The translations under genes were made by a program, and so were the position numbers. 64,000 bases of DNA from Bacteroidota bacterium (GTDB taxonomy: Bacteria > Bacteroidota > Bacteroidia > Chitinophagales > Saprospiraceae). The stretch spans positions 137,159 to 201,158 of the forward strand of contig JAAEZH010000002.1 of the NCBI GenBank assembly GCA_018222965.1, read 5' to 3'. Positions 1 through 64,000 of the stretch are shown here, one piece after another. The notes under the pieces are model-generated. The model was not told the origin of the DNA. It saw only the letters and a program-made list of their open reading frames with translations, and did not search any database. Position 1 is the stretch's first letter, and every line of letters starts with the position of its first letter.

Positions 1-648
1 GTGATCGGAGAGGTTGGAACTTGGGCTGTATGGAATTACTGCCGGAATCTTATTGCGCTTTCCAAAAGCGGCTACCACACGGGCATTGCTGCTGAGGTAA
101 GGGCCGAGGATCATATGTGATCCGCTGATTGCCGGCTGGCTGTTGAGGATCTGATTGGTCGTCGTCTCGGTACCTTTGGTATCGTAGACAAAGAATTGCA
201 ATTTGGCGCCCTCTTTGGTAAGCTGCTCCATGGCCATTTTGGATCCGGAATAGAATTGCAGCGCCCACTCGCTATTGTCGTAAATCTCTCCCGAGGCGCT
301 GTAAAAGCGATCGGTAAAGAAAGGCAACAACATGCTAATGCGATAGGGCCCGCCCTGAACGCCGGTTTCGCCATTACCCGTTGGGAAATAGGCGGTTTCG
401 GAGGTAATAGGCGGGTACTTACTTGCCGGATTCATGGTCCACTTAATGGTATCCATTGCTTCCGAAAGGGTCGTTACCGTTTCGTATTCGCCCGTTTCGG
501 GATCCAGTTGTTTGGGCCCCTGTATTTCGTTGAGATCGTCGTCCGTATCGGTTATCTGATCATCATCGGGGAGCTTTTTAAAAAGATCACAGGAAGTAGT
601 AAGACTTAACAGGAAAAATCCCAGTAAGATCCACTTACTCCCATTCAA
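1..648 (-). CDS. Partial gene, 3' end runs off the window start. Encodes a lipoprotein (N-term [20 protein letters not shown] with lipobox Cys), probable periplasmic-binding-protein-like fold. Apparent TTG start at 646-648 overlaps the last codons of guaA.
   Basis: Manual translation of the minus frame ending at position 1 gives about 216 codons with no stop. It has an SpII-type signal peptide. No competing long ORF is present. The plus ORF 196-609 is antisense and low-complexity. Confidence 0.45.
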
Positions 649-2173
649 TAGTCGCTGGAGGTTTTGTACTGATATCATAGACGACGCGATTAATGCCTTT
701 TACGTTGTTGATTATTTCACTGGACACAGCAGCCAGAAAATCGTGTGGGAGTCGACTCCATTCGGCGGTCATACCGTCCATGGAGTTTACTGCCCGTAGG
801 GCAACGGTTTGTTCATAGGTGCGTTCATCACCCATTACACCCACAGATTGAACCGGAAGCAGGATCGTTCCTGCCTGCCAGATTTCATCATACAGACCGA
901 ATTTACGAAGGTTATTGATGTAAATATAGTCTGCCTCCTGAAGCAGGGCCACTTTTTCCGGTGTAATATCTCCCAGAATCCGAATACCAAGACCCGGACC
1001 CGGGAATGGGTGTCTGCCCAGAATGTCCGTGGGAATATTGAGTTCTTTGCCAACCCGGCGCACTTCGTCTTTGAAGAGCATCCGAAGCGGTTCTACGATC
1101 TTAAGGTCGAGTTTTTCCGGCAAGCCACCAACATTATGATGCGATTTAATGGTTACCGAAGGTCCATGTACCGAAACCGATTCAATTACATCGGGGTAAA
1201 TGGTGCCCTGACCCAGCCACTCAATATGGCTGAGTTTTTTGGCTTCCCGCTCAAAAACCTCTATAAAAACGCGTCCGATGGCCTTTCGCTTGCCTTCCGG
1301 GTCGGTTAATCCTTCTAATGCGCTGTAAAATTCTTTTTTGGCGTCCACACCCACCACATTGAGCCCCATTTGTTTGTAAGACTCCAATACTTCCTCAAAC
1401 TCGTGTTTTCGGAGCAAGCCGTTGTCTACAAAGAAGCAGATCAATCGGTCGCCAATAGCGTGATGCAGCAGCTCAGCAGCTACGGTAGAATCCACACCAC
1501 CGGAGAGCCCCATGAGTACCCGCTCCGTACCAATCTGCTTTTTTAGAGCTTCAATGGTTTCTTCTGCAAAGGAAGCCGGTGTCCAGTCGCCCGAGCAACC
1601 CGCAATCTCATAAGCGAAATTGCGCAGCAGGTCAAGCCCCTGCAAGCTGTGGGTAACTTCCGGGTGAAATTGCAGGCAATAAACCGGCGCACCTTCGTTA
1701 TTATCAGAACGAAAAGCGGCTACATCAATACTTGTTGTTCCGGCAAGGAGGTGAAACCCCTCCGGCAGTTTATGGATGGTGTCGCCATGAGACATCCACA
1801 CTTGTGTGCCCGTTTCAATGCCTTTAAAGAGGGGATCGCTGTGATCCATTTTATCCAAACTGGCTTTACCGTATTCCCGTTTGTTGGAAGGCAAAACTTC
1901 TCCGCCGTGTGTCGAAGCGATAAGCTGCGCTCCATAACACACTGCCAATACCGGGATACGCCCCAAAAAGGCATCTAAATCCGGATGCGGAGAATTTGGC
2001 TCCGTAACTGAAAACGGACTACCGGATAAAATAATCGCCTTGGTATGCTCATCGGGATTTACCGGAGCGTTGAAAGGCTGGATCTCACAGAAGACATTCA
2101 ATTCGCGTACCCGTCTGGCAATCAATTGCGTATATTGGGACCCGAAATCCAGAATGAGAATTTTTTCGCTCAT
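635..2173 (-). CDS. guaA: GMP synthase, glutamine-hydrolysing (class I amidotransferase, ATP pyrophosphatase and dimerisation domains)
   Basis: 512 aa. N-term [29 protein letters not shown]-loop SGGVDSTV, C-term KPPATIEWE are hallmark GuaA sequences. Confidence 0.95.
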
Positions 2174-2177
2174 GGGG

Positions 2178-2217
2178 CAAAGATAAAATTATTGTTCGAT
2201 TGACTTGCCTACATTTG
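2178..2217. promoter_or_regulatory. Divergent promoter region. TACATTTG (2210-2217, + strand) lies 20 nt upstream of the 2237 start. On the minus strand, TATCTTTG (complement of 2178-2185) lies just upstream of the guaA ATG. Both fit the Bacteroidetes -7 consensus TAnnTTTG.
   Basis: Motif match by eye only. The -33 TTG spacing is imperfect. Confidence 0.35.
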
Positions 2218-2236
2218 CCGCTAGAAAAGATACTTT

Positions 2237-3442
2237 ATGCCTGTTGAACAAAAGACCAGTATTACTTCTTCTAAAGGGTTGTTATCCAGAGTTTTGTGGC
2301 AATCAAAACCGAGGTGGCAGCTGTTTGGAGCTGCTATTGGCACCGGTTTGGGCTTCTTTTTATTGTTGGGCGCTCTGCAGGTGTTTTTTGATTTGCAATC
2401 CTTTATGAGCGACAGTGGTTCCGACCAGTTTGTACAGGTAAATAAGCGGGTAAACCTCATCAATACCCTGGGCGCAAAAGTCGGATTTACAGAAGAAGAA
2501 GTGGCCGAGCTGGAAGATCAGACTTTCGTCGAATCCCTGGGTCGTTTTGTTTCAAACGAATTCAAAGTAGGAGCGGGCAGCAGCACTTTTGGGTTTTATA
2601 CCGAGCTGTTCTTTGAATCGGTACCTCCCGATTTTGTAGATGTGGAAACCAGTTCCTTTCGTTGGAAAAAAGGAGATCAGGAAGTACCCATCATCCTGTC
2701 CCGCGATTACCTGGCCTTATACAATTTTGGTTTTGCGCCCTCCCAGGGTCTTCCGCAGTTTACGCCCAATACCATTAAACGCGTTTCTCTCGACCTTATC
2801 CTTCGCGGGAACGGGCACCGGGTAAATATGAGCGGCCGTATCATCGGATTCAGCGACCGCATAAATTCCATACTGGTTCCGGAAGCATTTCTCGAATGGG
2901 CCAATAAAGAATACGGATCTTCAGCACCCAACCGGCCTTCCCGGCTGATCCTGAAGGTCGATAATCCCATGAGCAAAGAATTTCGCGACTTCCTGAAGGA
3001 GCGCAATTATGAGCTCAGCACCGGCCGCCTGGTCGGTCAGGAAGTGCTGACTGTTGTTTCCCTGGTTATTGGAATCCTTGTTTTTCTCGGCTTACTCATT
3101 GCTTTGCTGAGTCTGCTGGTCGTAAACCTGAATTACCGCCTGCTCATTTCTGAGGCATCTACGGGGATAAAAAGACTTTACGAACTGGGCTATACCCAGG
3201 ACCAGCTGGCTAAGATTCTGAGCCGTTCTTCCATAAAATGGTATGGCTTGAGCTGGTTGGCAGCAGTGGTGGTACTCGCACTCTTGCATATGTTGTTGGC
3301 CGAATTACTTAAAGATCAGGGGTTGGACCTGCAGGCTTTATTACATCCGCTGGTCTGGTTGGCTGCACTTATGCTGGCCATCGGATTCTTTTTCTTCCAG
3401 AAACGGAATATTCAAAATAGTCTGAGTAGATTGTTTTCCTAA
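2237..3442 (+). CDS. FtsX/MacB-like ABC-transporter permease family membrane protein. N-terminal TM helix, large extracytoplasmic domain, 3 C-terminal TM helices.
   Basis: 401 aa. Topology and the C-terminal TM bundle pattern resemble FtsX-like permeases. No cognate ATPase gene is adjacent. Confidence 0.5.
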   Translation: MPVEQKTSITSSKGLLSRVLWQSKPRWQLFGAAIGTGLGFFLLLGALQVFFDLQSFMSDSGSDQFVQVNKRVNLINTLGAKVGFTEEEVAELEDQTFVESLGRFVSNEFKVGAGSSTFGFYTELFFESVPPDFVDVETSSFRWKKGDQEVPIILSRDYLALYNFGFAPSQGLPQFTPNTIKRVSLDLILRGNGHRVNMSGRIIGFSDRINSILVPEAFLEWANKEYGSSAPNRPSRLILKVDNPMSKEFRDFLKERNYELSTGRLVGQEVLTVVSLVIGILVFLGLLIALLSLLVVNLNYRLLISEASTGIKRLYELGYTQDQLAKILSRSSIKWYGLSWLAAVVVLALLHMLLAELLKDQGLDLQALLHPLVWLAALMLAIGFFFFQKRNIQNSLSRLFS

Positions 3443-3469
3443 TAACCACCTAACACTGCATCGACGCCT

Positions 3470-5293
3470 ATGAAACTGGCCCTGCCTGATCTGCTCATCA
3501 TTTTAGCTTATTTGCTCGCTACCGTGGTGGTAGGACTCGTTTTAAAACGCCAGGCTGAAAGAAGCAAAAACGACTACCTGCTGGGGGGAAACCGCATGCC
3601 CTGGTATATGCTGGGTCTGAGTAATGCATCCGGCATGTTTGACATTTCCGGTACCATGTGGCTGGTCACTTTATTATTTGTCTATGGTTTAAAAAGTGCC
3701 TGGATTCCCTGGCTTTGGCCGGTATTTAACCAGATCTTCCTGATGATATTCTTGTCCATGTGGCTCCGTAGGTCCAAAGTGACTACCGGTGCAGAATGGA
3801 TAAATACCCGTTTTGGGATTGGAAGGGGAGCTTCCTGGTCCCATACCATTGTGGTGGTTTTTGCCATCTTGCTGGGACTGGGTTTCCTGGCCTACGGATT
3901 TATCGGAGCCGGTAAGTTTATTGAGATCTTTATTCCCTGGGAGACTATTTCGCCATACATTCCTTTTAATGTAGCTCCCCAATTTGTCCCGCATTTTTAT
4001 GGGATCATACTTACGAGTTTTGCGGTATTTTATGCCCTGGTGGGCGGAATGCTGAGCATTGTCTGGGCCGATGTATTGCAATACCTGCTGATGTTTGTTT
4101 CGGCTATTGTGATTGGGATCATTGCCATGCAGGCTGTCGCCGAAAATACTTTGTTGGTCCCTGATGGTTGGAAGACGCCCTTTTTTGGGATGAACCTGGA
4201 TCTGGATTGGTCTCAAATTATGGTGGAAGTGAATGATAAAATTGAGAGTGACGGATTCGGTTTGTTTGGGATCTTTTTTATGATGATGATCTTTAAAGGA
4301 GTATTAGTGAGTTTAGCCGGACCCGCTCCGGGCTATGATATGCAAAAGATCCTTTCAACCCGCTCGCCCAGAGAAGCTGCATTGATGAGCGGTTCGGTAA
4401 GTTTCATCCTTATGCCGATCCGTTATTTTATGATTGCCGGATTTGGTGTTTTGGCCTTACTATTTACCGATCAACTGGATCTGATTGTTGCAGGGGAGGT
4501 CGATTTTGAACAAATTCTTCCTTCTGCTATTAATGAATTTGTGCCTGTCGGATTTTTGGGGCTGTTGCTGGCCGGATTGCTGGCTGCTTTTATGTCGACC
4601 TTCGCGGGAACGCTTAACGCAACACAGGCTTACATTATCAATGATATTTATCTGAAACGAATAAAACCGCAGGCTTCCAATCAGCGCATTAAATGGATGA
4701 ATTATGTGATTGGTTTAATTGTCGTTGCCATAAGTGTGGTGTTGGGCTTCTTCGCTCAGGATGTGAATGATGTCCTGCAATGGATCGTTTCGGGTCTGTT
4801 TGGATCGTATGTCGCAGCTAATGTCCTGAAGTGGTACTGGTGGCGCTTTAACGGCAATGGATTCTTTTGGGGAATGGTTTTTGGCCTGATACCGGCTCTG
4901 TCATTCCGCTTTATTTTTGAGGGGGTATTGGACCTTTATACCTTCCCCTTGATGTTGTTGCTTTCGGTAGTTGGCTGTCTGGTGGGGACCTATACTGCCC
5001 CCCCTGTTGAAGAAGAAACGCTGAAGGCCTTTTACCGCAATGTAAAACCCTGGGGATTTTGGGGCCCGATTAAGCGAAAAGTGATGGAAGAAGATGCCGA
5101 CTTTGTACCAAATAAAGACTTTAAAAGAGATATGTTTAATGTGGTGATCGGCGTTATCTGGCAGACGGCCCTGGTGATATTCCCAATTTACCTGGTCTTG
5201 CTGGAAACGGTTCCATTTCTGATTGTATTTGGAGTGGCCGTAGTCTGCACCCTTATTTTAAAACGCAGCTGGTATGATCGACTGCCAGCCTAA
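3470..5293 (+). CDS. Sodium:solute symporter family (SSF/SGLT-like) transporter
   Basis: 607 aa polytopic membrane protein. N-term region ILAYLLATVVVGLVLKR...YLLGGNRMPWY is typical of the SSF family. Lies immediately upstream of a GH1 glycosidase. Confidence 0.8.
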   Translation: MKLALPDLLIILAYLLATVVVGLVLKRQAERSKNDYLLGGNRMPWYMLGLSNASGMFDISGTMWLVTLLFVYGLKSAWIPWLWPVFNQIFLMIFLSMWLRRSKVTTGAEWINTRFGIGRGASWSHTIVVVFAILLGLGFLAYGFIGAGKFIEIFIPWETISPYIPFNVAPQFVPHFYGIILTSFAVFYALVGGMLSIVWADVLQYLLMFVSAIVIGIIAMQAVAENTLLVPDGWKTPFFGMNLDLDWSQIMVEVNDKIESDGFGLFGIFFMMMIFKGVLVSLAGPAPGYDMQKILSTRSPREAALMSGSVSFILMPIRYFMIAGFGVLALLFTDQLDLIVAGEVDFEQILPSAINEFVPVGFLGLLLAGLLAAFMSTFAGTLNATQAYIINDIYLKRIKPQASNQRIKWMNYVIGLIVVAISVVLGFFAQDVNDVLQWIVSGLFGSYVAANVLKWYWWRFNGNGFFWGMVFGLIPALSFRFIFEGVLDLYTFPLMLLLSVVGCLVGTYTAPPVEEETLKAFYRNVKPWGFWGPIKRKVMEEDADFVPNKDFKRDMFNVVIGVIWQTALVIFPIYLVLLETVPFLIVFGVAVVCTLILKRSWYDRLPA

Positions 5294-5304
5294 ACCGAAA
5301 ATAG

Positions 5305-6696
5305 ATGGCTGAATTTCCAAGTGATTTTATTTGGGGTACTGCTACCTCTGCTTATCAAATTGAGGGAGGCTACCGCGAGGGTGGTAAAGGCATTTCCATT
5401 TGGGATGCTTTTTCTCGTATCCCCGGCAAAATAATGAATGGCGATACGGGGGAAGTTGCCTGTGATCATTTCCATCGCTTCGAAGAAGATGTGCAGCTGA
5501 TGAAGGATATGGGCGTTAATGCTTATCGTTTTTCGCTGGCCTGGACGCGCATCATTCCGGATGGTACCGGGGATGTGAGCGAGGAGGGAATTGCCTTTTA
5601 TTCCAAACTTATTGACCTCCTGCTGGAAAATAACATCACCCCCTGGGTTACGCTTTACCACTGGGATTTGCCAGTGGCTTTGGAATTCGAGAAAGGGGGC
5701 TGGCTGGGGGATGATATTTCAGATGCCTTCGCGCATTATGCCGATGTATGTTTTTCCCATTTTGGAGATCGGGTCACAAACTGGATTACGCTCAATGAGC
5801 CCTGGGTTGTAGCCATGTTGGGATATGGTCAGGGTGTTTTTCCCCCGGGCATTGTATCTAATGAAGCACCCTACATCGCCGGACATAACTTATTGTTGGG
5901 ACATGCCAAAGCGGTGGATGTTTACCGGAATAAATACCAGGACAAACAAAAGGGTCAGATTGGGATAGCCAATAACTGTGATTGGCGCGAGCCGCTTACT
6001 GATTCTCCCGATGATTTGGCTGCCGCCGAAAGAGCCCTCGAGTTTTTCCTCGCCTGGTTTGCCGATCCCATTTATAAAGGAGATTACCCGGCATCTATGC
6101 GGGAACGAGTAGGAGAGAGGCTTCCTGAATTTACTGCCGGGGAGCAAGCCATGCTTAAAGACTCCTCAGACTTTTTTGGGCTAAATCACTATACCACCAT
6201 GTATGCTGCAGATGCGACCAATAAGAACTCGGAGGATAGCGTTTATGGCAACGGAGGTATTTCCGAGGATCAGGATGTGCAACTATCCGTAGATCCTTCC
6301 TGGTCAAAAACGACCATGAACTGGGCAGTTGTACCCTGGGGATTCCAGAAGCTGCTGGAGTGGATTGATACCCGCTACGATCATCCGCCAATTATAGTCA
6401 CTGAAAATGGCTGTGCTTTTGACGATAAACCGGAGAATGGAGAAGTACACGACGCCGAACGACTGGACTTTTACAAAGGATACCTGGCTGGTTGCCGAAC
6501 GGCTATCAGCAACGGAGCCAATGTAAAAGGATATTTCGCCTGGTCCTTCATGGATAACTTTGAATGGGTATTTGGTTACAGCCGCCGCTTTGGCATGCAC
6601 TATGTAGATTTTGAGACGCTGGAGAGAATTCCCAAGAGTTCAGCAAAATGGTATGCACGTGTGATTGCAAAAAACAGCCTGGATGTACAGGGATAA
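5305..6696 (+). CDS. Glycoside hydrolase family 1 beta-glucosidase
   Basis: 463 aa. FIWGTATSAYQIEGG near the N-terminus. Catalytic acid/base motif TLNEPW and nucleophile motif ITENG are both present. Confidence 0.9.
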   Translation: MAEFPSDFIWGTATSAYQIEGGYREGGKGISIWDAFSRIPGKIMNGDTGEVACDHFHRFEEDVQLMKDMGVNAYRFSLAWTRIIPDGTGDVSEEGIAFYSKLIDLLLENNITPWVTLYHWDLPVALEFEKGGWLGDDISDAFAHYADVCFSHFGDRVTNWITLNEPWVVAMLGYGQGVFPPGIVSNEAPYIAGHNLLLGHAKAVDVYRNKYQDKQKGQIGIANNCDWREPLTDSPDDLAAAERALEFFLAWFADPIYKGDYPASMRERVGERLPEFTAGEQAMLKDSSDFFGLNHYTTMYAADATNKNSEDSVYGNGGISEDQDVQLSVDPSWSKTTMNWAVVPWGFQKLLEWIDTRYDHPPIIVTENGCAFDDKPENGEVHDAERLDFYKGYLAGCRTAISNGANVKGYFAWSFMDNFEWVFGYSRRFGMHYVDFETLERIPKSSAKWYARVIAKNSLDVQG

Positions 6697-6719
6697 AATT
6701 CGGCGAAAGCCACAAAAGA

Positions 6720-6766
6720 AAACCCCGAATCTTCCAGGCTGGAAAATTCGGGGTTTCTTATTTTTT
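6720..6766. terminator. Bidirectional rho-independent terminator between convergent GH1 and OmpA genes. Stem AAACCCCGAAT / ATTCGGGGTTT (11 bp), 15-nt loop, flanked by an A-run and a T-run.
   Basis: Perfect inverted repeat 6720-6730 / 6746-6756 followed by TTATTTTTT. Confidence 0.75.
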
Positions 6767-6777
6767 GAAGGGTGGAA

Positions 6778-8193
6778 TTACTTCAGGTACAGGTCAAATT
6801 CTGTACGGCGGTTTTGCTGACGACCATCTTTGTAGCGGTTGTCACCAATTGGCTGCGATTCACCATAACCGGCCCAGCTCATGCGGCTGGCTTTAATCCC
6901 TTTGCTTACGAAATAATCGTAACAGGCTTTTGCCCGGTTTTCAGAAAGTGTCTGGTTGCTTTCAGAACTCCCCACACTATCGGTGTGACCACCGATTTTC
7001 ATGCTGTAGTCTGGATACTTTTTCAGGATGGAAACAATCTCATCCAGAATTGCGTAAGAAGTGGACCGGATCTTTGCAGAACCTGTTTCAAACTCTACAG
7101 CTTGTGTGGCAAAGTCCAGACGCTCCTGATCTTCCTCCTTAATTTCAGGACAACCATCATTGGAAGCCGGACCGGCAGTTGTTTTACACTTGTCATCTTT
7201 GTCCAGGACACCGTCGCCATCCGTATCCGGACAGCCATTGGCGGCAGCGCTGCCGAAATCATCCGGGCAATCGTCGTCGCCATCTGCAACGCCGTCGCCA
7301 TCGCGATCCGGACAACCCATAAGGCTTACAATACCAGCTACGGTAGGACATTTATCCTCAGCATCGGTAAGACCATCTCCATCGGAGTCGGGGCAACCTT
7401 TCATGGTAGCGAGGCCGGCAACTGTCGGACAATCATCATCACCGTCAGCAACGCCATCGCCATCGGAGTCGGGGCAACCATTTAGGTCTTTCAGGCCTGC
7501 TTCTTCCGGACAGTTGTCTACGTTGTCAGCAATCCCATCGCCATCTGTATCCGGACAGCCGAAGAAGGCAGCTACCCCCGGGGTGTCCGGGCATTGGTCG
7601 TCCATATCTGTGATGCCATCGCCATCCCTGTCGGAAGGTGGTTCTTCTCCTTCATAAGGATGCAGAATGAAAGTGGCACCCAATCCATGCTGGAGGTTAT
7701 CGCGAAATGCTGTATTGCTAAAGCGATACTCGGTCTGTGCGGTCAAATAAAAGTGAGGCATGATCCGGATATTCAATCCAATACCTACCGGAAACATGAG
7801 GTTGGTTTCTTCGTTGGCAAATTGCAATCCCAATCCACCAAAAGCATAGGGGTAGAAGCGGGCATCTTTCTCAAAATATTTGAGTTGAAGCAGCGCGTCC
7901 ACGCTCCCGAATATATCTGAAGACATAGAGCTTTTCTGGTCTACGGGAAGGTTTGCGGAACCGATTTTAACGGGAACAGCCACATTCCAGAATTGACCCA
8001 GGCTTCGGATGTACTCAATTTCCAATCCCGGAGAATAATCTTCTACCACAAAGGGCAGCCCGGTGTAGGGATAATCAAAATTAATAAAGGTGCGTTTAAC
8101 GGATAGGGCATTCGGAGCTTCAGGGTATTGAGCTTGTACGCTGGATACAAACAGAAACAATCCGAACATCATACATAGTAAAGACTTTCTCAT
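6778..8193 (-). CDS. OmpA-family outer-membrane/peptidoglycan-associated protein with multiple thrombospondin type-3 (calcium-binding DxDxDG) repeats
   Basis: 471 aa. Signal peptide. Repeated CPDTDGDGIADNVDNCP-type TSP3 repeats. C-terminal OmpA-like domain (GHTDSVGSSESNQTLSENRAKA). Confidence 0.85.
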   Translation of the reverse strand: MRKSLLCMMFGLFLFVSSVQAQYPEAPNALSVKRTFINFDYPYTGLPFVVEDYSPGLEIEYIRSLGQFWNVAVPVKIGSANLPVDQKSSMSSDIFGSVDALLQLKYFEKDARFYPYAFGGLGLQFANEETNLMFPVGIGLNIRIMPHFYLTAQTEYRFSNTAFRDNLQHGLGATFILHPYEGEEPPSDRDGDGITDMDDQCPDTPGVAAFFGCPDTDGDGIADNVDNCPEEAGLKDLNGCPDSDGDGVADGDDDCPTVAGLATMKGCPDSDGDGLTDAEDKCPTVAGIVSLMGCPDRDGDGVADGDDDCPDDFGSAAANGCPDTDGDGVLDKDDKCKTTAGPASNDGCPEIKEEDQERLDFATQAVEFETGSAKIRSTSYAILDEIVSILKKYPDYSMKIGGHTDSVGSSESNQTLSENRAKACYDYFVSKGIKASRMSWAGYGESQPIGDNRYKDGRQQNRRTEFDLYLK

Positions 8194-8314
8194 GATGCTT
8201 TTTTTGTTGGTTGCGTATTCATTTTGCCGAAACGAGTATGTTTCGGAAAATTAAGATATTAAAAATTGGCCGTAGCCACGTAAAATACCTGTGTGAATTC
8301 GCCTGAGAAGTCTG

Positions 8315-9250
8315 TTACTCCATCAATCCTCTGCCTTCTTTGTTGATCTTACCCTTCTTGGAGAGTTCTTTCATCAACCTGTCCAGAATCCCGTTTATAA
8401 AATCCTTGCTTTTGTCGGTACTGTAAAGCTTGGAAATCTCCACAAACTCATTCAGGCTAACCTTTGTGGGAATGGTCTTAAAGTAGATCAATTCGCACAA
8501 GGCCATTTTTAGAAGGATCATATCAATGACTGCTACCCGATCCACATCCCAGTTTTTCAGGGTGGGTTCGATTATGGACAGCAATTCTTCATTTTCCTCA
8601 CAAGCAAGGGACAGGAGCTTTTCCCCAAAATCCCTGACCGTTTCGTCATTGGGAATGTAATCGTCGAGAAAGTCATCATTCGCCGGAAGGCCTTTCAAAA
8701 CTTTCTTAACGGACCCAACAACCAGACTCTTATCGTCGATCCAACTGGAGTAGTGGTCTTCTACCAAATCGACAAAGAGGTCATTGGTCGCACAATGCCT
8801 GTAGAGTTCCAGAATAATAGACTGGTGATCCTCTGTTTTGGAAGTTTTCTGATAGATGTAGTTCTTGTACTCCTCCGTTCTTGCAAAGGAAGAATACAAT
8901 TTGCGCGTGATATCTGCATCCAGTCGACCCCGTAACTTAAACTTCTTGTAAGATAGGTTTAGCCGGGTGTTTTCTTCAAGCGATTGAATAAGCTCATTGT
9001 GAAAAAGCTTATCGGTAAATTGCTTGTCGAGTTCGGAAGGAAGCAGTTTGGAAGATTTTGATGCGGCATCCTTTTGAGCATAGGAAGCAACCCGCACCAA
9101 TTGAAGTATGTGAAATAAAAATAACTCGTAGGAGCGATCCACACTTTGCCGGTAACGAGACAAGGCTTGCTGGTAGGTGACTTCACTGTCGCGATTCATC
9201 GCGTACAGGACCTGCATGACTTTTATGCGAATGTTTCTTCTACTCAGCAT
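8315..9250 (-). CDS. nusB: Transcription antitermination factor NusB (long Bacteroidetes-type form)
   Basis: 311 aa. N-term RRNIRIKVMQVLYAMN resembles the NusB N-terminus. Length fits long-form bacteroidetal NusB. Confidence 0.65.
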   Translation of the reverse strand: MLSRRNIRIKVMQVLYAMNRDSEVTYQQALSRYRQSVDRSYELFLFHILQLVRVASYAQKDAASKSSKLLPSELDKQFTDKLFHNELIQSLEENTRLNLSYKKFKLRGRLDADITRKLYSSFARTEEYKNYIYQKTSKTEDHQSIILELYRHCATNDLFVDLVEDHYSSWIDDKSLVVGSVKKVLKGLPANDDFLDDYIPNDETVRDFGEKLLSLACEENEELLSIIEPTLKNWDVDRVAVIDMILLKMALCELIYFKTIPTKVSLNEFVEISKLYSTDKSKDFINGILDRLMKELSKKGKINKEGRGLME

Positions 9251-9300
9251 AGTGGATTAATCCGGGCACAAGTAAATACTTTTTTTTAAGAATGACGATT

Positions 9301-10773
9301 CTACTTCAAAAATTCAGCCTGAATCTCCTCAAAAGAGGGCAATTTTCTAATATGCCACTTTGCAATGATCTTCCCTCCATCCATCAAAACGACTCCGGGA
9401 TTAGACCTTACAATCGTCTTTAAGAGGATATCGTCGGCAACGTAAAATGGATAGGCACTCTGTGTCTCATGTCTGAAATCGTCGATCATTTCAGGTGCTG
9501 CATAGCCCGTAAGCGCATGGACCGCCACGCCGGCAGCCTCGGCTTTTTCCAATTCGGCATTCAGTTTTTTATACTTCTCCGTAAAATATTCCGGGAAGGA
9601 ATAGGTCTCGGTGTTTACCTGACGTTCGTTGATGGCTCCGGGACGGCGCTTCATGGTTAGCGTATCGTTGACCATGACCGTATCTACCATCCAGGTTGTA
9701 TCCATAACCATAGTCGAAGTGGTTTCACTTTCATGCGGGATCTTATAGGAAACGATCATAAAATGGTAACCTTCGTGTTCCAGTACTGCCTCGGTGGCCT
9801 CATTGCCGTCGAGGTCAGAGAATTCAAAATCGCTGATCTTGGTGGGCTCCATTTCCGGTTCCGTTTTTACCTGCTCCAGCTCAAAGGCATCTTTGGGGAA
9901 TTCTTTGTAGCGTTTCAGGTAATCGTCTACAGAAAGCTCAACAGTTTCTCCCGATTCCTTATTCGTAATTTTATAAGCCACTACCTGCACGGTTTCCTGT
10001 GCATCCATTTCGATTTGCTTCTGCTCAGCCACATTTACGCCTTCTTTAAACGGACGGAAATCGGTGTGTGGCAGGTCCCACTTGTAGTTGCTGCGGCAAT
10101 AGAAAAAGAGGGCGATGATACCCAGTCCGACAACCGCAAATCGCACCTGTTGGCTAAACAACTGGTGCATGTACTTGTGCTTCCAGATGAAGAAAATAGC
10201 CGGGATCAATAAGAATACATCTTTGAGGAAGGATGTTCGGGGTTCCAGCTTAATGAAATCGCCAAAACAACCACAATCCGTAACCCGCATGCTGGTTGCA
10301 TCATATGCGCCCCAGGCGCTGAAGTTGAAGAAATTTTCGCCGGAAGGCACATAACCGGTCAAATAAGTGAAACCAGTCAATACGGTGAAAAAAGCCACCA
10401 GCAGGAAAAATGCCCAGGAGGTAAACTTGGGGCGTGATCCGAGGATCAACATGATTCCCAGCGCAATTTCAAAAATGATCATGAATACCGAAAACCCGGT
10501 TGAATATTCAGACAACCAGGGAAACATGGGTGCCAGAAAAGAAAACCAGGTACCGGAAAAGGTAGCTTCAAACTCGGCAAAATACTGCTCCATTTTATAG
10601 GCAGTACCTAGTGGATCTACCGCTTTTACCCATCCTGAGAATACAAACAATGCCCCGGTAAAATGTTGGGCAAAGGTCATCAGAATGTTTTTCTGTTTCT
10701 TCATTACCACGGTAAGAAGGGTCAGCAAAATAGCTGCGATACCAATGATTAAGATCAATTTCGTCAGTGTCAT
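9301..10773 (-). CDS. DoxX-like / BT_3928-family integral membrane protein with a long acidic C-terminal extension
   Basis: 490 aa. N-terminal 4-TM DoxX-like region. Sits immediately upstream of a DUF1599 gene, a pairing conserved in Bacteroidetes. Confidence 0.5.
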   Translation of the reverse strand: MTLTKLILIIGIAAILLTLLTVVMKKQKNILMTFAQHFTGALFVFSGWVKAVDPLGTAYKMEQYFAEFEATFSGTWFSFLAPMFPWLSEYSTGFSVFMIIFEIALGIMLILGSRPKFTSWAFFLLVAFFTVLTGFTYLTGYVPSGENFFNFSAWGAYDATSMRVTDCGCFGDFIKLEPRTSFLKDVFLLIPAIFFIWKHKYMHQLFSQQVRFAVVGLGIIALFFYCRSNYKWDLPHTDFRPFKEGVNVAEQKQIEMDAQETVQVVAYKITNKESGETVELSVDDYLKRYKEFPKDAFELEQVKTEPEMEPTKISDFEFSDLDGNEATEAVLEHEGYHFMIVSYKIPHESETTSTMVMDTTWMVDTVMVNDTLTMKRRPGAINERQVNTETYSFPEYFTEKYKKLNAELEKAEAAGVAVHALTGYAAPEMIDDFRHETQSAYPFYVADDILLKTIVRSNPGVVLMDGGKIIAKWHIRKLPSFEEIQAEFLK

Positions 10774-10785
10774 GATCGGCTGTTT

Positions 10786-11379
10786 TTATTTCAGCGCTGG
10801 TTCTTCTTCCAGCTTTATTAGCGCAAAGAGTGCATAATTAATAATGTCCCGGTAATTTCCGGGCAATCCTTCAGAAACCAACATTTTACCTTCCCGGTCT
10901 TCTATCTGCCTAACCCGTATCAATTTCATCAGGATTAAATCAGTGAGGGAAGAAATGCGCATATCCCGCCAGGCTTCCCCATAATCGTGATTCTTGTCAA
11001 TCATCAGCTGACGCGTCTGATCGATCTCTTTCTCATAAAGGGAAGCCACATCGTCGGCCGGCATTTCCAAAGGGCTGTCGGCCGGCAGGCTCAATTGTAT
11101 GAGTGCCAAAATACCGTAATTCACAATGCCAATAAAGGCATCAGAAACAGGCTCGTCTACCCGTTTGGCTCCGGTTTCCTGAATTTGCCGAATCCGGCTG
11201 GCTTTGATGAATATCTGGTCTGTCAGGGAAGCCGGACGCAGGATGCGCCAGGCCGTTCCGTAGTCCTGATTCTTCTTCAAAAACAGCTGTCGGCAGATAT
11301 CCAGTTGCCGGTCGTATTGATTGAGGGTTTTCTCCACGAAAGGATTCGTTTGGCGCAAATATACCAAATGCCCGTGCAT
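10786..11379 (-). CDS. DUF1599-family protein (internally duplicated)
   Basis: 197 aa with two homologous halves (QDYGTAWRILRPASLTDQI...IRQIQE / HDYGEAWRDMRISSLTDLI...IRVRQIE). Confidence 0.65.
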   Translation of the reverse strand: MHGHLVYLRQTNPFVEKTLNQYDRQLDICRQLFLKKNQDYGTAWRILRPASLTDQIFIKASRIRQIQETGAKRVDEPVSDAFIGIVNYGILALIQLSLPADSPLEMPADDVASLYEKEIDQTRQLMIDKNHDYGEAWRDMRISSLTDLILMKLIRVRQIEDREGKMLVSEGLPGNYRDIINYALFALIKLEEEPALK

Positions 11380-11417
11380 TCTTATTAAACAGTTTTCAAA
11401 CCTTTGTTAATTGGCTG

Positions 11418-12017
11418 TTAACCAAACTGGAGGCAAAGGGAAAATCCATTGCCGTGAAAACGCAATTTGCTTAGCAAATCCTGAATCTCCGGATTATCGG
11501 CAGACAATACAATCGCTGCAGTGAGGTCAAATACAAACAGAAAGGCTCCCTGTAAGACTATCGACCGCCCAAAACCTAAAAAACGATCGGCTTTTTCACC
11601 GGTTTCTCTTTTCGAACGCTCAATCATCCAGGCACCTCCGGCCATGTAGCCCACATCCAATCCGGCATTAAACAAAAGAATCTTTTGAAAGCGGTGTTGT
11701 TGCTCGATCGTTTGGTAGAGATCAAAGGAACCCGGGTCGGTAGTCAGTGCTCCATATAATCCAAAACCGGCGAGGGTGAGATTGACCGCGTTCCAACCGA
11801 TATTCATCTGGTGGAAGTATTTGTCTGGTCCTTCACTGCCGCCCACAAGAATGGCTCCCGTAGCCATATTTCCCACAGCCCAGGTACCGAGGATGGTCAT
11901 GGCCGTTTGCTGTTTCTTTAAGCGGGATTGATTGTAATCTGTGAGTGATTGAAGGCCCTGTCCCAATGCCATGAAACCAAATAGCAGAAATAATTGGGTA
12001 AGTAGATATTTTCTCAT
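11418..12017 (-). CDS. Hypothetical membrane protein. Start moved to MRKYLL.
   Basis: The ORF-track N-terminal extension to 12074 would overlap the ggt stop and covers an intergenic copy of the recurrent 13-nt motif. MRKYLLTQLFLLFGFMALGQG is a plausible signal/TM start. Confidence 0.5.
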   Translation of the reverse strand: MRKYLLTQLFLLFGFMALGQGLQSLTDYNQSRLKKQQTAMTILGTWAVGNMATGAILVGGSEGPDKYFHQMNIGWNAVNLTLAGFGLYGALTTDPGSFDLYQTIEQQHRFQKILLFNAGLDVGYMAGGAWMIERSKRETGEKADRFLGFGRSIVLQGAFLFVFDLTAAIVLSADNPEIQDLLSKLRFHGNGFSLCLQFG

Positions 12018-12067
12018 GGCTCTTAAACAGCCAAAATTTACAGAGGTTCTGGCTTTCGCCGAATAAA

Positions 12068-13762
12068 TCACCATCCGCGAGCATCGTCGTCCGGCTGCCG
12101 GGGATCACCTGCCCCGATCAAAAGCCCGTCCGGACTGCGCATGATGGCTTTGATGCGTCCGATGGATTCTTTTTCAACCATCTTGTGCCCCAGGTTTTGC
12201 ATATCCTCCAGCCACTGGATATCCCATTTGCCGCGTTCATACCAAACTTCGTTGGGCAGCCACTGATGATGGAATCGTCCCCGATTGACAGACTCTCCAA
12301 GGGGTAGTCCGTAGAGGGCTGTATGAAGAATGACCTGATAAACCGAAGTGATGATGGTCGATCCACCCGGAGTACCTAAAACCAGAAATACCTGATCGTC
12401 TTTTTCGACTATGGTGGGTGTCATCGAACTCAGCATCCGCTTTCCAGGCTCTATTTTATTCGCTTCAGCACCTATCAACCCAAATTGATTGGGAACACCC
12501 GGTTTCAGCGAAAAGTCGTCCATCTCGTTGTTGAGGAAAAATCCGGCACCACCTACCACGACCTTTGAACCGTAATTTGAATTCAGGGTAGTGGTAACGG
12601 ATACGGCATTGCCTTCCTGATCAACAATGGAAGTATGTGTGGTTTCAAAGGATTCCAGATGCACACTTACCTTACCGGCAGCAACGGAATCGCTTTGACT
12701 GGCAGCATTTGGGTCAAAGTCTGCCAAACGATCTTCGAGGTAGATTTTATTTAAAAGGCTGTCAACAGGTACGGGATAATAATCCATATCTCCCAAAAAC
12801 TGAGCCCGGTCGGCATAAACGCGCCGCATGGCTTCAACCATCAAATGGTGGTTGGCTGTTGATAAGGGTTTATTGGGAATCAGCCGATCCTCTGTCATTT
12901 TTAATAACTGAAGCAGGGCTACGCCACCACTGCTGGGCGGAGGCATCGCTATGACTTTATGCCCCAGAAAGTCTCCAAGGAGTGGTTCTCGCCATTGAGC
13001 ATTGTAGGCAATCAGATCTTCGGCAGTAATGAGCCCCTGGCCCCGTTCCATTTCTTCCAAAATCAGGCGGGCGGTTTCTCCGGCATAAAAGCCGGATTCG
13101 CCTTCATCCCTTATTCGCTCCAGGGTTATTGCCAGTTCCGGTTGAATGATTACCTGCCCGGCCCGCCAGACTTTTCGACTGAGAAATGGATTGTCCTGAG
13201 TGGAGTATTTTTCAAAATCTTCTGCATATCTATTAAGCCGTGTCGCTTCTGTTTCTGAAATTCGAAATCCGTCGCGAGCCAGTTTAATGGCTGGTTCCAG
13301 CAATATTTTCCAATCTGCTATCTTGCCATATCTCTCATGTACCTTAACCATGCCATCTACAGTACCGGGTACGCCTGATGCGAGATGTCCCTTCAGGCTG
13401 AGATCCGGAATGACAATACCGCTGCTGTCCAGATACATTTCGGCGAAAGCCGCAGCAGGTGCCTTTTCCCGATAATCCAAAGCGGCTGTACTTCCATCGT
13501 TGTTTCGCAAAACCAGGAATCCGCCGCCACCGAGGTTTCCGGCACGTGGATAGACGACAGCCAGCGCAAATTGAACGGCCACAGCAGCATCAACGGCATT
13601 GCCACCTTCCTTCAATATTTGCAGTCCGACTTCAGAGGCGAGGGGATGCGGAGAAACTACCATGGCTTCTTCTCCCATAGCCAGTTTTGACGCCTCGTAT
13701 CCCGAATCGAGTTTACAGGAACACCAAATAAGTAGGAGAGACAGGGAAAGAAATCTCAGCAT
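12068..13762 (-). CDS. ggt: Gamma-glutamyltransferase (Ntn-hydrolase, autoprocessing Thr)
   Basis: 564 aa. Signal/lipobox (LIWCSC). AGNLGGGGF, the autoprocessing site ESFETTHTS and GTPGGSTIIT motifs are present. Confidence 0.9.
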   Translation of the reverse strand: MLRFLSLSLLLIWCSCKLDSGYEASKLAMGEEAMVVSPHPLASEVGLQILKEGGNAVDAAVAVQFALAVVYPRAGNLGGGGFLVLRNNDGSTAALDYREKAPAAAFAEMYLDSSGIVIPDLSLKGHLASGVPGTVDGMVKVHERYGKIADWKILLEPAIKLARDGFRISETEATRLNRYAEDFEKYSTQDNPFLSRKVWRAGQVIIQPELAITLERIRDEGESGFYAGETARLILEEMERGQGLITAEDLIAYNAQWREPLLGDFLGHKVIAMPPPSSGGVALLQLLKMTEDRLIPNKPLSTANHHLMVEAMRRVYADRAQFLGDMDYYPVPVDSLLNKIYLEDRLADFDPNAASQSDSVAAGKVSVHLESFETTHTSIVDQEGNAVSVTTTLNSNYGSKVVVGGAGFFLNNEMDDFSLKPGVPNQFGLIGAEANKIEPGKRMLSSMTPTIVEKDDQVFLVLGTPGGSTIITSVYQVILHTALYGLPLGESVNRGRFHHQWLPNEVWYERGKWDIQWLEDMQNLGHKMVEKESIGRIKAIMRSPDGLLIGAGDPRQPDDDARGW

Positions 13763-13909
13763 AGCGGAATTTTTCCAGATTTATAGCCGGCATATTTCGG
13801 CCGGTAAAGGCGACAGGTAAAATATTAGGATCTCGGGGAGCCCACAAGATAGCCTTTACCTCGAAGTTGTCTAAAGTTTTGCAGCCAATCTGTTCATTAG
13901 TTGCTACAT

Positions 13910-13956
13910 AAAAAAACCGGCAAACGATCAGAACGTTTGCCGGCTTTTTAAAAAAG
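13910..13956 (-). terminator. Rho-independent terminator downstream of the alpha-2-macroglobulin gene. Stem CCGGCAAACG / CGTTTGCCGG (10 bp), 7-nt loop. A-run and T-run on both sides, so possibly bidirectional.
   Basis: Perfect 10-bp inverted repeat 13917-13926 / 13934-13943 followed by a T-run in the minus-strand transcript. Confidence 0.75.
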
Positions 13957-13970
13957 TGATCAGCGGATTG

Positions 13971-16900
13971 TTATCCGGCACTATTTTGTACCACATCCAC
14001 CCAGCGCCCTGCATGGCGGGCATAAATGCGATCGTCATACATGGCTTCACAACTCACGCTCGGCAGGTAATATCTGCCCGGATATGCGGCTGTAAGCTGC
14101 ACGCGATAGGTTTGCTGTTTGCCGGCGCTAATATCAAAGAAACTAACCACCCGGTCGTCGCGGATGTCCTGATATTCAGCCTGCGAGCTGTTGGAGAAAT
14201 AACTCACATTGGTCATGCGGGAGTTGGTAATCTCCCAACCGGACGGGAATATCTGATCCAGGGCCATTTCCTCGTAGCGATACTCAAAAGGAAATCCAGG
14301 GTGTGATACACTAACCTCTGCGACAAAATCGGTTCCCTGAACTATCCGGCCCGGGTCGATGACATTGCCCTGCAGATCTTTGTATTGAACAGCGATCTTG
14401 AGGTTGTTTGCGGCATCTGTTTGATCTCCCACGATTGGTTGTCCGCGTCGCACTACACGCGCGAAAAGGACTCCCTTACCTGTGTTTTTGATCCGTACTT
14501 GTCCGCCTTTCGGCGAAAGCCCGATCAGCATCACAGGTTTATCTGCGGCTGCATTCACCGCTTGCGACTGATCCAGCTGATATTCAAAGGCAACGTTTTG
14601 CTGCATGTCAAATTTGCCTACATATTTCCCAATAGCCAGTAGGTTAAAGGACAATTCCTGAGTGCTCAGCCAACGGCTGCCACTGAGTTCTTCCGAAAGG
14701 ATTTTGACCAGTTCGCTGGCTTCTTTTGTCATTTCCAGGAAATTCATGGCTTCGAGTATCATGGCCCGGTCCCGCAGGCCGGAGCCAAAGGTGAATCCGG
14801 TTTCCTGATATTCGCGAATTTCATTTCCGAGTCCCTGAACGAGCTGTGCGGCAATGTCGGGTTTTCCGGCAACCGCATAAGCCAGTGCTAAACGCCATTT
14901 TGCAGCAGTTCCTAAATCTGTTGATTCGCGGAGTCTGTTCATTGCTCCCAGTTCCGGTTCATTGGCTAATGACAAGGTATAAAGTCGGTATGCCTGACTC
15001 AGCTGATCATTTGCATGACTGTAAAAACCCTGCTCAAATTGCCGGGGATCCCAGTTTCTGGCCAGCTTTCGCTGAAAATCGGTCCAGCGATTGAGCATGC
15101 CTCCCGGGATCGTATAGCCCTTTGCTTTTGCTTCCAGCAAGAAGTGGCCGGCATAGGTGTTGGACCATAGGTTTACGTGATTGTTTCCGGGCCAGTAGCT
15201 GAACCCACCATTGCTTTGCTGAAACTGTCGCAAACGATCAATGGTAGCCTGAATATTTGCCGGGACCTTTTCTTTTTGATCCTCCTTCAGATCAACCAGT
15301 TCTGCCAGATACAATTGCGGGAACCCGCTCGACAGGGTTTGTTCCAGACAACCATATGGATAGCGCAGCAAATACTGCAAATGCCGGTCCAAATTGATGG
15401 GAGGGAGACTGGAAACTTCAAGTACCGCTTCATTAGTCCCCGGACTTCCCAGTGGTTGATAAGTCTGTGTCCATTCAGATCCGGCTTCCAAAACATAATC
15501 GCTGACATCTGTTACAAATGGATTTGGATTGCGTACCTGGATTTCAATTTCCTGACTGGCTTTTTTGCCGTTGCCACTGGCTTCAACCGTAAATCGGGCT
15601 ACGCCGGTTTCCTGTCCGACCTGAATGTCGAAAAAGGCCAGTTGATCTCCGGTGCGACTAAACTGAAGATTCTGGCTACTCTGAGAAATCGTCACTAAGC
15701 CACTGCTTTCGCTGAGGCTGAGGCTTACATTGTTTATTCCTTCTTCCATAGCAAAAACATCAACGGGCAACTGAAGACTTTCGCCGGGGCCAAGAACTCG
15801 AGGCAGGGTAGCAAGTACCATCAGTGGTTTCTTGACAGCTACCGTTTTTTCGGCACTTCCATAAGCGCCATTTGAGGCTCCGACCACCATGACTCTCACC
15901 GAGCCTACATAGTTTGGAATCACCAAATCGTGTTTGGCTGTTTTGCCTTTTTCGAGTTTAAACGGACCAAGGTGAAGGACCACCGGTTTAAACCGATTGG
16001 CTTGATTTTCTTCTTTTTCGCGATTGATCTCACCGTCTCCTCCAATACTGAGAATACGTGCAAACTCGCCTCCATAACCACCGAGAACATAGTTGTAAAC
16101 GTCGTAGGTTTTTACCCCGAGGGCTTCCTTGGCGTAAAACGCATCCCAGGGATCAGGAGTGCCAAAATTGGTCAGATCAAGCAGGCCTTCGTCGACCACC
16201 GCAAGGGTGTATGACATGGCCTGACCGTTTTCTTCGCTGACGGCAACGGATACTTTTTGCTCCGGTTCCAGTTTGTCCGGCATGTCAATCTCCGGCTTAA
16301 TGTGCGTTTTCGGATCTTCTACCTGAATCGGAATGACTCCGTACATCCGGATGGGCAGATCATTTTCTCCATTGGCGTGCGGCTGGAGCAGGGAAACATG
16401 TGCATAAACCGTAGGCGACATTTCAGGCTTGGCTTCAAAACGAACGATATTTTCCCCGGATTGAGCTTTCTCCCAGCGCGTTTCAATTACTTCCGTACCA
16501 TTTTCGAGAGAAAGGAGAATGCGTCCGTCGGCACTGGCCGGAATCCGCAATTCTACGGTTTGTCCTGTCTCATAACTTTCTTGCGAACTGCTAAAAGCCA
16601 GCATGGCTGCTTCCTGCTGGTTGGTGCCACTTTCGTCATACCAGGGATATCCTGCATAGAAAAAGTCGCCGGAACAGTGGTCGCCATCCAGGTCACAGGC
16701 ACGGATCATATAACGTCCCCAATCGTCGACTTTCACTGACCAGGTAGCAATACCCTTGCTGTCGGTTACCAACTCGGTCGTTTGCTTGGCAGCGACGTGA
16801 TTGGAAGAAGCGTGTTGCGAGAGATTATCATTATTTCCATCCCACCACCAACGCCATTCAACTCGATAAAGGCCAACATTGATGCGGCGGTTTGCCATCG

Positions 16901-19571
16901 GATTACCATCGGCATCCACAAGGGCAAAACGCAAGCTTTTTTCCCGGCCGATATCGAGCCTTTTCTCGCCGTACTTGCCTTTCGGGATTTCAACTCCTGC
17001 ATAGGATTGATAGGGAGAGAAGGGCATGTTTGTTTGATTAATGCTTGCATCTCCACCCTTTTCAAATACCCGGGTTTTAAAACTGGCTCGCAGCTTTCCG
17101 GGGGCAGACTTTTGTTTGAGCAGATTGGCGGAGAACTGCGCTTCGCCCCGGGCATTCAGACTGCCGTCGAATACAACTTGTGGCTGGGCATTAAAACGAC
17201 GAGCCGGGTCATCAAATTCAAAGCCTGGAAATTTATCAAATTTGGTATTAATAGCACTAAGTTGACTTTCGACTTTGGCTTTTAAATTGGCGGCAGGGGC
17301 ACCGTGCAGCCACCTTGATTCTAAGGTCGCATTTACCTGTCCGTCAGCTCCTCGAATTTCATCGCCCCCAAAGTCGAGTTCTATCTTTAATCGATTGGGT
17401 TTTACGGTTTCAACCCGAATGATTTTGCTGAAACTGGCGCCTCCCACACTAACGGATGCCCGCCAGTTGCCTGTTGGCGAAGAAGCATCCGTAGCAACAT
17501 GAAGCGGATATATTTGCCCTACATGTTCGGAGGTGATCCGCTTTTCGTACAATTGACCCCGGGCATCGTAAAGTTCAAACTGAACCGGGTGACTGGCCGG
17601 GAGTGTACCCAGTTGATCTTCCAATACAAAATGGAGATAAATAGAATCACCGGGCCGCCAAACACCACGCTCGCCATACAAATATCCTTTAAGTCCTTCC
17701 TGTGGCTGTACCCCGCCCACATCAAAGCGACTTAATTGGAGAGACATGCCGTGGTCCAGTTTTAGATAACCGACTTCATTGCCGGCTTCAGCAACGGCAA
17801 CAAATGCATCGCGCTGAAGTTTGGCTCGTCCAAAACCGTTATTATCGGTAGTAGCTGACCCAACCAGTTGCTGCTGGTAATCGTAAAAAGACACCTTTGC
17901 TCCGGAAACGGGTTGTCCGCTGCGGAGATCGGTTACGACCACATAGGAAGATTGGTTTCGGTCGGTTTTGGCAATCAGGCCTAAATTTGAAACGAGGACA
18001 TTCCGACTGATGAAATTATCGGAATTGTAATAGGCCGGATAGCAGGGATCTTCCCGGTGTTGCCAGCGATATCCTTCATAATATCCATCGATCCCATAAT
18101 AGCCAGACATAATGCTGGAATATTCTGTTTCTGCTTCCTGCGACTGATAAGAAACCAGTTCTACATCTGCTTCCTGGTCTGTTTCTTTCCCCGGACAATA
18201 ATAATTGGAGTATTCGGGGCGGTAGCCAATGCGAACCTGATAAATAGCTTCCGGATCTGCTTCAATCAATTTGCTTAGGTCCAGTGCGTACCGTTGTTTT
18301 TTATTGGGATCTGCCTTGGCATTTAAACTGGTCAGTTCTACTTTTTGCTGGTGGATAATGCGCCCCACGCGTTCCAGATCGTATTGGCCATCCAGGTCAT
18401 TATACTGCAAGAACTGAAGGATGTTATTGTTGTAGATCTTAAATATTTCTACTTCAACTGCATTCAGGTTGACCGCCTCAAAAGGGAAGTAGAGTCCGTC
18501 CGACTTTGGCATGATCACTCCGCGACCGGCCAGGAATACAGCAGGTGCTTCTTCTGTAAAGGTAACGGTATACCTCCCAGCCAAAGGCATCTTCATTTTT
18601 TGGCTGTTGCGCAGTCCCGGTTCAACCACCAGGGTCTTTTCGCCGGTTAATCTGGCGGAAGGGTAAATCAGGACCGCATTGCCGTCTACGCTGAAACTGA
18701 GATTGGAATTATCGGAATAGTCCAGTATACGGATCAGTCCGTTTAGATTTTGTTCCGGGTCAATAGGGTCAGAGAAATGAAGGCTGATGTATTGTTGCGG
18801 ACTTTGATAAACCTTGGCCCCGGTGATTTTGAAGTCGCCCAAAGCGGGTACTTCATATTGGATGCTCGCTTTTTGAGAAACTCCCAGAGACCGTCCGTTC
18901 CAGGATATTTCAACGTTTTCCGCTTTTTCGCCGCGTTCCACATTCTTTATGGTAAAGCGGTGTTCCGTTCCTCCTCCAGCATGAGTCCAGCTAATATTTT
19001 TTGATTGGCCATTTTGGGTAGCTGTTAGGATGCCTTCTACTATTTCCTCATCTGCCACATCGGTTGTACTTAGTATGCCGGTGATTTCCTGCTTGGAAAG
19101 ATCGGCAGGATCGGGAGCTTGCAGCCCTTCCATACTCACATCAAACTCCATTGCTTTAATATGGAAATCGAATTCAAAACTTCGAGCATCCGCCGGAACT
19201 CCCTGGAAGATTTCACCCAGGTAAACGGTAGCAACATAGGTGGTGGCAGGTTCCAGATAAGTGTCAGGCTGAAAAACCAGTGTAAAAGGATCTTCCCAGT
19301 AAGTCCTGCCGGAAGCAGCAGGGGAGAGGGAGATCAGTTTTTCATCGAGGTTTTGACCGATGGCTTCCTGATCTACGGCAGCCTGTGTAAAGCGCACGCG
19401 TAGTTTTGCATTCCGCGAAAGCGTACCCGAACTGTAGGCATACACATACGAACTAACGGATTCATTCATGGGAGCAGCAGACTGCTCTTTTTTACAGGAA
19501 GAAAAACTGAAAGCCAGGGCCAGAATCAGAGAAAACAAAAAAGCCTGTGGCTTAATGGATGTAAAGGGCAT
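13971..19571 (-). CDS. Bacterial alpha-2-macroglobulin family lipoprotein (MG domains, thioester CLEQ)
   Basis: 1866 aa. Lipoprotein signal (FSFSSCKK). Thioester motif YGCLEQ present. Size and domain order match bacterial A2M. Confidence 0.9.
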   Translation of the reverse strand: MPFTSIKPQAFLFSLILALAFSFSSCKKEQSAAPMNESVSSYVYAYSSGTLSRNAKLRVRFTQAAVDQEAIGQNLDEKLISLSPAASGRTYWEDPFTLVFQPDTYLEPATTYVATVYLGEIFQGVPADARSFEFDFHIKAMEFDVSMEGLQAPDPADLSKQEITGILSTTDVADEEIVEGILTATQNGQSKNISWTHAGGGTEHRFTIKNVERGEKAENVEISWNGRSLGVSQKASIQYEVPALGDFKITGAKVYQSPQQYISLHFSDPIDPEQNLNGLIRILDYSDNSNLSFSVDGNAVLIYPSARLTGEKTLVVEPGLRNSQKMKMPLAGRYTVTFTEEAPAVFLAGRGVIMPKSDGLYFPFEAVNLNAVEVEIFKIYNNNILQFLQYNDLDGQYDLERVGRIIHQQKVELTSLNAKADPNKKQRYALDLSKLIEADPEAIYQVRIGYRPEYSNYYCPGKETDQEADVELVSYQSQEAETEYSSIMSGYYGIDGYYEGYRWQHREDPCYPAYYNSDNFISRNVLVSNLGLIAKTDRNQSSYVVVTDLRSGQPVSGAKVSFYDYQQQLVGSATTDNNGFGRAKLQRDAFVAVAEAGNEVGYLKLDHGMSLQLSRFDVGGVQPQEGLKGYLYGERGVWRPGDSIYLHFVLEDQLGTLPASHPVQFELYDARGQLYEKRITSEHVGQIYPLHVATDASSPTGNWRASVSVGGASFSKIIRVETVKPNRLKIELDFGGDEIRGADGQVNATLESRWLHGAPAANLKAKVESQLSAINTKFDKFPGFEFDDPARRFNAQPQVVFDGSLNARGEAQFSANLLKQKSAPGKLRASFKTRVFEKGGDASINQTNMPFSPYQSYAGVEIPKGKYGEKRLDIGREKSLRFALVDADGNPMANRRINVGLYRVEWRWWWDGNNDNLSQHASSNHVAAKQTTELVTDSKGIATWSVKVDDWGRYMIRACDLDGDHCSGDFFYAGYPWYDESGTNQQEAAMLAFSSSQESYETGQTVELRIPASADGRILLSLENGTEVIETRWEKAQSGENIVRFEAKPEMSPTVYAHVSLLQPHANGENDLPIRMYGVIPIQVEDPKTHIKPEIDMPDKLEPEQKVSVAVSEENGQAMSYTLAVVDEGLLDLTNFGTPDPWDAFYAKEALGVKTYDVYNYVLGGYGGEFARILSIGGDGEINREKEENQANRFKPVVLHLGPFKLEKGKTAKHDLVIPNYVGSVRVMVVGASNGAYGSAEKTVAVKKPLMVLATLPRVLGPGESLQLPVDVFAMEEGINNVSLSLSESSGLVTISQSSQNLQFSRTGDQLAFFDIQVGQETGVARFTVEASGNGKKASQEIEIQVRNPNPFVTDVSDYVLEAGSEWTQTYQPLGSPGTNEAVLEVSSLPPINLDRHLQYLLRYPYGCLEQTLSSGFPQLYLAELVDLKEDQKEKVPANIQATIDRLRQFQQSNGGFSYWPGNNHVNLWSNTYAGHFLLEAKAKGYTIPGGMLNRWTDFQRKLARNWDPRQFEQGFYSHANDQLSQAYRLYTLSLANEPELGAMNRLRESTDLGTAAKWRLALAYAVAGKPDIAAQLVQGLGNEIREYQETGFTFGSGLRDRAMILEAMNFLEMTKEASELVKILSEELSGSRWLSTQELSFNLLAIGKYVGKFDMQQNVAFEYQLDQSQAVNAAADKPVMLIGLSPKGGQVRIKNTGKGVLFARVVRRGQPIVGDQTDAANNLKIAVQYKDLQGNVIDPGRIVQGTDFVAEVSVSHPGFPFEYRYEEMALDQIFPSGWEITNSRMTNVSYFSNSSQAEYQDIRDDRVVSFFDISAGKQQTYRVQLTAAYPGRYYLPSVSCEAMYDDRIYARHAGRWVDVVQNSAG
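14505..14521. repeat. Full 17-mer copy of the recurrent near-palindrome GCCTTTCGGCGAAAGCC (inside the alpha-2-macroglobulin CDS)
   Basis: Exact string read from sequence. Confidence 0.9.
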
Positions 19572-19740
19572 GGGGTTGATTTAGTGAATTATAAGGAAGA
19601 AGTTTTTTATCGAGTCTTAAAAACTTCATATAGTGTAAAGTACAAATTGCCGGTAAATCAAGGAAATTTTCAACTCATTTGTATGAATTCTGTTTAGTAA
19701 TCAGTTTGAAACAAAATTTCAACAACAGCAGTAGTCATTT

Positions 19741-20376
19741 ATGTCGCAAATCGTGCCTTTATTTCCGCTTCCAATGATCGTCTTCCCCGGGGAAGAGGTA
19801 AACTTGCACATCTTCGAGCCTCGTTATAAACAGCTCATAGGGGAATGCAGGGATCAGGATCTGCACTTTGCCATTCCTCCGTTTATCAATAATAAGCTGA
19901 TGCCAATCGCCACGGAAATGGAATTAGTGTCTATTTCTAAAGTATATCCAAAAGGAGAAATGGATGTTACAGTTCGGGCCATCCGGCAATTGCGCATCCG
20001 CGAATATTATACGGAAGCTCCGGATAAATTATACCCTGGTGGGGAATGCAAACCCTTTATTTTTACCGAAAACAGCGATATATTCTTCCAACAGGATATT
20101 CATCGGATGCTGCAAAGTATTCTTACCGACCTGCCTTATAAAGGGAAATTACCCGATAATCCGGCAGAACTTGAAATACACAAGTATGTGCATCTGGTAG
20201 GTATGAATGTAACGGATATGTATGAAATGTATGAGGCTCCTCAGGAAAGAGATCGTCAGCAACTGTTTTTACAACACCTGAAGCAGGTAATGCCCAGAGT
20301 TAGAAAAATGGAGGAATTAAAAAGAAAGGTCCGGATGAACGGGCATTTCAAAAATGTGATCCCGCCCAGAGTATAA
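19741..20376 (+). CDS. LON substrate-binding (Lon N-terminal) domain protein
   Basis: 211 aa. PLFPLPMIVFPGEEVNLHIFEPRYKQL is the canonical start of the Lon N-domain fold. Confidence 0.65.
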   Translation: MSQIVPLFPLPMIVFPGEEVNLHIFEPRYKQLIGECRDQDLHFAIPPFINNKLMPIATEMELVSISKVYPKGEMDVTVRAIRQLRIREYYTEAPDKLYPGGECKPFIFTENSDIFFQQDIHRMLQSILTDLPYKGKLPDNPAELEIHKYVHLVGMNVTDMYEMYEAPQERDRQQLFLQHLKQVMPRVRKMEELKRKVRMNGHFKNVIPPRV

Positions 20377-20665
20377 AAAAATCACACAAGCGCCAGGGTT
20401 GTTTTGAACCCCAATAATGACATGTATGGACCAGCTGTTATGGATCGGTAATCCCCTTGTCGAACAGAGTCGAATCCCGAAGGACTGAGGCCCGCCCTAG
20501 TCATAACAAGTCTAAATCCAATTTAATAAGTGTTGGATCAAAACGTTGGTTTGGCACCTGTGTGAATGTCTCTTCTGCATGCGTTCATGCATCGTTACTA
20601 ACAAGCCCAAATGTAGAAAGTTTTTGAAGTGCTTGTCAAGTTCTTTGTCAAGTTTTTTACAAAAT

Positions 20666-21787
20666 CTAGCCCTTGCTTTTATCTCTTGGCTTAAGGTCCA
20701 ATCGCAGCGAAATCACGTGCGAATACCGATTTTGAGAGTCGCCCAAATCCGTGAAAGCATAATCAATGACAAGGCTGGAAATGTTGAGGCCCAGTCCGAT
20801 GCTCGGGCGCAAAGTGAGTATTTCTCCTTTGTCAAAATCCTGCTCCCGCTGGAATTGATTCACTCCTGAGCGAAGGTAGATCAAACTTTTATAGCCAATC
20901 TCCAGACCAAAACCCGGATCAATACTAAAGGGATCGCCCTGGATAAGGGTGTTTCGTTTTCCATCGGTGGTTACCACAAAATTCAATTCCGGATAGAAGG
21001 TCCAATTTCCTTCGCCGATGCGGTAACCTGCACCCAGCAGTACCGACGGACGTGTAATTTCCACGCTGTTGATATCGGGCAGATCATTTCCGGTGGCAAT
21101 CAGTACAGCTTGTTCGTCTTCCGTGAAACTCGTCTTCCAGGCATTAAAGGTGGTCGTAATGTCTTTCGCCGTAAGGCCAAAATTCCACTTATTGGTGCGG
21201 TACTGAGCGCCCAAATCAACACCAAATCCCCATGAACTGGCAAAGGAACCTATCTGTCGGTAAATGACTTTGATGTTTCCACCCAAAAATAAATTGCCAT
21301 TCAGCCAGTTGGTACGCTGGGAGTAAGTACCCAAAAAAGCATAGTCTGCAGCAGAAAACTCGACGATGTTGTCGTAATTAACGGTACCATCATCTTCGTA
21401 TAAGGAGAGCGTGTTGGGAATACCATCAATGCCAAATCGGATGAAGGAAATTCCCATTCGCCGGTCGGGATTGGAGGTCGGCAGGCTCAAACCAATGTAG
21501 TCATACTTGCCAATCCCGGCAAACCACTCGGCATGCATGGCACCGATTTGCAATCCGCTGGCAGCCCCGGCTTGTGCCAAACCCGCCGGATTCCAGTAAC
21601 TGGCAGTTACATCATTTACTCCGGCAACCACTGCATTTCCCATGGCTTGTGCACGTGCACTGAGGCCTATGGTCAAAAATTCATTGCTGTATTTCTGGGC
21701 CTGCAGTCCGGATACCGTTAATATAAAAGTGCCAAGCAGGGCAATGCGTAAAAGAATTCGCATGTATTGTCGTTTTGAGAATTGCAA
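20666..21787 (-). CDS. PorV/PorQ-family (FadL-like) outer-membrane beta-barrel protein, likely a T9SS component
   Basis: 373 aa. Signal peptide. N-terminal EFLTIGLSARAQAMGNAVVAGVNDVTASYWNPAGLA resembles PorV/PorQ. Beta-barrel-like alternating pattern; C-terminal aromatic residue. Confidence 0.5.
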   Translation of the reverse strand: MQFSKRQYMRILLRIALLGTFILTVSGLQAQKYSNEFLTIGLSARAQAMGNAVVAGVNDVTASYWNPAGLAQAGAASGLQIGAMHAEWFAGIGKYDYIGLSLPTSNPDRRMGISFIRFGIDGIPNTLSLYEDDGTVNYDNIVEFSAADYAFLGTYSQRTNWLNGNLFLGGNIKVIYRQIGSFASSWGFGVDLGAQYRTNKWNFGLTAKDITTTFNAWKTSFTEDEQAVLIATGNDLPDINSVEITRPSVLLGAGYRIGEGNWTFYPELNFVVTTDGKRNTLIQGDPFSIDPGFGLEIGYKSLIYLRSGVNQFQREQDFDKGEILTLRPSIGLGLNISSLVIDYAFTDLGDSQNRYSHVISLRLDLKPRDKSKG

Positions 21788-21865
21788 ATTAAACGAAAAC
21801 TCCAGATTTAACGATGGTAATTAGACCTAAGTATTTCATCCCATGTCCTTAGGATTACAATTGAG

Positions 21866-21916
21866 GGTGAAATGGTGTACCGGTTTAGGGTGGAATGGTG
21901 AAATGGTGTATCGGTG
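21866..21916. promoter_or_regulatory. Direct repeats GGTGAAATGGTGTA(C/T)CGGT (2 copies, 31-bp period) with a third partial copy GGTGGAATGGTG, in the promoter region of the PorV-like gene
   Basis: Seen directly in sequence. Positioned 80-130 bp upstream of the 21787 start codon. Confidence 0.3.
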
Positions 21917-21957
21917 TAATCGTTGATTCCGCTGGTTTGAAAAAGCGGCATTAAAAA

Positions 21958-23406
21958 TTAAGCATTCTCCTCATTGATCATCCGAAACAACATTGTTTTC
22001 ACCAGCTCATCCAAATCGCCTTCTCCCTGAAGCTCGCCGATCATGCCATACATCGCTGCCTGTCTGCCGCCCGATTCCACCGAAAGGCGTTGCCCGGCCC
22101 ACTGTTGAAGTCTGCTCATCCAGCTCTTTGGCAGGCTTTTCTTCATGCCGCGGATTAGGCCAATCTGTGCCTTCTTTCCCAGTTTTTGTAGATTCCCTTT
22201 CCGGGCTTTCGCCGAAGCTGTTTCCAGGTCCGTTTGCCATTGATCAACCAGGGTTGCATGGGCGGGAGTAATGGTAAAATGCAAACTCGGAGGCAATTGT
22301 TGTCGATCCATATACCAGCCAAACTGACTGAGTTCATCCCCCAATTCATAGATGTCAGAATCATCGGAGGTCAAAGCGAAGATGGTACAGTCCGGTTTTC
22401 CTATGACCTCAATACCCGCTGTTTCCTTTGCTATTTTCCTGAATAGAAGAGCTGTTTCCATGCTTTTGCGGGCCAGCTTTCGATATCCTTCCAGCCCCAG
22501 ATAATGCAAGGCCATCCAGGCAGCTGCGATGCTTCCGCCCGGTCGGGTTCCCTGAATAGAAGGGGATGCATAAATGCCGCCCGACCAGTCGGAATACACA
22601 TAAAACTGACTCTTGTGCAGTTCTTCCTGATTGTAAATAATCAAACTGGCTCCCTTGGCTGCATAGCCGTATTTGTGGATGTCGGCAGAAATGGAGGTAA
22701 CTCCGGCTACACTAAAATCAAAAGCTGGAATTGGATATCCCTCCATCTTCAAAAAGGGCAGAATAAAGCCGCCGACACAGGCATCCACATGGCAAAGGAG
22801 TCCGTTGGATTGAGCAAGTGTGGCAATTTTTTCAACCGGATCTACCAGACCGTGCGGATAGGATGGAGCAGACGCAACCAACATTATGGTATTGGCATTT
22901 ATCGCAGTTTCAAAGCCTTTCGGCGAAGCCAAATAGTCTTTGTCCACCTCCACTACCCGGGCACGTATTCCAAAATAATGGCAGGCTTTGTGAAAGGCCG
23001 GGTGTGCAGAATTTGCCAGAACAATTTCCGGAATGGCAATCTCCGGCTTGTGCTTTCTGGCCCATTCCCGGGCACTTTTAACGGCCATTAAAATACTCTC
23101 GGTTCCGCCGGAAGTTATGCTGCCGCAAGCTTGAGCAGAGCCGTGAAACAGGTCGGCAGTCATCTGAACAACCTCTCGCTCCAACCGCTTCAAACTGGGG
23201 AAAGCCGAAGGATTTAATGCGTTTTCGGAAAAGAACATATTGTAAGCAGCACGCACCGCCTCCAGGGTTTCTTCTCCAGCGTAATAGACGTAGGCGAAAT
23301 TGCGCCCGCCACGCCAGTTTATATCTTTTTCCTTTAGGGCTTCCAGTTGTGAAAGTAAGGCTTCAGCAGCTTGTCCCTTTTTGGGAATGGGAGTGTTTGA
23401 TTTCAT
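21958..23406 (-). CDS. PLP-dependent group II decarboxylase-fold enzyme, sphingosine-1-phosphate-lyase-like
   Basis: 482 aa. GGTESILMAVK and PLP-lysine motif SISADIHKYGYAAKG closely match the S1P-lyase/glutamate-decarboxylase family. Confidence 0.7.
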   Translation of the reverse strand: MKSNTPIPKKGQAAEALLSQLEALKEKDINWRGGRNFAYVYYAGEETLEAVRAAYNMFFSENALNPSAFPSLKRLEREVVQMTADLFHGSAQACGSITSGGTESILMAVKSAREWARKHKPEIAIPEIVLANSAHPAFHKACHYFGIRARVVEVDKDYLASPKGFETAINANTIMLVASAPSYPHGLVDPVEKIATLAQSNGLLCHVDACVGGFILPFLKMEGYPIPAFDFSVAGVTSISADIHKYGYAAKGASLIIYNQEELHKSQFYVYSDWSGGIYASPSIQGTRPGGSIAAAWMALHYLGLEGYRKLARKSMETALLFRKIAKETAGIEVIGKPDCTIFALTSDDSDIYELGDELSQFGWYMDRQQLPPSLHFTITPAHATLVDQWQTDLETASAKARKGNLQKLGKKAQIGLIRGMKKSLPKSWMSRLQQWAGQRLSVESGGRQAAMYGMIGELQGEGDLDELVKTMLFRMINEENA

Positions 23407-23407
23407 G

Positions 23408-24535
23408 TCAGAGTAAATATTTCAAAAGACTTCCAATACTGATTCCCAGATAGTTGCCTATGGCAAATCCAGCCAATCCGCAAAGGATACCTGGAAAGAT
23501 TAATCCGGGTTTCTGAATAGCAGCAGCTACCTGAGGTACAAATGGCGGACCATAAAATGCAGCTGTTGCAGTTATAATAGTAGTGTCGCGGTCTATTTTA
23601 AACAATCGGCTTAAAAACAAATGTATGATGGCAGCCGTAAAGAGCACAGCTCCGGTAAATAGCAGTATAGGGAGTCCCTGACTTTCAAAATTGCTAAAAT
23701 CGGCCATCATTCCAATGGCTATGGAAAAGATGAGTAAAAGATATTCTCCGGCAGGGTAGGAGGCCTTCATCGAACGCACTTTCGGCAAAAAGGAAAATAA
23801 CAAACTTACACTTGTCAATAGCAACAACAATAAGGCAACACTTTCCAGATTTCCTTTGATCAGCCAGGTCAGGCCAACGGCCATCCCAGTGGCAAATACT
23901 CCCAAAAGCAGGCTTTTCAATAGCGGAACAATTCCCGGCCACTTACCGGATTGTTCCAGATCGAATTCAATATCTGAGTAACTATTGTCCTTTTCGGTAA
24001 GGAAAAGTCCGTATACCTTTTTTCCGACTGAAAGAAGGATCAATAAAAAGATCCCGCCTGTAATAATATCGGCTGAGTTGAGATAGATGAACGCCTCTTC
24101 AGGGGCATTCAGCGCCATGCCAACCAAATTCATATTTGGGATTCCTCCGGTATAGACGCCGGTGAGCATACCCCCGTAAATGGAAATGTTGGCAATGCTG
24201 TTTGAAAACAACAAACTCATGATCAGACTGGAAATAATTCCACTCAGGACCACCAGGCCAAAACCCACCAACGTGTTTCGCGCCTGTTTCAGAAAAGCCG
24301 TCAGATGGGTGCCAAATAACAAGAGTGGAATGCCCAATAATATACTGGCATCCCGCAAAGGTTCAATTACAGCCAGGGGCTGTTCAAGTCCGGGTAAATT
24401 GGCCAGTAAAATACCAACAGCATAACAAAGAAGAACCGGGCTCAACCAGGATTTGCCGGAAGCTTTTTGAAGCCGATAAGCCAGTGCCGGAAAGCCCAAA
24501 AGTACCAGTAAATGGAAGATTTCATTGAAAATCAT
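23408..24535 (-). CDS. Polytopic membrane protein (DUF819-like), probably co-transcribed with the downstream PLP enzyme (1-bp gap)
   Basis: 375 aa, about 10 predicted TM helices. Family assignment is by general resemblance only. Confidence 0.4.
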   Translation of the reverse strand: MIFNEIFHLLVLLGFPALAYRLQKASGKSWLSPVLLCYAVGILLANLPGLEQPLAVIEPLRDASILLGIPLLLFGTHLTAFLKQARNTLVGFGLVVLSGIISSLIMSLLFSNSIANISIYGGMLTGVYTGGIPNMNLVGMALNAPEEAFIYLNSADIITGGIFLLILLSVGKKVYGLFLTEKDNSYSDIEFDLEQSGKWPGIVPLLKSLLLGVFATGMAVGLTWLIKGNLESVALLLLLLTSVSLLFSFLPKVRSMKASYPAGEYLLLIFSIAIGMMADFSNFESQGLPILLFTGAVLFTAAIIHLFLSRLFKIDRDTTIITATAAFYGPPFVPQVAAAIQKPGLIFPGILCGLAGFAIGNYLGISIGSLLKYLL

Positions 24536-24638
24536 CTTGCAAAGAAAGAAAATTCAAGAATTTAATGCTTACAGGCAGCGAATTGCCCCCTTGCGCTATC
24601 TTTCTGTAAATACCTAAACCCGGGTCAAATTTGAAGCT

Positions 24639-26354
24639 ATGTTTCGCAAGTTTACACTCTTTATACTCATAGTCCTTTTTGCTTCCTGCGCAAAGGATGT
24701 TGAGTTGTTTATTCCGTACGACAATCAGCCTGACCCCCAGGCCGGCCTGGTTACTACCAGTCTTACAGGCGTACTTACAGATACCGATGGCAATCCCATC
24801 TCGGCACAAGAGGTCTACTTCGGCAATGCCTCCACACAAACAGATGGGTTTGGTGTTTTTCATTTTTCAGAAGTGGAAGTTCCTGTATCACATGCTCCGC
24901 TTCAGTTTGATGTTCCTGGGTATTACATCAACAACCCGGTTTTAAATGCCAATGAAAATGGCAGGGCCTTTGTTCGGATCATTCTACGGGAGCGTGTCCA
25001 AACGGCCAGTTTTGATGCATCCGGCAGCTCTACGGTTGATCCGGACGACAACTTCAGTTTTCAAACGGAGAACGACATGCTTCGCGATGAAAACGGTGAC
25101 CATTACACAGGCGAAGTAGCTGTTTTCTCTGCTCGTTTTGACCCCACCAATATTTCAGATTTTCGTCAAATTCCAGGTAATTGGTTTGGGGAAAACCTGA
25201 TGGAAGAAGAAGCTGTACTCGAACCCTTCGCTGCATTTGTTTTAGAGATGGAAGATCTCAATGGACAGGCGCTTTCCCTCAAATCAGATAATCCGCTTAT
25301 CGCGAATGTGCGTGTACCGGCCGCTATTGCCTCAGAGGCACCTTCGGAAATTGGGCTCTGGCTGTATGATGCCGGTTCCGGACTGTGGACTGAAACCGCT
25401 CAGGCTTTCCTGAACGGAGATTTTTACGAAGCAGAAATCAACCAATTGGGTACCTGGGCATTTGCCAGAGGCCATGATTATGTTGAAATAGAAGGAGTGA
25501 CCCGCGACGATGACAGCAGAGGTTTTGTTCATGCAGGCTTGAGTATACGTTTTGAAGCCGGCAACTACTGCGCAGCTATTTATGTGGATGACGAAGGAAG
25601 TTATGCCCTGCGTATTCCGGCCAACACCAACTTAGTTCTCGACTTGCTCAACGATTGTGAGGAGTCTGTCTATATGACCAGCCTGAGTGGTTTTGACGTT
25701 AATACGGTGCTGCCACCGGTTATCGTAGACCAGGCGGATGCCTGGCAAACTTATGTTCGGGGCAGGCTGATCAATTGCAACGATCAGCCCCTGGAGTCGG
25801 CCTATGCCTGGATTTCCAGCGGAGACTGGACAAAGCCCGTGTTGGTAAATGCCGATGGTTCTTTTCAAGCGCATGTCTCAAGTTGTGGGGCTACGCTGTA
25901 CACACTGCAGGGGGTTTCTCTTTCAGGGGATGCGCTCAGCCTTTCCTTGTCCCATTCGCTGTATCAACAAGCTGAACTGGGGAGTATCAATGTTTGTCCG
26001 GATATTCCGGAAGCTTTCTCCGGATTCAACGTGGACGGGGAAGAGTTCCTCAGTCTTGAAACGGAAGCTACCATGGATGCCGATGTACTTCACTTCGAGG
26101 AAGCTGATCAAAATTTGCAGTTTTCTTTGGCTACAACACCGGGAGTTCCCGGAGAGTATCAGGTATTGGCAATAAACCAGCAATTTGGACCCTATTCAGA
26201 AGATGAAATCCAATCCATGGATGTGAAGGTTGTGCTGGAAACTTTTGGGGTTTCAGAAAATCACCTGGAGGGAACCATCAATGGGTACTTTACCGACACA
26301 GACGGCAACGATCATTGGGTGTTTGGGCGATTCCGTTCGGCTAATCCTCTTTAG
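24639..26354 (+). CDS. Hypothetical lipoprotein
   Basis: 571 aa. Lipobox LFASCAKD. No recognisable catalytic motifs. Its 3' end overlaps the convergent Clp-like gene by 14 nt. Confidence 0.55.
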   Translation: MFRKFTLFILIVLFASCAKDVELFIPYDNQPDPQAGLVTTSLTGVLTDTDGNPISAQEVYFGNASTQTDGFGVFHFSEVEVPVSHAPLQFDVPGYYINNPVLNANENGRAFVRIILRERVQTASFDASGSSTVDPDDNFSFQTENDMLRDENGDHYTGEVAVFSARFDPTNISDFRQIPGNWFGENLMEEEAVLEPFAAFVLEMEDLNGQALSLKSDNPLIANVRVPAAIASEAPSEIGLWLYDAGSGLWTETAQAFLNGDFYEAEINQLGTWAFARGHDYVEIEGVTRDDDSRGFVHAGLSIRFEAGNYCAAIYVDDEGSYALRIPANTNLVLDLLNDCEESVYMTSLSGFDVNTVLPPVIVDQADAWQTYVRGRLINCNDQPLESAYAWISSGDWTKPVLVNADGSFQAHVSSCGATLYTLQGVSLSGDALSLSLSHSLYQQAELGSINVCPDIPEAFSGFNVDGEEFLSLETEATMDADVLHFEEADQNLQFSLATTPGVPGEYQVLAINQQFGPYSEDEIQSMDVKVVLETFGVSENHLEGTINGYFTDTDGNDHWVFGRFRSANPL

Positions 26355-28641
26355 CAGCTCGAGCTTTCGCTTCGCCTTTGGCAGTAATTTCACCTTTAAT
26401 GTAATCAAGCCTTAGCACGCAATTCTTTTTTGTGGGATGCGCAGACATCCATTCGGCAGCTACTTTTCCCAGCTGCTGGTCGATCGTGCGTTGTAACGGA
26501 CGAGCCCCATATTTTACATCAAACCCAATTTCAGACAAATACGCCATCAGTTGATTGCTCACCTTTAATTGAATATTTCTCTTTTTAAATCCCGGCCTTT
26601 CGGCGAAAGCCTTTATTTCAATCGCGGCAATCTTTTTGATAGACTGTTGATTCAGGGCACTGAAAAATACAAGCTGATCAATCCGATTGAGAAATTCCGG
26701 ACGGAAATGAGCTCTAATAGCGGCATTGTACCGGGCATCTGCTCCATCGGTATCGGTGTATCCAATGGATTGCTGGCGACCTGCCCCCAGGTTGGTAGTA
26801 AGAATGACAATGGAATTTTGGAAATGGATCGTTCGGCCACCGGCATCAGTCATACGTCCTTCATCCAAAAGTCCAAGCAAAGCATCCAGAATGATGGGAT
26901 TGGCTTTTTCTACCTCATCCAGCAATAATACCGCAAAGGGTTTTCCGCGCATTTCTTTGACCAACTGACCCGTCTGACGTGCATCCCCAATCAACCTCGA
27001 AAGCTGAAAGCTGAATTGGAATTCGCTCATGTCAATCCGGATAAGCGGGGACTGTTTTTGACCCTGGCCAAAAAAGTAGCTTGAAAGGGCTCTGGCACTG
27101 GCGGTTTTTCCCACCCCTGTTGGTCCGGCAAAGAGTAAAGTGGTTATGGGCTTATTGGGATTGTTCAGGCCGGCTTTGTAAACCTTTACAATCTCAATGA
27201 GGTTTTCGATGGCTGTATCCTGGCCAATGATGCGGGATTGGAAATATTTGCGCAATGCTTTCTGATCCAGCAAAAGATCGTCCCGCAGGAAAATCTCGGG
27301 CAATCCGGTCGTTTGGGAAAACCGTCGAATGATCTCCGGCCGTCCGATCGTTTTTTTCTTATTTTCCTTCACCCAATGGAATACCTGCGCTAAAAAGCGA
27401 ATCCCCTTCCCTGGAAATTGTTGTTCGGGTTTATAGCGTTCCAACAACCGATACATATATAATATACTGTCGGAGGATATGGCAATTTCGTCCTTCTTTT
27501 CCAACTGCCGGGCATATTTCTCCAATACCCGAATGGTATCCATCTCACTCAGAGGTTTAACTTCCTGGGTTTGAAAGATGTTGGCAAAGTCTGGTGCAAG
27601 CTGTCGCAGTTTGTCCAACTCTGCCGGTGTAATTTCCCCAACAATCTGTATCTCCCCTCGGAGGATATAGGGATACATAAAGTAGGCCACACTATCCTCA
27701 GCTCCGGAACCTCCCGTTCGGGCGAGTTGAATGATATTCTCAACCCAAAGGACGCCGTTGGCTGCTCGTAGGTCGTTGATGAGTTCCTGCACACTTTCCT
27801 GCCATTCACCCAGATATTTGCTGCTGGCTGTAATGCGTTGAGGTTGTAGTCGCCAAAAAGTATTCCAGACCTTTAATCGCCTCGACATATTATCAATGCG
27901 TCGAATAGCCTGACTCAGAATGGCTGATTTTCCAACTCCGGAATCACCAACCAGTAAAACATTGGAGCGTTGTACAAGAATGCGATCAATCAATAATTTG
28001 ATATCCTGATCCCGTTCCCAAACCTGTTCTGTTCGTATGCCTTTCCATTTGCGATCGGATTTCGTGGGAGGGTATTGATCTGCCAGTCGTTCGAGTTTCT
28101 TAAACTGGCGTTTGGGTGCCTGTTTCTTCTTGTCAATGTTTCGATTGTAATTGATCCGCAAACTGATTTTTTCCAGCAATGGTTCCGGGTACTGGCTCAT
28201 GCGGAAAAGGCGATCCGGCTCCAACTCCATCAATGCATGTACGGCCATGTGTCGAAACAACGGACTAAACTGATTGGCCTGATAGTAATAAAACTCAACG
28301 CCTAATAAGGGGATGTAGCAGATGTATTCGCTGTCGTCTTCCGATTTGCCGTAAATGGCTGTTACAGGTACCCGGATTTCATCCGGCCAGGGATAGGCTC
28401 CGTCACCGTCCTCGACCATAGGCCTGACAGCAATGCTCTGGTGTTTCATCTTATACTCAAAAAGATCAATCCAGGGGTACCAGTCAAACTTCTTGTATTC
28501 CCGATGCAGGAAATCCGAGAGCTCCTGAATTACAGTTTGCTTATCCGGCCCGGCAGTCCGAAATCTGGTGCCGACCAATAATCCTAAAACCCAGTCGGGG
28601 TTCACCTGGTAAATCAATATGGGGTAATCCATTTTTTCCAT
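26341..28641 (-). CDS. Atypical Clp/Hsp100-family double-AAA+ ATPase. Novel about 215-aa N-domain. D1 has Walker A (GDSGVGKSA) but a degenerate Walker B (LWVEN). Canonical ClpA/B-type D2 present. No M-domain; no obvious ClpP-binding IG(F/L) loop.
   Basis: 766 aa. D2 motifs LLFAGPTGVGKT, LIRIDMSEF, LLLDEVEKANP, LLGLLDEGRMTD, ILTTNLG match the ClpA/ClpB D2 consensus. Confidence 0.75.
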   Translation of the reverse strand: MEKMDYPILIYQVNPDWVLGLLVGTRFRTAGPDKQTVIQELSDFLHREYKKFDWYPWIDLFEYKMKHQSIAVRPMVEDGDGAYPWPDEIRVPVTAIYGKSEDDSEYICYIPLLGVEFYYYQANQFSPLFRHMAVHALMELEPDRLFRMSQYPEPLLEKISLRINYNRNIDKKKQAPKRQFKKLERLADQYPPTKSDRKWKGIRTEQVWERDQDIKLLIDRILVQRSNVLLVGDSGVGKSAILSQAIRRIDNMSRRLKVWNTFWRLQPQRITASSKYLGEWQESVQELINDLRAANGVLWVENIIQLARTGGSGAEDSVAYFMYPYILRGEIQIVGEITPAELDKLRQLAPDFANIFQTQEVKPLSEMDTIRVLEKYARQLEKKDEIAISSDSILYMYRLLERYKPEQQFPGKGIRFLAQVFHWVKENKKKTIGRPEIIRRFSQTTGLPEIFLRDDLLLDQKALRKYFQSRIIGQDTAIENLIEIVKVYKAGLNNPNKPITTLLFAGPTGVGKTASARALSSYFFGQGQKQSPLIRIDMSEFQFSFQLSRLIGDARQTGQLVKEMRGKPFAVLLLDEVEKANPIILDALLGLLDEGRMTDAGGRTIHFQNSIVILTTNLGAGRQQSIGYTDTDGADARYNAAIRAHFRPEFLNRIDQLVFFSALNQQSIKKIAAIEIKAFAERPGFKKRNIQLKVSNQLMAYLSEIGFDVKYGARPLQRTIDQQLGKVAAEWMSAHPTKKNCVLRLDYIKGEITAKGEAKARAAKED
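26595..26611. repeat. Full 17-mer copy of GCCTTTCGGCGAAAGCC (inside the Clp-like ATPase CDS, encoding AFAER)
   Basis: Exact string read from sequence. Confidence 0.9.
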
Positions 28642-28852
28642 GGACCCACTAAGATAGGCAGAGCAATGGGAATTATTGGTTAAGAATTTTGAATTTATAA
28701 ATCTTAGGTTTTAATACACCAATACACTTCCTTACGTAATAAACTTAATTATTTGTTAAAGAAAATCTAATAAACACCAAAAGACTATCGAAATACATCA
28801 TAGTACCGGATTTAACAAACAACCACATTTTTAACCTCCAAACCATACAATT

Positions 28853-29977
28853 ATGAAGATGCTCATGCTTGCTTTTGCCTTTCTGTTTGTGCAACCCGCG
28901 CTCAACACCCAGGTAGCGGAAACGATTGATGAAAAACCCACCATCCAAATTGCCTTGCTGCTGGATACCTCCAACAGTATGGATGGATTGATCGATCAGG
29001 CCAAATCCCAGCTGTGGAAAATGGTCAACGAGCTTGCTACTACCAAGAAAAAAGGAATCGCACCTTATATCGAACTTGCCCTGTATGAATACGGCAACAG
29101 CGGACTATCAAAGGAGGTTAATTACATTCGCCAGGTGAGCGAAATGACCGCCGATCTCGACCTTGTATCCGACAAACTTTTTAAGTTATCTACTAATGGA
29201 GGCGATGAATATTGTGGAGCAGTGATTAAAGACGCCACTATGGACTTAAGCTGGTCTGAAAACAACGGCGACCTCAAGCTGATCATCATCGCCGGAAATG
29301 AACCCTTTACACAGGGGCCCGTAGAATTCCGCAAAGCTTGTAAGGAAGCGATCTCAAACGGCATTCAGATTAATACCATTTTCTGTGGCAATTACGAAGA
29401 GGGCGTACGCACCTTCTGGAAAGAAGGAGCAGACCTCGCAGATGGAGAATACCTCAACATCGACCAGAGTCAGGAAGTAGTACATATCCCAACTCCATAC
29501 GATCAGGAAATCCTTGAGCTGAACCGAAAATTAAATGATACCTACATCGGTTATGGTGCCGAAGGCGCATCCCGGAAAGAAATGCAAATGGCTCAGGACG
29601 ATAATGCCGCTGATTATGGGGCTGCCAATGCGGCCAGCCGGGCCACTTACAAAGCCAAAGAATCTTACCGAAATACCTCCTGGGACCTCGTAGATGCCAT
29701 GGAAGAAGATGCTGAAATCCTCGAAGAAATTGAGGAAGAAGCCCTGCCGGAAGAAATGAAAGCGATGAGTACCGAAGAACGTGTGGAGTTTGTGGAAGCA
29801 AAATCTGAAGAGCGGGATAATATCCGCAAGGAAATCCTCCAACTGGAAGAGAAAGCAGAGGAGCACCGCGCCAAAGAACTGGAATCTATGTCTGGCGAAA
29901 AGTCTACTTTAGACCAGGTTATGCTGGAGGCCGTGCGCAAGCAGGCAAAAGCAAAATCATTTGATCCAAATAAGTAA
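28853..29977 (+). CDS. Secreted von Willebrand factor A (VWA) domain protein with an acidic coiled-coil C-terminal tail
   Basis: 374 aa. Signal peptide. MIDAS motif in LLLDTSNSM. C-terminal 150 aa is E/K-rich. Confidence 0.75.
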   Translation: MKMLMLAFAFLFVQPALNTQVAETIDEKPTIQIALLLDTSNSMDGLIDQAKSQLWKMVNELATTKKKGIAPYIELALYEYGNSGLSKEVNYIRQVSEMTADLDLVSDKLFKLSTNGGDEYCGAVIKDATMDLSWSENNGDLKLIIIAGNEPFTQGPVEFRKACKEAISNGIQINTIFCGNYEEGVRTFWKEGADLADGEYLNIDQSQEVVHIPTPYDQEILELNRKLNDTYIGYGAEGASRKEMQMAQDDNAADYGAANAASRATYKAKESYRNTSWDLVDAMEEDAEILEEIEEEALPEEMKAMSTEERVEFVEAKSEERDNIRKEILQLEEKAEEHRAKELESMSGEKSTLDQVMLEAVRKQAKAKSFDPNK

Positions 29978-30077
29978 AGCATGTAAGGTTGAATGCTGTC
30001 CATCGGCATTCAACCTTTTTAAACACCTCGTTTTCCGGCAATCCTTCCTATATTTCACCCTCTCAAAATCAAAGATC

Positions 30078-32306
30078 ATGAAGTGGAGTACACGATTAAC
30101 TTGTAGTCTCCTGGCCCTCCTTTTTGTCAGCAGCTTAAGGCTGAATGCGCAGCGAATCATCATTCCGGAACCCCCGCGCCCCATGCCGGTTGCCGGTCTG
30201 TTTGAACTGGAGTTGAAAGAGATGCAGGTTCAAACATCTATTGTGGATCAGGTGGCAGAAGTAAACCTGGATCAGACTTTTCACAATCCAACAAGCCATC
30301 AGCTACAAGGCTTTTACATGTTTCCTATTCCGGATGGGTCCAGCATACAAAGTTTCAGTATGTACATCAATGGGGTAGAAACCCGGGGAGAATTACTGGA
30401 TGCCCAAAAAGCTCGAAGTATTTATGAGGAAATCCTACGGAAGTTTCAGGATCCGGCATTGCTGGAATACAAAGACAAAGGTTTGTTTCGGATGAGCGTT
30501 TTCCCTATCCAGCCAGGCTCCGATCAGCGCATTAAACTCACTTATACGCAGGTATTGCCTAAAGACAATGGCACAACGGCCTTTTCGTTTCCCATACCAT
30601 CCAACCATGCAAAGCTCGGACCAGAGAGTTTTAGCGCGCGCATAAATGTGGAAACCACCAATCCGGTGAAAACCATTTATTGCCCCACCCATGCCGTGGA
30701 GATCAACCGCAAGGATGCACGTCATGCTACAGTGGGTATTGAACTCGATCAAAAAACGCCCCCCGCAGATTTGCAACTCTATTTTTCAGATGATAAATCA
30801 GAAATGGGCGCCTCCTTATTGAATTTTAAGGAGGGATCTGAAAATGGGTTTTTCTTTCTCAATTTCAGTCCCGGACTGAATGAGCGGGTAATTCCGGTAT
30901 CCAAGGATATCACCTTTGTACTGGATGCCTCCGGAAGTATGGCCGGTCCAAAAATGGAGCAAGCTAAAAAAGCCCTCCTATTCTGCCTGGAAAACCTGAA
31001 TCCCGGTGATCGCTTTAATATTGTCCGTTTTTCTACGGAGGCGGAAGCCTTATTCCCGACACTGCAACTGAATACCTCCGACATTCGCCGAAAGGCCCGG
31101 GAATATATTGAAGACCTACAGGCAATTGGCGGAACGAATATGGAAGAGGCGCTGGATCTGGCTTTCAGTCAGGATCAGGGGAAACGACTGAGTATGGTCA
31201 TTTTCCTGACCGATGGAAAACCTACTATCGGACAAACCAATGAAGAGCAATTGCTCGAACTGGTAAAGGAAAACAATACCAATCAAAGACGAATATTTAC
31301 GTTTGGCATTGGTACTGAACTCAATACGCATCTGCTGGATCAGATTACAAGTATGACGCGTGCCTACCGCACCTACGTCTTGCCGAAAGAAGACATCGAA
31401 GTAAAAGTTTCCAATTTCTTTACCAAGGTTAGTGCACCTGTGTTGACCAATTTGGAGTGGGAAATTGCCGGAAACAGCAAAGTAGAACTGGTGGAAGTTT
31501 ATCCTAAAAGTCTGCCCGACCTTTTTAAAGGCGGTAGTATCTCGCTCATCGGGCGATATAAAGGTAGTGGAAAGGCTACCTTATTGTTGAAAGGCGAAAG
31601 CAATGGCCGCTCAAAGGCCTATGAGTATGAATTGACTTTCGAAGAGGAGGCCAAAGAAAATGACTTTATCCCGCCTCTTTGGGGAGCTAGAGCTGTTGGT
31701 TATTTGCTCGATCAGATACGGGTGAATGGCGAGTCTCAGGAAGTGGTGCAAGAGGTGATCCGTCTCTCTAAGCGATATGGAATAATTACACCGTATACCA
31801 GCTACCTGATCCTGGAGGATGAGCAAAACCTATTGGGCAATCGCAGAATCCGAACAGAAGATGCACTCCTGAGTCCGCGGGTTTCTGAGGCACCTGCTTC
31901 TATGGATGTACAGGCTAAAAAGTACAAGGAAAGTATCGAGGAGGAAGCCGGAGAAGGGAGTGTGCGGGCTAGTGAGGACATTCAGATCCTGAATCAATCA
32001 GAAAATCTGGCTGAATATCAAACAGGGCGCTCAGAAATGGACTATGAGGATGCTGCCGGACAATCCCGGAATTTGGCAGAAAATATTGTCAACATACAGG
32101 GACGAGCGGTATATCAGAATGCCGGTATTTGGACCGATTCGCGGATCCAGGATAATCAGGGGGCCCCGGTCAGAAGAATTGCATTCAACTCAAGCGAATA
32201 TTTTGATCTGATGGACGAAGCGCCTGATAGTCAGGAGTTTCTGGCTCTTGGTCAGAATGTACGCTTTATTATGAATGGAGAGCTGATCGAAGTGTATAAT
32301 AACTAG
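30078..32306 (+). CDS. Secreted VIT (vault/inter-alpha-trypsin) + VWA domain protein. Start moved to MKWSTRL; the ORF-track extension to 29961 begins at TTG and overlaps the upstream gene end.
   Basis: About 742 aa. Signal peptide. VIT-like N-domain. VWA with MIDAS FVLDASGSM...GGTNM. Architecture matches ITIH-like bacterial VIT-VWA proteins. Confidence 0.8.
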   Translation: MKWSTRLTCSLLALLFVSSLRLNAQRIIIPEPPRPMPVAGLFELELKEMQVQTSIVDQVAEVNLDQTFHNPTSHQLQGFYMFPIPDGSSIQSFSMYINGVETRGELLDAQKARSIYEEILRKFQDPALLEYKDKGLFRMSVFPIQPGSDQRIKLTYTQVLPKDNGTTAFSFPIPSNHAKLGPESFSARINVETTNPVKTIYCPTHAVEINRKDARHATVGIELDQKTPPADLQLYFSDDKSEMGASLLNFKEGSENGFFFLNFSPGLNERVIPVSKDITFVLDASGSMAGPKMEQAKKALLFCLENLNPGDRFNIVRFSTEAEALFPTLQLNTSDIRRKAREYIEDLQAIGGTNMEEALDLAFSQDQGKRLSMVIFLTDGKPTIGQTNEEQLLELVKENNTNQRRIFTFGIGTELNTHLLDQITSMTRAYRTYVLPKEDIEVKVSNFFTKVSAPVLTNLEWEIAGNSKVELVEVYPKSLPDLFKGGSISLIGRYKGSGKATLLLKGESNGRSKAYEYELTFEEEAKENDFIPPLWGARAVGYLLDQIRVNGESQEVVQEVIRLSKRYGIITPYTSYLILEDEQNLLGNRRIRTEDALLSPRVSEAPASMDVQAKKYKESIEEEAGEGSVRASEDIQILNQSENLAEYQTGRSEMDYEDAAGQSRNLAENIVNIQGRAVYQNAGIWTDSRIQDNQGAPVRRIAFNSSEYFDLMDEAPDSQEFLALGQNVRFIMNGELIEVYNN

Positions 32307-32323
32307 CGCTGATCGTTCTTTTA

Positions 32324-32370
32324 AAGAAAACCCGAATCCACCAATGGCGGATTCGGGTTTTTTATTTTTA
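32324..32370. terminator. Bidirectional rho-independent terminator between convergent VIT-VWA and T9SS-cargo genes. Stem CCCGAATCC / GGATTCGGG, 9-nt loop. A-run upstream, T-run TTTTTTATTTTT downstream.
   Basis: Inverted repeat 32331-32339 / 32349-32357. Confidence 0.75.
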
Positions 32371-35300
32371 CTGTTTTATGATTCGATGATGTTGGGTTTG
32401 TCCGTCCGGACTTTCCAAACTTAAGATGTATAATCCCGGCGGTAAATCAGATAGATCAAGTTCCAGTTGTCCGGTTCCGGCTTTCGCCGAAAGGCGCTGA
32501 AGCACCCGCCCCTGCATATTACTGATCTGCACCCCTGTTTTAAACAAAACCGGTTCATCAAACTGCAATTGGATGCGGTCATTAAACGGATTTGGAAAGA
32601 TCTGCACACCCGGCTGCTCATAGGCAGAAGTGCCCGGAGCCGGTGGTACGGATGGCTGACCGTCGCAATATACCTGACTGTTGGTGACAATGATGTCCAG
32701 GAAATTGGATCCTGTACATTCCGCGGTGCTCACTGTAAGCGTAATGGTGCGGAAACCCACATTGTCCCAGGAAACCATCGCCCAGGAATTGCCTGAAGTC
32801 GGTGGCGTGGCGCCCGGCCCAAAGTTCCAGGAATAAGTAGCTCCCGGAGTGGGAACAACAAAGTAGAAAGCTTCATCGCCCAGGCATACCGCGGTTGGAC
32901 CCATAATGTTTACATCAACTTCATCGCCTACCGTTTTTGTTACTATGTTGGACTCCAAGGCGGAAATACATCCGTCTATACGTACACAACGGGAGTATTG
33001 AGTGGTAACGTAAATGGGGCCCGGATCATAAACGGGGCCTTCTGCACCTGGAATAATCTCCCAGTCAACAGCGCCCTCTTCCAGTTGCATCCAGAAATAG
33101 TCGATTGGCCCCGGAGCACCTGAAGGAGGTGTAACTTCGGTGATAGGGGCCGGATCGAAGCCGGGTCCGCAGAAATATTCATCTCCCTCAATGGAGCCAG
33201 GATCTGTTAGGTTTGGTGTGATCTCTACTTCCGTAAAAGCGCTTGATGTACAACCATTTGCATCGGTTATTTCAAGTTCGTAAGTACCGGCATCCATGAA
33301 TGTGGTCATCTGGATGTAGACGGTCTCACTGCCGGAGCTAAAGCCGTTTACATGCGACCAGGTATAGGTAAATGGAGGCGTTCCTCCAGTGATATTTGCT
33401 TCCAGGATCAGGATGTCTCCTTCGCAAATTGGTCCGTTGTTTAAGGCTTCCACCTCCGGTGCATCAAACACCGAGGCAGTCGTACTGCACGAACTGATGC
33501 AACCATTTGCATCGGTGATTTCAACCGTAAATATTTCGCCGTCTGCTACATTGGCAGCAACCGGATTTTGGTCGGTCGGATCATTAATGTTTGCATTGCC
33601 ATCGGAGGTCCAACTCCAGGAAACCGCATCGCCACCGTTTTCACTGAGGTTTAGGGGATCACCGGCACAAATCGGACCGTCATTTTCGGCATTACAGGCA
33701 GGCGTTGGGAATACGATTGCCGTAGTGGTACAGGTATCCGAACAACCATTTGCATCGGTTATAATGACCGTAAAGGTTTCGCCATCTGTTACAGCTGTGG
33801 CTGTTGGGTTTTGTGCCATTGGATCGTCTATATCAGCAGTACCGTCTGTGGACCAGGACCAGGAGGCAGCTTCACCACCTTCTTCAAACAGTCCGAGCGG
33901 TTCACCCTGACAAATGGGGCCATTATTGCCCGCATTACATACAGGCTGGTCATTTACCACTGCTGTGATAGAGCAGGTTGAAGTACAGCCATTAGCATCT
34001 TCGAGTTCAACCGTGAAAGTTTCTCCATCAGATACGTTGGTTGCCGAAGTAACCTGAGCTGTAGGGTCATCAATTACAGCACCGCCGTCTGTACTCCAGG
34101 TCCAGCTAACGGCGCTTCCCCCTTCTTCAGATAAGTCCAGGGTTTCTCCAATACAAAGTGGCAGATTGGTAACGATGAGGCAGAAGGGATCGGGATTTAC
34201 GGTAGCGGTTACGCTACATGTAGACACACAACCATTTGCATCGGTAATTTCGACCGTGAAGATTTCGCCGTCGCTGACTTCCGTGGCTGTTGGGTTTTGA
34301 GTGCCAGGGTTATTAATTACTGCTGCCCCATCGGATGTCCAGAACCAGCTTACTGCATCTCCTCCATCTTCCATCAGCAGGAGATCCTCACCGATACAAA
34401 TTGGACTGTTGGAGGTCGCGTTGCAAGTTGGAGTTGTGAATACACCGGCAATTGTAGTACAGGTATCAATTAGGCCGGAGGCCGTGGTTATGATTACCGA
34501 AAACTCCTCGCCATCAGTAACATTGGTTGCTGTTGGGTTTTGTGCGATTGGATCGCTGATCACCGCACCCCCATCAGAGAACCATTCCCAGGAGACTGCA
34601 TCACCGCCATCTTCGTTAAGGCCAAGGGTATCTCCTTCGCATATTGGACCATCATTGCTGGCATTGCATTCAATGGTACAATTTACCGGTCCAAATTCTA
34701 TGGTATTGGTACAATCCACCAGGCCTGTATCCTGAACCGTAAAACTGTAGATGGTACTTCCATCTCCAAGGAAAGGGCCCAGTTGTATTGGGAGGGCCGA
34801 ATAATCATAAGCACCTAAAGACATGCCATCCTGGTCTGTGACTTCAAATTGTCCGCTTGTGTTTTCAAAGGCAAAATCCAATTCTGCCAGGAAGAAACCA
34901 TCGACGCAATCGAGGGGCGTGACATTCAGATCAGAAATAGAACAGGCACAGTTATAGGTCAATTCAATATCCAGTGAAGCACAGGACATCTTGGCTGTTT
35001 GCATAACGGTTACCGTAACGGTTCCGGAATCTCCCGGGTTAATATCCGGAATATCACCTACCAGCGTGAGGTGGTCAGCACAATCGGGATCAATGATCAC
35101 ATCGATGTTACAAGGTTCCTCAATGATGGTAATAAAGGGCGAGAGATCTGTAGGCAACACCGTAACAAAAGCGGTATCCTGCAGTACATTTGTAGAATCC
35201 TCAAGACAGACGGCCGTGACATAGTACTCCGCTATCAGTGGAGCACAATCCGTATTTTCTATGGTAACGCCAATTGGGAAAACAACATTTCCGTCTGAAT

Positions 35301-36846
35301 CCGTCCAGGTGATCGTTGCATCATCGGGTGTTCCACCGGTCATGAAAAAATCCAGATCGATGGTTTCTCCGCTGCAAATATTTCGGTCAACAGCTTCGAT
35401 TGCTGTGGGACAAGCACTGAGTACACATGCTTTAAACACAAACACATCTCCACCAATTCCTTTGGCATCGGCATCTCCAGGACCGGGACCGAGGTATGAA
35501 ATGACTCCGGCCGGACTGGCAGGGGAATTGGAGGCTCCAAATACACCGGCCTCCTGGGTGCAGATTCCGTGAGGACCTTGTTCGCTTAACATATCTGCGC
35601 TGGAGATGACGTATTCGGTTGTTCCATTCGGGTTTTCAAGTACAGAAACGCCCCCATAGGCATTTTCATCATCCAATACACCATTTGAGGTGTAGATGTT
35701 GCCTAAATAGTTATTGTAAAACCCACCGGATTCGCCTACTACGACGGTTCTTCCACCGTGATTGTAAGAGGTATGTACGGTCGCCTGACATCCGCCACGA
35801 TTGCCAATGAGCAAATCTCCGGAAGGGGTGAACTCCAGATCTGAGATATAGGAAACAGAACTAATCGCATTAAGTGGATCCATCGTGTAATGGAGAAGCT
35901 CGCTGTCAACATAGTTGTCCCAGGTAGCACCAGCAGGGAGGCTGCTGTTATCAACTACTCCAGGGAAACTGCCATCCCCTTGCAGGTCAATGGAATAGAT
36001 GGAAGGCTGTGATACCCCGCCGCTAAATTCATCTGCAATGTTTCCAAAGAAAAGTTGGGTGCCGTCATTGGAGATATCTATGCCATAGGCCAATTCGGTC
36101 AGGGTGGGGGTTCCAATGGCCCCGTCATCATAGGAGAGGGGATCGTAAGAATCCAGGATGTTTCCATTGGGATCGAGGCGATAAATTCGTCCATCCTCAA
36201 AGTTGGTTACATAAAAGAATTCATGATCTGTGTGGTAAACAATGTTCCCTAATCCGGGACCCGTGAAACGGTCTACTTGTGCGATGCCCTCGCAAGTTGT
36301 ATTGGTAAAGGCAAAAGCCTGCTGTGGCAAAACGCTGAAGACGGAAGCTTGTCCGTCAATAGCATCAATTTTGTAGACAGTTCCGGCTGCATTCACATCA
36401 TCGGCACCTCCTCCAATGTCCCCATATCGAATAACCGAGGATAAGGAGAAGAATTCGGAGGAGTAGTTGGAGGATGCAGTCACGTATATGTTTCCGGCAT
36501 TATCCATGGTGATACCAAAAACATTTCCCAGAGAGTCAATAACCCAGGAAGGGTGATGATAAGCGGCCTGTGTCATGGAAACATCAACGCGGCCCGCAGC
36601 CGGAAGTGCTCCAATGAGGTTGATCAAACCAAATGTAAATTGCATGTCCTGTGGCAGGACCTGAGCAGTACCACAGGTTACGGCAACAATGCCTTCGGTG
36701 ACAATACTTCCACAATCCGGGTCAACCTCCCAGGGGAGATCCTGCACCTGTGCGTGGGTTTGTCTCGGGCAAAAAGAAAGGCAAAATACAAGTGCGGCAA
36801 GCATGAAAATCAGCTGCCGGGGAGGAGTGTGTGTAGCATTCAGCAT
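32368..36846 (-). CDS. Giant T9SS-secreted surface protein. N-terminal beta-propeller-like region, at least 6 tandem ~75-aa Ig/PKD-like repeats, PKD-like domain, C-terminal Por-secretion sorting domain.
   Basis: 1492 aa. Signal peptide. Repeats with the pattern C.A.NDGPICEGD.L.L.E.GG.AVSW.W.SDG.A.I.DP.AQNPTAT.V.DGE.F.V.ITDANGC. C-terminal ...IFPNPFNDRIQLQF...LPPGLYILSL... matches the T9SS CTD. Confidence 0.85.
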   Translation of the reverse strand: MLNATHTPPRQLIFMLAALVFCLSFCPRQTHAQVQDLPWEVDPDCGSIVTEGIVAVTCGTAQVLPQDMQFTFGLINLIGALPAAGRVDVSMTQAAYHHPSWVIDSLGNVFGITMDNAGNIYVTASSNYSSEFFSLSSVIRYGDIGGGADDVNAAGTVYKIDAIDGQASVFSVLPQQAFAFTNTTCEGIAQVDRFTGPGLGNIVYHTDHEFFYVTNFEDGRIYRLDPNGNILDSYDPLSYDDGAIGTPTLTELAYGIDISNDGTQLFFGNIADEFSGGVSQPSIYSIDLQGDGSFPGVVDNSSLPAGATWDNYVDSELLHYTMDPLNAISSVSYISDLEFTPSGDLLIGNRGGCQATVHTSYNHGGRTVVVGESGGFYNNYLGNIYTSNGVLDDENAYGGVSVLENPNGTTEYVISSADMLSEQGPHGICTQEAGVFGASNSPASPAGVISYLGPGPGDADAKGIGGDVFVFKACVLSACPTAIEAVDRNICSGETIDLDFFMTGGTPDDATITWTDSDGNVVFPIGVTIENTDCAPLIAEYYVTAVCLEDSTNVLQDTAFVTVLPTDLSPFITIIEEPCNIDVIIDPDCADHLTLVGDIPDINPGDSGTVTVTVMQTAKMSCASLDIELTYNCACSISDLNVTPLDCVDGFFLAELDFAFENTSGQFEVTDQDGMSLGAYDYSALPIQLGPFLGDGSTIYSFTVQDTGLVDCTNTIEFGPVNCTIECNASNDGPICEGDTLGLNEDGGDAVSWEWFSDGGAVISDPIAQNPTATNVTDGEEFSVIITTASGLIDTCTTIAGVFTTPTCNATSNSPICIGEDLLLMEDGGDAVSWFWTSDGAAVINNPGTQNPTATEVSDGEIFTVEITDANGCVSTCSVTATVNPDPFCLIVTNLPLCIGETLDLSEEGGSAVSWTWSTDGGAVIDDPTAQVTSATNVSDGETFTVELEDANGCTSTCSITAVVNDQPVCNAGNNGPICQGEPLGLFEEGGEAASWSWSTDGTADIDDPMAQNPTATAVTDGETFTVIITDANGCSDTCTTTAIVFPTPACNAENDGPICAGDPLNLSENGGDAVSWSWTSDGNANINDPTDQNPVAANVADGEIFTVEITDANGCISSCSTTASVFDAPEVEALNNGPICEGDILILEANITGGTPPFTYTWSHVNGFSSGSETVYIQMTTFMDAGTYELEITDANGCTSSAFTEVEITPNLTDPGSIEGDEYFCGPGFDPAPITEVTPPSGAPGPIDYFWMQLEEGAVDWEIIPGAEGPVYDPGPIYVTTQYSRCVRIDGCISALESNIVTKTVGDEVDVNIMGPTAVCLGDEAFYFVVPTPGATYSWNFGPGATPPTSGNSWAMVSWDNVGFRTITLTVSTAECTGSNFLDIIVTNSQVYCDGQPSVPPAPGTSAYEQPGVQIFPNPFNDRIQLQFDEPVLFKTGVQISNMQGRVLQRLSAKAGTGQLELDLSDLPPGLYILSLESPDGQTQHHRIIKQ
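32479..32495. repeat. Full 17-mer copy in the opposite orientation, GGCTTTCGCCGAAAGGC (inside the T9SS cargo CTD, encoding LSAKA)
   Basis: Exact string read from sequence. Confidence 0.9.
33250..34700. repeat. Degenerate ~225-bp tandem DNA repeats (about 6 units) encoding the Ig-like repeats of the T9SS cargo protein
   Basis: Recurring blocks such as CAACCATTTGCATCGGT(G/T/A)AT...CCGT(A/G)AA...TTTCGCC(G/A)TC... at about 33260, 33510, 33745, 34225 and 34460. Confidence 0.6.
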
Positions 36847-36981
36847 ATTATGGTTTTAATGGAGAAATTTAGACAAGTAAAATACTGTTTTGCACAAGAA
36901 ATCGGAAGAAAGGGGATTGGCAAATCTGACTTTCATTTAGCAAATGGCCGAAATACCGTGTTATGGGGATTAGCGGTGGGA

Positions 36982-37024
36982 GAAATAAAAAATCCCGGCT
37001 CTGCTGTTGCTGAACCGGGATTTT
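36982..37024 (-). terminator. Rho-independent terminator downstream of the S46 peptidase gene (stem AAATCCCGG / CCGGGATTT, 16-nt loop, U-run in the minus transcript)
   Basis: Inverted repeat 36990-36998 / 37015-37023, preceded on the plus strand by AATAAAAA (a U-run on the minus transcript). Confidence 0.65.
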
Positions 37025-37041
37025 CCTGAGAAGTGAAAGAT

Positions 37042-39210
37042 CTACTTCTTTTTCGGATGTACGAGTTTCATCTCATCAACCAAATGGGAAGCATTGGCGT
37101 ATTTGTCTATGATGAATAGTACATAACGAATATCAACCATGATGTTCCGACAAATAGACGGATCGTAATTGATGTCACTCATCGTTCCTTCCCAAACCCG
37201 ATCAAAGTTGAGTCCGATCAGATTGCCTTCCGCATCAATGGCCGGGCTGCCGGAGTTTCCTCCGCTGGTGTGATTGGTGCCAATAAAGCAAACCGGAACT
37301 TTGCCATTTGAATCGGCATATTGCCCATAATCTTTAGAGCGGTATAATTCGAGCAATCGATTTGGAACGTCAAATTCGTAATCGCCAGGCACGTATTTTT
37401 CAATAACTCCGTCCAGGTAGGTCACCGGATCATAGTAAACGGCATCTCGCGGCGCATATCCATGTACCTGACCATAGGTTACCCGCATGGTGCTATTGGC
37501 ATCCGGGAAAAAGGTCCGTGTCGGAAAGACTTCCATTTGAGCAGCCATATAGATCCTTTGTAATTCGGTAAGCTGCGTATTGATGGCTTCGTAATTGCCT
37601 TCCACTTTTTCGTGATAGGCTTCAGCCAGTTTGCTGTACATACCAACGAGCGGATCGTTTTTGATCAGGTCGGCTGCTTTGGCAGGTTCCATCTCCAACC
37701 AGCTTAGAACGTTTGACCAGCTGGTAATGCCAGATTGGCTGTAAATGGATTCTGCCCATGCCTGTACAGAGGTTCCTACTTTTGTGTATTCACCATACAG
37801 ATCTTCCGGCAGATAAGCGGGATCAACATCTTCAAAATACATCTGGATGAGGGCAGCAAAAATCTCTTTGTCTACGCTTGCATCGTAATCTTTATAAAAG
37901 CCTTCGAGGTAAGCTTTCAGCCTTCCTGCATAATCGGTGAAGCCCGCTTCGCCGTTGTTGGCATAGCGATCCAACAAACTCTTAAAATAGCCGGCAACGC
38001 GTAAACCTTCTACATTTCTGGATGTAACTTCGGCATAATATTCCCGGGCATAGGCATAGGGCTCGCGGTCTTTGTAAAGCACCTTCATGTCCCTGAGCAG
38101 GTTGCCGTATTTTTCTGTCCAGGCTTTTTTGCTGTTTACCAACTCTGAAAATTCAGCTTCGTATTTGTCTTTTTTGGCGAGTGCCTTAGACTCTTCCAGT
38201 CCCTGTATTTCGCCGATCCACTTTTTCCAGCCGTTGGCGATTCGCGCAAACTTGGAGGCATACTGGATCTTGGTCTCCGGACTTTGGCGCATGGCTTTAT
38301 CCAGGATGGCCAGGGATTTATCCCGAATGCTGATACGCACCGGATCGATGATTTCCATAATTTGCCTTACGGCGGATGACGGCAGGTATTGGTCGGTACT
38401 GCCCGGGAAGCCAAAAACCAGCGTAAAATCGCCTTTTTCTACTCCATCCAATGAAATGGGGAGGTAATGCTTTGGCGTGTAGGGCACATTGTCTTCACTG
38501 TAATCGGCCGGAAGATTATCCGCTCCGGCATAAATGCGGAAAAGGGAAAAGTCTCCGGTATGACGCGGCCAAACCCAGTTGTCCGTGTCTGCTCCAAATT
38601 TACCGATGGAAGAAGGAGGCGCCCCAACCAGACGTACATCCCGGTAGGTGGTGGTCACAAAAGCAAAGTACTGGTTGCCTTTGAAAAAGGGTTTGATGGA
38701 AACATCCTGGTATTCCTCTTTAGCAATGCCCGCTTTTACTTTTTCGAGATTCTTGTCAATGCGAGACTGCCGTTCTTTAGAGTCCAGTCCGGCTGTCACA
38801 TCGGCTAGTACCTGATGCGTGACATCCTCCATGCGGTCAATAAAGGTGGCGGTGAGACCGGGGTTGGGCAATTCTTCCTTGTAGTTGCCCGCCCAGAATC
38901 CATCTTCGAGGTAATTGTTTTCAAGCGTGGTGTGGGATTGGATTTGTCCATACCCACAATGGTGATTGGTAAGCAAAAGTCCGTTGGGACTGATTAGCTC
39001 TGAAGTACAGAATCCGCCAAAATGCACAATGGCATCTTTCAGGCTGCTCTGATTTACATTGTATATATCCTCTGCCGACATTTCCATGCCGAGCCCGCGC
39101 ATTTCATCTTCATTGAGTTGCTCGAGCAAAAGAGGTATCCACATGCCTCCCTGCGCAGACATGTGGATACTGATGAATCCAATACAGAGGATCAATAGAC
39201 CTTTCTTCAT
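37042..39210 (-). CDS. Peptidase family S46 dipeptidyl-peptidase (DPP7/DPP11-like)
   Basis: 722 aa. Signal peptide. GGMWIP, catalytic His in LLTNHHCGYG and Ser in TSGGNSGSP. Confidence 0.9.
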   Translation of the reverse strand: MKKGLLILCIGFISIHMSAQGGMWIPLLLEQLNEDEMRGLGMEMSAEDIYNVNQSSLKDAIVHFGGFCTSELISPNGLLLTNHHCGYGQIQSHTTLENNYLEDGFWAGNYKEELPNPGLTATFIDRMEDVTHQVLADVTAGLDSKERQSRIDKNLEKVKAGIAKEEYQDVSIKPFFKGNQYFAFVTTTYRDVRLVGAPPSSIGKFGADTDNWVWPRHTGDFSLFRIYAGADNLPADYSEDNVPYTPKHYLPISLDGVEKGDFTLVFGFPGSTDQYLPSSAVRQIMEIIDPVRISIRDKSLAILDKAMRQSPETKIQYASKFARIANGWKKWIGEIQGLEESKALAKKDKYEAEFSELVNSKKAWTEKYGNLLRDMKVLYKDREPYAYAREYYAEVTSRNVEGLRVAGYFKSLLDRYANNGEAGFTDYAGRLKAYLEGFYKDYDASVDKEIFAALIQMYFEDVDPAYLPEDLYGEYTKVGTSVQAWAESIYSQSGITSWSNVLSWLEMEPAKAADLIKNDPLVGMYSKLAEAYHEKVEGNYEAINTQLTELQRIYMAAQMEVFPTRTFFPDANSTMRVTYGQVHGYAPRDAVYYDPVTYLDGVIEKYVPGDYEFDVPNRLLELYRSKDYGQYADSNGKVPVCFIGTNHTSGGNSGSPAIDAEGNLIGLNFDRVWEGTMSDINYDPSICRNIMVDIRYVLFIIDKYANASHLVDEMKLVHPKKK

Positions 39211-39302
39211 AATTAGCTTTGGTTTGATGATTAGAAAAGGAATGCTAAAATAGCCCTACAATCAGGATTCCCCAAAGCTAAAGGCGAAAGAATGGCAAAC
39301 AG

Positions 39303-40439
39303 CTATTTCCGTTTCTTCATTTTATCGGCATTAAATCCGACAGAAATACCGAAACGGTGGCCTTCATTATCGGGAATGAAGAAGGCATTTACCGGTATAT
39401 TAAGTCTTCCGGACTTAAAAGTCTTACCGACGCCGATTACGAAACCGGTGCCAAAGGCTGCATCCCCTCGACTGTCAAGTCTGGATTCGATGGTGTATGG
39501 GTTGGGTTCTCCATCCGGAAATGCTTCCCACCATTCGTATTCCAGGTGCCAAACATTTTCTGCGTCATAATATCCGCGGGCCTCTCTGGTCATGTAGAAA
39601 ATAGGGCCAAAGGCAAATTCCCAACCTCCTTTATTGTCCCTGAGACCATTGAGGAGGGAAATACTGGGGATAAATCGTCCCTGATCCAATCCCGTGATAA
39701 TTGGCAGAAACTCAAAAAGAGCCTGAAATCTTCCTTCATTGAGGTATTTTATCTCAAACTGATAGCCAAATTGAAAGAGCACGGGGGGACCGTCAAATCC
39801 ACCTTCCTCTTTAGATTGGCGGTATATTTTGGCAGTTTCACCGCTGTAGAAGGTCAATCCTGAACGAGGTCCGTCGAGTTTCAAGCGATCGGTTTCCGGG
39901 AAATTTAAGGTGTTTTCAAAGTCAAACTTTTGGGTGAGCTTGTTGAGCACATCTTCATCAACTTCCAGGCCGAAAAGTTTGTGGAGCGTCAGCGAGATCA
40001 TCATCTGCACTTGTTGATTCAACTCGAGAAACTCAAGTACTTGTGAGCTTTCTACACTGCCTGTGGCTACATCAACAAGCCGAAGATCTACCAGGATAAC
40101 ATCGCCCAGCAATTCTACATTACCAGTAAGCATTTTATCCATGCCCAGTTGCTTTCCGACTTCAACCATACAAATCTTGCCGTAGCAATTCTCGATTTCC
40201 AGTTCCAGTTTGTCAATGAGGTAGGCTGCATCATACTTATCCATTACATCAAACAGCCCCAGCTTGTTAAGTTCCAGGCGGACCAGATTCCCCATTTGTA
40301 CGGGGTCCATGTTCAGGCCTCGAGTATCAATGTTTAATACAGCTACTGTAGGTCTTTCATTGTTGGCCAGGGCTTGCGTTTCCTGAGAAAGGCCGGTAAA
40401 CAGGCCAATCATTGCAAGCATTATCCAAAGATTTTTCAT
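39303..40439 (-). CDS. Hypothetical secreted two-domain protein. N-terminal CsgG/LpoB-like (TolB-N-like) domain plus C-terminal putative beta-barrel. Start moved to MKNLWIML.
   Basis: About 379 aa. Signal peptide. TVAVLNIDTRGL...LELNKLGLFDVMDKYD resembles the CsgG-family N-domain. Confidence 0.45.
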   Translation of the reverse strand: MKNLWIMLAMIGLFTGLSQETQALANNERPTVAVLNIDTRGLNMDPVQMGNLVRLELNKLGLFDVMDKYDAAYLIDKLELEIENCYGKICMVEVGKQLGMDKMLTGNVELLGDVILVDLRLVDVATGSVESSQVLEFLELNQQVQMMISLTLHKLFGLEVDEDVLNKLTQKFDFENTLNFPETDRLKLDGPRSGLTFYSGETAKIYRQSKEEGGFDGPPVLFQFGYQFEIKYLNEGRFQALFEFLPIITGLDQGRFIPSISLLNGLRDNKGGWEFAFGPIFYMTREARGYYDAENVWHLEYEWWEAFPDGEPNPYTIESRLDSRGDAAFGTGFVIGVGKTFKSGRLNIPVNAFFIPDNEGHRFGISVGFNADKMKKRK

Positions 40440-40760
40440 GATTAGGGTATTGTGCTTTACAAATACTCCCTTGCCAATTGCCCATGCGGGCAAGCCGAAA
40501 GGCGGGAGATCGCCTTTACATTCAGCATCCTCTAAAGTAAAGGACCTTTCTGGTGGGTTTTTATGATAATTGTCCTGTAACAAATAGATTTTTATCACAT
40601 ATCAATAATTGTGTCAACAGGGTATTATTCAAATACAGATGGATAGTAATACTATTATTTACAATAGTAGGTTTATCGAATTTTTTTATCCGTTGGTGGA
40701 AAAAACTGGAGGGGGAGTCATAAGATGTTCAATTTATGATCAACATAAGCACAAAAACCT

Positions 40761-41306
40761 ATGACAAGTATCCTTGAAATATTGAGTGTGACGGCCTGGG
40801 TGAGCGGTGGGTTTTTAACCATCCTGTTGTTGCTTTCGCTGATTGGCGGGCTGGAACTGGACTTTGACCTGGGCGGAGACTCTGATGTAGATTCGGATGC
40901 AGGCCTCGGAGTGATCAAGGGAATTCTTGTATTCCTAACCTTCGGAGCGCTGGTTGCGAAAATCCTGATCGAAAGTGAATTTAGTTTTTTTTGGGCCGGC
41001 ATTGGTGGTATGGCCGGAGGTACAGTTGCTGGCCTGTTTTTATCCTGGGTAATGAAGTTTTTGCTTCAGAATCAGGAAGAAGTAAACTGGCATCCGGAAG
41101 AAGCTATCGGATTGCAGGGCAAGGTATATTCCAGAATTCACGCAGGTGGAAGTGGGATAGTCAGAGTGGTCATTCGCGGAAGCGCAAGAGAATTAAAAGC
41201 CTGTTCAGAAGAGGCTATTCCCACGGGTGCCCAAATAGAAGTTGTTGACTTGAAGGATGGCTTGCTGCAGGTAGAGATGCTGAAAAAAAACGAGGACTCT
41301 GTATAA
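40761..41306 (+). CDS. NfeD-family membrane protein (OB-fold C-domain), partner of the downstream flotillin
   Basis: 181 aa. N-terminal TM helices. C-terminal GKVYSRIHAGGSGIVRV...IPTGAQIEVVDLKDGLLQVE is typical of the NfeD beta-barrel domain. Confidence 0.7.
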   Translation: MTSILEILSVTAWVSGGFLTILLLLSLIGGLELDFDLGGDSDVDSDAGLGVIKGILVFLTFGALVAKILIESEFSFFWAGIGGMAGGTVAGLFLSWVMKFLLQNQEEVNWHPEEAIGLQGKVYSRIHAGGSGIVRVVIRGSARELKACSEEAIPTGAQIEVVDLKDGLLQVEMLKKNEDSV

Positions 41307-41358
41307 CCCCTAATATCAGCGAAATGCTGACATCTTTAAACTCTCTAAAATCAACCTT

Positions 41359-42942
41359 ATGAATGTATTGTTGGCGATTAACCCGACCCTGATGGTCACC
41401 CTTGGAGCCATTGGCTTCTTCACCTTCTTGCTGATCCTGTTTTTTATCAGCCGTTATAAGCGTTGTCCGTCGGATAAAATCCTGGTGGTTTACGGCCGCA
41501 CAGGAACCGATCAAAGCGCCAAGTGTTATGCGGGCGGTGCAGCCTTCATCTGGCCGGTTATCCAGGACTATGAGTACCTGGACCTGAAACCCATTCCAAT
41601 TGATGTGAACTTGCAGGATGCCCTTTCTAAGCAGAATATTCGTGTATCGGTACCGGCGCAGTTTACCGTTGGAATTTCCAACAAACCGGAATTGATGATT
41701 GCCGCAGCAGAGCGTCTGCTCGGATTACAGCGCAATGATATCAGTTCGCTTGCTCATGATATCATTATGGGACAAATGCGCCTCGTAATTGCCAATATGG
41801 ATATCGAGGAACTGAATGTTGATCGCGATAAATTCGTGGAGTCAGTATACGGACACGTAGGAGAGGAGCTTCACAAGATCGGGCTGGAACTGATCAACGT
41901 AAACGTAACGGATATCCACGACGAGTCCAGCTACATCAAAGCCCTCGGACAGGAAGCTGCAGCCAAAGCCATCAATGACGCTAAGGTGAAAGTAGCGATG
42001 GAAGAGCGCAGTGGTAGCATTGGTCAGGCGGAGGCTAAGCAGGAACAACGGACCAAAGTAGCGCAGGCTAACAGCCGGGCCGAAATTGGAGAAGCAGAAG
42101 CAAGTGCAGCTGCCATTGAAGGAAAAAACCTGTCTGAGATCACAGTGGCAGAATCCAATGCCAAGCGCGATGTACAGATGACGGAAGCTGATGCACAGGC
42201 AGAAATCGGGAAAGCAGAAGCAAATGCTGCAGCGACAACCGGAAAAAACCTGTCTCAGATCAAAGTAGCCGAATCGGATGCCGAGCGCGATATCAGGATT
42301 GCTGAATCTCGTCGCCGCTCCATTGCCGCTCAGAAAGTTGCTCAGGCGAAAGCCATGCAGGAGGCGTATATGGCAGAAAAAGAAACAGAACTTGCCCGCG
42401 CCGAAGTGGAATCTGCCAAGCGCAAAGCCGACGAGGTGGTAAAAGCAAGCATAGAAAAAGAGAAAGCAGTGATTGCTGCACAGGCAGAGGCAGAACGAAA
42501 TCGGGAAATTGCTAAGGGAGATGCTGATGCGATTCTTTCCAAACTGGAGGCACAGGCGAAAGGAACGGAAGAATTGCTCCGCAGCCAGGCCGAAGGATTC
42601 AAGAAACTGGTTGATGCAGCGGGAGGAGACGCGCAAAGTGCGATCGGATTACTCCTGGTAGATAAGCTCACAGAACTGGCTGAAATTCAGGTGAGTGCGA
42701 TCAAGAACCTCGACATCGACAAAGTAGTGGTATATGACAATGGTTCCGGACAGGGAGTTGGCAATCTGGTACAGGGATTGTACGCTGCGGTGCCTCAACT
42801 CAATGACTTTCTAAACCAGGCCGGATTGAGTCTGCCAAATATGCTGGTGAAAAACCCGGATGGTCTGGAGAAAGGGAAAGCCCGAAATTCGGCGAAAGCC
42901 ATAAACGGAACCCCTGAAACTTCGGAAGAAGAGAACCAGTAA
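41359..42942 (+). CDS. Flotillin / SPFH (band-7) domain protein
   Basis: 527 aa. N-terminal TM. SPFH domain. Long Ala/Glu-rich coiled-coil repeats (AEAKQEQRTKVAQANSRAEIGEAEA...). Classic NfeD-flotillin operon. Confidence 0.9.
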   Translation: MNVLLAINPTLMVTLGAIGFFTFLLILFFISRYKRCPSDKILVVYGRTGTDQSAKCYAGGAAFIWPVIQDYEYLDLKPIPIDVNLQDALSKQNIRVSVPAQFTVGISNKPELMIAAAERLLGLQRNDISSLAHDIIMGQMRLVIANMDIEELNVDRDKFVESVYGHVGEELHKIGLELINVNVTDIHDESSYIKALGQEAAAKAINDAKVKVAMEERSGSIGQAEAKQEQRTKVAQANSRAEIGEAEASAAAIEGKNLSEITVAESNAKRDVQMTEADAQAEIGKAEANAAATTGKNLSQIKVAESDAERDIRIAESRRRSIAAQKVAQAKAMQEAYMAEKETELARAEVESAKRKADEVVKASIEKEKAVIAAQAEAERNREIAKGDADAILSKLEAQAKGTEELLRSQAEGFKKLVDAAGGDAQSAIGLLLVDKLTELAEIQVSAIKNLDIDKVVVYDNGSGQGVGNLVQGLYAAVPQLNDFLNQAGLSLPNMLVKNPDGLEKGKARNSAKAINGTPETSEEENQ

Positions 42943-42963
42943 ACCCTGAAACCCCACAGGAGT

Positions 42964-42997
42964 GCCGGCAGTGCGAGAGTGCTGACCGGCATTTTTT
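42964..42997 (+). terminator. Terminator for the NfeD-flotillin operon (imperfect GCCGG...CCGGC stem followed by ATTTTTT); the T-run overlaps the stop codon of the convergent SLC13 gene
   Basis: Inverted repeat 42964-42990 then T-run 42992-42997. Confidence 0.5.
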
Positions 42998-44777
42998 AAA
43001 AGTACCAGTATGGAATAATCAAAGTGGCAAGTAACCAAACCAGCAAGGTGAGAAATCCGCCTACTTTTACAAAATCGAAGAAGCTGTAATTTCCCGGACC
43101 ATAAATCAGGGTATTGGTTTGATAGCCTATTGGAGACATAAAGCTCGCATTGGCTGCAAACATTACCGTAAATAGCAAGGGCCGTGGATCCAGCTGGAGA
43201 TTACCGGCTATAGAAATGGCAATAGGAGCCAATAATACGGCTGTCGCATTGTTGGATATAACCGCACTCAATATAGCCGTAAAAATAAATAGTACGCTGA
43301 TGAGACTACGGGGTGAAACAGCACCAAATAAGGCTACAAAAGTATCGGCTATCAATTGACTGGCCCCGGTGTTGTTCATGGCAATACCCAGGGGAATCAC
43401 ACCTGCCAGCAGGAAGTAAACACTCCAGTCGACCCGCTGATAAGCTTGCTGCATTTTGAGGCAGCCCGTCAAGAACATAATCGCACAGCCAGCAAGCGCA
43501 CTTACGAGAATAGGTAATAGTTGAAAAGAAGCTACCAGGATTACCGCTATCATTATGCCTGCTGCCAGCCAGCGCTTGTCGGTTCGGGGAGCCAGGTTTT
43601 CATGCTCTTGCAACACGACAAACCCGGGTAGGTTATAGAAACGTCGAAAATTGGATTTCCCAACTTCCATGAGCAGCGTGTCTCCCGATTCAACTCTAAC
43701 CTTATTGAAGTTTCTGGAGTAGGTTTTTCGGTTTTTCCGTAAGGCCAGCGGAATGGCATTGTAATCTCTTCTTACAGGAATCTTTTTCAGGGATTTACCG
43801 AGGAGGCGTGAATTTGGCTGCACAACCACTTCACAAAGAATCATATCCTCTGTATTTAGACGATCGTCGTCTTCAATTTTTTTTCGGGGAAGCAGCTTTA
43901 CCTCATTATCCAGCCTGAGCTCAGCAATGGTTTCCAATCCGGCTTTGATCAGCAATACATCGCCTTCCCGAAGGATTTCAGTTTCGGTCGGAAAGTGGGG
44001 CTTTTCTTCCCGGGTTTTCAATTCAATCAGATCAATCTCATCGTCGGTAAAAAAGCTGGTTTCTCCAATTTTCTTTCCCGCAAGGGTTGACCCGGGCTGT
44101 ATGGATATCTCAGTTAGATAGTCCTGTATCTCATATTCGTTGATGAGAGAGTCTTCTTTCTTTTTTCGAGCCGGAATGATATGCCTTCCGGCGAATAACA
44201 TAAAGAGGATACCTCCAATCCAAAAGATCACACCAATTTTAGAAAATTCGAATATCCCGAAAGCTTCTATCCCGTTTTCCCGTGCGATGGAGCTCACCAG
44301 AAGGTTTGTAGAGGTGCCAAACAGGGTGCACGATCCTCCCAAAATAGCGGCGAAGGAGAGGGGCATCAAAAGCTTGGAAAGGTTGGTTTGTATCTCTTTG
44401 GATAAGTTAATGATGATCCGGAGGAAAACGATTACAACCGCGGTTGTACTGATGAAGGCAGAAAAACCGCCCACAATAATCATGAGTGTGAGTATAATGA
44501 CCCATTCCTGCTGGTCGAAGAGTTTTCTAAGCCGACGACCAAGGCTGGTGATGACCCCGGTCGTTTCTAGTCCGACACTCAATATCATCAGTGCCAAAAC
44601 CGTCACCGTTGCCTGATTGGACATTCCCGACAATCCCTCCTGAGGACTGACAAATCCTCCTACCATGAGTAAAACCATGAGCACCAAAGAGGCTGTGTCT
44701 GGCGGGATCAATTCCAAAGCCAGAACAACAATCAGTCCCAGAATCAGAGCAAAAAGTATGGCAATTTCCAGTGTCAT
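42996..44777 (-). CDS. SLC13/DASS (CitT/ArsB-superfamily) anion permease with two central cytoplasmic TrkA-C (RCK_C) domains
   Basis: 593 aa. TM-rich N and C halves separated by a duplicated approximately 70-aa soluble module (about 220-385), consistent with two RCK_C/TrkA_C-like domains. Confidence 0.75.
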   Translation of the reverse strand: MTLEIAILFALILGLIVVLALELIPPDTASLVLMVLLMVGGFVSPQEGLSGMSNQATVTVLALMILSVGLETTGVITSLGRRLRKLFDQQEWVIILTLMIIVGGFSAFISTTAVVIVFLRIIINLSKEIQTNLSKLLMPLSFAAILGGSCTLFGTSTNLLVSSIARENGIEAFGIFEFSKIGVIFWIGGILFMLFAGRHIIPARKKKEDSLINEYEIQDYLTEISIQPGSTLAGKKIGETSFFTDDEIDLIELKTREEKPHFPTETEILREGDVLLIKAGLETIAELRLDNEVKLLPRKKIEDDDRLNTEDMILCEVVVQPNSRLLGKSLKKIPVRRDYNAIPLALRKNRKTYSRNFNKVRVESGDTLLMEVGKSNFRRFYNLPGFVVLQEHENLAPRTDKRWLAAGIMIAVILVASFQLLPILVSALAGCAIMFLTGCLKMQQAYQRVDWSVYFLLAGVIPLGIAMNNTGASQLIADTFVALFGAVSPRSLISVLFIFTAILSAVISNNATAVLLAPIAISIAGNLQLDPRPLLFTVMFAANASFMSPIGYQTNTLIYGPGNYSFFDFVKVGGFLTLLVWLLATLIIPYWYF

Positions 44778-44868
44778 AGCAAGGATTGGGCTTCCTAAAT
44801 TAGAAATTTGCCAGACAATTATTTGTTCGATTTCTCCCCAAAAAGATGGTGTAATTTGTAGGGCCTTC

Positions 44869-44876
44869 TATCTTTG
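44869..44876 (+). promoter_or_regulatory. Candidate -7 promoter box TATCTTTG, 25 nt upstream of the first gene of the tandem lipoprotein array
   Basis: Matches the Bacteroidetes TAnnTTTG consensus. No clear -33 TTG. Confidence 0.3.
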
Positions 44877-44900
44877 ATGAAATTTTTCTCAAACAACTAA

Positions 44901-45455
44901 ATGAAACAAATGAAAAACCGCAACTCAATTCTGTTGGGCTGCCTGGTGGCAGGCCTGTTCCTTTTCGCTTCCTGTGGCAAGGACAAATTCAAACAAGATC
45001 CGGAAAAACTGCCAAATGGCACCATAATCTGTAAGGCAGACGGGGATGTTTACGAGACGGCAATTGGAACTGCAATACTAACCGGCAATGGTGGGTTTTC
45101 ACTGAATATTACCGGACTGGCGTCTATTACAGATCCACGATTATTAAATATTATTGCCACCATTCCGGACGGTCAGATGTTGGATGCTATTTCTTACACC
45201 AGTGCTGATGGGCAGGATTGCATCCCGAATCCGGATATTTGCTTTTTAGTGTCTTATGCGGATACCAATATATCAGAATACGGATTCGATAACGGAGGAA
45301 CCAATGGAACTGCAACCATCACTTTCACCACCATGGAGTTTGAAGCGGGTGGGCAGTTGGCAGGGACCTTCTCCGGATACCTCGTCGATGATTTTGGAAA
45401 TACCGGAGCGGTGGAAATCACAGAAGGTAAATTCAATTTGACCTTTGCTAATTAA
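44901..45455 (+). CDS. Small lipoprotein, member 1 of a tandem four-gene paralogous family (unknown function)
   Basis: 184 aa. Lipobox LFASCGKD. Shared motifs: G(T)I.CK.DG, DPDICF, G.FSG.L....G...VEIT.GKFNL. Confidence 0.7.
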   Translation: MKQMKNRNSILLGCLVAGLFLFASCGKDKFKQDPEKLPNGTIICKADGDVYETAIGTAILTGNGGFSLNITGLASITDPRLLNIIATIPDGQMLDAISYTSADGQDCIPNPDICFLVSYADTNISEYGFDNGGTNGTATITFTTMEFEAGGQLAGTFSGYLVDDFGNTGAVEITEGKFNLTFAN

Positions 45456-45506
45456 CTAATACCCCGATCTGGTATATTCCAGGTTCGAGGTTTTAAATCT
45501 AATATC

Positions 45507-46052
45507 ATGAACCTAAAACCAACATACCTTCTCCTAATTTTCTTAATTATTGCATTTTCCCTTCCATCTTGTACTAACGATCCGGGAGGAACAAAGCTCG
45601 GTACCATTCAATGCAAAGTGGACGGCAAGAAGTTTAAAACAAAGGTGGGATCAGCCACTATCGGAGATATATCTTCCGGGTCTGGATTTTTTTCTATACA
45701 GGGATTCGAAGATTTGATCCCAATTGGATCTGATTATGTACAAATTTTTTCCGGAATAGAGGATGATCAATATAGTCTTGAAGAAATCATGTATGGTACT
45801 ACAAATACCATCGATTCAATGTATTGTGATCCATATCCGGATATCTGCTTTGGTATGGTTTTCAGAGATGGTGATTCACAGGAAGAATTTAGCTCAGGGG
45901 AAGTTGGAGGAGCATTTGAAATCACCTTTGAAAAAATGATTTTTGAGCAGGGTGAAAACATTAACGGGACCTTTTCCGGAAGATTAATAAGTTCTGATTC
46001 CGGGGAAGAAATAGAAGTGACAGATGGGGTCTTTAACCTTGAAATATTGTAA
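45507..46052 (+). CDS. Small lipoprotein, paralogous family member 2
   Basis: 181 aa. Lipobox LPSCTND. GTIQCKVDGKKFKT, DPYPDICF, INGTFSGRLIS...EIEVTDGVFNLEI. Confidence 0.7.
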   Translation: MNLKPTYLLLIFLIIAFSLPSCTNDPGGTKLGTIQCKVDGKKFKTKVGSATIGDISSGSGFFSIQGFEDLIPIGSDYVQIFSGIEDDQYSLEEIMYGTTNTIDSMYCDPYPDICFGMVFRDGDSQEEFSSGEVGGAFEITFEKMIFEQGENINGTFSGRLISSDSGEEIEVTDGVFNLEIL

Positions 46053-46108
46053 AGGACCAGGTAAGACTTAATTGCATTTTATAAAAAATTGGCCTAAAAA
46101 ACGCTTCA

Positions 46109-46672
46109 ATGAGATACCTGAAATCTAAGCTTATTTTTACTGTTATACTGGCTGTGGTATTGCTAAGTTCTTGTGTCCGTGACCCTTTTCAATCGGAACC
46201 CGAAAAGATTCGTTTGGGAACCATTGCCTGTAAAGCCAAGGGAAAAGAATTTAAAACTGAATTAGGAACAGCCGTTTACGGAAACTTTCAGGGAAATGGA
46301 ATTAATAACATCTTCTTGATTTCCGGGTTCGAATCTCTGGGGATAACAACCAGTGGATTGATTCAAATTACAGCATATATAGACCCTTCAATTGGGATCG
46401 AAGAAATTACGTATACAACTGGGGGAAATCGAACAAATTGTGTTCCTGATTTACAGCTATGCTGGGGTATTATTTATGGAGATGTAGCGGAGGAGGTGAC
46501 AGGACATTCGGATGATACCGGAGGTGCATTTACAATATCATTTTCTCGGGTAGACTTCCGTGAAGGCGGGGTAATATCAGGTAGGTTTTCTGGCACTGTG
46601 ATTAGTGAGGAAACTGGTGAAATTTTTGAAATTTCTGAAGGCATTTTTAATCTGGAAATTACTGGAGGATAG
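46109..46672 (+). CDS. Small lipoprotein, paralogous family member 3
   Basis: 187 aa. Lipobox LLSSCVRD. GTIACKAKGKEFKT, DLQLCWG, ISGRFSGTVIS...IFEISEGIFNLEI. Confidence 0.7.
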   Translation: MRYLKSKLIFTVILAVVLLSSCVRDPFQSEPEKIRLGTIACKAKGKEFKTELGTAVYGNFQGNGINNIFLISGFESLGITTSGLIQITAYIDPSIGIEEITYTTGGNRTNCVPDLQLCWGIIYGDVAEEVTGHSDDTGGAFTISFSRVDFREGGVISGRFSGTVISEETGEIFEISEGIFNLEITGG

Positions 46673-46710
46673 AAAATCATTATAGGTGCCTTCCTAAAAA
46701 AACATCAACT

Positions 46711-47262
46711 ATGTTAGAGAGTATTTATCGTTTCTCATTCCTTAGTCTGGCCGTTTCTGTGATTCTGCTATCAAGCAGTTGCAGTCCGTTTGGTGCAGAT
46801 CCGGACAAAGTCAAACCGGGCACCTTTGTTTGTAAGGTCGATGGGGAAAAGTTTAAGGCCAGTCTGACGACCGCTTCGGTAACGGAACTTAGCAGTACCA
46901 CTTCGTTGAATACTTACGGGTACAAATCGGTCATTGCCCTGGGGTCGGACTTTGTCACTTTTGGTATTGATTATCCTACCTCCAGTGGTTTGGATGCCAT
47001 CACCTATACCTACAACAGCGGGGCTACCGATGCCTGTATGCCCGACCCGGAGATCTGTGCGCAACTGACCTTTTACCAGTGGGAGGAAAACAAAACCTTT
47101 GAAGCTGGTTTTGGTGTTGGTTCGATGGAGGTCACTTTTGGTACGATTGAAATTCAAAGCGGTGGATTGATTACTGCTTCTTTTTCAGGCACGCTCGTTG
47201 AGGCGGGAAGCGGCAAAGAAGTGCCGGTAACAGAAGGTGTATTTAGTGTCGAAATTGAATAA
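46711..47262 (+). CDS. Small lipoprotein, paralogous family member 4
   Basis: 183 aa. Lipobox LLSSSCSP. GTFVCKVDGEKFKA, DPEICAQ, ITASFSGTLVE...EVPVTEGVFSVEI. Confidence 0.7.
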   Translation: MLESIYRFSFLSLAVSVILLSSSCSPFGADPDKVKPGTFVCKVDGEKFKASLTTASVTELSSTTSLNTYGYKSVIALGSDFVTFGIDYPTSSGLDAITYTYNSGATDACMPDPEICAQLTFYQWEENKTFEAGFGVGSMEVTFGTIEIQSGGLITASFSGTLVEAGSGKEVPVTEGVFSVEIE

Positions 47263-47269
47263 CAGGTTC

Positions 47270-47656
47270 ATGAAAGAACATGAGGCCCGAATTAAAGCTT
47301 CAGAGACGAGCATTTTTAAAGCGGTATTTCCCAATACCACCAATCACTACGATACCTTGTTTGGGGGCATGGCTATGAGCCTGATGGATGAGGTAGCTTT
47401 TATTACGGCGACTCGGTTCAGCCGGAAGAAGGTTGTGACGGTTAGTTCTAGTAAGATCGATTTTAAGAAGCCCATCCCGCATGGCACCATCATTGAAGTT
47501 GTTGGAAAGATAACCGAGATTGGCACCACAAGCATGCAGGTAGATGTACACATTTATATGGAGGAAATGTACCGGGATCATCGGGAGCATGTAATTCGCG
47601 GCCTCTTTACTTTCGTAGCTGTTGGAGATGATAAAAAGCCGGTTCCCATCTTGTAA
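47270..47656 (+). CDS. Hotdog-fold acyl-CoA thioesterase (YciA-like). Start moved to MKEHEARI to avoid overlap with the upstream gene.
   Basis: About 128 aa. HYDTLFGGMAMSLMDEVAFITATRFS...VTVS matches the YciA/thioesterase hotdog consensus. Confidence 0.75.
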   Translation: MKEHEARIKASETSIFKAVFPNTTNHYDTLFGGMAMSLMDEVAFITATRFSRKKVVTVSSSKIDFKKPIPHGTIIEVVGKITEIGTTSMQVDVHIYMEEMYRDHREHVIRGLFTFVAVGDDKKPVPIL

Positions 47657-47710
47657 TTCCGGGATATTTCTTAATTTGATCCATCCTTTCTTATTGCTCT
47701 GCAGAAACTT

Positions 47711-47727
47711 CGGTTGACCGTCAACCG
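47711..47727. promoter_or_regulatory. Perfect 17-nt palindrome CGGTTGACCGTCAACCG at the 5' boundary of the next gene. Candidate operator for a dimeric DNA-binding protein.
   Basis: Exact inverted repeat (8+1+8). Not followed by a T-run, so it is not a terminator. Confidence 0.35.
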
Positions 47728-48310
47728 ATATAATGTCAATTCTATGAGCCAAACCAAAGAAACCGCGCATCATTTTCACGTTCGTCCGAGATTTCAGGTA
47801 GAATCCGATCAGTCTGTGGATGATATTGCCGCTAATATTAAGTCCGCTTTACAACGCGAAGGAGCTACCTGCAAAGGAAGAATCAAGCACGGCTTTGCTA
47901 CTTTGTGGATTCCTCATGAAGAGCAGCACTACTGGTCTCCGCAGTTGACTCTTACGCTCGAAAAAACAGAAGAAGGGACCAGTTTATTGCGGGGAGTTTA
48001 TGGTCCGCGCCCCTCCGTTTGGACCATGTTCATCTTTTTTTATTCTGTGATCGGTTTTGCGATGATGGTGATCTCCATCGTGGGGTTTAGTAATGTATCA
48101 CTCGACAAGTCTGGTAAGATTCTTTGGTTATTACCGGTTTTGTTTGTGATTTTTCTGTCCCTGTATCTGGTAGCATATTTTGGGCAGAAGCTCGGCCAAA
48201 AGCAGATGGTTGTTCTGCATCTCTTTGTAGAAAAGAGTACCGGATTTGTTATTGATCCCAGACAGGATTTGATGGTAGATCCGGAGGAAGTTTTAAAGAA
48301 GAAGCCGTAA
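47714..48310 (+). CDS. Hypothetical membrane protein (3 C-terminal TM helices). True start may be MSQTKE at about 47744.
   Basis: 198 aa. No recognisable domain. Confidence 0.45.
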   Translation: MTVNRYNVNSMSQTKETAHHFHVRPRFQVESDQSVDDIAANIKSALQREGATCKGRIKHGFATLWIPHEEQHYWSPQLTLTLEKTEEGTSLLRGVYGPRPSVWTMFIFFYSVIGFAMMVISIVGFSNVSLDKSGKILWLLPVLFVIFLSLYLVAYFGQKLGQKQMVVLHLFVEKSTGFVIDPRQDLMVDPEEVLKKKP

Positions 48311-48393
48311 AAGATTGATTCATCATCAGAATGAACGAATCTCTTACGGCTTTCCTTCCATTCAGTTAGACCGTTTCAGGAAATGCCAGAAAA

Positions 48394-49074
48394 TTAATTA
48401 CCCGTAACACGGCCAATGTACTCCCCATATTGTTCGGGAGTCATGAGTTGAGGTACGTATTCTGTTCCCTGAAGTCTTAATTCTCTAACGTAGGCACGCA
48501 GGTGATTAACGGAGGCTGTAATTAAGTTCTCATACAGCGTGCTAATATCCAGGTTGTCTACCTGATTATTGATCGCATCTTTGCGATGGAGAATGGCAAA
48601 TTCCTGAATATAAGCACCTGCCAGAAAGGCTTCGGTCAATTCTGTTTTGCCATTGGCAAGAAGATCGTTGTACATGTTTTGAAGCTCAGTATCGGCAAAC
48701 ACTCCGGTACTATTGCTGCCAATCGGATCTTCCAACTCATATTTTTCGAGCAGAAGAAGCATGGCATCCATGTGGTTTTGCTCGGTAATGGCCATTCTGC
48801 TAAAAATACGGGGTTCATAGTTTTCGCTGAGGCTTTCATTCAAATCCCGAGCGAGTTTTTCTTCTTCCCGCATCCAAAGAACGCTGTTGATTTCTGTCTG
48901 ACTCAGGTTTTCTGCCGGATTCAGATTTAAATTGTGATTAAGTGCAGTCAGATTGATTTCGGTATAACCGGTATTTCGGTTTACATCCAAAATGTCGGTG
49001 TAGGGATAATCAAATGAGCGGTCGCAACTACCGAAAACGAGGACCGCAAAGCTAAGGATGAGTAGTTTTTTCAT
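48394..49074 (-). CDS. Ferritin-like-superfamily lipoprotein (DUF2202-like)
   Basis: 226 aa. Lipobox VFGSCDRS. Two E..H-like helical segments (MREEEKLARD..., ...MDAMLLLLEKYE, IQEFAILHRKD) suggestive of a di-iron ferritin-like fold. Confidence 0.5.
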   Translation of the reverse strand: MKKLLILSFAVLVFGSCDRSFDYPYTDILDVNRNTGYTEINLTALNHNLNLNPAENLSQTEINSVLWMREEEKLARDLNESLSENYEPRIFSRMAITEQNHMDAMLLLLEKYELEDPIGSNSTGVFADTELQNMYNDLLANGKTELTEAFLAGAYIQEFAILHRKDAINNQVDNLDISTLYENLITASVNHLRAYVRELRLQGTEYVPQLMTPEQYGEYIGRVTGN

Positions 49075-49368
49075 GATGCTTCATTTAATGGTTTACAGAA
49101 GCAAGTGGTATTTCCGATACCTAATGGGTTGTACAGTGCCCGGCACTGTAAATATAGATCAATCATAGACGCAGTTTGGTGATCCGGGTCACCGGGGAAG
49201 AGTGATTTTTAAATGTAAAATTTTAAATTAAGACGTGGCCAGATTCGCCGAAAGGCAACCGGTCAAAAAAAAAGCGCATAAAGTCGTGTTTTTTCCTGGA
49301 GCGGTTAAGGCAGGATCGGAGGTGTTTGGCAAAAGCTTTCTACCTTTGCAGTAACAAGTTGTAATCTA

Positions 49369-49872
49369 ATGAAGCCACAAGCAAGACTTATCTCTCTTTT
49401 GTGCGGAATAATTTTCGTATTCCTGTTTAACAATTTAGTTTATTCCCAGACAGCTGCCGAAGAAGTACTTCGGATTGGTGAAATTAAATCTGGTCAGGCA
49501 CAAGAACGCACCCTAATCGTAGAGCAGCCCGATCCGAACAGCGGCGATCTCCGTCTAAAGTTCTTCACCGGTGAAACCTATGAACGTACGGAGCATGCCG
49601 GAATCCTCAGCGAAAAGGATGTAAAAAACCTTTTATCCCTTTTTGAATCCTTTCAGTCTCATATGATCAATACCAGTCCGGAGTCATACACAGAGCAGAT
49701 CTTCACCAGCGAGGATGGCCTTCTGGAAAGTGGATGTTTCTTTTCCCGGGAATTTAACGATTGGATGATCTATTTTGAGTTGAATAAGAATCAACCGGAT
49801 TCATTCATTTTTCTTTCGGCTGAGAAGGTAAAAGAGGTGGTGGATTTGTTGAGGATAGAGGATAGAGGATAG
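49369..49872 (+). CDS. Hypothetical secreted protein. The 3' end contains a (GGATAGA)x3 tandem repeat.
   Basis: 167 aa. Signal peptide. No recognisable motifs. Confidence 0.45.
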   Translation: MKPQARLISLLCGIIFVFLFNNLVYSQTAAEEVLRIGEIKSGQAQERTLIVEQPDPNSGDLRLKFFTGETYERTEHAGILSEKDVKNLLSLFESFQSHMINTSPESYTEQIFTSEDGLLESGCFFSREFNDWMIYFELNKNQPDSFIFLSAEKVKEVVDLLRIEDRG

Positions 49873-49904
49873 AGTGAAAAGAAATTCTTAGTTAATACCC
49901 CCTT

Positions 49905-51011
49905 ATGAAAACCAGATATTGGAAGTCCTTGCTTCCCTATTACTTTTTGATTTGCACCTTCGTTTTTTCCCAATGCCAACTAAAAGGCCAGGTGGCTGAA
50001 TTAGACTCCTTACGTTATACCTTTCACCGATCGATGGATGCGAAGTTTTTTGTGTTGGACGCGCAGGGAAAGGAAATGGCTGTAGTCGATATGAATGCAT
50101 TTTATATCGGACAGTTTTACAGCTTTGATCATTTTCAGAAAACCGATCTGGATGTTTATGTAACTCGAAAGAGCGATCGCCAAATTTTTCGGCTGGACAG
50201 AAACGGGCAGTTGCATGCCATAGACCCAAAGGTTCAAAGCGTGGAATTACTTGGCAACGAAACCATGATGTGGGCGACCAGCGATTCTCGCAGCTTCTAT
50301 AATGCCGACCTTAAAAAGCTGGATGCAAAAATCCCCTTTGAGTCCTGGCGGTTTTTGGGGCATGGCGTTTCTTCCTTTCAGGATCCGGAAAGCGGGGACT
50401 GGAAGTTGATGAATGAATATGGGTCAGTAATCCATAATTTGGGGGACATCATTCCTTCAAACATATACTATTACAACAACGGTTGGTGCCTGGTAGTCAG
50501 GCCGGACGGGGATTATGTTATGTATTCTATTGATGGGCCTGTTGTAAATGTCAGTGCCCTAACCAAAGCGGAGCGTTTAAGAGTAGAGCTTGTTTCAGAA
50601 GACATCATTCTGGCTATTTCCAATCCGGGTAACAGAAGTCAAAAAGCCTGGTACATCAGTTCGGAGGCTAAGGTCTTATGGTCTTCCAAAGATCTGGAAA
50701 TTGAATCAGCATATCCTTTTGAAAATGGTGTGGCGCGTATAGAGGAGTACACCATATCATTCGAAGACCTCCAAATACTACGGGAAAAAGAAAATCGGCC
50801 TGTTGAGCGGGAAACAAGGCCTTTATTCATAAATCGATTGGGTCAATATGTAACCAATCCCCAATTGCCTTCAGATGCAAAACCGTTGGCAAGGGGGGAG
50901 GAGGTATTGTTTCGTGACGATCAGCGATTATTCGTAAGCCTGCTCTCGCCTGATGGAATTCAGGTTCTTCGCCTGATCGGGTTGGATGGAAAAGTTTATT
51001 GGGAATATTGA
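49905..51011 (+). CDS. WG-repeat-containing secreted protein (hypothetical)
   Basis: 368 aa. Signal peptide. Recurrent G.W.L..EYG..I / NGWCLV segments typical of WG repeats. Flanked by 11-bp inverted repeats. Confidence 0.5.
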   Translation: MKTRYWKSLLPYYFLICTFVFSQCQLKGQVAELDSLRYTFHRSMDAKFFVLDAQGKEMAVVDMNAFYIGQFYSFDHFQKTDLDVYVTRKSDRQIFRLDRNGQLHAIDPKVQSVELLGNETMMWATSDSRSFYNADLKKLDAKIPFESWRFLGHGVSSFQDPESGDWKLMNEYGSVIHNLGDIIPSNIYYYNNGWCLVVRPDGDYVMYSIDGPVVNVSALTKAERLRVELVSEDIILAISNPGNRSQKAWYISSEAKVLWSSKDLEIESAYPFENGVARIEEYTISFEDLQILREKENRPVERETRPLFINRLGQYVTNPQLPSDAKPLARGEEVLFRDDQRLFVSLLSPDGIQVLRLIGLDGKVYWEY

Positions 51012-51047
51012 TTTCCTCTATCCTCTCTCTTCTTTCCTCTAAATATT

Positions 51048-51560
51048 CTATCTCAGATAGTCAATCTTCCCTTGAAAGGTTCCATTTGAATAGCTTACAA
51101 TGCCTTCCGGCGAATCAATACACACTGAAAAAGAGCCACTGACGTCTCGTCCGTCGATCTGCTCAATGGTCAGAGTCCCTTCCGCGTTTGGGCAATCGAT
51201 TTGATCATAGAAAGGGGAGTGGAAGTCATCCTGATATTCATCGTAAAATGCAGCCGCATATTGTTGAACCTGCGGGATTACGCCTCGGGGTACCAGAGTA
51301 TAGCTTACATTTTCCATTCCGTCTTCCAGATCTACTCCTTCAAAGTATAGCGTTTTAATGATGTTTTTGTCTTCGTCTACCACCAGAAAGGAAATCAGGG
51401 AAGGTTTATCATCCTTTTTGTAAGCGACAATTTTGGTGAAAGCGGTCCAGTTCTCGCCATCCTTTAAAGCTTCGGCTCGTTCCGATTCTTTTGGGTTAAC
51501 AAAGTCGGGCTGACAGGAGAGCATCAGCAGGCAAAAGGGGAGGAGCAGGGTAATTTTCAT
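51048..51560 (-). CDS. Small lipoprotein, possibly a distant member of the 44.9-47.3 kb paralogous lipoprotein family
   Basis: 170 aa. Lipobox LMLSCQPD. C-terminal GTLTIEQIDGRDVSGSFSV...SNGTFQGKI echoes the family's G.FSG...G.FN tail. Confidence 0.5.
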   Translation of the reverse strand: MKITLLLPFCLLMLSCQPDFVNPKESERAEALKDGENWTAFTKIVAYKKDDKPSLISFLVVDEDKNIIKTLYFEGVDLEDGMENVSYTLVPRGVIPQVQQYAAAFYDEYQDDFHSPFYDQIDCPNAEGTLTIEQIDGRDVSGSFSVCIDSPEGIVSYSNGTFQGKIDYLR

Positions 51561-51754
51561 GTTGTCAGATTTTACAGGTATAAGTTTATAACACTCATTT
51601 TATTTCCCATATTTTTGGTTGGGGAAATTTTAAGGTTGTTCGGGATTTATACCCAAGTCGAAGTGATTTGGGCTTTTTTTATCTCTTTCTTTTTCCGATC
51701 TGCTTTGTTAAATCACGATAGCTGTCGGGACGCTTTAGCTATGGCTATAGCTAC

Positions 51755-51795
51755 GCCTGCCTGCAGGACCGAGCCTTTCGGGCAGGCAGGTTTTT
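51755..51795 (+). terminator. Orphan strong hairpin plus T-run (CCTGCCTGC, 17-nt loop, GCAGGCAGG, TTTTTT) with no plus-strand gene ending nearby. Possible sRNA terminator or attenuator within a 312-bp gap.
   Basis: 9-bp perfect inverted repeat 51755-51763 / 51781-51789 then T6. Preceded by the palindromic TAGCTATGGCTATAGCTA. Confidence 0.4.
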
Positions 51796-51872
51796 TAACG
51801 CAGTATGAGTCAAAAAAATGCCACCATAAAAAGATAATTTAGATTTGCTCACTTACTTACAATTCAATAATT

Positions 51873-52880
51873 ATGAGAAAGGGGTTAATTTTAGGGACAC
51901 TAATTTTGTGTTTCGCATCCTGCAAAAAGGATGATACCATGCCTCCGGAGGAAGCTCTGTTTCACACCGCTGAGAATCCGGTTTATCAAAGTCCGCTGAA
52001 TTTGGCCGCCGATCCTTCTATCCTGGGCACGGAGGATACCCTTTTTATGTATTTCTCGGCTGCTGATTACGAAATTGGCGTGGTTTACTCCCTGGATAAC
52101 GGAGTAAACTGGATTACTCCGGATGGAAATAGTTCAGAAGATTATGGCGCGATAAGTGGTCGAGCAGATAATTGGGATCAGACTTTGGAGACCGTAGATG
52201 TATTAAAGAATGGAGATACCTATTTCATGTATTATACCGGCTATCGGGAAAACGAAAGCGACAACAGCCATGTCGAAAACTATGAGATTGGACTGGCTAC
52301 CTCAACTAATGGCATAGACTTTGTCCGACACCCATATAGCCTGGGTGGTCCCATTCTGGCACGGGATCTCAGCGATATGAATACCAATGACCGACACGCC
52401 ATGACCAGTCCGGCAGTTCAGATAACAGGCGGACAATTCTATATGACTTATACCGGGTGGAATGTTGCAAGCGACTGGACAGGGCCAAATGCAGGGTTCC
52501 GAATTATTGGAGCAACCTCATCAGACGGAGTAACCTGGACAAAACTCCCTGAGCCACTTATTGAATCATCTGAAGTAACCTACAGTCCGGATATTAACGA
52601 GTCTTCCCTTATATATTCATCAGAGGATGGAAGGTGGTACATTCCTTTCTCTACTGATATTTCCATTGGAATTGCCCGGGCAGATAACTTTGCGGGGCCT
52701 TATGAAATTTATCCGGAGGCTATAATCCGCTCAAATGATTCCTGGGGTGGGGAAGTGACTGCTCCGGATGGAATTATTGAGAATGGCAAAATGAGACTTT
52801 GGTTTCACGGCGTAGAAATTCCTGCATATTGGCCCTGGGTTATTGGTTATAGTGAAGCAACTTTTCCATTAAACTGGTGA
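51873..52880 (+). CDS. Beta-propeller glycoside-hydrolase-like lipoprotein (GH43/GH130-like fold with BNR/Asp-box SxDxGxxW motifs)
   Basis: 335 aa. Lipobox CFASCKKD. Asp-boxes SLDNGVNW, SSDGVTWTK. Repeated IGLATS / YTGY blade-like segments. Confidence 0.5.
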   Translation: MRKGLILGTLILCFASCKKDDTMPPEEALFHTAENPVYQSPLNLAADPSILGTEDTLFMYFSAADYEIGVVYSLDNGVNWITPDGNSSEDYGAISGRADNWDQTLETVDVLKNGDTYFMYYTGYRENESDNSHVENYEIGLATSTNGIDFVRHPYSLGGPILARDLSDMNTNDRHAMTSPAVQITGGQFYMTYTGWNVASDWTGPNAGFRIIGATSSDGVTWTKLPEPLIESSEVTYSPDINESSLIYSSEDGRWYIPFSTDISIGIARADNFAGPYEIYPEAIIRSNDSWGGEVTAPDGIIENGKMRLWFHGVEIPAYWPWVIGYSEATFPLNW

Positions 52881-53125
52881 AATAACAACAAGGTGCATCT
52901 CTCTTGCAAAAAGAATCAGAGCGTGTTCGGGTTTTACACTTTGAGCTGCGCTTGCCGAATTTCATCCTGTATTGTTTTGCTCATCAGTCGCTTAGCTTTC
53001 CAGATAGCTATCGGGATGCTTCTTCATCTTGCCTCGCTTAGAACAAAACTTTGAGGCGTTCGCTCCAAAAGCAAATCCCGAGCAAGCTCTCAGTTATTTC
53101 TTATCGATTAATATTGTCCAGGCAA

Positions 53126-54058
53126 TTACTTTGTTTCCTTTAGCCTTTTTATAATTGCCTCATACTCCTTTTGCGCTTCCGTCGGGGGTAAAACCTGAAT
53201 CGTGCTTTCGCTAAGGATTACATCTTCATCATTTTGTCCCTTTTTTACAAGTTGAATCTGATAATTACCTGGGTCTTCCGGATTCCAAGCCGCCATTTGC
53301 CTTTTATCTTTCAGTGCATTACCTTTTACCTTCCAGAAAAGCCCTGATTGAGCCCAGCTGAGTTGCCTGCCGTTTTCATCAAAAACAGAGGCGATAAGAC
53401 TTCCACGCTTTTTGTAGGGCCACTGACTATCGTTGGCTGGTTCAAGGATTAATCCTTTTGCGTTGGTCGGAGGGGTAGTGATCGGATCTGATTCCACCCG
53501 GGTAGTTCGAAGATCTTTTGTGGCCTCCACAACTAACTGTACTTCTCCCTGTCCACTAAGGCTATTCAGTTTAACTGCTATACCCTTGATTTTTGGGTCC
53601 AAACCAGGTCTGATCAGCCGCTTATCTGCAAGCCTTGCATAAATTTGAACCCCATCAGCTTTTGCATCTGTTTGGAATTCAAGAATAGCCAGATCACCGG
53701 ATGTTTTTACTTTCAGTTGCGATAATTTCGGACCTGATTTGCCAATTGGTGAAGAAAAAACTTCCTTCTCTCCAAATTGAGCAACCAGCTTTGTGGCATC
53801 ACTGAGCAGTGGGATTGCTGCTCTGACGGATGCACTGCTGACCACTTTAGCTCCTGCATTACAACCGTGGTTAAACAAAACCGGAAGCTTTTCCGTGTAT
53901 ATAGCTGATCCCTGATCATTTTCGAGAATCAAATCCAGGTGTTTTGTTCCTGCATAGTGGGATGAGGATATCAGGGCTTCTTTGGTTTCAACGGCCCGGT
54001 ACAATTCAAAACTCCCGGATTCTTTCAGCAGACCTTCAATGAAAATATAAGTATCCAT
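53126..54058 (-). CDS. Hypothetical protein, no signal peptide. Co-oriented immediately downstream (18-bp gap) of the large metzincin gene.
   Basis: 310 aa. No recognisable motifs. Confidence 0.5.
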   Translation of the reverse strand: MDTYIFIEGLLKESGSFELYRAVETKEALISSSHYAGTKHLDLILENDQGSAIYTEKLPVLFNHGCNAGAKVVSSASVRAAIPLLSDATKLVAQFGEKEVFSSPIGKSGPKLSQLKVKTSGDLAILEFQTDAKADGVQIYARLADKRLIRPGLDPKIKGIAVKLNSLSGQGEVQLVVEATKDLRTTRVESDPITTPPTNAKGLILEPANDSQWPYKKRGSLIASVFDENGRQLSWAQSGLFWKVKGNALKDKRQMAAWNPEDPGNYQIQLVKKGQNDEDVILSESTIQVLPPTEAQKEYEAIIKRLKETK

Positions 54059-54076
54059 TTAATTTCAGATTAGAAG

Positions 54077-56917
54077 TTAATAACGAGAATTCATTATGGT
54101 ACGGCCCTCTACCCATAATTCGGGGCTTAGCCAGTTGTTTGCCGAAGTTCCCCGATAAGACATCAGGTCAAATGCGCCGGTAACCAATTGATTGCTTACA
54201 ATATCAAATGGAATTTGAATCAGTGCCCCCAGTGGTCGTCCAGGCAACCTGTGGCAGGATACTGGCTGGGTATCAGCACCACCTGTCAAGGCAGGTCCCT
54301 CCCAACAACCCTCTCCTGCGCCGGTTATGGTATGCCCAAGCCCGACTGTGTGCATAATTTCATGGGCGGCAGTTCCTACATTCTGAATACTCAGGCAGGT
54401 CGAAGTGGAAGGCCAGGCCATGATACCATCCGGTGTACAATCAAATGGAGTTACCAACCCGATCCAGCTAGATGAATGAGATGCGGGTGGATACCCTTCA
54501 TTGTCATTGTGCTCATAGGCAATAGATAATGCCAATTGGTAAAACCCTCCATCCCGACAATAATTATCTTCAGTAGTTCCAGCCTGTATCTGATGCACTC
54601 CAGGGTGAAATGCGATAGCGGTTTTGGGACTGGGCAACCTGGAAAATACCCGGTTGATAAAGGTGGTTGAAGTGGCAAGAGACATTTGCGTCCCATTTGA
54701 ATTGGCAACAATGCGAACAGTTACCGGGAATGGTGTCCGATCATGCCAGTCCATTATTTCTGCCCGGTATCGAACAGGATTATTACAAGGATCGGTTGCG
54801 TTAACTAACTTGATAAGCGCATTTACGCCCAATCCTGTGGCATCCGCAGCCGGGATCAGGAAATTTAGCGAATGGTTAATTCTAGCCCTGGATGGAAAAC
54901 GCCGTGCCTCAATGATTGGATTTGGACCAGCGGAATCTGCATTGATAGGGGCGTAGCTAATTCCATTGAGTTCCAAACTACCTGTTAACCTTGTTAAAGC
55001 CGGAGATAGTGCCCGCACATACACCCGCAGGATAGTGTCCATGCCACTGATGAGTTCCAGGCTGTTATTGGCAGGGTCGGTGGGATTTGTGAGGTCATAA
55101 ACCTGAATAGCCTGGGTTTTTTCAACACCCACAATCTCAAAAGGAGGGGCAGCTGGATCTTTGACTTCGAGGCTTATGGTCCGACTAGCCGTATCACAAG
55201 TTGTAGCAGCGGGATTGGTGGCTACTAGTTCAAATTCATGGGTTCCGATGGCAGAAGGCGTATATGATATTTCGTCGACAGCACCCAGATCCGATCCTAG
55301 AATATTTGATGAAGCACCAAAACGATGTCTGACCTGCACAGATGTATTAGCAGGAGATACCCGCCAGTCTAGCGCAAGAGCCTCTCCCAAAGGCCAACAG
55401 CTTCTGTCGGAGGTAAAAGAAATGATGTGGGGTTGTCCCACAAGCAATTCCCCTCTCACTCCCGGTAGGGCAACCGTATGCTCAGTGAGGCAAAGCCTTA
55501 CCTGTTTGGGAATGTAGAGCCAAATTGGTCCGCTCACAGCATTCTCGTCAAGTATAAAAGTAATACGGGTGCTTGTAGCTGATAAGGGATCTGTAGAAAT
55601 TGTTCTGCCTGAATTGTCGTAATACCGAACGGCGACCACGCCGTCAAATCGTTCACCTTCAATGGTAATTGTAGTGCCGGGGCAACCGTGGTCAGGGCTG
55701 ACGTTTTCAATCACATAATTGGTACCCACACCATAAACCAAATCTCTGAATCCAATGCCTAAATGGTGAAGTTCGGGAATGATGGTGTGGATAAAACATT
55801 CTTCAAAATGCTCTGTCAATCCGCCATCAAAACGAGGTATTTCGGGAGTTGGCACTTCCGGTGCGGGGGTATTGGGAAATGGTTCTCCAGGAATTGGGAA
55901 CGGCCATTCGTACCAGGGAACCCCAAACCAGGAGCCAAACCCAAAACCAGAACTTCCGCCTTCCCCGGGGGTAAACCCATTAAATGACGGAAAAGAGAAT
56001 GAAGAAATCCTGACAGCTGTATCAAACGCATTGGCAATATCAACCGGCGCTGCCTGACTCAAAACCAGTTGGTATAAGGTGTTCAACTGGTCTGCGCCAA
56101 CAAGCGCATGTTCAATACCGGCGGCAAGTGTGGCCAGTTCCCGGGAATCTCTTGCAGATAAGGCAGCAGCTACCATCAATTTTTCAAGCCGAAACGGGTT
56201 GATCAGACCGGGGCTGATTCCTTGTGAAAAGGGAACCGCTTTCGTTTTTCGCTTTTTATGCGATATCGATTCCCCAACATATCGTCCATTGTTAAATTGC
56301 CTTAAAACGGTTAGACCTAAGCTGGAGGGAATGGCCTTCCCTCCATAACTCCACAGCAATTCCCGAAGACGTTGCATTTCCTGTTGATTTCCTGAGACCG
56401 CAGCAGAAGCGAGATCCAAAAGGTCTGACACGCCCTCAAAAGGGATGCGCAATGCCTTGATTCTTTCAGCAGAGTTTCGCAAGCCAAATCCTGCAAGGAT
56501 GGAAGAAAGCGATCGTTTGAAATTAAATAATACTTCAGGGTCTGTCAAGGCTCCGGATGTCAAGGGAGCCTGAGGAACCGGAGTACCGTCTTCGGCAGGT
56601 ATGTCCAGATAAATTCGAATAAAATGATTGCCGGGTTCCAGGTTGCAGTTTACATCATGGATGGTGTTTTTAAGCAGGCGCCCGTCGTCGAAAATCCGGA
56701 AGAATACATCGGGATATTTGTCCAGGCCAATCTTGTCGAAATAGGCAGATGTGAATTCCAGACGGAATACTCCATCAGAATCTGTGCTTGTTTTTCCCAG
56801 GAAATCGTGAAAGATAAAATCTTTATCCCAGGCCTCAATTTTTAGGTTCGGTATTGCCTGCCGTGTGAATCGGTTCATTATCTTCCCGGAGATGGTAAAA
56901 CGAGGTATTGTTCCCAT
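54077..56917 (-). CDS. Large multidomain zinc metalloprotease of metzincin type (HEIMHTVGLGH plus Met-turn region). N-terminal region of unknown fold; IPT/TIG-like middle domains. No N-terminal signal peptide.
   Basis: 946 aa. HExxHxxGxxH motif near residue 880 followed by DLMSY. N-terminus MGTIPRFTISGKIMNRFTRQAIP is not a Sec signal peptide. Confidence 0.7.
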   Translation of the reverse strand: MGTIPRFTISGKIMNRFTRQAIPNLKIEAWDKDFIFHDFLGKTSTDSDGVFRLEFTSAYFDKIGLDKYPDVFFRIFDDGRLLKNTIHDVNCNLEPGNHFIRIYLDIPAEDGTPVPQAPLTSGALTDPEVLFNFKRSLSSILAGFGLRNSAERIKALRIPFEGVSDLLDLASAAVSGNQQEMQRLRELLWSYGGKAIPSSLGLTVLRQFNNGRYVGESISHKKRKTKAVPFSQGISPGLINPFRLEKLMVAAALSARDSRELATLAAGIEHALVGADQLNTLYQLVLSQAAPVDIANAFDTAVRISSFSFPSFNGFTPGEGGSSGFGFGSWFGVPWYEWPFPIPGEPFPNTPAPEVPTPEIPRFDGGLTEHFEECFIHTIIPELHHLGIGFRDLVYGVGTNYVIENVSPDHGCPGTTITIEGERFDGVVAVRYYDNSGRTISTDPLSATSTRITFILDENAVSGPIWLYIPKQVRLCLTEHTVALPGVRGELLVGQPHIISFTSDRSCWPLGEALALDWRVSPANTSVQVRHRFGASSNILGSDLGAVDEISYTPSAIGTHEFELVATNPAATTCDTASRTISLEVKDPAAPPFEIVGVEKTQAIQVYDLTNPTDPANNSLELISGMDTILRVYVRALSPALTRLTGSLELNGISYAPINADSAGPNPIIEARRFPSRARINHSLNFLIPAADATGLGVNALIKLVNATDPCNNPVRYRAEIMDWHDRTPFPVTVRIVANSNGTQMSLATSTTFINRVFSRLPSPKTAIAFHPGVHQIQAGTTEDNYCRDGGFYQLALSIAYEHNDNEGYPPASHSSSWIGLVTPFDCTPDGIMAWPSTSTCLSIQNVGTAAHEIMHTVGLGHTITGAGEGCWEGPALTGGADTQPVSCHRLPGRPLGALIQIPFDIVSNQLVTGAFDLMSYRGTSANNWLSPELWVEGRTIMNSRY

Positions 56918-57387
56918 GGTTAATTTGGTTGTATGTAGGGTGGAAATGGAAAAACAGGGTAGCAGGAGTTATCCGAAGCGGCCAAACTTCTCAGGTGGTA
57001 TTGTATAAATATACTGAATTAGATTTATACTACAGCGAAGCATTATATCCGGGAGAAATAAAAAGCCCTATTAAGCAGATATGCATTGACCCGGGAAGCA
57101 ATTGATAACTACAACAACTGGATTGTTGTAAGCGATCCCATTTTTGCATTAAAGCCCGGGTGAAAGGGCAGGATTATACCTACGATTGGGAGGAATTGGG
57201 CACATGGGCGAATGTGGTGATGAACATTGGTGAATGACTGCTATCGCGGACGAAGCCCGGTTCTGTAGCAAGGTATAGCACATTATTGCTGCATATAGGT
57301 GGATAACAAAATCCCAAATACGCTCTATCTCTTTCAGGAATATCTATCTTTCCATTTTTTAGCTTCCATTTTCAACTGTTCCCTCCA

Positions 57388-58872
57388 ATGAAAAGAGCAA
57401 TTTTACTCCTTGTTTGCCTGTTTTTCTTTTTTGCCGCCTTCGCTCAGGCTATTCATGATGATGAACGCTATGTTCCGGAAACAGACTCCCTGGTTCTGGA
57501 AAAACTGGACCAGTGGCAGGATCTCAAATTTGGATTGCTGATGCACTGGGGCACCTACAGTCAATGGGGCATTGTAGAATCCTGGTCTCTATGCCCGGAA
57601 GATTATGGCTGGTGCGAACGAAAAAAAGGGAGCAATCCGCAAGACTATTTTACTTACAAAAAGGAATACGAAAACCTGAAGACGACCTTCAATCCGGTAC
57701 AATTTGATCCGGAAAAATGGGCGAAAGCAGCCCGGGCCGCCGGAATGCGCTATATGGTGTTTACGACAAAACACCACGATGGGTTTTCCATGTTTGACAC
57801 CAAATACACCGATTACAAGATTACCGATCCGGCCTGTGATTTTAGCCAACATCCCAAAGCAAACATCACCAAAGAAATCTTTACGGCTTTTCGGGCTGAA
57901 AATATGTGGGTAGGAGCTTATTTCTCAAAGCCGGACTGGAATCACCCAGGCTATTGGGATCCCTATTTCCCGCCTCAGGATCGAAATGTAAATTATGACC
58001 CTGCACTCTATCCGGAAAAATGGGAGTCTTTCGTGCAGTTTACGCACAACCAACTGCTGGAATTGGTAAGCGATTATGGAGAGGTTGCCATACTTTGGCT
58101 GGATGGAGGCTGGGTGAAAAAACGCGACAAACAGAATCTGGATGAAAATTATGCCGAAAAGTTTGCCGAAAACAAATCGGGCAATGGTTTCATCAAACAC
58201 CGCGTCGTATCTCAGGATATTCGCATGGATGAACTGGTCGACAAACTTCGCGAAAAGCAACCGGGTCTCATTGTCGTCGACCGGGCCGTTTACGGGCAAA
58301 ATCAAAATTACCTGACACCGGAAAATCGGGTGCCGGAGAAAGAATTGCCTTACCCCTGGGAATCCTGTATCATTTCAGGAGGTGGCTGGTCCTACACGCC
58401 GAATGCTACCTATATGAGTGGCAGAGAAGGCGTACAAATGCTGGTTGATATCGTGGCAAAAGGCGGCAACCTGCTACTCAATATTGCTCCTTCGCCGGAA
58501 GGCGAATGGCAGGAGGGAGCCTACCGCCTGCTTCGCGATTTTGAGAACTGGATGGCGATCAACAGCGAAGGGATTTACAAGAGCAACACCCTGGCGCCTT
58601 ATAAAGAAGACAATATTTGTATGACCCAACAAGCCAATGGGGATGCTTACTTTTTTTACCTGGCCGATGAAAATGAAACGGAAATGCCTGCCTCCATTAG
58701 CGTAAAATCACACCAGCCCAAAAAGGATAGCAAGGTATATTTACTGGGCTATGAAAAAGCTCTTAAATGGCGTACCACTGAAAGTGGCTTTACCGTAGAT
58801 ATTCCCAGAAAATTTCGCGAAAATCCACCTTGTGCATTTGTATGGACCTTAAAAGTGTCCTCCCTAAAATAG
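57388..58872 (+). CDS. Glycoside hydrolase family 29 alpha-L-fucosidase
   Basis: 494 aa. Signal peptide. DLKFGLLMHWGTYSQWG, TKHHDGFSMFDTKYTDY, YFSKPDWNHP are GH29 hallmarks. Confidence 0.9.
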   Translation: MKRAILLLVCLFFFFAAFAQAIHDDERYVPETDSLVLEKLDQWQDLKFGLLMHWGTYSQWGIVESWSLCPEDYGWCERKKGSNPQDYFTYKKEYENLKTTFNPVQFDPEKWAKAARAAGMRYMVFTTKHHDGFSMFDTKYTDYKITDPACDFSQHPKANITKEIFTAFRAENMWVGAYFSKPDWNHPGYWDPYFPPQDRNVNYDPALYPEKWESFVQFTHNQLLELVSDYGEVAILWLDGGWVKKRDKQNLDENYAEKFAENKSGNGFIKHRVVSQDIRMDELVDKLREKQPGLIVVDRAVYGQNQNYLTPENRVPEKELPYPWESCIISGGGWSYTPNATYMSGREGVQMLVDIVAKGGNLLLNIAPSPEGEWQEGAYRLLRDFENWMAINSEGIYKSNTLAPYKEDNICMTQQANGDAYFFYLADENETEMPASISVKSHQPKKDSKVYLLGYEKALKWRTTESGFTVDIPRKFRENPPCAFVWTLKVSSLK

Positions 58873-58876
58873 ATTT

Positions 58877-61558
58877 ATGAAGTTTCCTTCCCGATGTATT
58901 TGTCTCCTTTTGGCAGGGTTATTCCTGCTATCCTGTAATCAGGAGGATGTATTGATTTACAAAAATCCGGAAGCTGCCATCGAAGACCGGGTTGAGGATC
59001 TACTGGGGAGAATGACCCTCGAAGAGAAATTTTGGCAGCTTTTTATGATCCCAGGAGATATTTCTGATGGCAAAGAAAAATACCAACACGGAATTTTTGG
59101 GTTTCAGGTTTCCACCCAGGGTGCTTCGGATACTGAAGCAGGTCAATTGCTGGATTATTCTGCGGGAGGCAAAGCAAAAGAAACGGCAGTACGCATTAAT
59201 GAAATGCAAAAATACTTCCTGGAAGAAACCCGGCTGGGTATTCCAATCATTCCATTTGATGAAGCACTCCATGGGTTGATTCGGGAAGAGGCTACGGTCT
59301 TTCCACAGGCAATCGGATTAGCCGCTTCCTGGAATACGGAACTGATGGATACCGTAGCGCATGCTATTGCAACGGAAGTAAAAGCCAGAGGAATCCGGCA
59401 AGTGTTGTCTCCTGTAATAAACATCGCCAGAGATGTGCGTTGGGGGCGGGTGGAAGAAACCTATGGCGAAGCCCCCTTTTTAACCTCAAAAATGGCCGTG
59501 TCCTATATATCGGCATTTGAAACCAAGGGAATCATCACCACGCCCAAACACTTTGCCGTAAATGTCGGCGAAGGTGGCCGGGATTCTTATCCCATTCATC
59601 ACAATGAAAGGCTGCTGGAAGAAGTGTATTTCCCGGCATTTAAAACCAGTGTTCAGCAAGCGGGGGCTCGGTCAATAATGACAGCCTATAACTCATTGGA
59701 TGGTACGCAGGCTACGGCCAATGATTGGCTGCTTCATAAAAAACTAAAGACGGAATGGGGGTTTGATGGGTTTGTAATATCCGATGCGGGAGCAACGGGA
59801 GGAGCCAATGTCTTGCATTTTACAGCCAGGGATTATGCAGAAGCAACTAAGCAAGCGCTGGAGGGCGGACTCGATGTCATATTTCAAACCTCCTATGATC
59901 ATTATCCGCTTTTTTATGAAGCTTTTGAAAAAGGAATGATTTCGGAAACGGCTATAGACGATGCGGTACGTCGTGTGCTTCGCGCGAAGTTTGGTCTGGG
60001 ATTGTTTGAGAATCCCTATGTTCAGGCAGAGGAGCTGGTCCAGGTTGATTTAAAAGCTCTGCATAAGCCTCTGGCCCAAAAAGCAGCCCTGGAATCGATC
60101 GTATTATTGAAAAATGAAGATCAGACTTTGCCTCTCCCAAAAAGCCTGACCTCTATTGCGGTCCTGGGGCCGGAAGCCGATGACCCGCGGCTGGGGGGCT
60201 ATTCAGGCCCCGGAAATGATCCCGTTTCGATATTGGAGGGTATCAAAGCCAAAGTAGGAAGTAGGGTAGGAGTCGCTTTCGCGAAAGGCTGCTCAAGGAC
60301 AGCGGAAGACTTTACCGCAATCCCCGGAGATTTCTTTTTTCATACGGAAAACGGCCAACAAAAGCCCGGACTGAAAGGCGATTATTTCAATAACATAACA
60401 ATGGAAGGCACTCCTGCGATGTCCCGGATAGATGCCAGTATCGATTTCCGGTGGACCCTGTTCTCGCCGGACCAGGAAACCATTAATTACGATTATTATT
60501 CAGCCCGATGGACGGGCACTCTGGTCGCGCCGGAGACCGGGAATATCGATATCGGGATCAAGGGCGATGACGGCTACCGTATATTTATCAATGGAGAATT
60601 GGTGTTGGATAACTGGAGAAAACAGACCGTACAACAGCTGAATACTCCTTTTTATTTTGAAAAAGGGAAAGCCTATGATCTGAAAGTAGAGTTTTATGAA
60701 ACAACAGGGAATGTATGGTTTAAGCTCATTTGGAATGCTGGTTTAAACGAAGACCCCGATGCGGAAATAAACGAGGCGGTGGAACTGGCCCGTAAATCGG
60801 ACATTGCGGTCATTTGTGTGGGCATAGAGGAGGGCGAATTCAGAGACCGGGCCTTTTTATCCCTGCCGGGCGAGCAGGAGCGGCTGATCCGGGAAGTAGC
60901 CCAAACCGGTACTCAGGTAGTGGTGGTTTTAGTGGGCGGTAGTGCGGTTACCATGGAGGCCTGGCGTCGGGACGCAAATGCCATTTTGGATGTTTGGTAC
61001 CCCGGCGATGAAGGAGGAAAGGCTGTTGCCGATGTGCTTTTTGGTGAATACAATCCGGCAGGCAGATTGCCCATTACCTTTCCGATTCACGAAGCCCAAC
61101 TTCCTCTGTATTACAGCCATAAGCCCACCGGCCGGGGTGATGATTATTTAAATTTGTCGGGTAAGCCCTTGTATCCTTTTGGATATGGATTGAGTTATAC
61201 GCATTTTGAATATGACCAAATCAAATTAGAAAGAGATTCCATTGGGCCAGGAGAAACCACCCGGGTAAGTTGCACGGTCACCAATACGGGGGATTTTGAT
61301 GGAGATGAAGTGGTACAACTTTATATCAAAGATGAATTAGCAAGTCTTGCCCGACCTGTCAGAGAACTTAAAGGTTTTCAGCGTTTACACCTTAAAAAGG
61401 GGGAGACAAAGACGGTAAGCTTTGAGCTATATCCGGAGTTGCTTCAAATGCTCAATCAGGAGCTGGAGCCAATTGTTGAACCGGGCGATTTTCGGATCAT
61501 GCTGGGTGCTTCCAGCAACGATATTCGGCAGCGGATAATTTTAAACGTAATAGAATAG
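58877..61558 (+). CDS. bglX: Glycoside hydrolase family 3 beta-glucosidase with inserted PA14 domain; lipoprotein
   Basis: 893 aa. Lipobox LLSCNQ. GH3 motifs (KHFAVN, GFDGFVISD nucleophile). PA14 block GLKGDYFNN...RWTG. Only 4 bp after the GH29 gene, so likely co-transcribed. Confidence 0.9.
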   Translation: MKFPSRCICLLLAGLFLLSCNQEDVLIYKNPEAAIEDRVEDLLGRMTLEEKFWQLFMIPGDISDGKEKYQHGIFGFQVSTQGASDTEAGQLLDYSAGGKAKETAVRINEMQKYFLEETRLGIPIIPFDEALHGLIREEATVFPQAIGLAASWNTELMDTVAHAIATEVKARGIRQVLSPVINIARDVRWGRVEETYGEAPFLTSKMAVSYISAFETKGIITTPKHFAVNVGEGGRDSYPIHHNERLLEEVYFPAFKTSVQQAGARSIMTAYNSLDGTQATANDWLLHKKLKTEWGFDGFVISDAGATGGANVLHFTARDYAEATKQALEGGLDVIFQTSYDHYPLFYEAFEKGMISETAIDDAVRRVLRAKFGLGLFENPYVQAEELVQVDLKALHKPLAQKAALESIVLLKNEDQTLPLPKSLTSIAVLGPEADDPRLGGYSGPGNDPVSILEGIKAKVGSRVGVAFAKGCSRTAEDFTAIPGDFFFHTENGQQKPGLKGDYFNNITMEGTPAMSRIDASIDFRWTLFSPDQETINYDYYSARWTGTLVAPETGNIDIGIKGDDGYRIFINGELVLDNWRKQTVQQLNTPFYFEKGKAYDLKVEFYETTGNVWFKLIWNAGLNEDPDAEINEAVELARKSDIAVICVGIEEGEFRDRAFLSLPGEQERLIREVAQTGTQVVVVLVGGSAVTMEAWRRDANAILDVWYPGDEGGKAVADVLFGEYNPAGRLPITFPIHEAQLPLYYSHKPTGRGDDYLNLSGKPLYPFGYGLSYTHFEYDQIKLERDSIGPGETTRVSCTVTNTGDFDGDEVVQLYIKDELASLARPVRELKGFQRLHLKKGETKTVSFELYPELLQMLNQELEPIVEPGDFRIMLGASSNDIRQRIILNVIE

Positions 61559-61742
61559 TGTCCAACATCAAGCACCCTGCCAATTCTCAACGCCTAAACC
61601 CTTCGAAATTCAGTCTGATCTCTCCCGGAAATAAGAAATCTTCTTGGCTTAATTAAAGGAAAAAAGGAATTATTACTTTTGAACCAGTTGAATGGCAATC
61701 TTTCAGTCCATTATTTAACAATCTCTGATAATCATTTTTTTC

Positions 61743-63905
61743 ATGAAGTTTGTCCTTGTTTTTTGGGTATTAATAGGGGTTTCTACAACTATTTCGGCAC
61801 AACAGAGTAAAACCTGCCTGTCATGTGTTGGTTCGGGCAGTGTCTACGTAGAACGGGAAGTAGTAAAAAGTACTACTACCACTTTTGAATCTTACGGTTC
61901 GCTGCCCCACATGGTTCGATCTTCCACAACCGAGCAATACGGAACGGAAGGAGGCTATGAATCCTGTGCACGCTGTGGCGGTACGGGCCGGATCCATTAT
62001 ACGGCACCGGCAACTCCGACTACGGCTCCAAAGCGTGTACTCACGTTGCGAGAAAGCATCATGAAAGAATATTTGTACAAGATGAAACCCGAGTATGAAT
62101 TGTTGGATGTACCCGGTGGCAGGTTTCATGAAGTATCGTATCGTTCGGATGGAAAATATGAGCGGGATATCCTCTTTAGCTCCGGTGGTAATTCTTTCCG
62201 AGTTTTTTATCAGGAAAGGAGAAATAGTTCCTTTGATGTTCTAAAAGACGGAGCGGGAAATTTTGTGGCTGTTAAAGTATTCGAGGATGGTACAAGCAAG
62301 CTGTATGATGCCAAGGGGCAATTAAAACTAAGTTTAAGAGGGCATATTCAGGCAGCCAGCACATCTGCTATTTGGGTGGAAGATCTTCAAAGAAGTGCCG
62401 GAAAAGCTTTCAACGAAAAATATTACCGCCTGGTTAGTTATCCGGGGCAAAAGCAATTATTATCTAAAAGTGTACAAATACAGTTGCCTTATTACTGGGG
62501 AGATTTACTCGATAAAAAACAGTTGGCCGTTGAAATTGACATTGATGAAAAAGATGGATCCTGGACAGAAACCATCATAGATATGTCGGGGAAAGAAGCC
62601 GTTTCCCTTCCCGATCTGGATTTGGTATACGTCGACGGAACCGACCCATACATTTATTTTGTTGATCGAAACACGAATGAGTTATTAATGTACGATTTTG
62701 CCGGGAATCCTTTCTCAACCCGCCAAATATTGAAAAAGGATTGCGGACAGGGAGTCGAATGCCAGGAAATCAGTTATCAAAAATGGCCCGATGATATATA
62801 CGCATCTCCGCAGGAGAAATACGAAAAGATGCGCACCAAAAAGATTGTAAGTGTTACCGATCCGGCTTATCCTTATCTGCATGGGTATGAGTTTGACTAC
62901 TTTGGGCGCTTTGATAAAACGGGCTGGGCTTCCGTATCACCCAGGAGTGATGACGATTTATATCTCGCACATACCTCCGGTCTGATTGCCAAGGAAAAGT
63001 CAGGCAGACGCATGAGGGACTATTACAACCACTCTCGCGAACTTGATATAGAAGCCAATATAGATTGGATTTCGCCCTATCATTTTGAGTTGGTACGGAA
63101 AGGGGATAAGGTGGGTGCGAAGGTTGTTCGGAATTTTGAGGAAGGAAACTTTGAGTTGAAACCCGCTTATCGGGATGTACGCCTATTCTCCAATAACATC
63201 ATCGCCGTGCAGGATTATAAATCCGGAAAGTGGGGCGCTTTTATGGTTTACGAAGGCAGATATGGAAAACACAAGATCAAGCCGCAATACGACGAGGTTT
63301 ATTCAGTTTACAGGGAAAATTATGTTTTTGGCCGCAAAGGGGACGAGTGGTACAAAACCTTTTTTGAAGGGAAACGACTAAAAACTGTGGAAATTACCGA
63401 TGATCTGAAATCGGATGAGAGACGGTCAAAGGAACTGAAACTTGCTATTGAATCGGGGCTTAGGGATTATTTACTCATCGATTATATTCTGGATGAACAC
63501 CCTTCGATAAAACCCGATCTATTTGGGGAAACGAAAATGGTGGACGGCCGTCAGCATACGTATTTGAAGGATGGCAGAGTGATAGTGAGAACCACTCAAA
63601 CCATACATTATCAGTATTCGCTATTGGATCGGACGTACAAGGATTATTTGCCCTCCAAAGTTGGATGCCTGGCTGTTAAAGACGATGATGGCAAATGGCG
63701 TCTCCTACGCGAATCCGGAGACGGAGAATCCATGAAACCATACGGCGGGCCTGCTTATGCATTCGACGAGGCAAAATACATCGAAAGCAAGAGGAAAGGG
63801 CATATTACCAATGAACTGTGTTTAATAAATAAACAGGGAGCATTTATCCTAATTGAACATCTCGACGATCCGATCCTCGAGCCGATTTGGTTGAATGAGA
63901 AATAG
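61743..63905 (+). CDS. Hypothetical secreted protein with two DnaJ-type CxxCxGxG zinc-finger motifs near the N-terminus and WG-like repeats
   Basis: 720 aa. Signal peptide. CLSCVGSG and CARCGGTG about 40 aa apart. KSGKWGAF WG-type segment. Confidence 0.5.
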   Translation: MKFVLVFWVLIGVSTTISAQQSKTCLSCVGSGSVYVEREVVKSTTTTFESYGSLPHMVRSSTTEQYGTEGGYESCARCGGTGRIHYTAPATPTTAPKRVLTLRESIMKEYLYKMKPEYELLDVPGGRFHEVSYRSDGKYERDILFSSGGNSFRVFYQERRNSSFDVLKDGAGNFVAVKVFEDGTSKLYDAKGQLKLSLRGHIQAASTSAIWVEDLQRSAGKAFNEKYYRLVSYPGQKQLLSKSVQIQLPYYWGDLLDKKQLAVEIDIDEKDGSWTETIIDMSGKEAVSLPDLDLVYVDGTDPYIYFVDRNTNELLMYDFAGNPFSTRQILKKDCGQGVECQEISYQKWPDDIYASPQEKYEKMRTKKIVSVTDPAYPYLHGYEFDYFGRFDKTGWASVSPRSDDDLYLAHTSGLIAKEKSGRRMRDYYNHSRELDIEANIDWISPYHFELVRKGDKVGAKVVRNFEEGNFELKPAYRDVRLFSNNIIAVQDYKSGKWGAFMVYEGRYGKHKIKPQYDEVYSVYRENYVFGRKGDEWYKTFFEGKRLKTVEITDDLKSDERRSKELKLAIESGLRDYLLIDYILDEHPSIKPDLFGETKMVDGRQHTYLKDGRVIVRTTQTIHYQYSLLDRTYKDYLPSKVGCLAVKDDDGKWRLLRESGDGESMKPYGGPAYAFDEAKYIESKRKGHITNELCLINKQGAFILIEHLDDPILEPIWLNEK

Positions 63906-64000
63906 AGGCCTTGTTTTTTTATTTGCAGAAGGACAAAATTCATATACGGAATGGTGCGACCCGCTCCGCAGGTCAAAAACTACTTACCAAATTTTGATTT

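Follow-up and report, generated by a model that had tools for sequence, protein, structure and literature searches.

A dispersed 13-nt mini-hairpin unit in the chromosome of a Saprospiraceae bacterium: sites, conservation and a possible role as a DNA-level tag

Introduction

The DNA analysed here (the window) is a 64,000-nt stretch from a Saprospiraceae bacterium (JAAEZH010000002.1, positions 137,159-201,158) in which a short near-palindromic word recurs between and inside genes that are, according to Pfam, housekeeping genes only. The initial annotation described a 17-mer, GCCTTTCGGCGAAAGCC, or 13-nt parts of it, at nine sites and likened it to the DNA uptake sequences of Neisseria (DUS) and Pasteurellaceae (USS) and to HIP1 of cyanobacteria. 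What is the repeated unit, how did it come to lie in so many unrelated places and what might read it?

Repeat unit and its sites

The repeated unit is the 13-mer TTC-GSC-GNAA-GSC, which consists of a 5' TTC, a 3-bp stem with C-G as the inner (closing) pair and a GNAA loop. The 17-mer, at first taken to be the unit, is composed of two such units that overlap on opposite strands, and 13 of the 17 sites in the window hold a single unit. All coordinates reported initially were recovered, including a one-base-deleted variant at 60275-60289; the gene names (GH1, ggt, A2M, Clp-like ATPase, VIT-VWA, T9SS cargo, Band-7/flotillin and GH3) are backed by Pfam, and the quoted peptides match the translation. 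Every one of the nine sites is real, but the list was incomplete, lacking 22204-22216 (-), 22915-22927, five copies of GCCTTCCGGCGAA and one of GCCTTACGGCGAA. The exact units are as follows.

6699-6711, + strand: TTC-GGC-GAAA-GCC, intergenic, 3 nt past the GH1 stop codon
8679-8691, + strand: TTC-GCC-GGAA-GGC, NusB-family gene, antisense
10336-10348, + strand: TTC-GCC-GGAA-GGC, MauE-domain gene, antisense
12051-12063, - strand: TTC-GGC-GAAA-GCC, gap between ggt and the DUF6992 gene, intergenic according to gene calls on the Logan contig
13439-13451, + strand: TTC-GGC-GAAA-GCC, ggt, antisense
14505-14521, both strands (17-mer itself +): two overlapping units, alpha-2-macroglobulin gene
21165-21177, + strand: TTC-GCC-GTAA-GGC, gene 20666-21787, antisense
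22204-22216, - strand: TTC-GGC-GAAA-GCC, PLP-decarboxylase-like gene, sense
22915-22927, - strand: TTC-GCC-GAAA-GGC, overlapping TTCGGCGAAGCC on the + strand (site spans 22915-22930)
26595-26611, both strands (17-mer itself +): two overlapping units, Clp-like AAA+ ATPase gene
31084-31096, + strand: TTC-GCC-GAAA-GGC, VIT-VWA gene, sense
32479-32495, both strands (17-mer itself -): two overlapping units, T9SS cargo gene, near the 3' end
42888-42900, + strand: TTC-GGC-GAAA-GCC, Band-7/flotillin gene, sense
44183-44195, - strand: TTC-GCC-GGAA-GGC, CitMHS transporter gene, sense
49244-49256, + strand: TTC-GCC-GAAA-GGC, intergenic
51102-51114, - strand: TTC-GCC-GGAA-GGC, gene 51048-51560, sense
58491-58503, + strand: TTC-GCC-GGAA-GGC, alpha-L-fucosidase gene, sense

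Related sites comprise the following.

2521-2533, - strand: TTC-GAC-GAAA-GTC, probable family member with another, still complementary, stem
15064-15076, - strand: TTC-AGC-GAAA-GCT, probable family member
19411-19423, + strand: TTC-CGC-GAAA-GCG, probable family member
60274-60289, no strand assigned: GCTTTCGCGAAAGGC, GH3 gene, containing TTT-CGC-GAAA-GCG on the - strand
38364-38376, - strand: one-mismatch relic TcCGCCGTAAGGC
1408 (+), 4132 (-) and 6018 (-): the remaining three one-mismatch sites

By word, TTCGGCGAAAGCC is found at 6699, 13439, 14509, 26599 and 42888 on the + strand and at 12051 and 32479 on the - strand, GCCTTTCGGCGAA or its reverse complement at 31084 and 49244, GCCTTCCGGCGAA at 8679, 10336, 44183, 51102 and 58491, and GCCTTACGGCGAA at 21165. 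The type at 60274-60289 is that of CGCTTTCGCGAAAGCG, an abundant 16-mer palindrome of a flavobacterial MAG.

The S positions pair in every exact unit of the window: at TTCG-S1-CG-N-AAG-S2-C the combination C/G occurs 12 times and G/C eight times, with no C/C or G/G and a single additional A/T. Every TTC-prefixed NNC-GNAA-GNN site in the window, 23 in total, shows full complementarity (chance per site 1 in 16), and five stem types are used (GGC, GCC, GAC, AGC and CGC). Loop N of the exact units is A in 14, G in five and T in one, and the GGAA and GTAA variants lose the palindrome while retaining the hairpin. The TTC prefix precedes 23 of the 41 paired hairpins in the window, and the suffix shows no preference. 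The unit family is also present in a marine Flavobacteriaceae MAG. In the flavobacterial set, complementarity holds for 74 of 89 sites (∼40 of 55 if the 17-mers by which the loci were selected are left out), with six stem types and all four letters at loop N. In the 17-mer the three S positions are always C,G,C, so that dyad symmetry is broken, yet both strands can fold. C,G,C is found in 130 of the 130 17-mer copies seen anywhere; for the metagenomic copies this holds by construction, since the loci were picked using that exact sequence, and the sole added information is that no extra sites with another S combination were found. Separately, the stem covariation may in part reflect the copying of a few master sequences rather than structural constraint.

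The unit belongs to the known class of DNA mini-hairpins. Like the GCGNNAGC and GCGNAGC hairpins of Hirao and Kimoto, it holds GCGAAAGC or CCGAAAGG exactly, has a C-G closing pair and retains G as the first and A as the last loop letter; one copy (22919, + strand) is a variant with a GAA triloop, as also occurs among the known mini-hairpins. GCGNNAGC mini-hairpins are exceptionally stable and normally rarer than chance in natural DNA, and CGGCGAAAGCCG melts at 89 C (Tm), withstands exonuclease and is bound poorly by SSB (PMC13037366). The high stability attributed to the present unit is based on published measurements on related oligonucleotides, nearest-neighbour DNA parameters giving only -2.1 kcal/mol for the 13 nt. 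The known examples (the phage G4 origin and CCGAAGG of RSF1010 ssiA) occur singly, in origins and promoters of phages or plasmids, whereas the unit described here is amplified along a chromosome with a fixed TTC prefix.

Abundance and distribution

The excess over background proposed in the initial annotation is borne out within the window, which contains 20 exact units at 17 sites where ∼0.1-0.2 units are expected, an enrichment of >100-fold. Markov simulations of order 3 and order 5 gave 0.1-0.17 perfect units, and dinucleotide shuffles gave 0.08-0.13 matches per 13-mer with one mismatch permitted, none of 100 reaching the observed count. At one, two and three mismatches, the observed numbers are 4, 12 and 93, compared with expected values of 0.8-1.5, 10-17 and 98-110, respectively. 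The halo of near-matches is almost absent: a site is perfect or else bears no relation to the motif.

Successive 8-kb bins contain 1, 5, 3, 2, 1, 2, 2 and 1 sites; the spacing is even, with a density of about one unit per 3-4 kb (the genome-wide figure being extrapolated from 68 kb), and the Logan assembly of SRR7663132 places a fourth 17-mer past the left end of the window. The units are divided 12 to 8 between the + and - strands and, by ORF, 11 to 7 between sense and antisense, in three reading phases; three of the 17 sites lie between genes, the window being ∼92% coding. The units are spread evenly over ordinary chromosomal genes, with both strands and every frame represented. Since several frames, both strands and intergenic copies are involved, conservation is at the level of the DNA and not of the protein, as the initial annotation had held.

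An element acting in transcripts, a GNRA-tetraloop hairpin affecting mRNA stability, processing or termination, is suggested by GSC-GNAA-GSC itself, which is the classic form of such hairpins, and by the covarying stem and free loop N expected of RNA structure. The orientation relative to genes is inconsistent, however: coding single units are antisense in four of 11 cases in the window (seven sense) and in 19 of 26 in the flavobacterial set (seven sense). Moreover, intergenic copies lie between convergent genes, a stem of 3 bp would make a weak terminator and has no T-run after it, and no Rfam family matches the motif, which leaves a role in RNA highly improbable.

Origin and conservation of the sites

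Two trivial origins, an assembly or polishing artefact (a concern raised at the outset) and the copying of one mobile element or MITE, have negligible probability, and apart from that initial caution nothing was found in their favour. The independent Logan assembly recovers window positions 1-12173 (12.2 kb) at 99.99% identity with every motif site there included, and the same family is seen in the unrelated projects Tara, ERZ1740058 and SRR31214393. Site flanks are unrelated to one another, in keeping with the earlier view that the motif is not part of a longer MITE, and the ORFs that carry units are intact, with no indel relative to their orthologs. REP/REPIN, BIME, Correia and further MITE-like palindromic repeats and Rickettsia palindromic elements (RPE) are likewise dispersed and hairpin-forming, and RPE also lies in genes; all of these, however, are 20-150 nt long, are extragenic or (RPE) in-frame insertions and spread by transposition, which results in shared flanks or indels. 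The present unit is of 13 nt and displays neither.

The core unit is absent from the nearest Saprospiraceae relatives, L001/L131 (75% protein identity) and L133 (67%). In L001 the ortholog of 21165-21177 has neither the unit nor an indel, and that of 26595-26611 differs by substitutions only (KAFAERP versus DAFAKRP). Units arise in place through point substitutions, and not by insertion, where the protein tolerates change.

Conservation was assessed in one flavobacterial genome pair, outside the window's own lineage: L127 and L128 (81% protein identity), the latter having been fetched by protein and not by motif. Five of seven sites are common to both at orthologous positions, and any change in these is confined to prefix Y or loop N; at one orthologous site the prefix is TTT in one genome and TTC in the other, a single synonymous substitution. 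Third-codon identity in the PIG-L gene outside the motif is 0.44. Each of the two unshared sites differs by four substitutions. In this pair, sites are kept at orthologous positions, and only the unconstrained letters vary.

Short-patch templated conversion, in which the exact unit would be copied into sites of partial match, either from an abundant small ssDNA or RNA template (e.g. retron-like) or by ectopic repair after nicking by a homing-type nickase, would fit the all-or-none mismatch spectrum, the unshared L127/L128 sites that are four substitutions apart at once and not one, and the discrete stem/loop types, which resemble possible master copies. Several independent substitutions are likewise expected at these divergences, however, and the synonymous TTT/TTC change fits ordinary point mutation; one-mismatch relics are present, and the window showed no gene for a reverse transcriptase or nuclease. 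We consider such a mechanism quite improbable.

A near-palindromic sequence with all-or-none conservation, located inside genes and retained between L127 and L128, might also be bound as a duplex by some abundant dimeric protein, whether nucleoid-associated, ParB/Noc-like or a global regulator; the 17-mer would then be the full operator, and each 13-mer a half-site. parS and Noc sites show the same all-or-none conservation and location inside genes; together with matS they are exact palindromic words at conserved positions, and T-runs and A-runs beside the flavobacterial copies lengthen the dyad. Nevertheless, parS, Noc-binding sites and matS are true duplex-read dyads, few to tens per genome and clustered or regional. 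Nor do parS, NBS or matS show a density of about one per 3-4 kb in coding DNA, and most sites here are half-units, full 17-mers being found at only four of 18. The S positions always take the non-symmetric option, and the TTC prefix is constant while the loop changes. The C,G,C asymmetry, the palindrome-breaking loops and the single units argue against the symmetric duplex-binding site of an abundant protein that had been suggested, which is decidedly unlikely.

Relation to DUS, USS and HIP1

The parallel with DUS, USS and HIP1 drawn initially is supported. Like DUS (a 12-mer) and USS (a 9-mer core), the unit is a short lineage-specific word that greatly exceeds chance and occurs within genes, on both strands and in several frames, at about one per few kilobases; it originates by substitution at tolerant codons, its perfect copies far outnumber near-misses, and orthologous positions are retained across related species. 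DUS and USS differ in being non-palindromic duplex words that are read by a pilin or receptor and lack internal covariation, and their inverted pairs are separate intergenic terminators, whereas here the pairs overlap within genes. The present unit is instead defined by structure, any complementary stem and a free loop letter being accepted.

HIP1 (GCGATCGC) is similarly a hyper-abundant, phylum-level oddity, conserved within and between ORFs with no peptide or RNA role, whose function was long unexplained; it is 15- to 300-fold over-represented (PMC5861425) and has now been linked to transformation (bioRxiv 2024.09.10.611283; 10.64898/2026.06.24.733823). It is, however, a perfect 8-bp palindrome with two methyltransferase sites, whereas the unit is an asymmetric 13-mer (5' TTC) that tolerates loop and stem changes preserving pairing. 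The resemblance in over-representation and within-ORF conservation (PMC5861425) raises the possibility of a HIP1-type word made or kept by a methyltransferase with biased repair, or otherwise tied to methylation, the duplex being read and the hairpin incidental. DmtA and DmtC, both orphan methylases, recognise HIP1; the patchy distribution would fit mobile R-M or methyltransferase genes; and TTCGSCGAA, the core, reads as an odd palindrome of 9 bp. Against this, the central S covaries with an S outside the palindromic core, for which duplex symmetry gives no basis; GGAA and GTAA are fully accepted; and the flavobacterial lineage uses six stems where a methyltransferase site would be one sequence. 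The methylation motifs known to us are also far shorter than 13 specified letters, and we view this origin as unlikely.

Possible function

A replication or repair signal on single-stranded DNA is unlikely. The mini-hairpin would exclude SSB and offer a landing site for primase, PriA, a recombination mediator or a topoisomerase, and units would be held by ordinary selection for chromosome maintenance rather than by drive. Even spacing (about one unit per 3-4 kb) is in favour, and a conserved single-stranded 5' trinucleotide beside a hairpin resembles a primase initiation site, although TTC is, to our knowledge, not the trinucleotide of any known bacterial primase. TT-CGGCGAAAGCC agrees with the G4 origin mini-hairpin CGGCGAAAGCCG at 11 of 12 nt, and the G4 hairpin, a poor SSB binder at the complementary-strand origin of that phage, is a proposed primase entry point, CCGAAGG being used by RSF1010 ssiA (PMC13037366). 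A lagging-strand signal should be strand-specific, however, and the window shows no clear strand bias (12 +, 8 -); close relatives manage without units, and such a signal would not obviously require individual sites to be kept.

The reading that we favour, with a probability of roughly 0.4, is that the unit is a DNA tag of the DUS/USS/HIP1 type that is recognised as a hairpin in single-stranded DNA and owes its persistence to drive or selection. The element would act at the level of DNA rather than RNA or protein, and its reader would be a trans-acting factor specific to the lineage, which recognises either the folded single strand or a staggered mini-cruciform. The window genes revealed no such factor, nor any competence, methyltransferase or nuclease gene. 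The proposed factor might give motif-bearing DNA an advantage in transmission or survival during uptake, recombination or single-strand processing, so that the motif would accumulate and then be preserved through molecular drive or selection, as for DUS, USS and HIP1. Known uptake receptors recognise duplex DNA, and we know of no precedent for an uptake tag read as a hairpin; both points count against the tag, as does the inconsistent orientation of single units relative to genes. No equivalent tag for Bacteroidota was found in the literature searched. Riemerella species, which belong to this phylum, are naturally competent and prefer their own DNA, no tag having yet been identified in them (PMC7965970). 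The family occurs in one Saprospiraceae MAG and one Flavobacteriaceae MAG while the closest Saprospiraceae relatives are without it, a patchiness which suggests that the driver has been gained and lost horizontally.

Architecture of the repeat unit

With all copies aligned in one orientation, the constant part of the repeat is 13 nt long and reads TTC-GSC-GNAA-GSC, i.e. a TTC prefix, a 3-bp stem and a GNAA loop, and it is present as a single unit at 13 of the 17 sites. The near-palindromic 17-mer that the initial annotation had taken as the unit, GCC-TTTC-GGC-GAAA-GCC, is instead composed of two units on opposite strands with an overlap of 9 nt. Exact copies of the 17-mer (GCCTTTCGGCGAAAGCC) are found at three positions in the window:

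14505 (+), exact 17-mer
26595 (+), exact 17-mer
32479 (−), exact 17-mer

In every copy found, the 17-mer has C,G,C at its S positions; the metagenome loci described below were selected by that exact sequence, so that the sole independent point is the lack of any other S combination as an extra site. The C,G,C arrangement breaks the dyad symmetry, yet each strand of the 17-mer can fold its own GNAA hairpin.

The stem positions covary. In the pattern TTCG-S1-CG-N-AAG-S2-C, the S1/S2 counts in the window are C/G 12, G/C 8, C/C 0, G/G 0 and A/T 1. When the stem is left unconstrained (TTC-NNC-GNAA-GNN), 23 of 23 window sites are fully complementary (chance 1 in 16 per site), with stems of five types (GGC, GCC, GAC, AGC and CGC). 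The second letter of the loop is a free position (A in 14 units, G in five and T in one). The 5′ TTC is constant while the loop varies and is thus not simply the mirror image of the partner's loop; of the window's 41 paired hairpins (NNC-GNAA-GNN), 23 carry this prefix, and no preference for a 3′ trinucleotide was found among them.

In sequence, the unit is a DNA mini-hairpin of the kind described by Hirao and Kimoto (GCGNNAGC), in which a C–G pair closes a loop with G as its first and A as its last letter. All 20 units conform to the class definition taken from PMC13037366 (C–G closing pair, loop G...A, at least two G–C stem pairs), and stem covariation that preserves pairing, which is characteristic of the GCGNNAGC class, is found both in the window and in the flavobacterial set described below. 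GCGAAAGC occurs 18 times when both strands of the window are counted. ViennaRNA with DNA parameters returns the expected fold, ...(((....))), at only −2.1 kcal/mol, a modest energy in line with the view that standard parameters fail to capture mini-hairpin stability (PMC13037366). The mini-hairpin of the phage G4 origin, CGGCGAAAGCCG, melts at 89 °C, is exonuclease-resistant and is poorly bound by SSB (PMC13037366); a replication or priming signal that excludes SSB would be a rather unlikely reading of the present unit. Mini-hairpin sequences are said to be below chance frequency in natural DNA (PMC13037366), and their amplification therefore needs a positive cause.

The covarying stem, the free loop letter and the fixed 5′ TTC together point to read-out of folded single-stranded DNA. 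Our leading proposal, to which we assign a probability of about 0.4, is that a lineage-specific factor would read the unit in this form and that molecular drive or selection would keep the units in the genome, as with DUS, USS and HIP1, the hyper-abundant words of Neisseria, Pasteurellaceae and cyanobacteria.

Copy number and authenticity

The window contains 20 perfect units, compared with 0.1–0.17 expected from Markov order-3 and order-5 simulations, and the unit is amplified more than 100-fold over chance. Dinucleotide shuffles gave 0.08–0.13 matches per 13-mer with one mismatch permitted. TTCGGCGAAAGCC is present in eight exact copies and GCCTTTCGGCGAA in six, with a further six copies of the latter type that are all changed at one identical position (five GCCTTCCGGCGAA and one GCCTTACGGCGAA). 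The mismatch spectrum of the unit is all-or-none.

Table. Sites in the window by number of mismatches to the unit
0 mismatches: 20 observed, 0.1–0.2 expected
1 mismatch: 4 observed, 0.8–1.5 expected
2 mismatches: 12 observed, 10–17 expected
3 mismatches: 93 observed, 98–110 expected

The hyper-recurrent motif of the initial annotation is thus real, with its three exact 17-mers and its 13-mers recovered at this excess; the accompanying list of sites had overlooked those at 22204 and 22915 and the six one-position variants. The gene names proposed at the same time agree with Pfam, by which the window is an ordinary housekeeping region (guaA, SSF transporter, GH1, OmpA, NusB, ggt, A2M, Clp-like ATPase, VIT-VWA, peptidase S46, flotillin, fucosidase and GH3).

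The suspicion that an editing process had created the palindrome is contradicted by the Logan assembly of the raw run SRR7663132, which matches window positions 1–12173 at 99.99% with identical motif sites and hence rules out an assembly or polishing artefact. This assembly also supplies 3.7 kb to the left of the window end, in which a fourth 17-mer was found, and brings the source-genome sequence covered to 68 kb in all.

Placement and origin of the copies

The sites are evenly distributed at about one per 3.8 kb (counts of 1, 5, 3, 2, 1, 2, 2 and 1 per 8-kb bin; variance-to-mean ratio of 0.87 for 17 sites). Three of the 17 are intergenic and 14 genic in a window that is ∼92% coding, and GC skew across the window tracks gene orientation. 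The units use all three reading phases, with 11 sense and seven antisense to their ORFs and 12 on the (+) and eight on the (−) strand. The three phases, the use of both strands and the intergenic copies rule out a protein-level motif, as had been proposed from the outset, and we infer that the unit acts at the DNA level. Neither the window nor any of 12 related loci matched a known RNA family. A hairpin that is read in RNA is very unlikely, being weakened by the frequency of antisense copies: single units in long ORFs are antisense in four cases and sense in seven in the window (4/11 antisense), with 19 antisense and seven sense in the flavobacterial set (19/26).

The nearest genome to the source is a syntenic Saprospiraceae MAG (L001) with 75% protein identity in the Clp-like ATPase. 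Codon alignments with L001 are free of indels where the motif occurs. In the Clp-like ATPase gene, the motif site of the window reads AAG GCT TTC GCC GAA AGG CCG (KAFAERP) and L001 reads GAT GCC TTT GCC AAG CGG CCA (DAFAKRP); the gene at 20666–21787 is likewise free of an indel at its motif site relative to its relative. Comparison of orthologous positions thus shows that the units were written by substitution into tolerant positions. Writing by short-patch templated conversion would be a distinctly improbable account of the units. A MITE or longer repeat is ruled out by the unrelated flanks, as the initial annotation had held, and by the indel-free ortholog alignments; with the identical Logan assembly, these make an artefact or MITE scarcely credible.

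The core unit was not found in L001 (∼21 kb), in L131 from the same lineage (∼15 kb) or in L133, a relative at 67% identity (∼15 kb), and the few pattern matches in these three pair at about chance level. The trait is specific to the lineage of the window, whose nearest relatives (75 and 67% protein identity) are without the motif altogether. No competence genes were identified by Pfam among the window genes, and no trans-acting factor for the unit was found within the 68 kb of source genome.

Occurrence in metagenomes and Flavobacteriia

Metagenome contigs were scanned for the exact 17-mer (at least 120 loci). Among the matches listed, most are single hits at all GC contents, as are four viral hits, and because these lone occurrences spread across all GC contents they are taken as chance. 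Several samples among the matches listed have many independent sites with differing flanks. In the Ga0079223/Ga0079224 loci (L006, L025, L036 and L109), k-mer counts are dominated by a tandem repeat with a ∼7-nt period, GTAGTGA/ACTCACT.

Table. Samples with many independent 17-mer sites
CEQG01 (Tara): at least 15 sites
ERZ1740058: at least 9 sites, flanks resembling those of the window
Ga01149xx: at least 8 sites, contigs of 36% GC

A CEQG01 contig (L024) encodes a protein identical to one of MAG GCA_002710685.1; sample and GC were the sole grounds for assigning the other CEQG01 contigs to this MAG, and two of those contigs have a lower GC (0.38–0.40). Labelled Cytophagaceae, the MAG has Leeuwenhoekiella species (Flavobacteriaceae) as its closest named relatives and belongs to a different class from Saprospiraceae. 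The hairpin family is broader in this flavobacterial set than in the window: of 89 sites that match TTY-NNC-GNAA-GNN, 74 have complementary stems (∼40 of 55 without the locus-selecting 17-mers), the stems are of six types, and each of the four letters is used at the loop N. The 16-mer palindrome CGCTTTCGCGAAAGCG, which consists of two hairpin units with an overlap of 10 nt, is enriched in L056, L064, L071 and L097, and a second enriched short palindrome that has no GNAA loop, TTTTGGCTTAAAGCCAAAA, is found in L011, L057, L064 and L097; on the CEQG01 contigs copies of both often lie between genes.

Flavobacterial copies are more often intergenic and often have T-run/A-run flanks. In CEQG01, Ga01149xx and other low-GC loci, the 17-mer usually has a 5′ T-run and a 3′ A-run that extend it to an imperfect dyad of ∼23 nt; such flanks are absent from the 17-mer copies of the window. 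Promoter and terminator readings of the flavobacterial flanks were dropped, as on either strand the T-run lies ahead of the hairpin.

L128, a flavobacterial locus retrieved by protein rather than by motif, has 81% protein identity to the MAG locus (L127), and five of seven unit sites are common to the two at orthologous positions. The common sites vary only at the loop N (GTAA/GGAA, GAAA/GCAA) or at the prefix Y, with third-codon identity of 0.44 in the same gene (PIG-L), and the two unshared sites are four substitutions apart each. The PIG-L 17-mer encodes SLSAKA in both loci; 48 other homologs are of the (V/T)LPSxxK type and align without gaps. These comparisons indicate that the unit is conserved at orthologous sites in this one lineage.

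Seven low-GC contigs share a block of 21 invariant bases. This conservation is circular because presence of the 17-mer was the criterion by which the loci were chosen; deep conservation in the low-GC contigs (L005 and L105 groups) was withdrawn as an ascertainment effect, and the group is left out of the evidence. The gene that carries the 17-mer in L005, L023, L061, L062, L068, L098 and L129/L130 is a Flavobacterium GT2 glycosyltransferase, in which it encodes the conserved peptide AFAER in GC-rich codons in genomes of ∼33% GC. Of the GT2 orthologs obtained independently of the motif, that of the cultured strain Flavobacterium sp. Fl-318 retains the 13-mer TTCGGCGAAAGCC only, and that of F. 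tructae has no unit at this site.

Comparison with known repeats and functional implications

The unit resembles DUS and USS in being hugely over-represented relative to a composition model and in being made by substitution within coding DNA, where it occupies more than one reading frame and either orientation. DUS and USS sites are stable at orthologous positions; here, five of seven are common to L127 and L128, and the nearest relatives of the window lack the motif. Inverted pairs of DUS and USS are separate, lie between genes and act as terminators, whereas paired units overlap as the 17-mer, and all four 17-mers (three in the window and one to its left) are inside ORFs with no following T-run. 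HIP1 is strongly over-represented and conserved in ORFs (PMC5861425) and is now tied to transformation (bioRxiv 2024.09.10.611283; 10.64898/2026.06.24.733823). It is a perfect even-length palindrome with methyltransferase sites, whereas the unit lacks such symmetry, with non-dyadic S positions in the 17-mer and loop variants that break the palindrome; a HIP-like word tied to methylation or repair is accordingly an unlikely reading. The parallel in behaviour with DUS, USS and HIP1 in the initial annotation is supported.

REP, REPIN and MITE elements are at least 20 nt long, share sequence beyond the hairpin and are extragenic and spread by transposition, unlike the unit, with its unrelated flanks, largely genic sites and lack of indels relative to orthologs. 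Palindromic elements of the Rickettsia type are in-frame insertions that add residues, whereas alignments at unit sites are gap-free where examined. A duplex site for an abundant protein also seems improbable: parS- and NBS-like sites are true dyads, regionally clustered at a few to tens per genome, whereas the units are mostly single, non-dyadic at the S positions and evenly spaced.

Neither the 13-mer nor the 17-mer sequence was found in the literature searched, and concept searches of the literature found no comparable element. We rate the unit as a hyper-abundant genomic word set by a hairpin, in a phylum for which none was found described in that literature. Few groups are known to have such short words (Neisseriaceae, Pasteurellaceae and cyanobacteria), and each word opened questions on genome self-identity, recombination and DNA uptake. 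The internal base-pairing signature of the unit, which makes specific and cheap experiments feasible, is not shared by any known uptake or HIP word, and the patchy distribution of the unit is a handle for tracing the responsible gene through phylogenetic profiling. Bacteroidota are of great ecological and medical weight, and some members are competent and favour their own DNA; this is the case in Riemerella species, for which no tag is known (PMC7965970). A more speculative and rather doubtful extension of the proposed single-strand read-out is that the unit would be the first genome-wide tag set by structure and not by sequence: a single-stranded TTC plus mini-hairpin would have been amplified independently in Saprospiria and Flavobacteriia and would be recognised by a horizontally mobile factor for DNA uptake, recombination or defence. 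It might supply the missing self-recognition signal by which competent Bacteroidota favour their own DNA, or the units might have been written by short-patch templated conversion.

Additional features

Several other features were noted in the window:

10786–11379 (−), gene amid motif sites in which PF07659 (DUF1599, Nucleotide modification associated domain 1) occurs twice
33254, 33503, 33746 and 34232 (+), four repeats of the 12–15-mer AACCATTTGCATCGG within the T9SS cargo gene (32368–36846), at spacings of 243, 249 and 486 nt
44901–47262 (+), four tandem paralogous small genes of 181–187 aa

The AACCATTTGCATCGG repeats most likely reflect tandem Ig-like/PKD domain repeats and are unrelated to the hairpin motif. 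All four paralogs carry a signal peptide with a lipobox-like Cys, and Pfam gave no match to any of them; the array looks like lineage-specific lipoproteins. Outside the window, an ORF with the 17-mer near its start in locus L032 (6507–7754, −) matches PF18967 (PycTM Pycsar effector), an anti-phage defence component.
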